A DNA stretch of 64,000 bases. Source: Styela clava (lineage: Eukaryota). The stretch covers positions 23,188,001-23,252,000 of the forward strand of contig NC_135250.1 of assembly GCF_964204865.1 (NCBI RefSeq), read 5' to 3'. This document shows, piece by piece, positions 1 to 64,000 of the stretch (position 1 is the stretch's first letter; each line of letters starts with the position of its first letter). The notes under the pieces were generated by a model. It ran no database searches. It saw only the letters and a list, made by a program, of their open reading frames with translations, and had not been told where the DNA came from. The position numbers were made by a program, and so were the translations under genes.

Positions 1-1654
1 TCTGATATAATCAATTACGGTACCTAATATGCTCTTTTTTAAAATAGGTTTATTAATATCTATGCTTTTTATTCATGAGATAACTGTTCTATAGATTCGA
101 CATTATGAATTGTCATATTCAGGCTAGTTGCGATAAATCTATTATTACATGGTCCCCATTGTACAAATAAAAGAAAATACAAAACATTTGGGTTTAGGAG
201 GAGTAGTGTTTTTTCAAACATGCCTTAGCCATGACCTTCTGCTGATCACTGTTGTCCAATGCATTATTGGTATTTTGTATCTTTTTGAGGTGAGGCTCAT
301 TTCATACCATCATCTGTATAACGTCATAACAAACTTGTTGTGGCCTTCTAGGCTGAGAACAATCATTCAACTTCTGATATTTCTATTCTGAAAATGATGA
401 TGATTTTGAGAAATTTTTATTTTCAAGAATTTCGTGGCAACTAATGAGCCATGAAATATCATTATTATTTATTGATTTCAATTCCTGATTAACAGACAAG
501 TTCTGTAATAAAAGAATGGTTGAATATGGTTTTATTGAATATCCTTGAAAATTTTATTATTGTAGTATATTCATATTGACTAATTCGCTGAACTTGATAA
601 AATATCTGTGTCAGTGAAATTGTCATTGTTATTGCTTTATGTAATATATAAGATACTAGAAGGAAATATAAATTTTCATTTTGATGCTCGTAGTTAATCT
701 TCTGACAAATTCTTACTGGTATTATTTATGCAATTTTTCACAGCTGTAATTTGCAATATTGATATCATAATTAGATCAGCTGAGAAAGAAATTAAATATT
801 CTCTGATGGTCACGAAGTTCCTACCAGTCTTTATAACATGCTTGTGTCTTCACTCGACAATTTCCCACAAGATTGTTGAAGATGATTTGATGCATATTTT
901 TGATAAAGATCTACACAGACAACACATGTCATTATTGTTTGGCTAAAAGTGGAATTGATATCAGGCTGTGGAGTTGGCAGTTTAGTAAACTCATTTTGAT
1001 ATTGGCTAAAAACCACTATTTTAAATGTCCTCGAGTTGGATTCAAAATAGATCAATGGCTTAAAGTTTTATAAAAAGTTTTTCATACCTAGAACACCAGT
1101 AGATTCTGGAATTGTGGGACAGTTTAAGAAGTGGAGTAGTTTTTTCTTTTGATGTCGTCGCACACAAAAACTGAATACTTAAAAGCCAACAGAATTTTTT
1201 AAAATATGTGAAAGTCATAGACTTTTAGCAAAAAATACAATCTTAACCCAATGGAAATTTTAAAACAATTCCTCCAGTAGGTAATGAGGAAAGATATTTT
1301 TTCACAACAACAACAACATAATAACAAAACGATCCATATGTACACTTCATATCCAATTGGAATCTAGAAGATCGGGAAATCATATTTTAATTAATATTTT
1401 TGGTGATCTGTTATTGTCGAGCAATCGTGATCACACTGGATGGTATCCAAGAGTCATCCAATCCAACACCAAATAGTTAGGGTATTTCCCGTTTCACGGA
1501 CAACAGGCAGGAAGGTGTTGTGTTGTGGGAAATACAACACCGTGCATTTTGTTTCGGCATTCTGGATATACCGGTATAAGTTTATTTTTATTCATCAATG
1601 AACTAGGTATATGTGTGAATGCAATATTGAAGAGACTTTATGTCATTAATTTTT

Positions 1655-2642
1655 GGGTTCTTACTACTTACTGAATACCGTACAGCGCAAAACAGAGGGA
1701 AACAGCTCATAACAGAGGAAAATAGCGCAAAACAGAAGGAAACCAGCGCAAAACAGGAGACGCAGTTATTACCACCTCATGACGGCTCCTGTCACGAAAG
1801 AACAACGGTGCCTCTCGCCATGGTTTTATGGTGCTATTACCGGTATTTTTACAAGGTTATGTAGCATTGTTCGGATCTGGTATAGTTTAGTACCACATGC
1901 ACTTCTAGTTGGCCTGGCTCAACAATTTTTGCATATGTTAATCCTAATCCCCACCTGACTACGTCATCAGAAAATTACATCATTTGGACGTCACAGTGGC
2001 GTAATAAGACCCACCAAAGTATGAGGATGGTCGTCCAAATCGCGCAGACGATCACCCGAAATCGAGCAAGCTAGTTCTCTCGTTTTTTCGTCACAACGAT
2101 CACCATAGGAGAGGGATCGTCGGCGTTAGCGAGTTCGTTATCGCAGCAGATGGCGCAGATGCCATTTCGGGCGATTGTAAATATACTTTGGCAAGCCATA
2201 TTACGTGACGGTGACGTCCTAGTGACGTTATTTTTGGATGGCATAGTCAGGTGGGGATTAGGAATAATATATGCAAAATTCGTTATGCTACACCCACTGG
2301 AAGTACTTGTGGTACTAAACTATACTAGACCCGCGGATTCTAGGTCATCATGCGAAATTTTATCTACTTTTTTATTATCTAACCCTAAAGCTAAATCAAT
2401 TAAAACTGTATCCATATGGAAAATGTTCTAAATTGCATTACCCAAAATGTGTCACTAGCAGGGGCAGACCTGCCATTGCAACCTACATGCCTTGGTTTGT
2501 GTTTTTAATTTGCTGTCGTAGTAACCAACTAAAAAAATGAATAAATATGTGCCCCAATTCATTGCAAATTTTTTTTCTGTTTTGCGCTGTTTCCCCCTGT
2601 GTTCTCCTCTGTTTCGCGCTGTATTCAGTAAGTAGGAAGACC
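1655..2642. mobile_element. Outer MITE; other copies at ~8936-10086, 27608-28605, 51153-51682 and 58136-59670
   Basis: Inverted termini GGTCTTACTACTTACTGAATACAGCGC with subterminal GCGCAAAACAG repeats; TSD not resolved. Confidence 0.75.
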
Positions 2643-3749
2643 GTTTATTTTTGGAATGTCAATGGGCTGTTGCATAGAAAATAATAAAAATACTATTTTA
2701 GCAAATGAATCACAAAAGTACGCGAAAAATCAACAATTCGGGAATATCGAAATGATGAAATAGTTAAAAGTAGGAGTACTATGCGTTCAATTTTCAAATG
2801 TTAACTGATAGAAATTTTAAATTTATTGAAAACAAGTGAAAGAAAGGATTTATTATTGTATGAACACATGGATGATCTCATACATAGATCAATCATGATG
2901 TGACATTGTTTTATGCAACACCAGCTTTGATGAATATATGGGAAGATTCAAATGTCCAAATTTATGCATCATTTTGATTTAATTCATAGATAGATAGTGA
3001 ATAGAAAAATCCCAAAACACCTACTTTGTTGTCTGATTTTCTATCTAAATTAACCAAATTGATCAATTAGTGCTAAATATATATAAAATGTGTGCACGAA
3101 TTGGATGACAACTGCATGATAATATGGATTAACTTATTTTCAATTGACATATATTGTATTAAATATGATACAAAACTCCGGTGATGGTATGGTTTTATAT
3201 TTTAATTGTTACATATATTATTTGAACTTGTGGGGAATGTTAACTTGTGCTATCGATTGGGTTTCTACAAGATCACCTACTTTTCCGTTTTCTATGCTTT
3301 TGCGTCGGTGGATCCGTATGCATATAATGCGAGGATGCTGTAGCGAGAGTGAAGATAACTATCCTGAGTAATTCAATAAATGGTCTTGCTGCACACTAAT
3401 GTGTTTGAGATTATGAAAGTGTTCCGTTTGGCATTGGAATTTATTTGGTAAGAAAAATAAAAGAAGGTGTTGTGTTTGTGGGAAATATTTGAGATATTGA
3501 GAATATTGAGTCAAGTGATAGATAGTGAATAGAAAATGCTAAAACACCCACTTTGGATGTTTTCTGTCTAATTTCTATGCAAAAATTAATTAGGGGTAAT
3601 ATATATAAAATGTGTGCACAAATCAGATGACATCTCCATGATAATATGGATTAACTCATTTGTTACATATATTGTTTGAAATGATAAAACTGTTTAATTT
3701 GGGGCAACTTATACTAATTGGACACTAAGATCTCTATACGAAATAGAGG

Positions 3750-4030
3750 TAAGATTGGGCCAAAAATTCTGGCCCGGCCCAAGCCCGACTAATTAACTGG
3801 ATTTGCAAACCCGAAAGTAACTATTTTATTCAGTTCATCGAATTGTCATTGCAAGAGTTGATGAGGCAACTTCTGTTTTTTTGCAAACCACGGTCTCTCG
3901 TGGCCAAAACACGGCCGAAACGCCTCATTTAAAAAGAGTCATCGATAGAGAAGCCCGACCCCAACGTGAGGATTGACATTTCAGGCCTGATCAGGCTGGA
4001 ATTTTGGGTTGACTCAGGCTTCAGATCTTA
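3750..4030. mobile_element. Old hAT-like MITE upstream of K1; also ~11106-11412, 29294-34816 (split by the Gypsy), ~52245-52464 (partial) and ~59974-60292
   Basis: TAAGATTGGGCC...CAGATCTTA ends with GCCCGA subterminal repeats. Confidence 0.55.
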
Positions 4031-4942
4031 GCTTCAATATGAAAATTCAGTTTGGCATTGGAATTTATTTAGCAAGAAAAAAAAAGTCATAGTCAAGTTG
4101 ATTTTTTCCAACCAGTAATATATTCAACAGATACAAATGCGAAAAACATGCGAAAGAGTAAAGAATATAATTTTACTGGGAACTGAAATGACTGGGAAAT
4201 GAAGTCGCGAGAGATTTGATGGTGGGCCTGTTATCCAACTAAACCTAATTGAAATTAGGTATGATCATCTGTAGTGGGCTCGACATTGGAAGACTGGAGA
4301 AAAAAGATGATAGAGAACAGGTTTAGACAGGCTAATGAGTAATGACGGGATGAATTCCATTAAACATTAGTTGTTTAACATGCCCATACAGAATATGATA
4401 CCAGTACTCAAATATGAAACATATACTGTCATAAGCTAGCATTTGGATAGGCGCATTATACTGCAATATATATGAATAAATAGATGTTGGAGTGTCAGTT
4501 CAGGTTTATAGGCTTCGAAACATCTCGAGAACAAACCAAATTGAACTATTATTATTACATGATACCGGTACTTGCATTGTACATTCCACAAGAGAATTGT
4601 TTTTTCAGACATATAGACTTGATAGGTGTATTTGATGTTCTTGGTACAGCAACGTTTATCTGTCCTGTTGCCAATTTAACAGTTGGTTGAACAAATTTTA
4701 AGTTTTTCTGTTTTGCTCAGTTCAAGCAATTCTGGTATATTTAAGATGGTCTGGATCATGCAGTTGTACTTTGTGATGAAAACTTTTTTTTGTAAAATTG
4801 AGGTTTACTTTTCATTGACTGTAATGTCTAATTAATTACCGTATCTTTGAATTAATTATTTTTTTCTATTGTTTAAGGTCTTTTCAATAATATTAGTAGT
4901 ATCATAAAATTCTATATAAAATCAAACCAAGGCATCTCAAAA

Positions 4943-6574
4943 ATGGAAGAAAAAATCAATACAGATTCTAAAGAACATGCTTTTGAAATTTTACAACAAT
5001 TAAATGAATATCGTAAAACTCGACGTCATTGTGATTTCATGATCAAAGCTGGATCTGAGGAACTTCCTGTTCATAGGAATATTGTGTCGGCAAGTTCCGA
5101 TTATTTTAAAGCAATGTTATCTCATGAAAATGTTGAAACAAAATCTGGTGTCGTTGTAATAAAGGAATTTGATGAAGTTTGTGTTAAAAAATGTGTTGAT
5201 TTCATTTACACTGGGGATGCTTATGTTGCCAAAGAAAAACGTGAAACACTCATGGGTGTCGCTCACATGATGCAGCTGCAAAGACTTTGTGATAGTATCG
5301 CAATTTTTCTGGAAGATGATCTTGATCCTAGATCGTTTTTTCAAACTAAAAAAATTGCGAATAGATACAACTGTGAACAACTTGAGGAAAAATGCAATCA
5401 ATTCGCATTGCAGCGTTTTATAGAAATTGCCCAGTCAGATGAGTTTATGGATCTTGATGAAAAATTTATTTCATTTCTGATGGAATCAAATGAAACAAAA
5501 GCAAAGGAAGAAGGGAAATGTAAGATGTTGTTAGCATGGACCAAACATGATATTGATGAAAGAAAGGAATGTTTTCTTAGTTTGGTGATGAAATTTCAGT
5601 TGACAAAAATGACTTTGTCATATAGAAGATTTCTTGTTGAAAATGAACCATTGTTATTTGAATCTATGCAGTCTATCCAGTCACTGACTTTGTCAATATT
5701 AGACAGTCATGGGGATATCAGCTCAAAAGATTTTAATTTAACAAAGAATAAACAGCTTGTTGTTTTTGATCAAACTTCTCAAAGAATGCATTCTATTGAT
5801 GTTATTGATAAAACATGGACTCCAATGCAAACCATAGATCAAGCAATTATAAAGAATTTATATTCTGCTGTAATGATGGAACCTTACATTTATGTGATTT
5901 GTACAAATAAATTATTTTATAGACTTGAATATGCTGAATCAAATGCAAAGTGGGAACAAATGGCAAATACAAATCTTCAGTATGCTTGTGTAGTTGCACT
6001 TGATGGTTTTGTTTATGGTATTGAGTATGGAGGGCGCCCAAACATTATGGAAAGATATGATCCATCAAATAATAGATGGACCAGACTAACAAACAAATCA
6101 TTGATTCTATATGGAGAATCTTTGGTGGCTGCTGATGGAAAGGTGTTTTGTATTGCAGGACATTCTGATCAACAACATCGAGCAACAAACCAAGTTGAGA
6201 TTTATGATCCTGTCACATCAACTTGGTCAATGGATAATAGATCATTGAATGAAGCAAGATATCGTGCTTCTGCAACTGTCACAGAGGAAGGAATATATGT
6301 TATGGGAGGTTGTAATGTTAATGGAACATCAACTCTCACTACTGTTGAATTTCGTTCATCTGTAACTAAAACCTGGATGATGTTGAAACCAATGAAAAAT
6401 GCAAGATTTAACTTCAGTAGTTGTGTGATTGATGGGAAAGTTTATGTCATTGGTGGAAATGGAAATTCTGCAAATATAGAGGAATATGATCCCGAAATAA
6501 AAGAATGGAAAATCATTGAAACAATACAAGGAAAAAATATTTTTCCAAGAGCAACAGTTGCAATATCTATATAA
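4943..6574 (+). CDS. Kelch-like protein (BTB-BACK-Kelch), copy K1, intact, 543 aa
   Basis: BTB motif HCDFMIKAG..LPVHRNIVSASSDYFKAM, CVDFIYTG, BACK region, Kelch repeats (VYVIGG..IEEYDP..W). Uninterrupted ORF; splice acceptor tttttctattgtttaag ~65 nt upstream of the ATG. Confidence 0.95.
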   Translation: MEEKINTDSKEHAFEILQQLNEYRKTRRHCDFMIKAGSEELPVHRNIVSASSDYFKAMLSHENVETKSGVVVIKEFDEVCVKKCVDFIYTGDAYVAKEKRETLMGVAHMMQLQRLCDSIAIFLEDDLDPRSFFQTKKIANRYNCEQLEEKCNQFALQRFIEIAQSDEFMDLDEKFISFLMESNETKAKEEGKCKMLLAWTKHDIDERKECFLSLVMKFQLTKMTLSYRRFLVENEPLLFESMQSIQSLTLSILDSHGDISSKDFNLTKNKQLVVFDQTSQRMHSIDVIDKTWTPMQTIDQAIIKNLYSAVMMEPYIYVICTNKLFYRLEYAESNAKWEQMANTNLQYACVVALDGFVYGIEYGGRPNIMERYDPSNNRWTRLTNKSLILYGESLVAADGKVFCIAGHSDQQHRATNQVEIYDPVTSTWSMDNRSLNEARYRASATVTEEGIYVMGGCNVNGTSTLTTVEFRSSVTKTWMMLKPMKNARFNFSSCVIDGKVYVIGGNGNSANIEEYDPEIKEWKIIETIQGKNIFPRATVAISI

Positions 6575-8993
6575 CATTGAAAGCTCATATTCCTGGACAT
6601 ACATGGCTCTCATATGCTTATTAAAAAATTCCTGTCAACATTTCTAATTTTTTTCTAAATTTTTATCATAAAATGATGAGGGCTAGAAACCTAATTTTCG
6701 TGCATCATAATACTCAGCTAAATAATTTAAATTTATCAAACATTTATTTATTTATCTATCTTATGTTCTAGTATTAAGTTATAGTTAGCTTAAGAATGAA
6801 TGTATGATTTAATATCAAGTTTATTGAATTTTTTCATACATTTATCTAACACTATTGATAATTTGACAGCCTGATGCTAAACATTACTTGATTTTATTAA
6901 GAAGTTGTTATTCGAATCTTATTAACGGTTTCTTATTTTCCCTAATTTATTATATTATTGAACTGTTAATGATCAAGATTTTAATTTGGTATTCTTCGAC
7001 ATTTTCTATTTTTTCATTATTTCATTCAATTTTGTGACATGCCACAATGGGACGTTGACCAATTTCAATTTTTATTTATGAATCATGGTTTAATAATTTG
7101 AAATTCTTTTATTCACAATGCCTAAATTGTTTTGAAAAATTTCATTTGATCTTAGTTTAACACAACAATTCAAGTTTTTCAATTGTTGCTGAGAATGGGT
7201 TAATATTAAATAATCATTTGCTTTAGTGATAATCACTGTATTTTTTTGAAATATTAATTTTGTTTCCACTGCTTTTCTGATATAATCAATTACGGTACCT
7301 AATATGCTCTTTTTTAAAATAGGTTTATTAATATCTATGCTTTTTATTCATGAGATAACTGTTCTATAGATTCGACATTATGAATCGTCATATTCAGGCT
7401 AGTTGCGATAAATCTATTATGACATGGCCCCCGTTGTACAAATAAAAGAAAATACAAAACTTTTGGGTTTAGGAGGAGTAGTGTTTATTCAAACATGCCT
7501 TAGCCATGACCTTCTGCTGCTCACTGTTGTCCAATGCATTATTGGTATTTTGTATCTTTTTGAGATGAGGCTCATTTCATACCATCATCTGTATAACGTC
7601 ATAACAAACTTGTTGTGGCCTTCTAGGCTGAGAACAATTATTCAACTTCTGATATTTCTATTCTGAAAATGATGATGATTTTGAGAAATTTTCATTTTCA
7701 AGAATTTCTTGGCAACTAATGAGCCATGAAATATTATTAATATTTATTGATTTCAATTTCTGATTAACAGACAATAAGTTCTGTAATAAAAGAATGGTTG
7801 AATATGGTTTTATTGAATATTCTTGAAAATTTTATTATTGTAGTATATTCATATTGACTAATTCACTGAACTTGATAAAATATACTGTATCAGTGAAATT
7901 GTCATTGTTATTGCTTTATGTACCTATATATAAGGTACTCGAAGGAAATATAAATTTTCATTTTGATGCTCGTAGTTAATATTCTGACAAATTCTTACTG
8001 GTATTATTTATGCAATTTTTCACAGCTGTAATTTGCAATATTAATATCATAATTAGATCAGCTGAAAAAGAAATTAAATATTTTCTGATGGTCGCGAAGT
8101 TCCTGCTTGTCTTCATAACATGCTTGATTTATCACTCGGCAATTTCCCAAAAGATTGTTGAAGATGATTTGATGCCTACTTTTGATAAAGATCTACACAG
8201 ACAACACATGTCATTATTGTTTGGCAAAAAGTGGAATTGATATCAGGCTGTGAAGTTGGCAGTTTAATAAACTCATTTTGATATTGGCTAAAAACCACTA
8301 TTTTAAATGTCCTCGAGTTGGATTCAAAATATATTTTTAGTTTAAAGTTTTATAAAAAGTTTTTCATACCTAGAACACCAGTAGATTCTGGAATTGTGAG
8401 AAAGTTTAAAAAGTGGAGTAGTTTTTTATCTTGATGTCGTCGCACACAAAAACTGAATACCAAAAAGCCAACAGAATTTTTAAAATAAGTGAAAGTCATA
8501 GACTTTTAGCAAAAAATACAATCTTTACCCAATGGAAATTTTAAAACAATTCCTCCAGTAGGTAATGAGGAAAGATATTTTTTCACAACAACAACAACAT
8601 AATAACAAAACGATCCATATGTACACTTCATATCCAATTAGAATCTAGAAGATCGGAAAATTATATTTTAATTAATATTTTTGATGATCTGTCATTGTCG
8701 AGCAATCGTGATCACATTGGATGGTATCCAAGAGTCACTCAATCCAACTCCAGATAGTTAGGTTATTCCCCGTTTCACGGACAACAGGCAGGAAGGTGTG
8801 TTGTGGGAAATACAACACGGTGCATTTTGTTTCGACATTCTGGACATACCGGTATAAGTTTATTTTTATTCACCAATGAACCAGGTATATGTGTGAATGC
8901 AATATTGAAGAGACTTCATGATGTCATTAATTTTTGGGGTCAGCGCGAAACACCGCAAAACAGAGGGAAACAGCGCATAACAGAGGAAAATAG

Positions 8994-9171
8994 TAGAAGT
9001 ATAAGTTTATTTCGACTCCATAATCAGCAATAGACGATAAAAAAATAGATAAAAGTAAAAGTAACTGATTATAGAATCTGGGAAGCGAACAAAACCTAGA
9101 GTAAGGTTTGAAACGTACAGATTTTAGATGGAAAGGTATTGATAAAAGAAGTAGTACGAGTTCGCTCACCC
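8994..9171. mobile_element. Unclassified ~180-bp insertion in an outer MITE copy
   Basis: Absent from other MITE copies; flanked by AAAATAG on both sides. Confidence 0.5.
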
Positions 9172-9326
9172 AAAAAATAGCGCAAAACAGAAGGAAACCA
9201 GCGCAAAACAGGAGACGCAGTTATTACCACCTCGTGACGGCTCCTGCCACGAAAGAACAACGGTGCCTCTCGTCATGGTTTTATGGTGCTATTTCCGGTA
9301 TTTTTACAAGGTTATGTAGCGGATTC

Positions 9327-9780
9327 GGGTCTGGTATAGTTTAGTACCACATGCACTTCTAAATGGCCTGGCTCAACAATTTTTGCATATGTTAATCCTA
9401 ACCCCCACCTGACTTCGTCACCGGAAAATTACGTCATTTGGACGTCACAGTGGCGTAATAAGACCCACCAAAGTATGAGGATGGTCGTCCAAATCGCGCA
9501 GACAATCACCCAAAATCGAGCAAGTTAGTTCTCTCGTTTTTTCGTCACAACGATCACCATAGGAGAGAGATCGTCGGCGTTACCGAGTTCGTTATCGGCG
9601 GCGCAGATGCCATTTCGGGCGATTGTAATTATACTTTGGCAAGCCATATCACGTGACGGTGACGTCCTAGTGACGTAATTTTTGGATGGCATAGTCAGGT
9701 GGGGATTAGGAATAACATATGCAAAATTCGTTATGCTACACCCACTGGAAGTACTTGTGGTACTAAACTATACTAGACCC
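9327..9780. mobile_element. Inner MITE with long imperfect TIRs and 8-bp TSD (Merlin/MULE-like); also at 1873-2332 and 27832-28284
   Basis: GGGTCTGGTATAGTTTAGTACCAC...GTGGTACTAAACTATACTAGACCC; TSD GCGGATTC; empty site at ~58362. Confidence 0.88.
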
Positions 9781-11477
9781 GCGGATTCTAGGTCATCATG
9801 CGAAATTTTATCTAACCCTAAAGCTAAATCAATTAAAACTGTATCCATATGGAAAATGTTCTAAATTGCATTACCCAAAATGTGTCACTAGCAGGGGCAG
9901 ACCTGCCATTACAACCAACATGCCTTGGTTTGGGTTTTTAATTTGCTGCCGTGGTACCCCAACTAAAAAAATAAATAAATATGTGCCCCAACTTATTGCA
10001 AATTTTATTTCTGTTTTGCGCTGTTTCCCCCTGTTTTGTGTGCTGTTCTCCTCTGTTTCGTGCTGTATTCAGTAAGTAGTAAGACCGTTTAATTTTGGAA
10101 TACAATGGGCTGTTGCATAGAAAATAATCAAAATACTATTTTAGCAAATGAATCACAAAAGTATGCGAAAAATCAACAATTTGGGAATATCGAAATTCAG
10201 TTAAAAATGATGAAATAGTTAAAAGTAGAAGTACTATGCGTTCAATTTTTAAATGTTAACTGATAGAAATTTAAATTTATTGAAAACAGGTGAAAGAAAT
10301 GATTTATTATTGTATGAACACATGGATGATCTCATACATAGATCAATCATGATGTGACATTTTTTTCAAGCAAAAATAAACTAAATCTATCAATTATTGG
10401 TAAATATAATATAAAATGTGTGCACAAATTGGATGACAACTGTATGATAATATGGATTAACTTATTTCCAATTGACATATATTGTATTATATATGATACA
10501 AAACTTCGGTGATGGTATGGTTTTATATTTTAATTGTTACATATATTATTAGAACTTGTTGGGAATGTTAACTTGTGCTATCGATTAGGTTTCTACAAGA
10601 TCAACTACTTTTCCGTTTTCTATGCTTTTGCGTTGGTGGATCCGTATGCATATAATGCAAGGATGCTGTAGCGAGAGTGATGATAACTATTCTGAGTAAT
10701 TCAATGAATGGTCTTGCTGCACACTAATGTGTTTGAAATTATGAAAGTGTTCCGTTTGGCATTGGAATTTATTTGGTGGGAAAAATAAAAGAAGGTGTTG
10801 TGTTTATGGGAAATATTTGAGATATTGAGCCAAGTGGTAGATAGTGAATAGAAAATGCCAAAACACCCACTTTGGATGTTTTCTGTCTAATTTTCTAATT
10901 CTATGCATAAATTAACTATTTCGATTAATTTATATATATATAAAATGTGTGCACGAATTGGATGACGTCTCTATAATAATATGGATTAACTCATTTGTTA
11001 CATATATTATTTGAACATGTTGCCAATTCAATTGAAATTATAAAACTGTTTAATTTGGGGCAACTTATACTAATTCGACACTAAAATGTCTATATAAAAA
11101 AAAGGTAAGATTGGGCCAAAAATTCCGGCCCGACCCAGGCCCGAGGGAATTAAACCCGACCCAAGCCCGACTAATTAACTGGATTTGCAGGCCCGAAGCA
11201 AACCCGAAAGTTCCTATTGTATTTAGTTCATCGAATTGTCATTGCAAGAGTTAATGAGGCAACTTCTGTTTTTTTGCAAACCACATTCTCTCGTGGCCGA
11301 AACGCCTCATTTAAAAAGAGTCAGCGATAAAGAAGCCCAACCCAAACTTAAGGATTGATATTTCAGGCCTGACCAGTCCCGAATTTTGGGTTGGCTCAGG
11401 CTTCAGATCTTAGCTTCAATATGAAAATTCTCTTTGGCATTGGATTTTATTTGGCGAGAAAAAAAAAGTCATAGTCA

Positions 11478-11616
11478 AGTTGATTGTTTCCAACCGGTAT
11501 TAAATTCAACAGATACAAATGCAAAAAACATGCGAAAGAGTGAAGAATAGAGAGTTGATTGTTTCCAACCGGTAATATATTCAACAGATACAAATGCAAA
11601 AAACATGCGAAAGAGT
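11478..11616. repeat. Local tandem duplication of ~65-75 bp, unique to the K2 unit
   Basis: agttgattgtttccaaccggta...catgcgaaagagt occurs twice; paralogous units have one copy. Confidence 0.85.
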
Positions 11617-12394
11617 AAAGAATATAATTTTACTGGCAGATTGGGAAGAGAAGTCGCGGGGAGATTTGATGGTGGGCCTGTTATCCAACTAAACCTAATT
11701 GAAATTATGATCATCTGTAGTGGGCTGGACATTGGGAGACTGGAGAAAAAAGAGGATAAAGATCAGGTTCAGACAGGCTAATGACGGAATGAATTCCATT
11801 AAACATTAGTTGTTTAACATGCCCATATGGAGTATGATATCAGTACTCAAATATGAAATAACAGAATCAGAATGAAACATATACTATCATGAGCTAGCAT
11901 TTGGATAGGCGCATTATACTGCAATATGTATGAATAAATAGATAATAAAACTATGTTGGAGTGTCAGTTCAGGTTTTTAGGCTTCGAAACATCTCGAGAA
12001 CAAACCAAATTAAACTATTATTATTACATGATACCGGTACTTGCATTGTACGTTCCACAAGAGAATTATATTTTCAGACATATGGACTTGATAGGCGTAT
12101 TTGATGTTCTTGGTACAGCAACGTTTATCTGTTCTGTTGTCAATTCAACAGTTGGATGAACAATTTTTAAGTTTTTCTGTTTTGCTCAGTTCAAGCAATT
12201 CTGGTATATTTAAGTTGTACTTGGTGATGTAAACTTTTTTTTTTTAATATAAAGATTTATTTTTGATTGACTGTAATGTCTAATTAATTATCGTATTTTT
12301 AAATTAATTATTTTTTTCTATTGTTTAAGGTCTTTTCAATAATAGTAGTAGTATCATAAAATTATTTATAAAATCAAACCAAGTCATCTCAAAA

Positions 12395-14023
12395 ATGGAA
12401 GAAAAAATCAATACAGATTCTAAAGAACATGCTGTTGAAATTTTACAACAATTAAATGAATATCGTAAAACTGGTCGTCATTGTGATTTCATGATCAAAG
12501 CTGGATCTGAGGAACTTCCTGTTCATAAGAATATTGTGTCGGCAAGTTCCGATTATTTTAAAGCAATGTTATCTCATGAAAATGTTGAAACAAAATCTGG
12601 TGTCGTTGAAATAAAGGAAATTGATGAAGTTTGTGTTAAAAAATGTGTTGATTTCATTTACACTGGGGATGCTTATGTTGCCAAAGAAAAACGTGAAACA
12701 CTCATGGGTGTCGCTCACATGATGCAGCTGCAAAGACTTTGTGATAGTATCGCAATTTTTCTGGAAGATGATCTTGATCCTAGATCGTTTTTTCAAACTA
12801 AAAATATTGCGAATAGGTACAACTGTAAACAACTTGAGGAAAAATGCAATCAATTTGCATTGCAACGTTTCGAAGAAATTGCCGAGTCTGATGAGTTTAT
12901 GGATCTTGATGAAAAATTTATTTCATTTCTGATGGAATCAAAGGAAACAAAAGCAAAGATAGAAGTGAAATGTAAGATGTTGTTGGCATGGACCAAGCAT
13001 GATATTGATGAAAGAAAAGAATGTTTTCTTGGTTTGGTGATGAAATTTCAGTTGATAAAAATGAGTTTGTCATATAGAAAATTTCTTGTTGAAAATGAAC
13101 CACTGATATTTGAATCTGCAAAATCTCTTCAGTTATTGACTTTGTCAGTTTTTAACAGTCATCATGGATATATCAGTTCAAAAGATGTCAATTTAACAGA
13201 GAATAAACAGCTTGTTGTTTTTGACAAAACTTCCCAAAGAATGCATTCTCATGATGTTGATGATAAAACATGGACACCAATGCAAACCATAGATCAAGCA
13301 ATTATACAGAATAATTTATATTCTGCTGTAGTGATGGAATCTTACATTTCTGTAATTTGTGAAAATGGATTGTTTTATAGACTTGAATATGCTGAATCAA
13401 ATGCAAAGTGGGAACAAATGACAAATACTAATCTGAAGTGTGCATATGCAGTTGCACTTGATGGTTTTGTTTATGGTATTGAGCATCAGAATTACTCAAA
13501 CATGGAAAGATACGATCCATCAAATAATAGTTGGACCAGACTAACAAACAAATCATTGATTCTAGCATATGAATCTTTGGTGGCTGCTGATGGAAAGGTG
13601 TTTTGTATTGCTGGATTGAATCGACAAGGTCGAGCAACAAACCAAGTTGAGATTTATGATCCTGTCACATCAACTTGGTCAATGGATAGTAGATCATTGA
13701 ATGCAGCAAGATATTCTGCTTCTGCAACTGCTACAGAGGAAGTAATATATATTATGAGAGGTTATGATGATGGAAATACAATTTTCAATACTGTTGAATT
13801 TCGTTCATCTGTAACTAAAACCTGGATGATGTTGAAACCAATGAAAACTGCAAGAGAAGAGTTCAGTAGTTGTGTGATTGATGAGAAAGTTTATGTCATA
13901 GGTGGAAATCAAAATTCTGCAAATATAGAAGAATATGATCCTGAAACAAAAGAATGGAAAATTATTGAAACCATTCAAGGAAAAAATGTAACTCCACTGG
14001 CTACTGTTGCATTATTTATGTAA
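12395..14023 (+). CDS. Kelch-like protein, copy K2, intact, 542 aa
   Basis: Paralog of K1 with the same domain order; one Kelch GG motif reads RG (IYIMRG). Confidence 0.95.
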   Translation: MEEKINTDSKEHAVEILQQLNEYRKTGRHCDFMIKAGSEELPVHKNIVSASSDYFKAMLSHENVETKSGVVEIKEIDEVCVKKCVDFIYTGDAYVAKEKRETLMGVAHMMQLQRLCDSIAIFLEDDLDPRSFFQTKNIANRYNCKQLEEKCNQFALQRFEEIAESDEFMDLDEKFISFLMESKETKAKIEVKCKMLLAWTKHDIDERKECFLGLVMKFQLIKMSLSYRKFLVENEPLIFESAKSLQLLTLSVFNSHHGYISSKDVNLTENKQLVVFDKTSQRMHSHDVDDKTWTPMQTIDQAIIQNNLYSAVVMESYISVICENGLFYRLEYAESNAKWEQMTNTNLKCAYAVALDGFVYGIEHQNYSNMERYDPSNNSWTRLTNKSLILAYESLVAADGKVFCIAGLNRQGRATNQVEIYDPVTSTWSMDSRSLNAARYSASATATEEVIYIMRGYDDGNTIFNTVEFRSSVTKTWMMLKPMKTAREEFSSCVIDEKVYVIGGNQNSANIEEYDPETKEWKIIETIQGKNVTPLATVALFM

Positions 14024-14439
14024 CATTGACTGTTCTTATCAGTTGTTATACCTTTGTGGCATCATTTATTCCTATTATTCATCAACTAAAATTGAGTAGT
14101 AGTAAAAATAAACCTCTGTTGTTGATTTGATCATGAAAGTGAATGAATAACCAAATTTCTATTTCAGCTGCATTTCACCAGTTATCGAGCATAACCATGG
14201 CCAAGAAATTTGACTTCGAAGAGTTGATTTAAATTCATTATGCTTAAAGTGGTATCTATCTAATTTTCCATTGAATTTTTTTTACCGAATAGTTCACTAT
14301 TTCGAATACAATCAAAATTATTATTTTCGAATATGAAATTTCGAATACATGCAAAAATAAATTTAAGTGAAAAATCATATTTTAGGGCATCAAGGAATCT
14401 GCATACAATAAACAATGGAATAACTGTTATATACAACCT

Positions 14440-14850
14440 GTCTATTTACCAGACATTTTATGTCCACCGATTGCCTGATATTTTTGAGTAGTATTGCTTT
14501 TCATATTTCAGTAGGGCGAAAATACGAATCAAAAATTAATAATAATCGGGCAGTTTACTACACATTTTATGTCCGCAGATTGCCACTGTTTTTTAAAGTA
14601 TAGTAATTCCTTCTGTTTTCCCGTAAGTACGAAACTTCAAATCAAAAATTAATTATAATCGGGCAGTTTTCCACACATTTTATGTCCGCAGACTGCCCCG
14701 TATTTTACAATAGTAATGCTTTTATTTTTTCGCAAGTAGGAAAATGAGAATCAAAGATTAGGTATAATCGGGCAGTTCAACACACATTTTATGTCCCCAG
14801 ATTGCCGTGATATTTTAATATACAATAGCAATGCTTTTATTTTTTCGTAA
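14440..14850. repeat. Degenerate ~110-bp tandem repeat (3-4 units); duplicated at ~37785-38200
   Basis: AATCGGGCAGTT..CACATTTTATGTCCGCAGATTGCC recurs at ~14543, ~14657 and ~14766. Confidence 0.8.
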
Positions 14851-15120
14851 GTCGACGCAACCACGGTTTATGTTAAACAGAATTAAATTAATACGGCAAA
14901 GCCTTGTAATTGCTGGTATCTAAATATTTTGCTCAACAGAAAATCATCCTAGTAAAAAAGTGATACTTTTAACTATCTTTATCAAAATCGGTTGTCAAAA
15001 AGTGGATAAAAAGTATAAACTCTATTTCCTAATAACTCCTAATGACTAATTTATTGGGTATTGTACCAATTGTGGCTTTGAATAATTTCAAATTTTCGAC
15101 GTGAAGGAAATAACTGTATA

Positions 15121-15429
15121 AACTAGAATATCGGTTAGAAACCTAAGACTTATCGATCGAAGGTTAGGGGATCCCCCAAAACAGTGGTCTTACTCCATAG
15201 TGACACTGTGTGTCCCATCACTAATTAATTAATAACTCGTTAATTATAAGACATAATCCATCCAAAATCAATAGGCTTCTGATCCTAGATATGATGAATG
15301 CACATGCAAAATTTGGAGCAGATTCAACCTTTGTTTACGTGAGATATCGCGTGCATCTAACACACATAGATACACACAAACAGACATGCAAATACCTATC
15401 AACATACTTACCGATCTTAAGATCGATAG
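15121..15429 (+). mobile_element. Helentron-associated (HINE/DINE-like) element; a 5' fragment lies on the minus strand at 50433-50496
   Basis: Absent from the paralog at ~38450; internal ACAC/AGAC microsatellite; 3' hairpin CGATCTTAAGATCG. Confidence 0.55.
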
Positions 15430-16330
15430 CAACAGTATGAAGCGCACACTCACACAGAAGATCACCAACAAATTAAGTGCCGATCCTACTTCATCGTGAT
15501 TACTATACGTTTCAAAGCGTGGAAAATCATTTCAAGATTTCACTTAGAAGCGAAACACCTCGCTAACGGCGAAAAGTGGCTACTATTCGGAATTATTAGA
15601 AAATCAGCCAAAAAGGTATTCGAATACTTTGATATTCGAATGTTTTCGAATATTCAATTCATTTTGGACAACCCTGTCCTATTTCATTTCTACATAGCAT
15701 TTATTTTAACTGTCATTATTTGATTCTTGGTGTTCATGGTGTGTTATCTAGAGTTATGATCGTAATTTTTTATTTTGAACCTATCAGATTATTTCTTTAC
15801 TCAATTCTGAAATTTTGTGCCACAGATAGTGAGGTTTGTGTCAGCAGCGGTAACTCCCACTTTATTTTATTGCTTATGTGCATTAGCTTTTGATAAAGTC
15901 TTCTTTAGGTGATTATGAATATCTAAGAATAAAATAGGTAAAATAAAGTAGGCAATAATTGCAACCTGTTTTTATTATGTGTTTTTGATAACTGTAACTG
16001 TTCAATTTGTAATTTTTTTTATTTCTACTGCTTATGATAAAGATACATCAGTTTAAAATATCCAACATATATATATATTCTTGTTATGTCTGCTAAGATT
16101 AATAAATTTAAAAGCACAAGGTGTTAAAAATTGTTGAAGTTTGGTTGCTAAAATGTTTAGAATAAACAAGAATTACAATTTTTCATTTTACTCGAATTTA
16201 ATCTGTGTTATATAAGTTTGCCTTCTGATTTTGAAGTATTTTACCTTACAACTCCCTATAATATTATCAATTTAATTTTTTTCTCACAGATAACAAATGG
16301 TATATTTTTGATAACATAGTTATTATCATC

Positions 16331-17288
16331 ATGAGATGAGCTGAAAATGAAATCAACAATTCCTTACAAATGGCTTCATCGAATTTTGATATTCAAGAAA
16401 CTTTTAAAACTTTAACTCAAGATATTGAAACAAAACCTGTGGTGTTAATTCACTCGGAAATATTTTTCAAAAAAAGATATTTTTATCAACAAAACACGAT
16501 GAGACGATTCCTGTGACTGGATGAAGCAATGTTCCAACTTATAAATAGAATACAAATACATGGAGTGCAAGTTGAAGGACCAGATATGGTGGCTCTTGGA
16601 GATTTTCACTCAGATCTCATGTATTATCCTCAAAGATTAACCACAGAACCACATTCTGTGTTGTAAGCAACGATTCTGGTTCTATTGGACCGGACAAGAA
16701 GAAGGATAATCAAAATCTGAATTATGCCTTGAAGACGTTCTGTGATATTTTTGAGTTACCATTACCCAAACTTGATATCGTTTCAAAAAAATCACCTGGA
16801 CATGGCAGTGATATAGCAGATTATGAATTAGATGAAAATGGAAAAATTAGTTTGTCACCAAGTGGCCGTTTTCAGCTTCAAAACAAATTGAAAAAACTCC
16901 CAATTTTGCCAAATGGAGATGCTTATCTTCGTCCTATTTGTAGTTTTGAAAATGCTTTTTCGGTTCGTTTCTTACACAAACTTTCATCAAAATTCAATGG
17001 CAAATACCAACATAAAATTGGTGAATTATGCAAAAAAAATGATATCTTGGGAAAAGTCTGTAGAATATTATTTGTACAACCGACGAATTCCCTGCACTGA
17101 AACATGGTTTTCATCCTAAGCCTCATCTATCTTTGAGGTTCATTGCTCATTACAGAAATATATTCTACATTTTCATGTTATATGCTCTGTAGTTATTTTT
17201 TAGGTTCAATTTTGTATATGCATGTATTTACATTGTTTTTCTACTTGTCATCATAATATTCTTCAGAGCTTTGTTCAGTAAAGATTGA
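16331..17288 (+). pseudogene. SMPD4: Sphingomyelin phosphodiesterase 4-like pseudogene, internally deleted, copy 1
   Basis: DYELDENGKISLSPSGRFQLQN..LRPICSFENAF.VRFLHKLSSKFN..LSLRF plus a C-terminal hydrophobic tail resemble the SMPD4 C-terminus; several stops and frameshifts. Confidence 0.75.
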
Positions 17289-17392
17289 TATTTTCCCTTT
17301 GATATGCATTTCCCTCCCTCCAGGTTCAATAGTTGACAAAATATATAAGACCGTTGCATTTGCTGAATCTTTTAATTTGCATATAAGAATAA

Positions 17393-17733
17393 TAGGATGG
17401 GATTTACATACTTATCCCGGGGGAGAGGAAAGCCGATAAGACGGCTTATCCATATGGCGAACCACGGCCTCTCGTCTGGTTACCATTCCAAGTCGGGTAT
17501 GGAATTAGTTATACTGTATTATTTATTTTCGGAAGCATGGACTTGGTGGTGGAGGAAGCCGTAACCGACCAGCGGTTACATGAACCACCCAACGACGGCG
17601 AGGAGTCCAGCAATCCTCTCGCACATAACCCTCCCTGCATGGGATTCGAACCTGCGAACCCACGCAGAGTAATTAGAGGTGCGGTGGCGAGCGTATTCCT
17701 AACGCTTAGTCCGTTGAGCCACACCGCCGCGCC
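17393..17733 (-). mobile_element. tRNA-derived SINE
   Basis: Minus strand has A-box TGGCTCAACGG, B-box GGTTCGAATCC and a TCCTA-like tail. Absent from the paralogous site at ~40485; short AATAA-like duplication. Confidence 0.88.
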
Positions 17734-19929
17734 ATAATAATCAACTAAAGCTGTGGTGTGGAGTCTGGAAATTTTACACATTTCTTCAAACTCTTTAATG
17801 AATTAAGAAAAAACTATAAATGTTTTAATATGCATACTTTATTTACCGGTAAGTGTTGAGTATGCTAACATGATTTCTGGTTTCCTGGGAAAGTTCCGAC
17901 CTTGATTATCTGTTTTGAAAGTCTGAAATTTTGACTCCGAGGAATTTGAAGTGAACACCTTGAATCCATTATTAATAGACACATAGCAAACTCAGACAAC
18001 ACACCCCTAGTTTTGAGTTCAGTTTTTTTGATTGTGGGAATAGTAAGAGTTTGATCAACCACGTTTCTGTGTCATCTTGCTACCCATAATACATCTCTTA
18101 GGACAATAAGCTACTCCTGTTTGACAATGAACAGTTTAGTCACATAAATATGTTGTGAGCTTGTGAATGGATTTCTAAACAATTTATGTTGAGTTATCAG
18201 TATAGTTTGCTGACCTTTCATCGAAATCATTTTCTGTTGGTAAATACATGATTACTGCCTCATACTGCCAAGATTTTGTGCAGATTTAACATTCTAGAAA
18301 TGATTTTCTAAAGTCATAGATCAGTCATATCTTCTTTTATATTGTTTGTATTTTCATGATCAATATTGTTGGTTTATAATGTTTTTATATAAATTTTGTG
18401 TTTAGATAAAGACTGATAATCAATGGTGTTTAGCAGTTATTGAGAGAATCACAAGTGAAATACCCCTGCCTTTCGCCATATAGGTAGCACAGCACATGTA
18501 AACAATACAAGGTTGAAGCAGATTTAATAATTTAATAATTATTCAACATAACCCTGTGTCAAAATGCCATATCTATACAACTTCAACCACACTGCAAGTT
18601 GTTCCCCCTTGTTGTTAATAGTAGAGGATATGGTATTGTGGTTTGATTAGACAGTTTGCTTTGTTTGTGTCAGCATTTCCATTGGATCACATGTATTTAT
18701 TATATCAAGACAGAACATTACTTATCTCTTCTAATGGCAAAATAAAAATTGTTCCAAATCTAACCATTTTCTATATTACATGACCACCACCAATGGTTTT
18801 TGTTGATTATAATTATACATTTAGATACATAATATTTTCTTAAACCAAATTTTTTTAGGTGCAAATTCATATGTTAATAATTACAAAACATGTAAACTCC
18901 TCCAAGTTTTCTAAAATTTCTGTAAAACGTCAAATTGCTAATAAATGGCATGTCATATCGGGTACCGGCATATGTGTTCTTTGCAAGTGGCAATATATCA
19001 CATGTTATGTTTTGTATATAAGTTACCTAAGTAATTTTTTTTGCAATGTCATCTGGTTGTTCTGTAAGCTGTATTTTTATTGTACAAGCTCATTGCACTA
19101 TTTTATATCGTTTGAATTTTTTGTTGGATCTTTGCGATTTTCAAATTGCACTGAAACAACATCAAAATTCTTTGGAACGAAAAAAATAATATTTTCGGGT
19201 ATCTCTCTATATGTATAGGCAGAACCTATTGATATTATTTATACGGTACCTTTTATCTGTTCTGCTGACAATTCTGCAATAGGTTAAACAAAGAATAAGT
19301 TTCTGGTAAGTCTGGTATATTTCTGATGGCCTGGATCATACAGCCATACTTGGTGATTTTACGATACAAACTTCTGATAGCGAAATGTGGTTCATTATAT
19401 TTTAGTTTGGATATTGATACATTAACATGTTCAATAAGGCAGTTAACAGTAACTGGAATTTTGAAAACATTCACAGTAGCACAGTAGCAGTATGGTGGTA
19501 AAACATAGAAATACCGGTATATTAAAATTAGTAAATGTTCATTTTTGTTCAGTGATTTCTTGACCGAAGAAATATGCATGGCCTATCTTTCATACTGATA
19601 TTTTATCTACAAACTCCATAACTGAGAGTTGTAAGGTTATGTACTGTCACATCTTGACATTTATGTGACACAAATTAAGCAGTCAAAAGCTTCGCCATAG
19701 TGGTTGTGTACTTATTGCATTTCTTCTCGTTAGAGTTTAATTTTTTTGTTGTAATCATTGTTTTATGAAGCAATTAACCTAAATGAGTCCTTCCTTTTTC
19801 TTCCCAGAGGTTTATATGTGATGGACCGTAAAGTCTTTAGTTTAATTATTGTTTCTCTTTTTAAGGTATTATTATTATTAGTGGTATAATCATAAGCAGT
19901 GCTTTAAATTATCAGACGAAGTCTCAGAA

Positions 19930-21558
19930 ATGGAAGAAAAAATCAATACAGATTCTAAAGAACATGCTGTTGAAATTTTACAACAATTAAATGAATATCG
20001 TAAAACTGGACGTCATTGTGATTTCATGATCAAAGCTGGATCTGAGGAACTTCCTGTTCATAAGAATATTGTGTCTGCAAGTTCCGATTATTTTAAAGCA
20101 ATGTTATCTCATGAAAATGTGGAAACAAATTCTGGTGTCGTTGAAATAAAGGAATTTGATGAAGTTTGTGTTAAAAAATGTGTTGATTTCATTTACACTG
20201 GGGATGCTTATGTTGCCGAAGAAAAACGTGAAACACTCATGGGTGTCGCTCACATGATGCAGCTGCAAAGACTTTGTGATAGTATCGCAATTTTTCTGGA
20301 AGATGATCTTGATCCTAGATCGTTTTTTCAAACTAAAAAAATTGCAAATAGGTACAACTGTAAACAACTTGAGGAAAAATGCAATCAATTTGCATTGAAA
20401 CGTTTTAAAGAAATTGCCCAGTCTGATGAGTTTATGGATCTTGATGAAAAATTTATTTCATTTCTGATGGAATCAAAGGAAACAAAAGCAAAGGAAGAAG
20501 GGAAATGTAAGATGTTGTTGGCATGGACCAAACATGATATTGATGTGAGAAAAGAATGTTTTCTTGGTTTGGTGATGAAATTTCAGTTGATAAAAATGAC
20601 TTTGTCATATAGGAGATTCCTTGTTGAAAATGAACCATTGATAATTGGATCTGGAAAATATTTACAGTCATTGACTTTATCAATTTTAGACAGTACTGGG
20701 AATGTCAGTTCGAAAGATTTTAATTTCACAGAGAATAAACAGCTTGTTGTTTTTGATCAAACTTCTCGAAGAATACATTCTCATGATGTTGATGATAAAA
20801 CATGGACACCAATGCAAACCATAGATCAAGTAATCATACAGAATACAGTATGTTCTGCTGTAGTGATGGAATCTTACATTTATGTGATTTGTAAAAATGG
20901 ACCGTTTTATAGACTTGAATATGCTGAATCAAATGCAAAGTGGGAACAAATGACAAATACAAATCTTTATGGTACATGTGCAGTTGCACTTGATGGTTTC
21001 GTTTATGGTATTGAGTATCATAAATACTCGAACATTATGGAAAGATATGATCCATCAAATAATATATGGACCAGACTAACAAACAAATCATTGATTCTAG
21101 CTTGGGAATCTTTGGTGGCTGCTGATGGAAAGGTGTTTTGTATCACAGGAACGAATCAACAAGATCGAGTAACAAACCAAATTGAGATTTTTGATCCTGT
21201 CACATCAACTTGGTCAATGGATAATAGATCATTGAATGAAGCAAGATATCAAGCTTCTGCAACTGCTACAGAGGAAGGAATATATGTTATGGGAGGTAAA
21301 AATGTTGATGGAAAATCTCTCACTACTGTTGAATTTCGTTCATCTGTAACTAAAACCTGGATGATGTTGAAACCAATGAAAAATGCAAGACAATATTTCA
21401 GTAGTTGTGTGATTGATGAAAAAGTTTATGTCATTGGGGGAAATGGAAATCCTGCAAATATAGAGGAATATGATCCAGAAACAAAAGAATGGAAAATCAC
21501 TGAAACAATACAAGGAAAAAATATTTTTCCATTGGCAAGTTTTGCAATAAATATATAA
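19930..21558 (+). CDS. Kelch-like protein, copy K3, intact, 542 aa
   Basis: Paralog of K1; upstream flank differs from K1/K2/K4/K6/K7. Confidence 0.95.
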   Translation: MEEKINTDSKEHAVEILQQLNEYRKTGRHCDFMIKAGSEELPVHKNIVSASSDYFKAMLSHENVETNSGVVEIKEFDEVCVKKCVDFIYTGDAYVAEEKRETLMGVAHMMQLQRLCDSIAIFLEDDLDPRSFFQTKKIANRYNCKQLEEKCNQFALKRFKEIAQSDEFMDLDEKFISFLMESKETKAKEEGKCKMLLAWTKHDIDVRKECFLGLVMKFQLIKMTLSYRRFLVENEPLIIGSGKYLQSLTLSILDSTGNVSSKDFNFTENKQLVVFDQTSRRIHSHDVDDKTWTPMQTIDQVIIQNTVCSAVVMESYIYVICKNGPFYRLEYAESNAKWEQMTNTNLYGTCAVALDGFVYGIEYHKYSNIMERYDPSNNIWTRLTNKSLILAWESLVAADGKVFCITGTNQQDRVTNQIEIFDPVTSTWSMDNRSLNEARYQASATATEEGIYVMGGKNVDGKSLTTVEFRSSVTKTWMMLKPMKNARQYFSSCVIDEKVYVIGGNGNPANIEEYDPETKEWKITETIQGKNIFPLASFAINI

Positions 21559-22048
21559 CATCAATTACTATTTTATTCGTACAAATATGGCTCTCATAAT
21601 CTTATTGAATATACCTATCAATTTTCCTGATTTAATTTGTTTGCAGAATTATGGAAACTTGTCATTTGTCAATCATTTGTGTGTTGATATTTAGATTGAA
21701 TAATGTGTTTGACAAAAAGTTTTATTTGATAATTTTTCTTCTATACATTTAGCTCAAGAATGAATTTACAGAATGTTTGAAGATATAGCTGAATAATTTC
21801 TCTTTACAGATAGCCAATATCAATATTGATAATTCATACCTATTTTATTTGGAAGTGACAAGTGAAAACTTATTTCATATTAGTAGTGTTGATTTTGTAT
21901 ATATTTTTTTTTCTATCATTCCATTTAATATGGTCAACAATTTAATCTCTAATTCCTGAAAATGTATCATTTTTCAATATTTTATTCAATTTTGTGTTAT
22001 GTCAGATTACAGGAGCTTTCCCCGTAATAATTTTTTATGGGTTGTTAT

Positions 22049-22644
22049 TAGGGCCCGACCGATACTGCCTTTTCAAAACCGATACCGATAGTTTTCTAAA
22101 ACTTGGCCGATAAACCGATACCGATGTTACCACACAAAAAAAGATGACTACAAGTAACAAGCAACACTCTGATAATTCTGTGTTTTCCTTATTTGTCATA
22201 GTAATAGACATATAATACAAAGTATTGCCAGCATAGGATTCCATTGAAAGCAGGTATTGCCATCATAAGGATCTCCCAGCATGTGTTCAGCTTCAAGTTA
22301 CCTGTAACATGTTCCTATGATTACTGACTCAACAGCTTCAAATCTATTCTATTTATAGAACTAGCATTTTAAGCCGAAACTAAATTGCTTTTTTCCCTTG
22401 TGTACTCTCTCAAAAACGCCATTATCGATAATAACATTCCAGTTATGGCCATACATGAAATGTATAATTACACGCCACCGGGCATTAGGAGAGACACCTT
22501 TTAAACAAGGGATAAAACTGCTTGCCCGATGTAATTTTGACACTTTTGCAGTCACGTGATTGGCCGGTAACTATCGGTAAAATAAGCCGATACCGATAGT
22601 TCGAAATTTATGAAAAACAAGGCCGAAATATCGGTCGGGCCCTA
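22049..22644. mobile_element. hAT-type non-autonomous element
   Basis: TIR TAGGGCCCGACCGATA; 8-bp TSD GTTGTTAT/ATTGTTAT; subterminal ACCGAT repeats; empty site at ~44955. Confidence 0.88.
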
Positions 22645-22863
22645 ATTGTTATCATATCTCTCTCATTAACTCACATTAATTATTTATGATGGATCCTATC
22701 TGATTTTAGTTTCATACAATAATTCAAGTTTTTGATCTTAATGATCAGGTGGGGGTTATTTATATTAAATGCTCAATCGTTTGAAATCACTGTATTTTTT
22801 AATTATCATCATTTCACTGCTTATCGATATAACTAGTTCAAAGATATGTTAAATATTATTCAT

Positions 22864-24401
22864 CCCTTTTCTTCTAAACCACATACTTTTGATTCATATT
22901 GAACTAGAAGTTCAGGACGAGAGCCGTTAAAAGGGAAAATGACTCTTTCATGTTGTCTTTGAAAGTCCTGACCGAGCAATAAATCACAACAAAGACCTCG
23001 AAATTCTTTAAGAGGCACTTTGGTATATGAACGAGTACCAATTATCATATCAGTTAAACAGGATCCAATAGTCGTTCCTTGCAGATGCTGGACAGCCATC
23101 ACTACATTTTCCCGTGAAGGCAAAATTTTCAAACGTAGCATTCTCGCAGTCTTTTCGTTTATAAAAGAGAGAGAGCTTCCGGTATCTATCAACGCAGTTG
23201 TATTGCGACCAGCTATGACAACTGGAAGTGTTGCCGGCAGTAAACACCGTGGTGCTGATTGCACATCGTGGACTGATGGATTTACTGACGCCGTTATAGA
23301 TGAAGAGTCTTCAGATTTATTCATCTTTGATCGGCAAACTTTGGCAAAGTGGCCTTTTTTATCGCATTTGTAGCAATTGGCATTGCGTGCGGGACAATTT
23401 TGACGATTGTGGTAATTATATCCACCGAATATACATTTTCGCCCTGTTATACGGCCAGTTACTATACCTTCATTGTCGAAAGAGGTTTCGGAAGTGGCCA
23501 ATGCCGAAGGTTGCAATTCGTCGATTCGAGATGCTTCATATGCTGACGAATTACGTTGCGCCAGATAAGTGATGAAGCTTGTGAAAACGCTAATTCAAGA
23601 GTCAAGTCCTTGTTTTCCAAAAGACGTTGTCGGATGTTATTTGACAAAATACCATTGATAAAAGAATCACGTATAAGTTCGTCGCGGTACTGCGCGGCAG
23701 AAACATCTTTAAAATTACAATCTTTACTTAGATTACGCAGAGTTTGTAAAAATTCGTCGATGGATTGACCAGTTTGTTGCTTTGCCGTAACTAGCAGATG
23801 TCGTGCAAATATTTCATTCGGCGTCTTGACATATAAGTTATGTAGCACTTCCATAGCTTTACTATAAGCGTCCACATCTTCAATATATTCATAAACATTG
23901 TGAGATACTGAGTTGATTAGCCTCTTGAGTTTATTCACAGACTGGCCCTCTTGTACACTCATCTCTAATTCTTCAATGTAGTTCTCAAATGTTTTTCGCC
24001 AGTGCTTCCATTCCTTTGCCGCGCTTGGAGAATTCAGATTTAGGTCAAGTCTCACTGGTTTCATCGATGCATCCATATTTAAGATTTTAGTTTCTTAAAT
24101 TGTTATGACAGTTTATTTATTATAACCAAAATTATGGCTTTAAGAAACTAAAAACGCATCTTAACCTAAACACAAGAACATGCAACATAATTACATTGAG
24201 TCACTAAGAATAGCCAAACTTAATCGGACTACCGTCTAATACTCGTAACGGCACGTAACTAATGCAGTAAGGCAAATGCAGTCCGTTGTCGCTTGACGAT
24301 AATCAGTGATCACAACACAAAGAACGATAATGTAATAATGACGGAATATAAACAAAGTGTAGCACACTGCAACAGGAATAACTGAACTTAATCTCATAAC
24401 A
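22864..24401 (-). mobile_element. 3'-truncated Ty3/Gypsy element (5' LTR, gag, protease)
   Basis: LTR 24101-24401 bounded by TGTTATGA...TCATAACA. Gag (AAKEWKHWRKTFENY, LIRDSFINGI, CPARNANCYKCDKKGHFAKVC) with a 1-bp frameshift at ~23567; protease LIDTGSS. No RT or second LTR. Confidence 0.9.
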
Positions 24402-25277
24402 AAAAGAAAGAACAAAACATTTAGGTTTAGGAGGAGTAGTGTTAATTCACCCATGCCTTAGTAATGACCTCACTGCTGATCACCGTTGTCCAATGCATTA
24501 TCAGTATTATTTAGGTGAGGCTCATTTCATACCATCATCTTTGTAACGTCATAACAGACTTATTGCGGCCTTCTAGGCTGAGAACAATTATTCAACTTCT
24601 GATATTTCTATACTGAAAATGAAGATGATTTTGAGAAATCTTTGTGAATTTCTTAATGAGCCATGAAATATTATCACTATTTATTGATTTCAATTCCTGT
24701 TAACAGACAATAAGTTCTGTAATTAAGGAAATATAATTTTATTGAATATTCTCAAAAATATTATTATTGTAGTTGTTCATATTGACTAATTCACTGAACT
24801 TGATAACATATACTGTGTTAGTGAAATTGTCATTGTTATTGCTTTATGTATATAAGGTACTCGAAGGAATTATAAATTTTCATTTTGATGCTCGTAGTTA
24901 ATCTTCTGATAAATTTTTACTGGCATTATTTGTGCAATTTTTTACAGCTGTAATTTGCAATATTGATATCATGATTAGATCAGCTGAGAAAGAAATTAAG
25001 TATTATCTGATGGTCACAAAGTTCCAACCAGTCTTTATAACATGCTTGTGTCGTCACTCGACAATTTCTCAAAAGATTGTTGAAGATGATTCGATGCTTA
25101 TTTTTGATAAAGATTTACACAGACAACACATGTCATTATTGTTTGGCAAAAAGTGGAAAGGCTGTGGAGTTGGCAGTTTAATAAACTAATTTTAATATTG
25201 GCTAGAAACGACAATATTTCAAATGTCCTTAAGTTGTTTCAAAATAGATTAATGGCTTGAAGTTTTATAAAAAGTTT

Positions 25278-25360
25278 GTTACTCCTGAAGTATGCGCACT
25301 AAGATGTCGCATAACTTTAACCTGGTACACAACCTGAGTTCAGCATACTTCAGGAGGTCC
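25278..25360. mobile_element. 83-bp micro-MITE
   Basis: Inverted CTCCTGAAGTATGC/GCATACTTCAGGAG; 8-bp TSD AAAAGTTT; absent from paralogous units. Confidence 0.75.
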
Positions 25361-28300
25361 AAAAGTTTTCCATACCTAGAACACCAGTAGATATTGGAGT
25401 TGTGAGAAAGTTTAAAAAGGGGAGTGGTTTTTAATTTTGATGATGTCATCGCACACAAAAACTGAATCCTAAAGAGCCAACAGAATTTTTTGAAATAAAT
25501 GAAAGTGATAGACTTTTAGTGAAAAATACAATCTTTAACCACTGGAAATTTCAAAGCAATTCCTCTAGTAGGTAATGAGGAGAGATATTTTTTCACAACA
25601 ACAACATAATAACAAAACGCTCTCAACCTTTCATGCGGCTCTTGTTAATGCTTCAAAAAGTAATTACTTTCAAAGAAAATTTTTCATTGGAAACTAATCA
25701 TTGACTTGAAATTAAAATGTGTTGTATTAAAAGTCTATTATTTAGTCGAATGAATTCCCCCTTGTTTATTAGCGTAGCGTTAACTAATCTACAAGATACA
25801 ATAGGGACGCAACAGTAAGCGTTTTCGCGGCCACTCGTACACTTTTCACTTGGAAAGATTTTGGTCGTGCCCCCCCCCCGTTTGAAATTTGTTTTTTTTA
25901 TCATTGTTCTACGTTCAAACAACGTCGTTCCACGGTCATATCAATGTGGTGAAAATTACTTTTTTCCAGTGCTTTATCACCTCGACGTAATTCAACACCG
26001 CCCGACTTCAATCATACCTTTTTGCTGTTAGTTACGTATTAATCGCTATCCCCGCGTATATGTTTGTATTCAAAAATGAGATAGTTACCTCAAAAAAGTA
26101 GAAATCCCGCGCTGTCGATGCGAATTGAAAGCGACAATAGCATAATGCTATCTCTCTCTCTCTCTTGTGACGAATACTCTCGTGCTTCATCATCTTGACG
26201 CAATGTGACGCCGCCCGTCTTCATGTTATAATATTGCATCTTTTTGAGGTGAGGCTCATTTCATACCATCATCTGTATAACGTCATAACAAACTTGCTGT
26301 GGCCTTCTAGGCTGAGAACAATTATTAAACTTCTGATATTTCTATTCTGAAAATGATGATGATTTTGAGAAATTTTTATTTTAAAGAATTTCTTGGCAAC
26401 TAATGAGCCATGAAATATCATTATTATTCATTGATTTCAATTCCTGATTAACAGACAATAAGTTCTGTAATAAAAGAATGGTTGAATATGGTTTTATTGA
26501 ATATCCTTGAAAATTTTATTATTGTAGTATATTCATATTGACTAATTCACTGAACTTGATAAAATATCTGTGTCAGTGAAATTGTCATTGTTATTGCTTT
26601 ATGTAATATATAAGGTACTCGAAGGAAATATAAATTTTCATTTTGATGCTCGTAGTTACTCTTCTGACAAATTCTCACTGGTATTATTTATGCAATTTTT
26701 CACAGCTGTAATTTGCAATATTAATATCATAATTAGATCAGCTGAAAAAGAAGTGATGGTCGCGAAGTTCCTGCTTGTCTTCATAACATGCTTGATTTAT
26801 CACTCGGTAATTTCCCAAAAGATTGTTGAGGATGATTTGATGCATATTTTTGATAAAGATCTACACAGACAACACATGTCATTATTGTTTGGCAAAAAGT
26901 GGAATTGATATCAGGCTGTGGAGTTGGCAGTTTAGTAAACTCATTTTGAAATTTGGCTGGAAACCACTATTTTAAATGTCCTCGAGTTGGATTCAAAATA
27001 GATCAATGGCTTAAAGTTTTATAAAAAGTTTTTCATACCTAGAACACCAGTAGATTCTGGAATCATGAGAAAGTTTAAAAAGTGGAGTAGTTTTTTATTT
27101 TGATGTCGTCGCACACAAAAACTGAATACTAAAAAGCCAACAGAATTTTTTAAAATAAATGAAAGTCACAGACTTTTAGCAAAAAATACAATCTTAACCC
27201 AATGGAAATTTTAAAACAATTCCTCCAGTAGGTAATGAGGAAAGATATTTTTTCACAACAACAACAACATAATAACAAAACGATCCATATGTACACTTCA
27301 TATCCAATTAGAATCTAGAAGATCGGGAAATCATATTTTAATTAATATTTTTGGTGATCTATTATTGTCGAGCAATCGTGATCACACTGGATGGTATCCA
27401 AGAGTCACACAATCCAACACCAGATAGTTAGGGTATTCCCCGTTTCACGGACAACAGGCAGGAAGGTGTTGTGTTGTGGGAAATACAACACGGTGCATTT
27501 TGTTTCGGCATTCTGGACATACCGGTATAAGTTTATTTTTATTCATCAATGAACTAGGTATATGTGTGAATGCAATATTGAAGAGACTTTATGTCATAAA
27601 TTTTTGGGGTCTTACTACTTATTGACTACCGTACAGCGCGAAACACCGCAAAACAGAGGGAAACAGCGCATAACAGAGAAAATAGCGCAAAACAGAAGGA
27701 AACCAGCGCAAAACAGGAGACGCAGTTATTACCACCTCATGACGGCTCCTGCCACGAAAGAACAACGGTGCCTCTCGCCATGGTTTTATGGTGCTATTTC
27801 CGGTATTTTTACAAGGTTATGTAGCGGATTTGGGTCTGGTATAGTTTAGTACCACATGCACTTCTAGTTGGCCTGGCTCAACAATTTTTGCATATTTTAA
27901 TCCTAACCCCCACCTGACTACATCACCGGAAAATTACGTCATTTGAACGTCACAGTGGCGTAATAAGACCCACAAAGTATGAGGATGGTCGTCAAAATCG
28001 CGCAGACGATCACCCGAAATCGAGCAAGCTAGTTCTCTCGTTTTTTCGTCACAACGATCACCATAGAAGAGGGATCGTCGGCGTTAGCGAGTTCGTTATC
28101 GGCGGCGCAGATGCCATTTCGGGCGATCGTAATTATACTTTGGCAAGCCATATCACGTGACGGTGACGTCCTAGTGACGTAGTTTTTGGATGGCATAGTC
28201 AGGTGGGGATTAGGTATAACATATGCAAAATTCGTTATGCTGCACCCACTGGAAGTACTTGTGGTACTAAACTATACTAGACCCGCGGATTCTAGGTCAT

Positions 28301-29469
28301 CATGCGAAATTTTATCTACTTTTCTATTATCTAACCCTAAAGCTAAATCAATTAAAACTGTATCCATATGGAAAATGTTCTAAATTGCATTGCCCAAAAT
28401 GTGTCACCAGCAGGGGAAGACCTGCCATTACAGCCTACATGCCTTGGTTTGTGTTTTTAATTTGCTGCCGTGGTACCCCAACTAAAAAAATAAATAAATA
28501 TGTGCCCCAACTTATTGCAAATTTTTTTTCTGTTTTGCGCTGTTTCCCCCTGTTTTGTGTGCTGTTCTCCTCTGCTTCTCGCTGTATTCAGTAAGTAGTA
28601 AGACCGTTTATTTTTGGAATGTCAATGGGCTGTTGCATAGAAAATAATCAAAATACTATTTTAGCATATGAATCGCAAAAGTATGCGAAAAATCAACAAT
28701 TTGGGAATATCGAAATTCAGTAAAAAAGGATGAAATAGTTAAAAGTAGAAGTACTATGCGTTCAATTTTCAAATGTTAACTGATAGAAATTTTAAATATA
28801 TTGAAAACAAGTGAAAGAAATGATTTATTATTGTATGAACACTTGGATGATCTCATACATAGATCAATCATGATGTGACATTTTTTATGCAACACCAGCT
28901 TTGATGAATATATGGGAAGATTCAAATGTCCAAATTTATGCATCATTTTGATTTAATTCATAGATAGATAGTGGATAGAAAAGTGCCAAAACACCACTTT
29001 GTTGTCTGATTTTCTATCTAAATTAACTACCGCAAATCGATCAATTATTGGTAAACATATATAAAATGTGGGCACAACTTGGATGACAATTGTATGATAA
29101 TATGGATTAACTTATTTTCAATTGACATATATTGTATTATATATGATACAAAACTCTGGTGATGGTATGGTTTTATATTTTAATTGTTACTTATATTATT
29201 TGAACATGTGGGAAATGTGTTTGAAATTATAAAACTGTTTAATTTGGGGCAACTTATACTAATTCGACACTAAAATCTCTATACGAAATAAAGGTAAGAT
29301 TGGGCCACAAATTCCGGCCCGACTCAGGCCCGTGGGTATTAAACCCGACCCAAGCCCGACTAATTAACTGGATTTGCAGGCCCGAAGCAAACCCGAAAGT
29401 TCCTATTTTATTTAGTTCATCGAATTGTCATTGCAAGAGTTGATGAGGCGACTTCTGCAAACCACAGGC

Positions 29470-29707
29470 TGTTGGGAAGTCTGATGAGCAGATTCTTTAC
29501 AGATTACCAACTTGAGTGTCTTTGTATAAATCCAATGTTTGTGAATGAAGCATAACACATTTAACCTAATGTAAGTCTAACTGTTAACAAAGATCTTAAT
29601 ACAACCAAATACTCCAATCAGTTAAATAGAAAATAACACAAACATGTATGATACAGGTAGAGAGAAATGGCATAGGAACAGGATGGCAGAAATGGCATAT
29701 CCCAATA
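29470..29707 (-). repeat. 3' LTR of the Gypsy element
   Basis: Direct repeat of 34497-34734, preceded on the minus strand by a polypurine tract. Confidence 0.95.
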
Positions 29708-29893
29708 TCTCCCCTTCGTAAAGGAAAAAGATATTTGTTTTTCAAAATATCACAAAATGACAAAGTGAATAAATAACGAAATAGCAACAGGTAAAGAAAC
29801 ATTTGAACAGCAATAAACAAAGAAATAAAAATTGTTCAGTATTCATTATCAAATGTCTTATTTCATCACATAGAACAGTCAGTATAGTCATGT

Positions 29894-32800
29894 TCATTCA
29901 GACAGCCCTGGCTTGTTGTAAGGCTGTAGGCGTCTCAATGCCAGAGGTAATCTTGGTGGGTGCGTGGCTGGACGAGAAATAGCTGAGGGATTAGTTTGGT
30001 TTGACAAAGGGCGAAACGGTGGGGGCCCCGAATTTGGAGGGTGGTTAGCTCTGGAGATATGGCTAGAATGTGGCAGGTTGGGTGATATGGGAATTGTAGC
30101 TTGGGGTTCGAACAAAATAGGCTTTAGGAATTTCCGGTTTCGTGTGACTGTTCTCCCAGATCCATCCATTCTAATCAAGTATTTACGGTGTTTGAAGCAT
30201 TTCACAACTTTTCCTGACCTGTCCCATCTTTTGTTGATGGGATTTTGGATTGAAACGTTTGTTCCTTCTTCTAAAAATGGTAGGTCGTGTGCATGTTTGT
30301 TGTATTCAGTTTGTAGGTCAATATATTCCTGAGAAAGAGTTTTTTCTCTAGCTTTGGCTGCTTGTGTCCACAGTGGATTGAGCCGTAGGTTTGATGGGTG
30401 AATAGGTAAGAAGTCCCTCAGATGCCGAGAAAACAAAAGTTGTGCTGGACTGAGTCCAATATCACGGAGAGGGGTGTTTCGATATTGAAGAAGTGCTTTG
30501 CCGAATGAACGACTTTTTGGGGAACCGTCTGGCAGTAAATTGTCCCGGATGAGTCGTTTGGCTGTTTTTACGGCAAGTTCAGCTCGCCCATTTGATTGTG
30601 GATAGTGTGCTGACGAGATTCGACCTTTCACACCCCAAATTTCCAGAAATTTCTTGAATTCCTCTGAAGCAAACTGAGGGCCACCATCAGTACCGTACTG
30701 AGTTCTTCAGCACAGCCAAAGCGCGTGAAAAGTTGTTCGAAAACAGGAATGATGTGGTTTGTGGAAGGTGATCGGTGAAAGTGGGCAATTTCAATCCATC
30801 CACTGAATCTGTCTGTGATTGCTAAGTAATCGTTACCATTTAGATAAAATAGGTCAGCACAGATTTGTTGAAAAGGCCATTGGGGTGGAGGTGTTGGTAT
30901 GATAGTTTCTTGAACTTGAGATGGTGCAATATAGGAGCAAGTGGAGCAAGAAGATTTGAAGTTGAGAATGCATTTGTTCATTCCCGGCCAGTACACACAA
31001 TCTTTTGCCCTAGCGACCATATTTGTGCAGCCCTGGTGGGCACTGTGTAGTGTATGGAGCACAGATGATCTGAGCTGTCGAGGGATAACGAATCTTTTGT
31101 TATCTAAAACAATGATCTTGTTGTCGAAACAAGATAGTCTGTTACGTAGTTCCCAATAGGAGCGAACCTCCGGTGAAGTGGCACTTCTTGTGGGAGGGAA
31201 TCCAGAAGAAATGGTTTCATGTAACAGCTTATGTGATTTGTCAGCTTGACAAGCGTTTTGAAGCCTATCGATAGTTATTGCCCGATCCGTAAGAGGTCCA
31301 TTCTCGTTTTCAATGTAACAATTTAAGGCTTGTATTGTCTCGTGCATGAGAGACCAAGTGGTGTCGTCCTCTAGTTCAGCAGCAAAGAGGTCTTCATCAG
31401 TTGGATTAGAGGCAGAAAGTACTGGATTCCTTGAAAGCGCATCTGGCCCTCTGTGCCATTTTCCACAACAGTGGTGTATGGAGAAATCGTATTGAGAAAC
31501 TTTTGATCTGAATCTCAGCACGCGTGGGTTGCTGATGTCAGATAGTTGTCGGTTGCTGAACAATGGGATGAGGGGTTTGTGATCGGTTACTACAATGAGA
31601 TCTTTACAGCCGAGGATGAAAGACTTGGCATGGTCTAAGCTCCAAGCAACCGCAAGCGCTTCGCCTTCGATGGGTGCATAGTTTCTTTCAGCTTGTGAAG
31701 TGTGCCGAGAGCCGGCGTATACGAGATGCCAACCATCGGGGCAACAATTTGGGGCTTCATTTGTACCGCAGGTACAATATTTCTGTAGAAGTAGATAGCC
31801 AATGCCGTCCTTGCTCCAGTCGCATTGAATCAAAGATGGTCGATGAAGGTCAAATGATTTGATCCCTTCTTCACATAGGGTGATAAGTTTCGCTTTCGAT
31901 TTCTCAAATATAGATTGAAGAGTGTCGTCCCATATGAATTTGGATCCCTTTTTTAATGGGAGCATAATGGGGGAGATGGCGTAAGCCCATGATATTTGAT
32001 TTACCAAGCCGTGCCAACTTCGAGCGTCGTGAATGTTTGTCGGAGGTGGAAAGTTTTTGATGGAGTCAAGAAGCGCTGGGGCAGGTGCAATCCCAGCAGG
32101 GGTTATTTTAAGGCCAGCAAATATGATGGTATCCTGACAGAATTTGAATTTATCAGGGTTGAATACTATCCCCTTTTGAACGCTCAGTGTGAGAAAATCC
32201 CAAACTTGATAGAAGGATGATTGAATGTCACTCTCATATAGGCATAGGTCATCCACTACATGCTGTACTTTTTCAATGTTTGACTCTTCTAGAATGAGAT
32301 CGAGGTTGCGATTGAAAATATCTCCTGCAGATTTAAAACCTTGAATAAGGCGTGTGTTCATAAATCTTCCCCATGGTGTGATGAACGTTGTCAGTGGTTG
32401 ACTTTCCTCATCTAGTGGGACGCTATGATAGCCATCAGTGATGTCCAAAATAGACTTTTTCGTGTTAGGAGGAATTTTGCAGGCAGCTTTGAATGGAGAT
32501 GGATTATAGTGAGCTTCTCGTATGCACTGGGCGTTCAATTTCTGTAAATCAATAGTTCGCCGGATAGATCCATTTTTCTTCAAGAGTGTGACCATGGGTG
32601 AACACCATGGTGTGATCATGCCTGGAGGTACGGGCTTTACTATGCCCTTTTCGACATCGTCCAGTAGTTTTTGCTTTGCTGGTTTCTCCATATGTATGGG
32701 TATTGGAATCGGTGTGTGGCGTGCATATGGGATAGCCTTCGGTTTGAGGTAGATGTGTGCAGGTGGTCCCTGCATTGTGGGGAATGGTGGAGATCGGTCA

Positions 32801-34497
32801 AAGGCGGAAGCCTTGAAACTATCCAGAATGTACTGTTTCAGTCTAGTTATGTTGTCCTCAGTTGGAGGAAAAGGAATAGACATAGGTCTGGTCGGTAGTG
32901 ATTGAACCCGTTGATTTGTGATTGAGGGTTTTGTGGGAGACCTTGTGCTCGTAAGAGAGTTTATTGAGCTGGCATGAGGTGATGGCAGTGGAAAACTCTT
33001 CGGTAGGATGTCCAATGCTATACATGCATCTTTGCTTAAATATAGATGGCGTAGCTTTATCCCAGGTTCAGTAAAGTATAGTTGTTGTTTTGTTTGTTTA
33101 CCATATCCAATAATATTTATGTTTACGTTGGCATAGCAGTAAGCTTTGATAGTACTACCTCCTACAATGCGAATGCTTTTGTTACATTTTTGTAGAACTC
33201 TCTTCGATATGTGCAAATATGAAATATATGGATGTTCAGCGACACATATTGATGCTCCACTGTCCGGTAGTGCTGTCACAGGTTTGGAGCAGATGCTGTT
33301 TGCTGTAGACGAAGTATGAGAGATCTGAATTTTGATTTCAGCTAATGAGGAGTGTGGATCTCCAACGTTATAAAGTGAAATTACGCTCAGATTGGCTTTT
33401 TCATCCACAGAATCTGAGTCTGACTGGGACTCGGATGATGTCATGGACTGTGCCTGTATTGCATTGCTTTTTGCGGAGAAGCATACTTTCTTGTAATGAT
33501 TATCTTTTCGACAGTGAGAACAAGTTTTTCCCCATGCTGGGCATCGATTCTTCCTGTCCATTTCTGTGGATCCATGATTAAGACTGCCACATCCCCTACA
33601 TGCAATGCGTCCTGAAGATGACTTCTTGCTAGGGCTTCTCTTTTGACGTTGTCTTTGTGTGGCGAAGTGTGATACAGAATATGATTGTGTGTGGCAGTGT
33701 ATCGTTTCTTGATTTCGAATAGCCGATTCGTAAGCGGTGGCATACTTAACAACTTCTTCTAAGGTAATAAGGGCCTTTTTGTCTGCGCATTTGGACAGTA
33801 TGTCAGCCTGAAGGGTTGTGTTGCAAATGCCCTTGATGAGCTGATCCCGAACGTGCCAGTCGGTTTGATCAAACTTGCATGCTTCGCTTGGGCATATGTA
33901 TTCGCAGTCGTGTGCCACAGAAAGCAGTCTGGCTACAAACTGTGTGACTGTTTCCCCAGTATGTTGCTGCATGTCCATGAATTTTGTTCTGTGCGTAAGA
34001 GGATTTAATTCTAGTGTGACAATGTTCCTGATTTTAGATAGGAATTCCTTTTCGGTTAAGTCTCTGAACTCTGAACATGTGTTGTTGATGATTTTTTGAA
34101 CTGCCTGATCACATGCAGAGTAAAGTAAATCATTGGCATGAACACTTGCATGTGGTTGAAGGTTCTTGAATGTTGTCCACACGGATAAAGCAGTGCGAAA
34201 ATCAGAACTAGACATTCTAGTTGAGAATTCAGGTAACTTTACGGGCAGATTTAGTTTGGTGGGCTGAGAAGAGTTGGATATGTTTTGCTGAGAATGATTC
34301 AATATTTTAATTTGATGTGCTAAGATTGTTATACCCAAATCACTTTTAAGAGTATTTTTGTCCAGCTGTGGTAATTCAGTCTCAGTGAGCTCATTAGCAT
34401 GAAATGTATTTCCATATTCATCGGATCTCTCATCGGGGATGCCGAGAGATTTGAAAAAAGTACTCCAGCTGGTAGCATCTGTTAGTCGCAGCGCCAT
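29894..34497 (-). pseudogene. Gag-Pol polyprotein: SAM-like N-terminus, Gag with two zinc knuckles, protease, RT, RNase H, integrase; frameshifted in the integrase core
   Basis: CRGCG..H..CPAWGKTCSHCRKDNH...C, protease LPDSGAS, RT YHSVPLD..TTFITPWG and VVDD, RNase H CDWSKDGIG and VTDHKPL, integrase HSAHQG..CSTC and PQSNGRAE. A 5-bp insertion at 30691-30697 breaks LSTDGGPQF. Confidence 0.93.
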
Positions 34498-34734
34498 GTT
34501 GGGAAGTCTGATGAGCAGATTCTTTACAGATTACCAACTTGAGTGTCTTTGTATAAATCCAATGTTTGTGAATGAAGCATAACACATTTAACCTAATGTA
34601 AGTCTAACTGTTAACAAAGATCTTAATACAACCAAATACTCCAATCAGTTAAATAGAAAATAACACAAACATGTATGATACAGGTAGAGAGAAATGGCAT
34701 AGAAACAGGATGGCAGAAATGGCATATCCCAATA
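34497..34734 (-). repeat. 5' LTR of the Gypsy element
   Basis: Termini TATTGGGA...TCCCAACA on the element strand; matches 29470-29707. Confidence 0.95.
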
Positions 34735-35741
34735 CAGGCTCTCTCGCGGCCGAAACGCCTCATTTAAAAAGAGTCACCGATAGAGAAGCCCGACCCAAAC
34801 GGATCTTTAGATCTTAGCTTTATTATGAAAATTCAGTTTAACATTTGAATTTATTTGGCGAGAAAAAAAAAAGTCATAGTCAAGTTGATTTTTTCCAACC
34901 AGTAATATATTCAACAGATACAAATGAAAAAACCATGCGAAAGAGTAAAGAATATAATTTTACTGGCAGACTGGGAAATGAAGTCGCGGGGATATTTGAT
35001 GGTGGGCCTGTTATCCAACTGAACCTAATTGAAATTATGATCATCTATCATCTGTAGTGGGCTGAAGATTGGAACACTGTAGAAAAAAGATGATAAAGAA
35101 CAGGTTCATTTAATGAATTCCTTTAAACATTAGTTGTTTAACATGCCAATATGGAGTATGATATCGGTACTCAAATATGAAATACCAGAATTAGAATAAA
35201 ACATATATTATCATAAGCTAGCATTTGGATAGGCGCATTGTACTGCAATATATATGAATAAATAGATAATAAAACTATGTTGGAGTGTCAGTTCAGGTTT
35301 ATAGGCTTCGAAACATCTCGAGAACAAACCAAATTAAACTACCGGTATTATTATTACATGATACCGGTACTTGCATTGTACATTCTACAAGAGAATTGTA
35401 TTTTCCGACATATAGACTTGATAGGTGTATTTGATGTTCATGGTACAGCAACGCTTATCTGTTCTGTTGCCAATTCAACAGTTGGTTGAAAAAATTTTAA
35501 GTTTTTCTGTTTTGATCAGTTCAAGCAATTCTGGTATATTTAAGATGGTCTGGATCATGCAGTTGTACTTGGTGATAAAAACTTTTTTTTGTAAAATTGA
35601 GGTTTACTTTTCATTGACTGTAATGTCTAATTAATTACCGTATCTTTGAATTAATCATTTTTTTCTATTGTTTCAGGTCTTTTCAATAATAGTAGTAGTA
35701 GCATAAAATTCTTTATAAAATCAAACCAAAGCATCTCAAAA

Positions 35742-37370
35742 ATGGAAGAAAAAATCAATACAGATTCTAAAGAACATGCTGTTGAAATTTTACAACAATT
35801 AAATGAATATCAGAAAACTGGACATCATTGTGATTTCATGATCAAAGCTGGATCTGAGGAACTTCCTGTTCATAAGAATATTGTGTCGGCAAGTTCCGAT
35901 TATTTTAAAGCAATGTTATCTCATGAAAATGTGGAAACAAAATCTGGTGTCGTTGAAATAAAGGAATTTGATGAAGTTTGTGTTAAAAAATGTGTTGATT
36001 TCATTTACACTGGGGATGCTTATGTTGCCAAAGAAAAACGTGAAACACTCATGGGTGTCGCTCACATGATGCAGCTGCAAAGACTTTGTGATAGTATCGC
36101 AATTTTTCTGGAAGATGATCTTGATCCTAGATTGTTTTTTGAAACTAAAAAAATTGCGAATAGGTACAACTGTAAACAACTTGAGGAAAAATGCAATCAA
36201 TTTGCATTGCAACGTTTTAAAGAAATTGCTCAGTCTGATGAGTTTATGGATCTTGATGAAAAATTTATTTCATTTCTGATGGAATCAAAGGAAACAAAAG
36301 CAAAGGAAGAAGTGAAATGTAAGATGTTGTTAGCATGGACCAAACATGATATTGAGGAAAGAAAAGAATGTTTTCTTGGTTTGGTGATGAAATTTCAATT
36401 GACAAAAATGCCTTTGTCATATAGAAGATTTCTTGTTGAGAATGAACCACTGTTATTTGAATCTATGCAGTCTATTCGTTCCCTTACTTTATCAATCCTT
36501 GACAGCAATGGGAATGCCAGTTCAAAAGATGTCAAGTTGACAGAGAATAAACAGCTTGTTTTTTGTGATCAAATTTCTCAAAGAATGCATTCCTATGCTG
36601 TTGATGATAAAACATGGACACCAATGCAAACCATAGATCAAGCAATTATACAGAATACATTATATTCTGCTGTAGTGATGGAATCTTACATTTATGTGAT
36701 TTGTACAAATGGATCGTTTTATAGACTTGAATATGCTGAATCAAATGCAAAGTGGGAACAAATGACAAATACTAAGCTTCAGTATGCTTGTGCAGTTGCA
36801 CTAGATGGTTTTGTTTATGGTATTGAATATCAGAATTACGCAAACATTATGGAAAGATACGATCCATCAAATAATAGTTGGACCAGACTAACAAACAAAT
36901 CATTGATTCTAACTTGTGAATCTTTGGTGGCTGCTGATGGAAAGGTGTTTTGTATTGCTGGATTTAATCGACAAGGTCGAGCAACAAACCAAGTTGAGAT
37001 TTATGATCCTGTCACATCAACTTGGTCAATGGATAATAGATCATTGAATGAAGCAAGATATTCTGCTTCTGCAACTGCTACAGAGGAAGTAATATATATT
37101 ATGGGAGGTTATGATGATGGAGATACAATTTTCAATACTGTTGAATTTCGTTCATCTGTAACTAAAACCTGGATGATCTTGAAACCAATGAAAAATGCTA
37201 GAGAAGAGTTTGGTAGTTGTGTGATTGATGAGAAAGTTTATGTCATTGGTGGAAATGGAAATCCTGCAAATATAGAGGAATATGATCCTGAAACAAAAGA
37301 ATGGAAAATTATTGAAACCATTCAAGGAAAAAATGTAACTCCACTGGCTACTGTTGCATTATTTATGTAA
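35742..37370 (+). CDS. Kelch-like protein, copy K4, intact, 542 aa
   Basis: Paralog; C-terminus and 3' flank shared with K2. Confidence 0.95.
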   Translation: MEEKINTDSKEHAVEILQQLNEYQKTGHHCDFMIKAGSEELPVHKNIVSASSDYFKAMLSHENVETKSGVVEIKEFDEVCVKKCVDFIYTGDAYVAKEKRETLMGVAHMMQLQRLCDSIAIFLEDDLDPRLFFETKKIANRYNCKQLEEKCNQFALQRFKEIAQSDEFMDLDEKFISFLMESKETKAKEEVKCKMLLAWTKHDIEERKECFLGLVMKFQLTKMPLSYRRFLVENEPLLFESMQSIRSLTLSILDSNGNASSKDVKLTENKQLVFCDQISQRMHSYAVDDKTWTPMQTIDQAIIQNTLYSAVVMESYIYVICTNGSFYRLEYAESNAKWEQMTNTKLQYACAVALDGFVYGIEYQNYANIMERYDPSNNSWTRLTNKSLILTCESLVAADGKVFCIAGFNRQGRATNQVEIYDPVTSTWSMDNRSLNEARYSASATATEEVIYIMGGYDDGDTIFNTVEFRSSVTKTWMILKPMKNAREEFGSCVIDEKVYVIGGNGNPANIEEYDPETKEWKIIETIQGKNVTPLATVALFM

Positions 37371-39381
37371 CATTGACTGTTCTCATCAGTTGTTATACCT
37401 TTGTGGCATCATTTATTCCTATTAGTCATCAACTAAAATTGAGTAGTAGTAAAAATAAACCTCTGTTGTTGATTTGATCATGAAAGTGGATGAATAACCA
37501 AATTTTTATTTCAGCTGCATTTCACCAGTTATCGAGCATAACCATGGCCAAGAAATTGGACTTCGAAGAGTTGATTTAAATTCATTATGCTTAAAGTGGT
37601 ATCTATCTAATTTTCCATTGAATTTTTTTTACCGAATAGTTCACTATTTCGAATACAATCAAAATTATTATTTTCGAATATGAAATTTCGAATACATGCA
37701 AAAATAAATTTAAGTGAAAAATCATATTTTAGGGCATCAAGGAATCTGCATACAATAAACAATGGAATAACTGTTATATACAACCTGTCTATTTACCAGA
37801 CATTTTATGTCCACCGATTGCCTGATATTTTCGAGTAGTATTGCTTTTCATATTTCAGTAGGTACGAAAATACGAATCAAAAATTGATAATAATCGGGCA
37901 GTTTACTACACATTTTATGTCCGCAGATTGCCACTGTTTTTTTAGAGTATAGTAATTCCTTCTGTTTTCCAGTAAGTACGAAACTTCGAATCAAAAATTA
38001 ATTATAATCGGGCAGTTTTCCACACATTTTATGACCGCAGACTGTCCGTATTTTACAATAGTAATGCTTTTATTTTTTCGCAAGTAGGAAAATGAGAATC
38101 AAAGATTAGGTATAATCGGGCAGTTCACCACACATTTTATGTCTCCAGATTGCCGTGATATTTTAATATACGATAGCAATGCTTTTATTTTTTCGTAAGT
38201 CAACGCAACCACGGTTTATGTTAAACAGAATTAAATTAATACGGCAAGGCCTTTTAATTGCTGGTATCTAAATATTTTGCGCAACAGAAAATCATCCTAG
38301 TAAAAAAGATGATACTTTTAACTATCATTATCAAAATCGGTTCCAAAAAACTCTATTTCCTAATAACTCCTAATGACTAATTTATCGGGTATTGTAACAA
38401 TTGTGGCTTTGAATAATTTTAAATTTTCGACGTGAAGGTAATACATGTATAAATTAGCGGCAATGCCAATCGTGCAACAGTATGAGGCACACGCTCGCAC
38501 AGAAGATCACAAACAAATAAAGTGCCGGTCCTACTTCATCGTGATTACAATACGATTTCACTTAGAAGCGAAACGTGGCTACTATTCAGAATTATTGGAA
38601 AATCAGCCAAAAAGGTATTCGAATACTTTGATATTTGAATGTTTTCGAATATTCGATTCATTTTGGATAACCCTGTCTACATTTTCGATTTTTTACTGTC
38701 TTCAATTTCATTTCTACATAGCATTTATTTTATCTGTCATTATTTGATTCATAGTGTTTTAAATCATTGTGTTATCTAGCGTTATGATGATCGTAATTTT
38801 TTATGTTGAACCTATCAAATTATTTCTTTACTCAATTCTGAAATTTTGTGTCACAGATAGTAAGGTTTGTGTCAGCAGCGGTAACTCCCACTTTATTTTA
38901 TTTTATTGCTTATGTGCATTAACTTTTGATAAAGTCTTCTTTAGGTGATTATGAATATCTAAGAATAAAATAGGTAAAATAAAGTAGGCAATAATTGCAA
39001 CCTGTTTTTATTATGTGTTTTTGATAACTGTAACTGTCCAATTTGTAATTTTCTTTATATCTACTGCTTATGATAAAGATACATCAGTTTAAAATATCCA
39101 ATATATATATATATTCTTGTTATGTCTGCTAAGATTAATAAATTTAAAAGCACAATGTGTTGAAAATTGTTTGAAGTTTGGTTGCTAAAATGTTTAGAAT
39201 AAACAAGAATTACAATTTTTCATTTTACTTAATTGTGTAAAATTTAATCTGTGTTATATAAGTTTGATTTCTGATTTTGAAGTATTTTACCTTACATCTA
39301 AACTCCCTATACTATTATTAATTTAATTTTTTTCTCACAGATAACAAATGGTACATTTTTGATAACATAGTTATTATCATC

Positions 39382-40384
39382 ATGAGATCAGCTGGAAATG
39401 AAATCAACGATTCCTTACAAATGGCTTCATAGAATTTTGATATTCGAGAAACTTGTAAAAGTTTAACTCAAGTCATTGAAACCTGTGGTGTTAATTCACT
39501 TGGAAATATTTTTCAAAAAAAGATATCTTTATCAACAAAACATATAAATAGTGTGTGGTGAGAAGCGGAGTTTCTATGGCAGACTTTGGTATTGTGAGAC
39601 GATTCCTGTGACTGGATGGAGCAATGTTCCAACTTATAAATAGAATACAAATACATGGAGTGCAAGTTAAAGGACCCTATATGGTGGCTATTGGAGATTT
39701 TCACTCAAATCTCATGTATTAATCTCAAAGATTAACCACAGAACCACATTCTGTGTTAAAAACAACGATTCTGGTTCTATTGGACCGGACAAGAAAAAGA
39801 TTGAGCAAAATCTGAATTATGCCTTGAAAACTTTTTGGTATATTTTTGAGTTACCATTACCCAAACTTGATATCAATTCAAGAAGATCACCTGGACATGG
39901 CAGTGATATAGCAGATTAGGAATTAGATGAATATGGAAAAATGAGTTTGTCACCAACTGGCCGTTTTCAGCTTCAAAACAAATTGAAAAAATTCCCTATT
40001 TTGCCAAATGTATTTGCTGATCTTCGTCCTATTTGTAGTTTTGAAAATGCTTTTTTGGTTCGTTTCTTACACAAACTTTCATCAAAATTCAATGGCAAAT
40101 ACCAACATGAAATTGGAAAATTATGCAAGAAAAATGATATCTTGGGAAAAATCTGTGGAATATTATTTGAACAACCTGACGAATTCCCTGCACTGAAACA
40201 TGGTTTTCATCCTAAGCCTCATTTATCTTTGAGGTTCATGGCTCATTACAGAAATATATTCTACATTTTCATGTTATATGCTCTGTCGTTATTTTTCAAG
40301 TTCAGTTTTGTATATGCGTTGATTTACATTGTTTTTCTACTTGTCATCATAATATTCTTCAGAGCTTTGTTCAGTGAAGATTGA
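39382..40384 (+). pseudogene. SMPD4: Sphingomyelin phosphodiesterase 4-like pseudogene, internally deleted, copy 2
   Basis: N-terminal remnants (ETCKSLTQVIE, DFGIVRRFL.LDGAMFQLINRIQ) followed by the open C-terminal 147 aa at 39941-40384. Confidence 0.78.
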
Positions 40385-42837
40385 TATTTTTCCTTTGATA
40401 TGCATTTCCCTCCCTCCAGGTTCAATAGTTGACAAAATATATAAGACCGTTGCATTTGCTGAATCTTTTAATTTGCATATAAGAATAATCAACTAAAGCT
40501 GTGGTGTGGAGTCTGGAAAAATTTACACCTTTCTTCAAACTCTTTAATTAATTAAGAAAAAACTATAAATTTTTTACTATGCATACTTTATTTACCGGTA
40601 AGTGTTGAGTATGCTAACATGATTTCTGATTTCCTGGGCAAAGTTCCGACTTTGATTATTCGTTTTAAAAGTCTGAAATTTTGACTCCGGGGAATTTGAA
40701 GTGAACACCTTGAATCCATTATTAATAGACACATAGCAAACTCGGACAACACACCCCTAGTTTTGAGTTCAATTTTTTAAGTTTTTTTGATTGTGGAAAT
40801 AGTAAGAGTTTGATCAACCACGCTTTTGTGTCATCTTGCTACCCAAAATACATCTCCTACGACAATAAGTTACTCCTGTTTGACAATAAACAATCACATA
40901 AATATGTTGTGAGCTTGTGAATGGATTTCTAAACAATTTATGTTGAGCTTTCAGTATAGTTTGCTGACCTTTCATCGAAATCATTTTCTGTTGGTAAATA
41001 CATGATTTTCTGCCTAATACTGCCAAGATTTTGTGCAGATGTAAAATTGCAGAAATGATTTTCTAAAGTCATAGATCAGTCATATCTTCTTTTATATTGT
41101 TTGTATTTTCATGATCAATATTGTTGGTTTATAATGTTTTTATATAAATTTTGTATTTTGCTAAAGACTGATAATCAATAGTGTTTAGCAGTAATTGAGA
41201 GAATCACAAGTGAAATACCCCTGCCTTTCGCCATATAGGTAGCACAGCACATGTAAACAATACAAGGTTAAAGCAGATTTAATAATTATTCAACATAACC
41301 CTGTGTCAAAATGCCATACCTATACAACTTCAACCATACTGCAAGTTGTTCCCCCTTGTTAATAGTAGAGGATATGGTATTGTGGTTTGATTAGACAGTT
41401 TGCTTTGTACGTGTTAGCATTTCCATTGGATCACATGTATTTATTATATCAAGACATAACATTACTTATCTTTTATAATGGCAAAATAAAAATTGTTCCA
41501 AATCTAACCATTTGCTATATTACATGACCACCACCAGTGGTTTTTGTTGATTATAATTATACAGTTAGATACATATTATTTTCTTAAACCACATATTTTT
41601 CAGGTGCAAATTCATATGTTAATAATTACAAAACATGTAAACTCCTCCAAGTTTCCTAAAATTTCTGTAAAACGTCAAATTGCTAGTAAATGGCATGTCA
41701 TATTGGGTGTGCATATTTTGGTATTCTCAACTTACCTGTTTACTGGCAACAGTAATTTGTCTGCCGAGTCATACTCGACTTGCTTTTATCTGAGTCATGT
41801 TTTGTTAGTGCTTTATCATTTCATTGTGAACTGCTTTAAGGTGCTGCTAACGTTTAAGTTAATTAAAGCCTAGTATTTGTGGATGGATTTGTTTGTGAAG
41901 TAATAAACAGAACTTAGGTTACCACATTGGGTTACACATTTTTTGTGCAATGTCATCTGGTTGTTCTGAAAGCTGTATTTTTATTGTACAAGCTCATTGC
42001 ACTATTTTATATCGTTTGAATTTTTTGTTGGATCTTTGCGAATTTCAAATTGCACTGAAACAACATCAAAATTCTTTGGAACGAAAAAAATAATATTTTC
42101 GGGTATCTCTCTATATGTATAGGCAGAACCTATTGATATTATTTATACGGTACCTTTTATCTGTTCTGCTGACAATTCTGCAATAGGTTAAACAAAGAAT
42201 AAGTTTCTGGTAAGTCTGGTATATTTCTGATGGCCTGGATCATACAGCCATACTTGGTGATTTTACGATACAAACTTCTGATAGCGAAATGTGGTTCATT
42301 ATATTTCAGTTTGGATATCGATACATTAACATGTTCAATAAGGCAGTTAACAGTAACTGGAATTTTGAAAACATTCACAGTAGCACAGTAGCAGTATGGT
42401 GGTAAAACATAGAAATACCGGTATATTAAAATTAGTAAATGTTCATTTTTGTTCAGTGATTTCTTGACCGAAGAAATATGCATGGCCTATCTTTCATACT
42501 GATATTTTATCTACAAACTCCATAACTGAGAGTTGTAAGGTTATGTACTGTCACATCTTGACATTTATGTGACACAAATTAAGCAGTCAAAAGCTTCGCC
42601 ATAGTGGTTGTGTACTTATTGATTGCATTTCTTCTCGTTAGAGTTTAATTTTTTTGTTGTAATCATTGTTTTATGAAGCAATTAACCTAAATGAGTCCTT
42701 CCTTTTTCTTCCCAGAGGTTTATATGTGATGGACCGTAAAGTCTTTAGTTTAATTATTGTTTCTCTTTTTAAGGTATTATTATTATTAGTGGTATAATCA
42801 TAAGCAGTGCTTTAAATTATCAGACAAAGTCTCAGAA

Positions 42838-44450
42838 ATGGAAGAAAAAATCAATACAGATTCTAAAGAACATGCTGTTGAAATTTTACAACAATTAAAT
42901 GAATATCGTAAAACTGGACGTCATTGTGATTTCATGATCAAAGCTGGATCTGAGGAATTTCCTGTTCATAAGAATATTGTGTCTGCAAGTTCCGATTATT
43001 TTAAAGCAATGTTATCTCATGAAAATGTGGAAACAAATTCTGGTGTCGTTGAAATAAAGGAATTTGATGAAGTTTGTGTTAAAAAATGTGTTGATTTCAT
43101 TTACACTGGGGATGCTTATGTTGCCGAAGAAAAACGTGAAACACTCATGGGTGTCGCTCACATGATGCAGCTGCAAAGACTTTGTGATAGTATCGCAATT
43201 TTTCTGGAAGATGATCTTGATCCTAGATCGTTTTTTCAAACTAAAAAAATTGCAAATAGGTACAACTGTAAACAACTTGAGGAAAAATGCAATCAATTTG
43301 CATTGAAACGTTTTAAAGAAATTGCCCAGTCTGATGAGTTTATGGATCTTGATGAAAAATTTATTTCATTTCTGATGGAATCAAAGGAAACAAAAGCAAA
43401 GGAAGAAGGGAAATGTAAGATGTTGTTGGCATGGACCAAACATGATATTGATGTGAGAAAAGAATGTTTTCTTGGTTTGGTGATGAAATTTCAGTTGATA
43501 AAAATGACTTTGTCATATAGGAGATTCCTTGTTGAAAATGAACCATTGATAATTGGATCTGGAAAATATTTACAGTCATTGACTTTATCAATTTTAGACA
43601 GTACTGGGAATGTCAGTTCGAAAGATTTCAATTTCACAGAGAATAAACAGCTTGTTGTTTTTGATCAAACTTCTCGAAGAATACATTCTCATGATGTTGA
43701 TGATAAAACATGGACACCAATGCAAACCATAGATCAAGTAATCATACAGAATACAGTATGTTCTGCTGTAGTGATGGAATCTTACATTTATGTGATTTGT
43801 AAAAATGGACCGTTTTATAGACTTGAATATGCTGAATCAAATGCAAAGTGGGAACAAATGACAAATACAAATCTTTATGGTACATGTGCAGTTGCACTTG
43901 ATGGTTTCGTTTATGGTATTGAGTATCATAAATACTCGAACATTATGGAAAGATATGGACCAGACTAACAAACAAATCATTGATTCTAGCTTGGGAATCT
44001 TTGGTGGCTGCTGATGGAAAGGTGTTTTGTATCACAGGAACGAATCAACAAGATCGAGTAACAAACCAAATTGAGATTTATGATCCTGTCACATCAACTT
44101 GGTCAATGGATAATAGATCATTGAATGAAGCAAGATATCAAGCTTCTGCAACTGCTACAGAGGAAGGAATATATGTTATGGGAGGTTATGATAATAATAG
44201 AGGTTCAACTCTCACTACTGTTGAATTTCGTTCATCTGTAACTAAAACCTGGATGTTGTTGAAACCAATGAAAAATGCAAGATATAAGTTCAATAGTTGT
44301 GTGATTGGTGACAAGGTTTATGTCATTGGTGGAAATCGAGATCCTGCAAATATAGAGGAATATGATCCGGAAACAAAAGAATGGAAAATTATTGAAACAA
44401 TACAAGGAAAAAATATAATTTCATTGGCAACTGTTGCAATATCTATATAA
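42838..44450 (+). pseudogene. Kelch-like copy K5, frameshifted in the Kelch domain
   Basis: Nearly identical to K3 until ~44185. A 19-bp deletion between ATATG direct repeats at ~43957 splits it into ORFs 42838-43968 and 43980-44450. Confidence 0.9.
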
Positions 44451-45934
44451 CATTAATTACTCTTATACTTCACAAATATAGTTCTCATATTCTTCATGAA
44501 AAAAATACTTATCAGTCTTTCTACTGTACTCTCAAATTAATTTTTTTCATAATGATGAAACTTGTAAATTAATCATTTGTGTGGTAATATTTAGATTGAA
44601 TAAATTATTTAACCAAAAGGATTATTCGATTATTGCTTGATTAAGAACCAATCTACAGAATGTTTAAAGATATAGCTTGAATAAATTCTCTTTACAGATA
44701 GCCAATATCAATATTGATAATTCAATTATTTGGTTAGGTAATCATTACCTATTTCATTTGGAAGTGACAAGTGAAAATTATTTTCATATTGGTAGTGATG
44801 ATTTTTTTTTTTATATCATTTCATTTATCATGGTCAACAATTTAATCTCTAATTCTTGAAAATGTTTCATTCTTCAATATTTTATTCAATTTTGTGATGT
44901 CAGATTACAGGAGCTTACCCCATATTTTTTTTTATATACTCGATATGGTATGGGTTGTTATCATATCTCCCTCATTAACTCGCATTAATTGTTTATGATG
45001 TGGCCTATCTGATTTTAGTTTCATAATATAATTCAAGTTTTTCGTCTTTATGCTCCATCTTTATGGGGGTAATTTATATTAAATGCTCATTTCTTTGAAA
45101 TCACTGTATTTTTTAATTATTATCATTTCACTGCTTTTTTGATATAACTAGGTCAAAGATATGCATTTTTTAAATGTGTTTATTATTTATGCTTTTTATT
45201 CTTGAAGTGACTCATCAAAAAAATTGTGTTTTTGTAAATGAAATATTTAGGTTAGTGGCAATAAAGCTTTTATTACATGCCCCTGTTGCACAAATTGGGT
45301 TCTGTCCATCCAATATCAAATTTTTGCAAATCTATTATTACAAATAAAAGAAAATACAAAACTTTTAGGTTTAGGAGTAGTGTTCATTCAACCATGCCTT
45401 AGTAATGACCTCACTGCTGTCCAATGCATTATCAGTATTCTGTTATTTTGAGGTGAGGCTCATTTCATACCATCATCTGTATAACGTCATAACAGACTTG
45501 TTGTGGCCTTCTAGGCTAAGAACAATTATTCAACTTACGGTATAATATTCCTATTCTGAAAATGATGAGGAATTTTCGTGAATATCTTTGCAACCAATGA
45601 GGCATGAAATATTTTCATTTTTTATTGATTTCAATTCCTGATTAACAGACAATGAGTTCTGTAATTAAGGAAATATGATTTTATTGAATATTCTCAAAAA
45701 TTTTATTATTATTGTAGTATGTATATTCATATTGACTAATTCAATGAACTTGATAAAATATACTGTGTTAGTGAAATTGTCATTGTTATTGCGTTATGTA
45801 TAAAAGGGGCATCAGGGGCAATTCGCAATATTGATATCATAATTAGACCAGCTGAGAAAGAAATTAAATACTCTCTGATGGTAGCGAAGTTCCTGCCAGT
45901 CTTTATAACATGCTTGATTCGTTACTCGGCAATT

Positions 45935-46160
45935 TAAGGGGCCGGCAACCTTCGGCCCGCGGGACGATTCCGGCCCACGACGCTTCACAGAATAATAGTA
46001 CGAGAAATTATTGTGAGACACGTCTAGACTTAATTATATAATGATTTAACAACTATAAAATATGCAATTACTCGTTTGATGAGCCTATGATTTAAATATA
46101 GTTAGACAAATGGCAACAAAACGCAGGAAAGTTGATGCTAAATGCAAAGGGTTCAATGGC
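45935..46160 (+). mobile_element. 5' fragment of a hAT-Charlie/SPIN-like transposon
   Basis: AGGGGCCGGCAACCTTCGGCCCGCGGG terminus; start of a transposase-like peptide MATKRRKVDAKCKGFN at 46110. Confidence 0.6.
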
Positions 46161-46229
46161 GCCGAAAATAATCGAATGTAATATTTTGAGATGCAATGCG
46201 ATGAGGAAATAAATCTATATTCTTGTCGA

Positions 46230-46689
46230 GGATTCCATTATCTTTGAACCCGCGTACATTTGAACCCGTACATCTGAACCCGTAATTTGAACCCAGAACA
46301 ATTGCACCTGTATACTATTGCACCTATGGACATTTGCACCTACGGACATTTGAACCCATACATTTCCACCCATGGATTTTAGCACCCGCATATAGATTGA
46401 ACCTGCGGACATTTGAACCCGTGTACGTTTGCACCCGCGTACATTTGAACCCATGTACATTTGCACCCGCGGACATTTGAACCCATGTACGTTTGCACCC
46501 GCGTACATTTGAACCCATGTACATGGGCTACACAGGCTAAAATCCATGGGTGGAAATGTATGGGTTCAAATGTCCGTAGGTGCAAATGTCCATTGGTGCA
46601 ATAGTATACAGGTGTAATTGTCCTGGGTTCAAAATACGGGTTCAGATGTACGGGTTCAAATGTACGTAGGTTCAAATGTGCTGTCACCT
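46230..46689. repeat. Foldback element built from 16-18-bp ACATTTG(A/C)ACCC subrepeats
   Basis: ~46254-46383 is the reverse complement of ~46536-46670; direct subrepeats fill the middle. Confidence 0.8.
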
Positions 46690-47651
46690 ATTCGAGAGAT
46701 GTATCACTGCTTGATTTTTACTCTACAAGAAGTATCATCTGTTCATTTTTCAACTTTCTAAATATATGTATTTTTGAGACACGCTGAGTGTGTGTGTGTG
46801 CGATGCGCAAGTTTTCACGCTAGTTGAGTCATGGCGAAGGATACACACCGCTAGATCGTATCTCGTGACTAATCTAAGCATTGTCCATATCCCTCTTGTA
46901 ACTTTGACGTCGTCGCGATGCGCAAGTTTCCTTCGAGAAATTTTCCACGCTATTGAGTCAGAGCGAAGGATACACGCCCGAGATCGTATCTCGTTACTTA
47001 TAATTACTCTTCAAGCAATGGACCTTTCCCCGACCTTTGACCTTTATTGTTTTGATTTTGGTCGCTCAGACAAATATTGCAAATATTCAGGCTTGTGTAG
47101 GGCGATAGAGTGGTCGTTTTATAGGCCTTCGAATGGCATTTCACTGGTGATGGCGGTATTTTCGTGCTTCTAACGTTACAACATATTGTCAAGTGATCTA
47201 TTATTAACGTTATTCCGTCTTCACATTGCCGTTAACGTACTTAACTTAGTTGATAGTTAACTTAGTTACCTGGTGGCAATCATGCACTATTCAGTACCTA
47301 ACTTAGTTCTAAAAGCTTATTTACCATACAAAAATGAAATTACTCAAGAGATGACTTTTCTATGACTTGGTTCTCCAAGAACTTTTCTTTCGCCCAGCAG
47401 GAGAAGGATACAATACTTTTCATTGAAAGGTAATATTTAAACTTACCGTTATCATATCCTATAGTTCATAGACTGATAGATAGCGTCCAAGTTAGGGCTG
47501 AATTGGTGGGTTTAGTATAGAAACAAATTGAATGCAGGGGATTGAGGGAAAGTTTAAAGTCTTTTAAATACATTCTTGGAAACATTGCACAAACTACAGA
47601 AATCTGTATTTTGAACAGGTGAATATTTTTTCCAGATACATTCATGATGGT

Positions 47652-49493
47652 TCAGTCGTCAATTTCAAAGCCAAGTGCTACAGATAAGTTCAGGAGTCTC
47701 TGCCAGTCTGCCACCACATCATCTTCAAATAGGGGTGTCGCCGAATAGTCACCAAGTCTCTGATGCAATTTGTACATTCTAGGCACGGTGAGGCCACTTA
47801 AGTTTATGTCGTATCATAGAAACACAGATTTATTAGCTCAGTAAGATGGGTGCAAATATACTATTGAAAGATTAGATTCAACAGGTTTATTGAAGTATTA
47901 TGATCGATTACATACCACATAAAATTACAAGACCAATAATGTTATAGTGAATAACATGGTTTAAATGAACTAACCAAGACTATCCAACATATTAAATTAA
48001 GGGGAATAAAAGATTTTCCGCTGAGCCAAGCATGTACAAGCCTTCCCCAGAATTGGTAACAACCTATATGGAGGGAACAAAATAGATCCAACAGTTTTGT
48101 CGTCTGTAGTTGGTGCTAATCCCACGAAGTTAGATCGAGCCAGAGTTCCAATCATGCCGGTTAAACCAAAAACAGTCGGGTATCTGATAGGTTTTACAAT
48201 ATAGTTTATTCATTCAGTGTAGAAATAGAATATAACAGATTATAAAAAATATATGATGAAGGAACAAGCAAGTAAATCCAAGAAAATTACTACAAAAAAT
48301 TATACAGTTTTGCAGATATTGTGCCGTATAGGATAAAAATACACACCAGATATATGCTTTTGGGCATAACAAACAAAAACCACGAAAGCAATGGAGCGTC
48401 TGAGTTATTTTATTAAAGCTGCCTGGTTTCATCTCCTGATAATATGGAAGAATTGCTCTCACTGGGCACTACCTCATTGTTATATAGTCAGATGGGCAAA
48501 CACCCACCACTTGGTTCGGTTCTAAAATTATCAGGTGATTATGAACAATTTGTGATTTATATGACAGTAATAAATGCAAAACAACCTAACAAAATAAGGA
48601 TATTCATCACACACCACAGTTACTACCAAGTGCAGGGCCAACTTCTGGTATCTGGAGCAGCTTGGTGTGGCTTTGCAGTTGCAGTTTCGATTCTGAATCT
48701 TGTTAATTCTTTCGTGACCTTTTATTATTATTATTTCTTTTTCTGGTAGGTAGTCGCGTACTTTTTGAAATCTATTTTAAGTTATGCTCGACTTCCACTT
48801 TTCTCTGCATTTTGTTTGTATGTTGACTTTTTGTGTTGTTTTATGCCAGAGAACCAAAATAAAATGATGATGATGCTTGCTTACATTTTTCTGCTGTCTG
48901 ACAAAGCGCTGTCTTTTTCATCAGCGGCACTTGAGGTAGTTTCAAGTAAAGTCTGGGGGCAGATCTGGTTGGATCCCTGACAATCCTTTCTCACTTTCGT
49001 CAGATTCGCATGTCTTTGTATCAAATGAAGTATCTGGTGACAGATCCTGTTAAATTATGATCCAAAGTTAAATTATGGTATAAGTAATCATTACCTTACA
49101 ATTTGATGATGCTTCTCTGTTGGGCGACAAGAATCTGATATAGGGTCAGGGTATTCATCAGTTGGTCCATCGCCTCCATGAAAATGCATGATGGAACGCA
49201 TTGCTTGTATGAAAATTTATTTCATATAAGAATTAACATATTGAATATATCATAGGTATCGAAAACAATATTTATGTTGGCCTACCTTAGTATACACGAA
49301 GGTATTTCTGGTGATTTTTCCTAGATTGAATATACTGTGAGGCCTGTTGCATTCCTTTATCCATCTCATTGCTTTTTGGCAGTCAATATGTGGCTTTGGA
49401 AAAGGCACAAATCTTACCGTACTTCATTTGAACGGCAGTGGTACCGTACAGGTTTTCAGACCGGCAAATACCATATGCGCAGCGTTTACACAT
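47652..49493 (-). pseudogene. Spliced THAP-domain gene remnant
   Basis: Exon 49493-49286 reads MCKRCAYGIC..RFVPFPKP..RWIKECNRP..TFVYTK after removing two 5-bp footprints and ends at a GT donor. The next exon reads HFHGGDGPTDEYPDP. Further probable exons at ~49046-48885, ~48185-48065 and ~47815-47652 are less certain. Confidence 0.7.
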
Positions 49494-50082
49494 AGCTAGT
49501 CTAACAAAATAATTCACTAGTAGATTCTGTTTAATAAAAATGCAACATCGTATCAAAGACAAATTCTCCCGTACTGACATACGGTAGGCTACCGATACCC
49601 TGGATTGCATAAGCATGACTGTCTACTATTTTTTGGTTCGAAATAGCAGTTGCGACCTGTACAGTACCGTACCTGTAAGGTGCCTGCAACGGGTACAACC
49701 TTTTAGTATAGATATATAGATTTCGTGAACGTGATTTGCAACAAGTAACATACAGTATTACCGCTTTCTAATTCTCGCAGCCTTGTGAAGAAAACAAAAA
49801 GCGAAAGAAAGCACAAAGATCTGCCTAAACCGCAAGCAACCTGTGCGGAACGCGCCCAAAGTTGTCTGAGCGACTTTTCAGCGGGGAATGTTTGTTTACA
49901 TCTGCTCGCTTGTGATTGGTTGAAAATACGGATGTTTTGATGTCGGGGAAAGGTCCATGTCCATGTCCCTCTATTAGGTTCGGGGTTGCAGAATTCCGCA
50001 CCAAAATATCGCTAGGCTGTGTTTGAATACACACGGTGTCGCTATGAAGTAAGAGCGGGTGAATCGAAACCGAAGTTTCTGT

Positions 50083-50428
50083 TAGGATAGGATAGGATTT
50101 ACATATTTATCCCGGGGGAGATGAAAGCCGATAAGACGGCTTATCCATATGGCGAACCACGGCCTCTCGTCCGGTTACCATTTCAAGTCGGGTATGGGTT
50201 TAGTTTTACTGCATTGTTTGTTTTCGGAAGCATGGACTTGGTGGTGGAGGAAGCCGTAACCGACCAGCGGTTACGTGAACCACCCAACGACGGCGAGGAG
50301 TCCAGCAATCCTCTCGCACATAACCATCCCTGCATGGGATTCGAACCTGCGAACCCACGCAGAGTAGTTAGAGGTGCGGTGGCGAGCGTATTCCTAACGC
50401 TTAGCCCGTTGGGCCACACCGCCGCGCC
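50083..50428 (-). mobile_element. tRNA-derived SINE, same family
   Basis: High identity to 17393-17733; (TCCTA)n tail. Confidence 0.88.
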
Positions 50429-51381
50429 TAATGTTTTGGGGGATCCCCTGACTTTCGATCGATAAGTCTTCGGTCTCCGATCGATATTCTCGTTTTGATA
50501 TTAGCTAGAAACGACTATTTCAAATGTCCTTGAGTTGGATTCAAAATAGATGAATGGCTTAAATTTTTATTAAAAGTTTTTTATATCTAGAACACCAGCA
50601 GATTCTGGAATTGTGAGAAAGTTTAAAAAGTGGAGTAGTTTTTAATTTTGATTTTGTCATCGCACACAAAAACTAAATACTAAAGAGCCAGCAAAAATAT
50701 TTGAAATAAATGAAAGTAATAGACTTTAAGCGAAAAATACAATCTTTAACCACTGGAAATTTCAAAGCAATTCCTCCAGTAGGTAATACGGAAAGATATT
50801 TTTTCACAACGACAACAACATAATAAAAAAAACGATTCATATGTACACTTCGTGTCCAATTAGAATCTAGAAGATCAGGAAATTATATTTTAATTAATAT
50901 TTCTGGTGAAGTGTCATTGGCGAGCAATCGGGATCACACATGGGATCACAGCCATGAGCCACCACCAGATGGTTAGGGTATTCCCCGTTCCACGGATAAC
51001 AGGCAGGAAGGTGTTGTGTTGTGGGAAATACAACACGGTGCATTTTGTTGCGGCATTCTGGACATACCGGTATAAGTTTATTTTTATTCATCAATGAACT
51101 AGGTATATGTGTGAATGCAATATTGAAGAGACTTTATGTCATTTATTTTTGGGGTCTTACTACTTACTGAATACAGCGCGAAAGAGCGCAAAACAGAGGG
51201 AAACAGCGCATAACAGGAGACGCAGTTAATACCACCTCATGACGGCTCCTGCCACGAAAGAACCACGGAGCCTCTCGCCATGGTTTTATGGCGCTATTTC
51301 CGGTATATTTACAAAAATATGTGCCGGATTCTAGATCATCATGCAAAATTTTATTTACTTTTTTTTTTATCACCCTAAAGT

Positions 51382-51459
51382 CGGCGGTGTGGCGCCATAT
51401 GATTGAGCCGTCTTATCGGTTTTCCTCTCCCCCGGGATAAATATGTAAATCCTATCCTA
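51382..51459 (+). mobile_element. Internally deleted copy of the same SINE
   Basis: Head cggcggtgtggc fused directly to the 3' ~65 nt (gccatatg...aaatcctatccta). Confidence 0.75.
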
Positions 51460-52730
51460 AATTGCATTACCCAAAATGTGTCACTAGAAGGGGCAGCCCT
51501 GCCATTACAACCTACATGCCTTGGTTTGTGTTTTTAATTTGCTGCCGTGGTACCCCATCTCAAGAAAGAAAAAAAAATATGTGCCCCAACTCATTGAAAA
51601 TTTTTTTCTGCTTTGCGCTGTTTCCCTCTGTTTTGCGGCTGTTTTCCTCTGTTCGCGCTATTTCCCGATGTTTCGCGCTGTATGTTAACGGAATGTTAAC
51701 TTGTGCTATCGATTGGGTTTCTACAAGATCAACTACTTTTCCGTTTTCTATGCTTTTGCGTCGGTGGATCCGTATGCATATAATGCGAGGATGCTGTAGC
51801 GAGAGTGATGATAACTATCCTGAGTAATTCAAAAAATAGTCTTGTTGCACACTAATGTGTTGTTTGAAATTATGAAAGTGTTCCGTTTGGCATTGGAATT
51901 TATTTGGTGTGAAAAATAAAAGAAGGTGTTGTGTTTGTGGGAAATATTTGAGAATATTGAGTCAAGTGATATATAGTGAATAAAAAATGCCAAAACACCC
52001 ACTTTGGATGTTTTCTGTCTAATTTTCTAATTTCTATGCAAAAAATTAACTAATTCGATTAATTAGGGGTAAATATCTATAAAATGTGTGCACGAATTCG
52101 ATGATGTCTCTATGATAATATGGATTGACTCATTTGTCACATATAATATTTGAACATGTGGGAAATGTGTTTGAAATTATAAAACTGTTTAATTTGGGGC
52201 AACTTATACTAATTTGACACTAAAATCTCTATACGAATTAGAGGTAAAATTGGGCCAAAAATTCCGACCCGACCCAGGCCCGTGGGTATTAAACCCGTCC
52301 CAAGCACGACTAATTAACTGGATTTGCAGGCCCAAAGCAAACTCGAAAGTTTCTATTTTATTTAGTTCATCGAATTGTCATTGCAAGAGTTGATGAGGCA
52401 ACTTCTGTTTTTTTGCAAACCACGATCTCTCATGGCCAAAAAAAACACGGCCGAAACGCCTCATCAACAGTTGGTTGAACAAATTTCAAGTTTTTCTGTT
52501 TTGCTCAGTACATGCAATTCTGGTATATTTAAGATGATCTGGATCATGCAGTTGTACTTGGTGATGAAAACTTTTTTTTGTAATATTGAGGTTTAGTTTT
52601 GATTGACTTTAATGTCTAATTAATTACTGTATCTTTAAATTAATTATTTTTTTCTATTGTTTCAGGTCTTTTCAATTATAGTAGTAGTATCATAAAATCC
52701 TTTATAAAATCAAACCAAAGCATCTCAAAA

Positions 52731-54352
52731 ATGGAAGAAAAAATCAATACAGATTCTAAAGAACATGCTGTTGAAATTTTACAACAATTAAATGAATATC
52801 GTAAAACTGGGCGTCATTGTGATTTCATGATCAAAGCTGGATCTGAGGAACTTCCTGTTCATAAGAATATTGTGTCAAAGCAATGTTATCTCATGAAAAT
52901 GTGGAAACAAAATCTGGTGTCGTTGAAATAAAGGAATTTGAAGTTGAAGTTTGTGTTAAAAAATGTGTTGATTTCATTTACACTGGGGATGCTTATGTTG
53001 CCAAAGAAAAACGTGAAACACTCATGGGTGTCGCTCACATGATGCAGCTGCAAAGACTTTGTGATAGTATCGCAATTTTTCTGGAAGATGATCTCGATCC
53101 TAGATCGTTTTTTCAAACTAAAAAAATTGCGAATAGGTACAACTGTAAACAACTTGAGGAAAAATGCAATCAATTTGCATTGCAACGTTTCAAAGAAATT
53201 GCCCAGTCTGATGAGTTTATGGATCTTGATGAAAAATTTATTTCATTCCTGATCGAATCAAAGAAAACAAAAGCAAAGGAAGGAGGGAAATGTAAGATGT
53301 TGTTAGCATGGACCAAACATGATATTGATGAAAGAAAAGAATGTTTTCTTAGTTTGGTGATGAAATTTCAGTTGACGAAAATGACTCTGTCATATAGAAG
53401 ATTTCTCGTTGAAAATGAACCATTGATATTTGAATCTATGCAGTCTCTTCGTTCACTGACTTTATCAATACTGGACAGCCATCCTGAGAATATCAGTTCA
53501 AAAGATTTCGATTTAACAGAGAATGAACAGCTTGTTGTTTTTGATCAAACTTCTCAAAGAATGCATTGTCATGATATTGATGCTAAAACATGGACACCAA
53601 TGCAAACCATAGATCAAGCAATTATACAGAATACATTACATTCTGCTGTAGTGATTGAATCTTACATTTATGTGATTTGTAGAAATGGATCGTTTTATAG
53701 ACTTGAATATGCTGAATCAAATGCAAAGTGGGAACAAATGACAAATACAAATCTTCAGTGGGCATGCGTAGTTGCACTTGATGGTTTTGTTCATGGTATT
53801 GAATATCAGAATTACTCAAATGTTTTGGAAAGATATGATCCATCAAATAATAGATGGACCAGACTAACAAACAAATCATTGATTCTAGCTTTTGAATCTT
53901 TGGTGGCTGCTGATGGAAAGGTGTTTTGTATTGCAGGATATTCTAATCAGATAGGTCGAGCAACAAACCAAGTTGAGATTTATGATCCTGTCACATCAAC
54001 TTGGTCAATGGATAATGGATCATTGAATGAAGCAAGATATCAAGCTTCTGCAACTGCTACAGAGGAAGGAATATATGTTGTGGGAGGTTATGATAATAAT
54101 AGAGGTTCAACTCTCACTACTGTTGAATTTCGTTCATCTGTAACTAATACCTGGATGATGTTGAAACCAATGAAAAATGCAAGACAATTTTTCAGTAGTT
54201 GTGTGATTGATAAGAAGGTTTATGTCATTGGTGGAAATGGAAATCCTGCAAATATAGAGGAATATGATCCTGAAACAGAAGAATGGAGAATCATTGAAAC
54301 AATACAAGGAAAAGATAATTTTCCACGAGCAACTGTTGCACTATCTATATAA
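52731..54352 (+). pseudogene. Kelch-like copy K6, frameshifted in BTB
   Basis: 19-bp deletion (ggcaagttccgattatttt) at ~52876 relative to paralogs; ~0.75 kb of upstream flank also missing at ~52464. Confidence 0.9.
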
Positions 54353-56102
54353 CATTGATTGCTCTTATACTTGAACAAATATGGTTCTCATATTCTTGAT
54401 GAAAATACTTATCATTCTTTCTAATTTGATCTCAAATTAATTTCCTCTGCAGAATGATGTACCGGTAAATTATTGAATTAGTTATCTGTGTGTGGTAATA
54501 TATCGAATGAATAATTTCTTTGACAACATTGAATATTGTTTTTCAATCCATTTATCTTAAGAACGAATGTACAGTATGTTTAAAGATACAGCTTCAATAA
54601 TTTGTTTTTCATAATATAGCCAATATCAATACTGATAATTTGATTGCTCGGTTAGTTAATCATTACCTATTTTACTTGGAAGTGATAGTGAAAATTTCTT
54701 TCATATTGTTGGTGTTGATTTTTTATTGTTTTTTTGTTTGTTTTATCATTGCATTTATCATGTTCAACAATTTAATCTCTAATTCTTGAAAATTTATCAT
54801 TTTTCAATATTTTATTCAATTTTGTGGTATATCAGATTACAGGGGATTACCCCATATTATTTTTTATGGTTGGTATGGTATGGGTTGTTATCATATCTCT
54901 CTCATTACCTTGCATTGACTGTTTATGATGTGACCTATCTGATTTTAGTTCTATACATGAATTCAAGTTTTTCATCTTTATGATCCAGCGGAGGTTATTT
55001 ATATTAAAAGCTCATTCCTTCGAGATCACTGTATTTTTCAATTATTATCATTCCACTGCTTTTTTGATATAAAAGTTCGAAGATATGCATGCGTTAATTA
55101 TTATTCATGCTTTTTATTCTTTGAGTAACTGACCAAAAAAATTGTGTTTTTGTAAATGAAATATTTAGGTTAGTGGCATACCATCATCTGTATAACGTCA
55201 TAACAGACTTGGTGTGGCCTTCTAGGTTGAGAACAATTATTCAACTTCTGATACTTCTATTCTGAAAATGATGATAATTTTGAGAAAATTTCATTTCCGT
55301 GAATTTCTTTGCATCTAGTGAGCTATGAAATATAATCATTAATTATTGATTTCAATTACTGATTATCAGACAATAAGTTCTGTAATAAAGGAAATATGAT
55401 TTTATTGAATATCCTCAAAAATTTGTTATTGTAGTATATTAATATTGACTAATTCACTGAACTTGATAAAATATACTGTGATAGTGAAATTGTTATTACG
55501 TTATGTATAAAAGGTAATAGGAGGAAATATAAATTTTCATCTTGATGCTTTCAGTTAATATTCTGACAAATTCCTACTGGCATTATTCATGTAATTTTTC
55601 AGGGTTGTAATTTGCAATATTGATATCATAATTAGATCAGCTGGGAAAGAAATTAAATATTATCTCATGGTCGCGGAGTTCCTGCTTGTCTTCATAACAT
55701 GCTTGATTCGTCACTCAACAATTTTCCAAAAGATTGTTGAAGATGATTTGATGCATATTTTTGATAAAGTTTTACGCAGACAACACATGTCATTATTGTT
55801 TAGCATAAAGTGGAATTGATATCAGGCTGTGAAGTTGGCGGTTTAATAAACTCATTTTGATATTTGCTTAAAACAGCTGTATTTCAAATGTCCTCGAGTT
55901 GGATTCAAAATAGATTAATGGCTTGAACTTAAATTTTTTCATATCTAGAACAACAGTAGATAATCGAATTGTGAGAAAGTTTAAAAAGTGGAGTAGTTTT
56001 TAATTTTGATGGTGTCATCGCACACAAAAACTAAATACTAAAAAGCCAGCAGAAATATTTGAAATAAATGAAAGTGATAGACTTTTAGCGAAAAATACAA
56101 TC

Positions 56103-56712
56103 GTTAAAAAATCGTTCAGAGTGGAGAGCGATAGCTTATTGCCCTTAACCTACGTTCGCTATTAATTTCAATGACCAGACCGTTTTATCTTTTCCTCTTT
56201 ATTATGTACATTATATAGATGTAATAGTTTGTTTGTATTCCTCATAAGACTCTATCAATTTTTCGTAAGTGTCTCCTAAATTGCATTTGCTGTAAATATT
56301 TTCGATTTACTGTTTGCCTTATATTGCTTTTAGTTGCATATTCCGCCAAACTTGCCCTTCCTATATTTTTCTGTGCTTTTATCTTGCTTTTCTCGCGTTT
56401 TTATTAGTTGTTGGTAATTATTCCGTGAAAGTTACATTTTCTGTTTTACTGTGCCATAATCGCATACATTTCGAATGTCGCTGTAATTGTATCAGTTGTG
56501 ACTTATTCCTAGGATTTATTCATTTTATCCCTCATTTAATTATGTTTATTCTAACCTGTAGCGCTGTAGGTGTCGCTGCTTGAAGACCTTCTCAGGTCCC
56601 TCGCGACTCCGGTCACGCAAAAACATGATTAGTACTGTAATTTATTCATTGTGTCACTTTATGTTTGAACGTGTTTTTTTGTGATGACAAAATAAACGAT
56701 TGATTGATTGAT
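56103..56712 (+). mobile_element. 3' end of a non-LTR retroelement (clade uncertain)
   Basis: Insertion absent from paralogous units (aatc|ttaaccactgg); ends in AATAAA followed by (GATT)n. Confidence 0.6.
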
Positions 56713-57071
56713 TAACCACTGGAAATTTCAAAGCAATTCCTCCAGTAGGTAATGAGGAAAGATATTTTCTCACAACAACATATTAACAAAACGATTCATA
56801 TGTACACTTCATGACCAATTGGAATCTAGAAGATCGGGATATTATATTTTAATTAATATTTTTGGTGATCTGTCATTGTCGAGCAATCGTGATCACACTA
56901 GATGGTATCCAAGAGTTACTCAATCCCGCTCAATCCAACACCAGATAGTTAGGGTATTCCCCGTTTCAGGAAGGTGCTGTGTTGTGGGATATACAACACC
57001 GTGCATTTTGTTTCGGCATTCTGGATATACCGGTATAAGTTTATTTTCATTCATCAATGAACTAGGTATAT

Positions 57072-58075
57072 ATATTCAATATAGGTCAACAACTAAGTGT
57101 TCACTATAATTTACCTGTAAATAATAGTGTATATCATTTTATTCAACCTAATAAGCATTATAAATGTATTCTAGAGTTCATAAGAGTGCATAATATCACT
57201 ATAAATGATGTTAGGCTGGGGCATCATAGAACTTTATATGATAAAATTGTTGATACATTGAAATGTGAAAGAATTGTATTTCTAAACAATGGGGATATTC
57301 GAACAGCATGTTTGAATATTCATAATAAAATTCTAGCTAATCATGTAAAAACTTTTAACTACAAATTATTGTGGAATATTTTACCGCTTAAAACAATGTC
57401 AAGAATTAGATATATTGCTGGGGATGACCTATGTGTATTTTGTGACAAAGAAGCTGAATTTATAACACTTTATTCTGGAATTGCTCATTTGTGAAACAAT
57501 TGTATGATTATGTTTTTTCTATTATCATGAAAATAACTAACAGTGGCAACTTAATAAATTATGAAACATGTATATTATTAGATTTAAGACAATAATTATG
57601 TACATTTGACCAATATAGAAAAAAATGCTATTATTTTATTGATATGTACTGCAAGATATAAAATTTGGTTGCAAAGAAATGCAGTGATTTTTGAAAATGT
57701 AATGCCAAGAGTGAATAATGTAGTCAATACTATAAGAAATTCAATAAGGTGTAGGAGGAATATAGAACGACTGAGAAATTTACCTAATTATTGTGAAGAA
57801 CTTGATTTATTATGCAAATATATATAAATATGACTAGAAGTGTTTATCGTAATGAAGTGGAACTAATTCTTAAAATTTTATTTTTCATGCATTAATTAAA
57901 ATAATGGTAAATGACATCATGGAACATATAATAGATGATAACAACAAATGGGAGTTACAACGGATATGCTACAATACGGATACAAATGATCAATATTTAT
58001 TATGGAATTTATACTGTCTCATCTGTATGTAATGATTTATATTATTATTTTATCTATAAAAGAAAAAAAAAAAAA
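57072..58075 (+). mobile_element. 5'-truncated L1/Tx1-like non-LTR retrotransposon
   Basis: Poly(A) tail; 16-bp TSD AATGAACTAGGTATAT (57056-57071, 58076-58091); ORF2 C-terminal motifs FNYKLLWNILP, CVFCDKEAE..LFWNC and ARYKIWLQRN. Confidence 0.9.
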
Positions 58076-58664
58076 AATGAACTAGGTATATGTGTGAATG
58101 CGATATTGAAGAGACTTTATGTCATTAATTTTTGGGGTCTTACTACTAACTTAATACCGTACAACGCGAAACACCGCAAAGAGCGCAAAACAGAGGGAAA
58201 CAGCGCATAACAGAGGAAAATAGCGTGAAACAGAAGGAAACCAGCGCCAGTCAGGAGACCCAGTTATAACCGCCTCATGACGGCTCCTGCCACAAAAGAA
58301 CAACGGCACCTCTCGTCATGGTTTTATGGCGCTATTTCCGGTATTTTTACGAGGTTATGTAGCGGATTCTAGGTCATCGTGCGAAATTTAATGTACTTTT
58401 TTTTTTTATCTAACTCTAACCCTAAAGCTAAATCAATTAAAACTGTATCCATATGAAAAATGTTCAAAATTGCGTTACTCAAAATGTGTCACGAGCAGGA
58501 GCAGACCTGTCATTACAGCCTACATGCCTCGGTTTGTATTTTTAATTTGCTGCCGTGTTACCCCAACTCAAAAAAAAATAAAAAATATGTGCCCCAACTC
58601 ATTGCAAATTTTTTATCCTGCTTTGCGCTGTTTTCCTCTGTTGCGCGATGTGTTCAATAAGTAG

Positions 58665-59655
58665 TAGGGATGGGACGAGTTCGGCATTACAGAGATTTGA
58701 CGAATCCGAGTAATAGGTCAAGGACTCGAATCTGCCGAGTCCTTGATGTCAATGGAAAAGCAGAAAAACGTGTTTCTGACCATGCTACAGCATCGTGCGC
58801 TCACAAACATACGTCGTAGCTCATATTTTTTGCCTAATGGTTCCGCAGATAGCTGTTGAATCATTTTGAATATATATTTTTCTTTTTTTTGGCGGCCATA
58901 ATACAATCATAAACGTGGGTCAATGTGCGCCTTGGCTGTGAACTGGATTTCCAGCCCACATTGCGTCAATTCTGGGCGGCTATTCAGAAATTCTTACATG
59001 TCAATATGAAAAATAAAAAGCTTTCGACTACAATGCTTTCCCATAATTCCAGATATTTCTAGCCGTAAATTTACTATGTCATGTGCGCATATGGTAGAGA
59101 AATGCCACTAGTCGTCAATACAATATGGTACATCTGCTTGCAATTTAGTAGTTCATGTAAACGTTCTAAAACTCTACATGCTTTTCGTTGCTTTTTTGGC
59201 GAAAGGATTGCACGCAATAAACTTGATTTTAAAGAGGTATTGATGAGATTCCACATTGGGTTGATCCAGAGCATGTTTCATATTTACGCGAATCAAAAAA
59301 CCCAAAAATATTGCAATAACACATAATTTATTGTGTATCACATGTATACCAAAAAGGATAGATAGTTTGGAGGCGACTGGCGCAACATCATTGTTATGAG
59401 CGATCAATAGTTTTTAACTTGCGTTATATTATCTGGATATCTGTCGTCGTTTTATTAGGAGTGTCCATAATGCACACGAAGGATATTGTTACAGATCTAA
59501 CATTGAATTTTAACTAGTTAAGGTATGTAGTGGGATTTATAGAGGCAAAAGTACAAACATATGCGTAAATTAGTAAAAACAGAATTGATTATCGACAAAA
59601 AATGCCTGGATTCGACTCGAATCCGAGTCCGGATCCGAATCCCGGCCTATCTCCA
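58665..59655. mobile_element. hAT (Ac-like) non-autonomous element inserted in the TIR of another MITE
   Basis: TAGGGATGGGACGAGTTCGG...CCGAATCCCGGCCTATCTCCA; 8-bp TSD ATAAGTAG/GTAAGTAG; subterminal GAATCCGAG repeats. Confidence 0.8.
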
Positions 59656-61211
59656 GTAAGTAGTAAGACCGTTCATTTTTGGAATGTCAATGGGCTGTTG
59701 ATTGGCAATGGTGTTGCATAGAATATAATCAAAATACTATTTCAGCAAATGAATCACAATAGTATGCGAAAAATCAAAAATTTGGGAATATCGAAATTCA
59801 GTAAAATATGATGAAATAGTTAAAAGTAGAAGTACTATGCATTCAATTTTCAAATGTTAACTGATAGAAATTTTAAATTTATGGAAAACAAGTGAAAGAA
59901 ATGATTTAATTAAACTGTTTAATTTGGGGCAACTTATACTAAATCGACAGTAAAATCTTTATACGAATTAGAGGTAGGATTGGGCCGAAAATTCCGGCCC
60001 GACCCAGGCCCGTGGGTATTAAACCCGACCCAAGCCCGACTAATTAACTGGATTTGCAGGCCCGAAGCAAACCCGAACGTTCCCATTTTATTCAGTTCAT
60101 CGAATTGTCATTGCAAGAGTTGATGAAGCAACTTCTGTTTTTTTGCAAACCACGGTCTTTCGTGGCCAAAACACGGTCGAAATGCGTCATTTAAAAAGAG
60201 TCACCGATAGAGAAGCCTGACCCAAACGTAAAGATTGACATTTCAGGCTTGACCAGCCCCGAATTACGGGTTGACTCAGGCTTCAGATCTTAGCTTTAAT
60301 ATGAAAATTCAGTTTGGCATTGGAATTTATTTGGCGAGAAAAAAAAAAGTCATAGTCAAGTTGATTTTTTCCAACCTGTAATAAATTCAACAGATATAAA
60401 TGCGAAAGAGTAAAAAATATAATTTTACTGGCAGACTGGGAAGTGAAGTCGCGGGGAGATTTGTTGGTGGGCCTGTTATCCAACTAAACCTAATTGAAAT
60501 TATGATAATCTGTAGTGGGCTGGACATTGGAAGACTGGAGAAAAATGATAATAGAGAACAGGTTTAGACAGGATAATGATGAAATGAATTCCATTAAACA
60601 TTAGTTGTTTAACATGCCAATATGGAGTATGATACCGGTACTCAAATATGAAATAACAGAATTAGAATGAAACATATACTATCATAAGCTAGCATTTGGA
60701 TAGGCGCATTATACTGCAATATATATGAATAATTAGATAATAAAACTATGTTGGAGTATCAGTTCAGGTTTTTAGGCTTCGAAACATCTCGAGAACAAAC
60801 CAAATTAAACTAATATTATTACATGATACCGGTACTTGCATTTTACACTCCACAAGAGATTTGTATTTTCAGACATTTGGACCTGATAGGTGTATTTGAT
60901 GTTCGTGGTACAGCAACGTTTATCTGTTATGTCGCCAATTCAACAGTTGGTTAAACAAATGTTAAGTTTTTCTGTTTTGCTCAGTTGAAGCAATTCTGGT
61001 ATATTTAAGATGGTCTGGATCATGCAGTTGTGCTTGGTGATGAAACATTTTTTTTTGAATATTGAGGTTTATTTTTGATTGACTGTTATGTCTAATTACG
61101 GTAATTACCGTATCTTTAAATTATTTATTTTTTTCTATTGTTTAAGGTCTTTTCAATAATAGTAGTAGTATCATAAAATTCTTTATAAAATCAAACCAAG
61201 TCATCTCAAAA

Positions 61212-62845
61212 ATGGAAGAAAAAATCAATACAGATTCTAAAGAACATGCTGTTGAAATTTTACAACAATTAAATGAATATCGTAAAACTGGACGTCATTG
61301 TGATTTCATGATCAAAGCTGGATCTGAGGAACTTCCTGTTCATAAGAATATTGTGTCGGCAAGTTCCGATTATTTTAAAGCAATGTTATCTCATGAAAAT
61401 GTTGAAACAAAATCTGGTGTCGTTGAAATAAAGGAATTTGATGAAGTTTGTGTTAAAAAATGTGTTGATTTCATTTACACTGGAAGTGCTTATGTTGCCA
61501 AAGAAAAACGTGAAACACTCATGGGTGTTGCTCACATGATGCAGCTGCAAAGACTTTGTGATAGTATCGCAATATTTCTGGAAGATGATCTTGATCCTAG
61601 ATCGTTTTTTCAAACTAAAAATATTGCGAATAGGTACAACTGTAAACAACTTGAGGAAAAATGCAATCAGTTTGCATTGCAACGTTTTGAAGAAATTGCC
61701 CAGTCTGATGAGTTTATGGATCTTGATGAAAAATTTATTTCATTTTTGATGGAATCGAAGGAAACAAAAGCAAGGGAAGAAGGGAAATGTAAGATTTGTT
61801 AGCATGGACCAAACATGATATTGATGAAAGAAAGGAATGTTTTCTTAGTTTGGTGATGAAATTCCAGTTGACAAAAATGACTTTGTCATATAGAAGATTT
61901 CTTGTTGAAAATGAGCCACTGTTATATGAATCTATGCAGTCAATTCGTTCAATGACTTTATCAATCTTGGACAGCAATGGGAATGCCGGTTCAAAAGATT
62001 TCAATTTAATTCAGAATCAACAGCTGGTTGTTTTTGATCAGACTTCCAAAAGAATGCATTGTCATGATGTTGATGATAAAACATGGACACCAATGCAAAC
62101 CATAGATCAAGCAATTATACAGAATACATTATATTCTGCTGTAGTGATGGAATCTTACATTTCTGTAATTTGTGAAAATGGATTGTTTTATAGACTTGAA
62201 TATGCTGAATCAAATGCAAAGTGGGAACAAATGACAAATCCAAATCTTCAGTATGCATGTGTAGTTGCACTAAATGGTTTTGTTTATGGTATTGAGTATC
62301 AGATTTACTCAAACATTATGGAAAGATATGATCCATCAAATAATAGATGGACCAGACTAACGAACAAATCATTGATTCTGGTCCATGAATCTTTGGTATC
62401 TGCAGATGAAAAGGTGTTTTGTATTGCAGGATATTCTAATCAGCAATGTCGAGCAACAAACCAAGTTGAGATTTATGATTCTGTCACATCAACTTGGTCA
62501 ATGGATAATAGATCATTGAATGAAGTAAGATATACTGCTTCTGCAACTGCTACAGATGAAGGAATATATGTTATGGGAGGTTATAATGTTAATGGGAGTA
62601 CAGTTCTGAATACTGCTGAATTTCGTTCATCTGTAACTAAAACCTGGACGATGTTGAAACCAATGAAAAATGCAAGGCAATGGTGCAGTAGTTGTGTGAT
62701 TGATGTCAAAGTTTATGTCATTGGTGGAAATGGAAATCCTGCAAATATAGAGGAATATGATCCAGAAACAAAAGAATGGAAAATCATTGAAACAATGCAA
62801 GGAAAAAATATAATTCCATTGGCAACTATTGCAATATCTATCTAA
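61212..62845 (+). pseudogene. Kelch-like copy K7, 1-bp frameshift in the BACK region (could be a sequencing error)
   Basis: aagatttgttagc versus aagatgttgttagc in paralogs at ~61796; otherwise full length with no stops. Confidence 0.8.
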
Positions 62846-64000
62846 CATCGATTACTCTCATACTTGGACATATATAGTTCTCATATTCTTAATGAAATTA
62901 ATTATCAGTCTTTTTAATTATCGCTCAAATTGAATATCCTTGTCTTTTTGCAGAATAATGAAACTATTAAATTATTCATTAGTGTGTGGTAATATATAGA
63001 ATGAATAATTCCTTTGACAAAAAGTTTTGTTTGATTATTTTTCTTCTATATATTTAGCTTAATAAGAACGAATTTACAGAATGTTTTAAGATATAGCTTA
63101 AATATTTTCTCTTTACAGATAGCCATTATCAATATTGATAATTCGATTGCTTGGTTAAGTGACAAGTGAAAATTAATTTCACATTGGTACTGTTGATTTA
63201 TCATTATTTTTTTTATATCATTGCATTTATTATGATCAACAATTTATTCTCTAATTCATGAAAATGTATCATTTTCCAATATTTCATTCATTTTTGAGAT
63301 ATGTCAGATTACAGGCGCTTACCCCATATTATTTTTTATGGTTGGTATGGTATGGGTTGTAATCATATCTTTCTCGTTAACTCACATGAATTGTTTATGA
63401 TGGGGCCTTTCTGATTTTATACATACACTGTATTTTTTAAATATTATAATTTCAATGCTTTTTTGATATAACTAGTTTGAAGATATGCCTTTTAAATGTG
63501 TTAAATATTATTCATGCTTTTTATTTTTTAAGTACGGTAACTGATCAAAAAATGGTGATTTTGTAAATGAAATATTTAAGTTTATGCCCCTGTTGCACAA
63601 ATTGGTTTCTGTCCATCCAATATCAAATTTTTGCAAATCTATTATTACAAATAAAAGAAAATACAAAACTTTTGGGTTTAGGAAGAGTAGTGTTAATTCA
63701 ACCATGCCTTAGTAATGACCTCACTGCTGATCACTGTTGTCCAATGCATTATTAGTATTTTGTATCTTTTTGAGGTGAGGCTCATTTCATACCATCATCT
63801 GTATAACGTCATAACAGACTTGTTGTGGCTTTCTAGGTTGAGAACAATTATTCAACTTCTGATATTTCTATTCTGAAAATGATGATAATTTTGAGAAAAT
63901 TTTATTTTCGTGAATTTCTTTGCATCTAGTGAGCCATGAAATATAATCATTGATTATTGATTTCAATTCCTGATTAACAGACAATAAGTTCTGTAATAAA

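Follow-up and report, generated by a model that had tools for sequence, protein, structure and literature searches.

We propose that a lineage-specific, intronless family of BTB-BACK-Kelch genes in Styela clava probably acts as a germline repertoire of Cullin-3-type receptors that differ in substrate specificity. The near-invariant BTB-BACK scaffold is held by purifying selection, and about 20 positions, nearly all of them in the propeller's BC and DA loops, are positively selected. In solved complexes of KLHL proteins and KEAP1, these loops make up the face that binds substrate. By homology, the BTB dimer would recruit CUL3-RBX1 and the top face of each propeller would bind a different degron, or variants of one. 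Given their invariant dimer interface, different paralogs may also form heterodimers. The pattern of selection points to a fast-changing partner, such as virus, parasite or mobile-element proteins, or an equally variable host family. Our analysis partly supports the interpretation given in the initial annotation of this DNA, which had proposed a diversifying ubiquitin-ligase recognition repertoire, with CUL3 binding predicted from homology and a possible immune or anti-parasite role.

Using copy 1 (c1) as a tblastn query, we identified seven BTB-BACK-Kelch copies in the window, the stretch of 64,000 nucleotides that was analysed (C1:23.188-23.252 Mb), all on the + strand (Table 1). This agrees with the seven-copy tandem array originally described; however, that description did not mention that three of the seven copies are frame-broken, the other four being intact (542-543 aa), and the full array is roughly five times the size of what the window shows. 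It extends over 286 kb, from C1:23,019,491 to 23,305,758, and contains 22 intact and ~10 broken copies (~32 loci) on one strand; about one third of its copies (~10/32) are broken, and 3/7 in the window. The array genes are intronless, c1 being a single coding exon; Styela cullin genes are broken up into many small exons. Transposable elements occupy the array spacers, and the Ty3/Gypsy-type element between c3 and c4, which lies outside the Kelch system, has a reverse transcriptase (RT), RNase H, an integrase zinc-binding domain and a SAM-like N-terminus.

Table 1. Features of the analysed window, numbered from its first nucleotide.
Feature	Position	Strand	Details
c1, intact BTB-BACK-Kelch gene	4943..6574	+	543 aa; ORF, Pfam, AF2, Foldseek
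c1 BTB-BACK, residues 1-230	4943-5632	+	
c1 Kelch propeller, residues 270-543	5750-6571	+	
c1 blade 2 BC loop, residues 321-324	5903..5914	+	residue 321 positively selected
c1 blade 3 BC loop, residues 362-368	6026..6046	+	residues 363, 365 selected
c1 DA loop 3 to 4, codons 390-391 (YG of LIL-YG-ESL)	6110..6115	+	both selected
c1 blade 4 BC hairpin, residues 407-413	6161..6181	+	407, 409, 412, 413 selected
c1 DA loop 4 to 5, residues 440-441	6260..6265	+	adjoining conserved Arg439
c1 blade 5 BC loop, residues 457-467	6311..6343	+	indel-rich; 461-463, 465 selected
c1 DA loop 5 to 6, residues 489-490	6407..6412	+	adjoining conserved Arg488; both selected
Two-gene block, c2 and c3 with spacers	11553..22038	+	self-blastn
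c2, intact paralog	12395..14023	+	542 aa; ORF, Pfam, tblastn, protein alignment
c3, intact paralog	19930..21558	+	542 aa; ORF, Pfam, tblastn, protein alignment
Ty3/Gypsy-type retroelement ORFs between c3 and c4	29894..34497	-	ORFs, Pfam
Second copy of two-gene block, c4 and c5	34883..44935	+	self-blastn
c4, intact paralog	35742..37370	+	542 aa; ORF, Pfam, tblastn, protein alignment
c5, broken copy	42838..44450	+	19-bp deletion after 43954 (blade 3), causing a frameshift
c6, broken copy	52731..54352	+	19-bp deletion after 52876, within BTB domain
c7, broken copy	61212..62845	+	1-bp deletion after 61795 (BACK), outside any homopolymer

The array is a lineage-specific tandem expansion. In a word-based protein search of limited reach, all matches at 36% identity or more were Styela clava-named or without a name, the next named matches (e.g., Ciona KLHL12) had 24-27% identity, and no orthologue was found among the named KLHL genes of vertebrates. 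The names that NCBI gives to the copies (KLHL12, 17, 18, 20, 24, 25, 38) are automatic and disagree with one another. Further BTB-Kelch arrays are present in the S. clava genome on C17, C10 and C18. Two older arrays on another chromosome gave weak selection signals: in one of them (FB) a segment reached p = 0.003, and codon tests gave no positive-selection signal in the other (FA).

New genes in the array arise when 7-9 kb units, or blocks of several genes, are duplicated. The two copies of the two-gene block are 90-94% identical at the nucleotide level by self-blastn. Recombination screening, which the initial annotation had suggested while overlooking the exchange itself, revealed that recombination among paralogs is pervasive, with blades swapped as cassettes, singly or in pairs: each segment of the gene rejects the trees of all other segments (AU test, p < 0.01, with one comparison at 0.010). 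For example, loci L007 and L013 have no differences in codons 1-230 and 42 in codons 457-543. In the window, the N-terminal ~420 aa of c5 are near c3 and its blades 5-6 are like c6, and c6 retains a 489-aa ORF from 52883 that is without most of the BTB domain.

Birth-and-death turnover is evident in the family, which also varies within S. clava. When we compared this genome with S. clava proteins from another public source, a survey between individuals that had been proposed earlier, 16 of 18 proteins were without a counterpart above 91% identity (best match 60-91%, mostly 87-91%); in the positive control, 7 of 8 proteins annotated on this assembly found a 100% match. A blade comparison rejected the idea that the other-source proteins are mosaics of this genome's blades. 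Repertoires therefore appear to differ between individuals, judging from these protein sequences. The array is likely transcribed, as contigs from two runs, whose library type (supposed RNA) is absent from the record, cover the coding sequence and not the duplicated upstream spacer; these contigs cannot tell which paralogs are expressed.

The repertoires of the two S. clava sources differ strongly, as is the case at recognition loci, and gamete self-sterility and allorecognition are both known in ascidians. The array could track an internal genetic conflict, its variable partner being endogenous (a co-expanding host family, a selfish element, or self/non-self recognition of this kind) and not a pathogen. 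The several further BTB-Kelch arrays, which suggest a broad remodelling of CRL3 targeting, and the transposable elements that fill the spacers would fit such a partner. However, direct cell-surface recognition is unlikely, as no signal peptide or membrane segment was visible in a domain scan of the window proteins, and our analysis did not identify a candidate partner family. We consider a purely internal partner possible but rather unlikely.

To locate the differences among copies, we aligned the window proteins. Differences occur at only a few of the first 230 residues, confirming the near-identity noted at first sight, and the loop motifs listed in the initial annotation (LIL-YG/AY/AW/TC/AF/VH-ESL, RY-R/S/Q/T-ASA, AR-FNF/EEF/QYF/YKF/QFF/QWC and the strings after the GG turn) are all present as written. 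For the claim that differences cluster at two places per blade, we defined an a priori set of 30 positions by rule: the two residues after the conserved DA-loop Arg, plus GG+1/+3/+6. This set had a dN of 0.356, compared to 0.072 in the remaining Kelch domain, and none of 5000 random position sets of equal size reached the same value, demonstrating that the clustering is far beyond chance. Using the Nrf2 contacts of KEAP1 (PMC4629420) and mapping by the Kelch motif, we found that the selected positions fall on BC and DA loops and are homologous to KEAP1 contact positions. Of the high-posterior sites, 18/21 are in BC loops, DA loops or the blade-4 BC hairpin, and the opposite face of the propeller, where variation would have argued against the proposed repertoire, is quiet save for one AB-loop site (498). 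Codons 390 and 391 have 7 and 6 residue states among 22 copies, and one run contig equals c1 over 98 nt save for four bases, all in these two codons. Residue 407 has 11 states, and residue 441, with 8 states, was selected even without gap-adjacent columns.

Positive selection is confined to the predicted substrate-binding surface, and purifying selection acts on BTB-BACK, the predicted cullin-binding module. By the Nei-Gojobori method (NG86), dN/dS was 0.21 [0.14-0.29] in BTB-BACK, 0.38 in Kelch strands, 1.34 [0.87-2.23] in BC loops and 0.68 in DA loops, the intervals of both loop classes including 1. Site models, which we implemented ourselves instead of using PAML or HyPhy and checked against IQ-TREE branch lengths and a null simulation, assigned ω ~5-8 to 4-13% of Kelch codons, so that one class of loop sites exceeds 1. 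On one tree, 2ΔlnL was 313 for M1a vs M2a (ω2 = 6.3 at 3.8% of sites), 362 for M7/M8 and 270 for M8a/M8, values to be read with the caution that recombination inflates such tests and that exchange within blades may occur too. With segment trees, the M1a vs M2a comparison remained strong in the Kelch segments (p = 7e-7, 1e-12, 1e-16), while in BTB-BACK M2a added nothing over M1a and no positive selection was detected. The diversifying selection originally suspected in the propeller loops is supported, and its signal persists in blade trees (blade 4, p = 9e-15; blade 5, p = 4e-10) and after 78 gap-adjacent columns are dropped (p = 1e-6, 5e-5, 4e-6).

It is improbable that this signal arose through neutral birth-and-death, with unconstrained loops (ω ~1) and ω > 1 as an artefact of gene conversion that homogenises the scaffold and deflates dS, and of recombination that misleads tree-based site models. 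Recombination is indeed pervasive, the whole-class intervals for the loops include 1 as given above, a linker dS of 0.7-0.8 hints at a greater age of the family than the bulk of the gene would indicate, and about one third of the copies are pseudogenes. However, a conversion tract cannot pass over an individual codon, which means that the hypervariable codons share the genealogy of their immediate neighbours, and dN exceeded the neighbours' dS both at the a priori set (0.356 vs 0.212 within ±3 codons, a ratio of 1.7; 2.5 [1.7-3.7] relative to dS in the rest of Kelch) and at the selected codons (0.76 vs 0.22 within ±2 codons). As dS at the selected codons is also high (0.51 vs 0.22 in neighbours), a process of mutation or conversion that acts locally is possible at these sites. 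In addition, the M2a signal persisted with blade-specific trees, which are over-fitted and so make the test conservative, and without gap-adjacent columns, and none of 25 simulations under M1a produced an LRT higher than 3.3, compared to 64.6 observed.

To assess the proposed role as ligase adaptors, we analyzed domains and predicted structures. Pfam found BTB, BACK and Kelch in all window copies: BTB/POZ (PF00651, E 3e-17 to 2e-20) at residues 20-125 in every copy that retains its N-terminus, BACK (PF07707, E ~1e-13) at residues 135-227, a region that is helical in the AF2 model, and Kelch (PF01344) with E down to 1e-31. The AF2 model of c1 (mean pLDDT 88) contains 24 strands in six blades, with the C-terminal strand closing the propeller. 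Full-length Foldseek matches were KBTBD2, KLHL22 and KBTBD4 in CRL3 complexes, and the Kelch domain superposed on KLHL12 and KEAP1 with TM 0.83-0.85 (KLHL12: TM 0.83, rmsd 2.7 Å). By domain scan and model, each part of the BTB-BACK-Kelch architecture (BTB, BACK and a six-bladed propeller) is present. A homodimer prediction for two copies of residues 1-230 gave an ipSAE of 0.70, compared to 0.01 for the best control, with at least 97% contact agreement between runs and partner pLDDT of at least 86, although the model's memory of solved BTB dimers may explain this score; in calibration, 21/30 solved homodimers and 0/23 solved single chains reached the ipSAE mark.

Residues N63-V64-E65, read off the protein alignment, are apparently at the φ-x-E motif, in which case the φ residue is replaced by Asn. 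This replacement, and the knowledge that some BTB-Kelch proteins act independently of ligase activity, would fit proteins that use BTB-BACK for oligomerisation only and whose propellers are binders, scaffolds or decoys that do not recruit CUL3 (for instance cytoskeletal or sequestering proteins). We consider this reading improbable, given that conservation in the gene is strongest in BTB and BACK (ω 0.1-0.3), the 3-box region included, as expected if a conserved partner like CUL3 is bound, and that every one of the nearest full-length matches by structure is a CRL3 adaptor solved together with CUL3.

A repertoire of Cullin-3-type receptors would have counterparts elsewhere. The nematode MATH-BTB (BATH) and F-box families, reportedly described by Thomas in 2006, and the grass MATH-BTB families are, like the putative adaptors of Styela, Cullin-RING adaptors in lineage-specific tandem arrays. 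They also share a conserved cullin-binding module, a positively selected substrate-binding domain, birth-and-death evolution and strong intraspecific diversity (PMC4091423, PMC8120010). Targeting of pathogen proteins is a proposal for those families, and a comparable defence role of the Styela array is putative. Unlike them, the Styela family has a six-bladed Kelch propeller as its predicted recognition module instead of MATH, FTH or FBA, resides in a chordate (tunicate) host and exchanges whole blades between paralogs. Vertebrate KLHL/KBTBD members (KEAP1, KLHL12, KLHL3, KLHL22, KBTBD2) are conserved genes under purifying selection. Architecture and fold are common to both, and the variable Styela positions are equivalent to substrate-contacting residues of the DA and BC loops of KEAP1; however, the Styela genes are without an orthologue (best match outside the species 24-27%), intronless and hypervariable. 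Teleost finTRIM and primate TRIM5-type E3 ligases function in antiviral recognition (PMC2657112) and are likewise tandem-multiplied E3-ligase families with selected target-binding loops and a constant catalytic or recruiting module, but they are RING E3s with B30.2/SPRY, whereas the Styela proteins carry a Kelch propeller and are predicted CUL3 adaptors. Poxvirus BTB-Kelch proteins, also multi-copy, bind CUL3 and are part of a host-pathogen conflict (PMC3185573); they are virus-encoded and redirect the host ligase, whereas the Styela genes form an array in a host chromosome among host repeats, where we saw no sign of a viral origin. The Styela array is a real and apparently undescribed Kelch-based variant of the known adaptively diversifying cullin-adaptor repertoires.

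A tblastn search of the window with its first ORF, c1, showed that one gene is present in seven copies, spaced 7-10 kb apart on the forward strand, and Pfam detected BTB, BACK and Kelch domains in them. Self-comparison of the window indicated that the duplicated units include the spacers, at 86-95% nucleotide identity, and that copies c4-c5 are a duplicate of the two-gene block c2-c3. The close protein matches of the Kelch family were all named Styela clava, a solitary ascidian. We then used c1 to search the whole 377-Mb S. clava assembly, in which the window corresponds to C1:23,188,001-23,252,000, and found that, besides 22 intact genes (537-546 aa), the array contains about 10 broken copies, on a single strand throughout and with 74-92% identity. 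Further intronless BTB-Kelch tandem arrays, 31-41% identical to c1 and 74-97% identical inside one array, lie on four contigs, and a first look across the genome gave 629 candidates. Apart from the missing introns, nothing suggests that the family is viral or arose by retrocopying. Two loci of the array on contig C1, L012 and L015, lie 4 kb apart and have identical aligned codons, with only a small in-frame length difference (542 versus 540 aa); the pair either arose by very recent duplication or was duplicated in the assembly.

Positions of the gene copies and other features discussed in the text (window coordinates unless a contig is named)
Feature	Position	Strand	Remarks
c1	4943-6574	+	intact single-exon ORF (c1-c4, 542-543 aa)
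c1, high-dS stretch	5618-5746	+	residues ~226-268
c1, upstream part of shared core	4852-4942		
c2	12395-14023	+	intact single-exon ORF
c3	19930-21558	+	intact single-exon ORF
c4	35742-37370	+	intact single-exon ORF
c5		+	broken, 19-bp deletion after 43954
c6		+	broken, 19-bp deletion after 52876, within BTB
c7		+	broken, 1-bp deletion after 61795, outside any homopolymer
PF14724-matching ORFs	16729-17097 and 39941-40381	+	C-terminal end alone (positions 660-810 of 818)
Two overlapping ORFs	22863-24076	-	downstream ORF with zinc knuckle and retroviral-type aspartyl protease
Ty3/Gypsy-type retroelement	29894-34497	-	between c3 and c4; ORFs of 1289 and 245 aa; RT, RNase H, integrase zinc-binding domain
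Array containing the window	C1:23,019,491-23,305,758		
L012	C1:23114495-23116114		
L015	C1:23118548-23120161		
Array FA	C17:4.43-4.48 Mb		BTB-Kelch
Array FB	C17:4.68-4.76 Mb		BTB-Kelch, 8 genes
Further array	C10:2.67-2.77 Mb		BTB-Kelch
Further array	C18:3.12-3.15 Mb		BTB-Kelch
Further array	C5:7.387 Mb		BTB-Kelch

The similarity between several pairs of copies begins ~90-100 bp 5' of the ATG and stops ~50-60 bp past the stop codon, and the spacers further out are swapped for differing repeats. Given how close these limits lie to the start and stop codons, the shared core looks like a transcribed unit plus a short promoter-proximal stretch. The Ty3/Gypsy-type element between c3 and c4 has an N-terminal SAM domain (Pfam SAM_4, E 8e-7), and the domains in the overlapping reverse-strand ORFs identify a second, fragmentary LTR-element gag-pro. 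Both copies of the duplicated two-gene block contain one ORF matching PF14724, a mitochondrial-associated sphingomyelin phosphodiesterase family; this gene fragment thus travels with the unit of the array, and in the annotated protein P0027 it is fused with Kelch.

We built an AlphaFold2 model of c1 on 42 paralogs (mean pLDDT 88), which predicts a helical BTB-BACK module, a short disordered linker (257-269) and a propeller of six blades whose ring is closed by the C-terminal strand. In Foldseek searches the full-length model matched KBTBD2, KLHL22 and KBTBD4, whose structures were solved in CUL3 complexes, and the propeller matched KLHL12, KEAP1 and KLHL3 with TM-scores of 0.81-0.85. The cullin genes of the S. 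clava genome are divided into many small exons. A predicted BTB-BACK homodimer scored 0.70, the best control scoring 0.01, although this pass may reflect the model's memory of solved complexes; the score mark was attained by 21 of 30 solved homodimers and by none of 23 single chains. Repeated runs shared at least 97% of contacts with pLDDT of at least 86. As the predicted interface residues are invariant across paralogs, heterodimers between paralogs are conceivable on this model.

The initial annotation had described a constant N-terminus and clustered differences in the propeller, and the protein alignment bears this description out: the first 230 residues are nearly without change, every one of its motif lists was recovered, and in each blade the differences and in-frame indels sit before strand A and after the GG turn. 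To quantify this pattern, we assigned Kelch residues to classes from the DSSP string of the model alone, prior to inspecting rates, and calculated dN/dS by the Nei-Gojobori method for all pairs among the 22 intact genes. The ratio was 0.21 (0.14-0.29) in BTB-BACK, 0.38 in the β-strands, 1.34 (0.87-2.23) in the BC loops and 0.68 in the DA loops, these two loop classes forming the predicted substrate-binding face; it was 0.62 in the AB and CD loops of the opposite face, where dN was very low (0.047). Taken whole, the loop classes have elevated ratios that are not significantly above 1, as expected where conserved and selected positions mix. Alignments of the 5' and 3' flanks were discarded as a neutral yardstick (K 0.55-1.2) because insertions break up the spacers, leaving the local blastn identities of 86-95% as the sole neutral guide.

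We fitted site models, using our own implementation of the GY94/F3x4 codon likelihood on an IQ-TREE codon tree; the optimal branch-length scale of 0.9996 on that tree verified the likelihood function. On this single tree, M2a was favored over M1a (2ΔlnL = 313; ω2 = 6.3 at 3.8% of sites) and M8 over M8a (270), and the comparison of M7 with M8, which the initial annotation had suggested along with recombination screening, gave 362. The sites with high posterior probability fell predominantly in the BC or DA loops or the extended blade-4 BC hairpin (18 of 21). BTB-BACK contained no such site, and an AB turn (498) and the linker (259) held a single one each. Recombination proved to be pervasive: when the gene was divided into five segments, each rejected every other segment's tree and the whole-gene tree in AU tests (p < 0.01 in every comparison except one, where p was 0.010). 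As the segment trees are mutually incompatible, a selection test on a single tree is unsafe.

With segment trees, BTB-BACK had ω2 = 1 and no positive selection, and the Kelch segments gave p values of 7e-7, 1e-12 and 1e-16. With one tree per blade, which over-fits and is hence conservative, the signal was strong in blade 4 (p = 9e-15) and blade 5 (p = 4e-10), weaker in blades 2 and 3 (p ~0.02) and not significant in blades 1 and 6. The p values were still 1e-6, 5e-5 and 4e-6 when the 78 columns within two positions of gaps were dropped, and 25 simulations under the M1a null on the blade-4 tree gave likelihood ratios of at most 3.3 versus the observed 64.6. The positive-selection signal survives recombination. 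In array FB, the BC loops again had the highest dN/dS (1.43), and M2a gave p = 0.003 for blades 5-6, with sites in BC loops, and p = 0.046 for the N-terminal segment. M2a gave no significant signal in the older array FA.

Loci L007 and L013 of the array on C1 differ at no nucleotide in codons 1-230, at 8 in codons 231-442 and at 42 in codons 457-543, and the last two blades of L007 are nearest to those of L010. In the protein alignment, c5 tracks c3 up to about residue 420 and is c6-like beyond it. These switches show that blades move between paralogs, which supplements point substitutions with combinatorial diversity.

To examine the putative binding positions independently of any tree, we defined 30 codons by rule from KEAP1, whose contacts, in Kelch-motif terms, we take to be GG+1, +3 and +6 and the positions immediately following the conserved Arg of the DA loop. 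The top face of KEAP1 touches Nrf2 via Ser363, Arg380, Asn382, Arg415, Arg483 and Ser508, and Tyr334, Tyr525 and Tyr572 are likewise required (PMC4629420). In an alignment to KEAP1-derived SAKe proteins, Y440/R441, F489/N490 and Y390/G391 are Arg+1/+2 positions, and C457 onward are post-GG positions. The mapping is based on this design alignment, the Kelch motif, KEAP1 numbering and PMC4629420, as a Kelch-only search of solved structures did not yield a residue-level KEAP1 alignment. In the tree-free analysis, dN at the 30 codons was 0.356. The ratio of this value to dS was 2.5 (1.7-3.7) when dS was taken from the remaining propeller and 1.7 when it was taken from codons within ±3, and none of 5000 random draws of 30 Kelch codons matched the dN. 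Homogenisation of the scaffold by conversion could leave loops merely looking divergent; since conversion tracts are unable to skip single codons, the comparison with neighbors speaks against this explanation.

Synonymous divergence is itself uneven. It was 0.51 at selected codons versus 0.22 at their neighbors; the counting method may have produced this difference as a multiple-hit artefact, or old lineages may have persisted at the selected codons. Among the 22 intact copies, the region between BACK and blade 1 (alignment columns 226-270) has a dS of 0.70-0.83, given as 4-10 times that of the rest of the gene (0.04-0.25), with dN/dS of ~0.2; it falls into 4-5 discrete sequence classes under purifying selection. 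Either the family is old and all else has been homogenised by conversion, or this stretch has been exchanged with distant donors.

We also compared the genome with 18 family members of S. clava that come from a different public source (UniRef/nr) and lack a contig of this assembly. Only 2 of the 18 had a counterpart of at least 98% identity, and the other 16 had best matches of 60-91%, mostly 87-91%; genome-wide searches with two of these confirmed best matches of 90% and 88%. As a control, seven of eight of the assembly's own annotated proteins matched loci at 100%, the eighth being a spliced gene model. Blade by blade, the other-source proteins were 80-97% identical to copies in this genome, with one lone 100% match. 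These distances equal those among the genome copies themselves, so the other-source proteins are not chimeras of them.

For evidence of transcription, we compared c1 with contigs of public sequencing runs, whose library type is not on record. Two small assemblies from separate studies, X1 and X6, have contigs over the c1 coding region (summed depth 100-300), weak coverage of the 3' flank and none of the spacer upstream (4200-4800); this spacer is among the duplicated parts of the array. The large run X10 has contigs over all of these parts. The X1 and X6 coverage fits RNA rather than low-coverage DNA, short of proof, and the contigs do not tell the expressed paralogs apart. One 98-nt X1 contig (6063-6160) differs from c1 solely at 6110, 6111, 6113 and 6115, all within the hypervariable codons 390-391, where YG becomes AW, as in c3 and c5.

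It is possible, if still doubtful with all its parts taken jointly, that the S. clava Kelch propellers constitute a germline-encoded, recombining recognition repertoire. Dozens of putative CRL3 substrate receptors would have a common, invariant BTB dimerisation module permitting heterodimers, their top-face loops and whole blades would be shuffled and under positive selection, and gene sets would be mostly non-overlapping between haplotypes. Such a repertoire might restrict viruses, parasites or mobile elements inside cells or, alternatively, act as a self/non-self determinant. If this is true, TRIM5/finTRIM and plant NLR clusters would have a Kelch-based equivalent in the vertebrates' sister group, and intracellular innate recognition could be studied through a tractable candidate system in the invertebrates most closely related to vertebrates. 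The array would also provide a natural library in which propellers, ~30 or more in each genome with others in further individuals, vary at ~20 defined contact positions upon a constant frame; such a library would help in studying how degrons are recognised and in engineering binders or degraders.

The Kelch propeller is the commonest animal CUL3 adaptor fold; adaptive cullin-adaptor repertoires have been described whose recognition domains are MATH, F-box-associated or SPRY, mainly in nematodes, plants and fish. If the repertoire reading is right, the Kelch adaptor fold can also act as a hypervariable recognition scaffold, in a tunicate. No account of a hypervariable KLHL array, or of this Styela BTB-Kelch family, turned up in the literature library searched, and the array would thus appear to be a newly described form of adaptive cullin-adaptor repertoires already known. 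Three known systems come closest. Nematodes and grasses have MATH-BTB and F-box repertoires built on the same principle as that proposed for the Styela family, with other recognition domains. Fish finTRIM and TRIM5 proteins are RING ligases whose SPRY loops vary (PMC2657112), whereas the Styela family is built on Kelch. Vertebrate KLHL proteins have their fold in common with the Styela family, but their genes are conserved.
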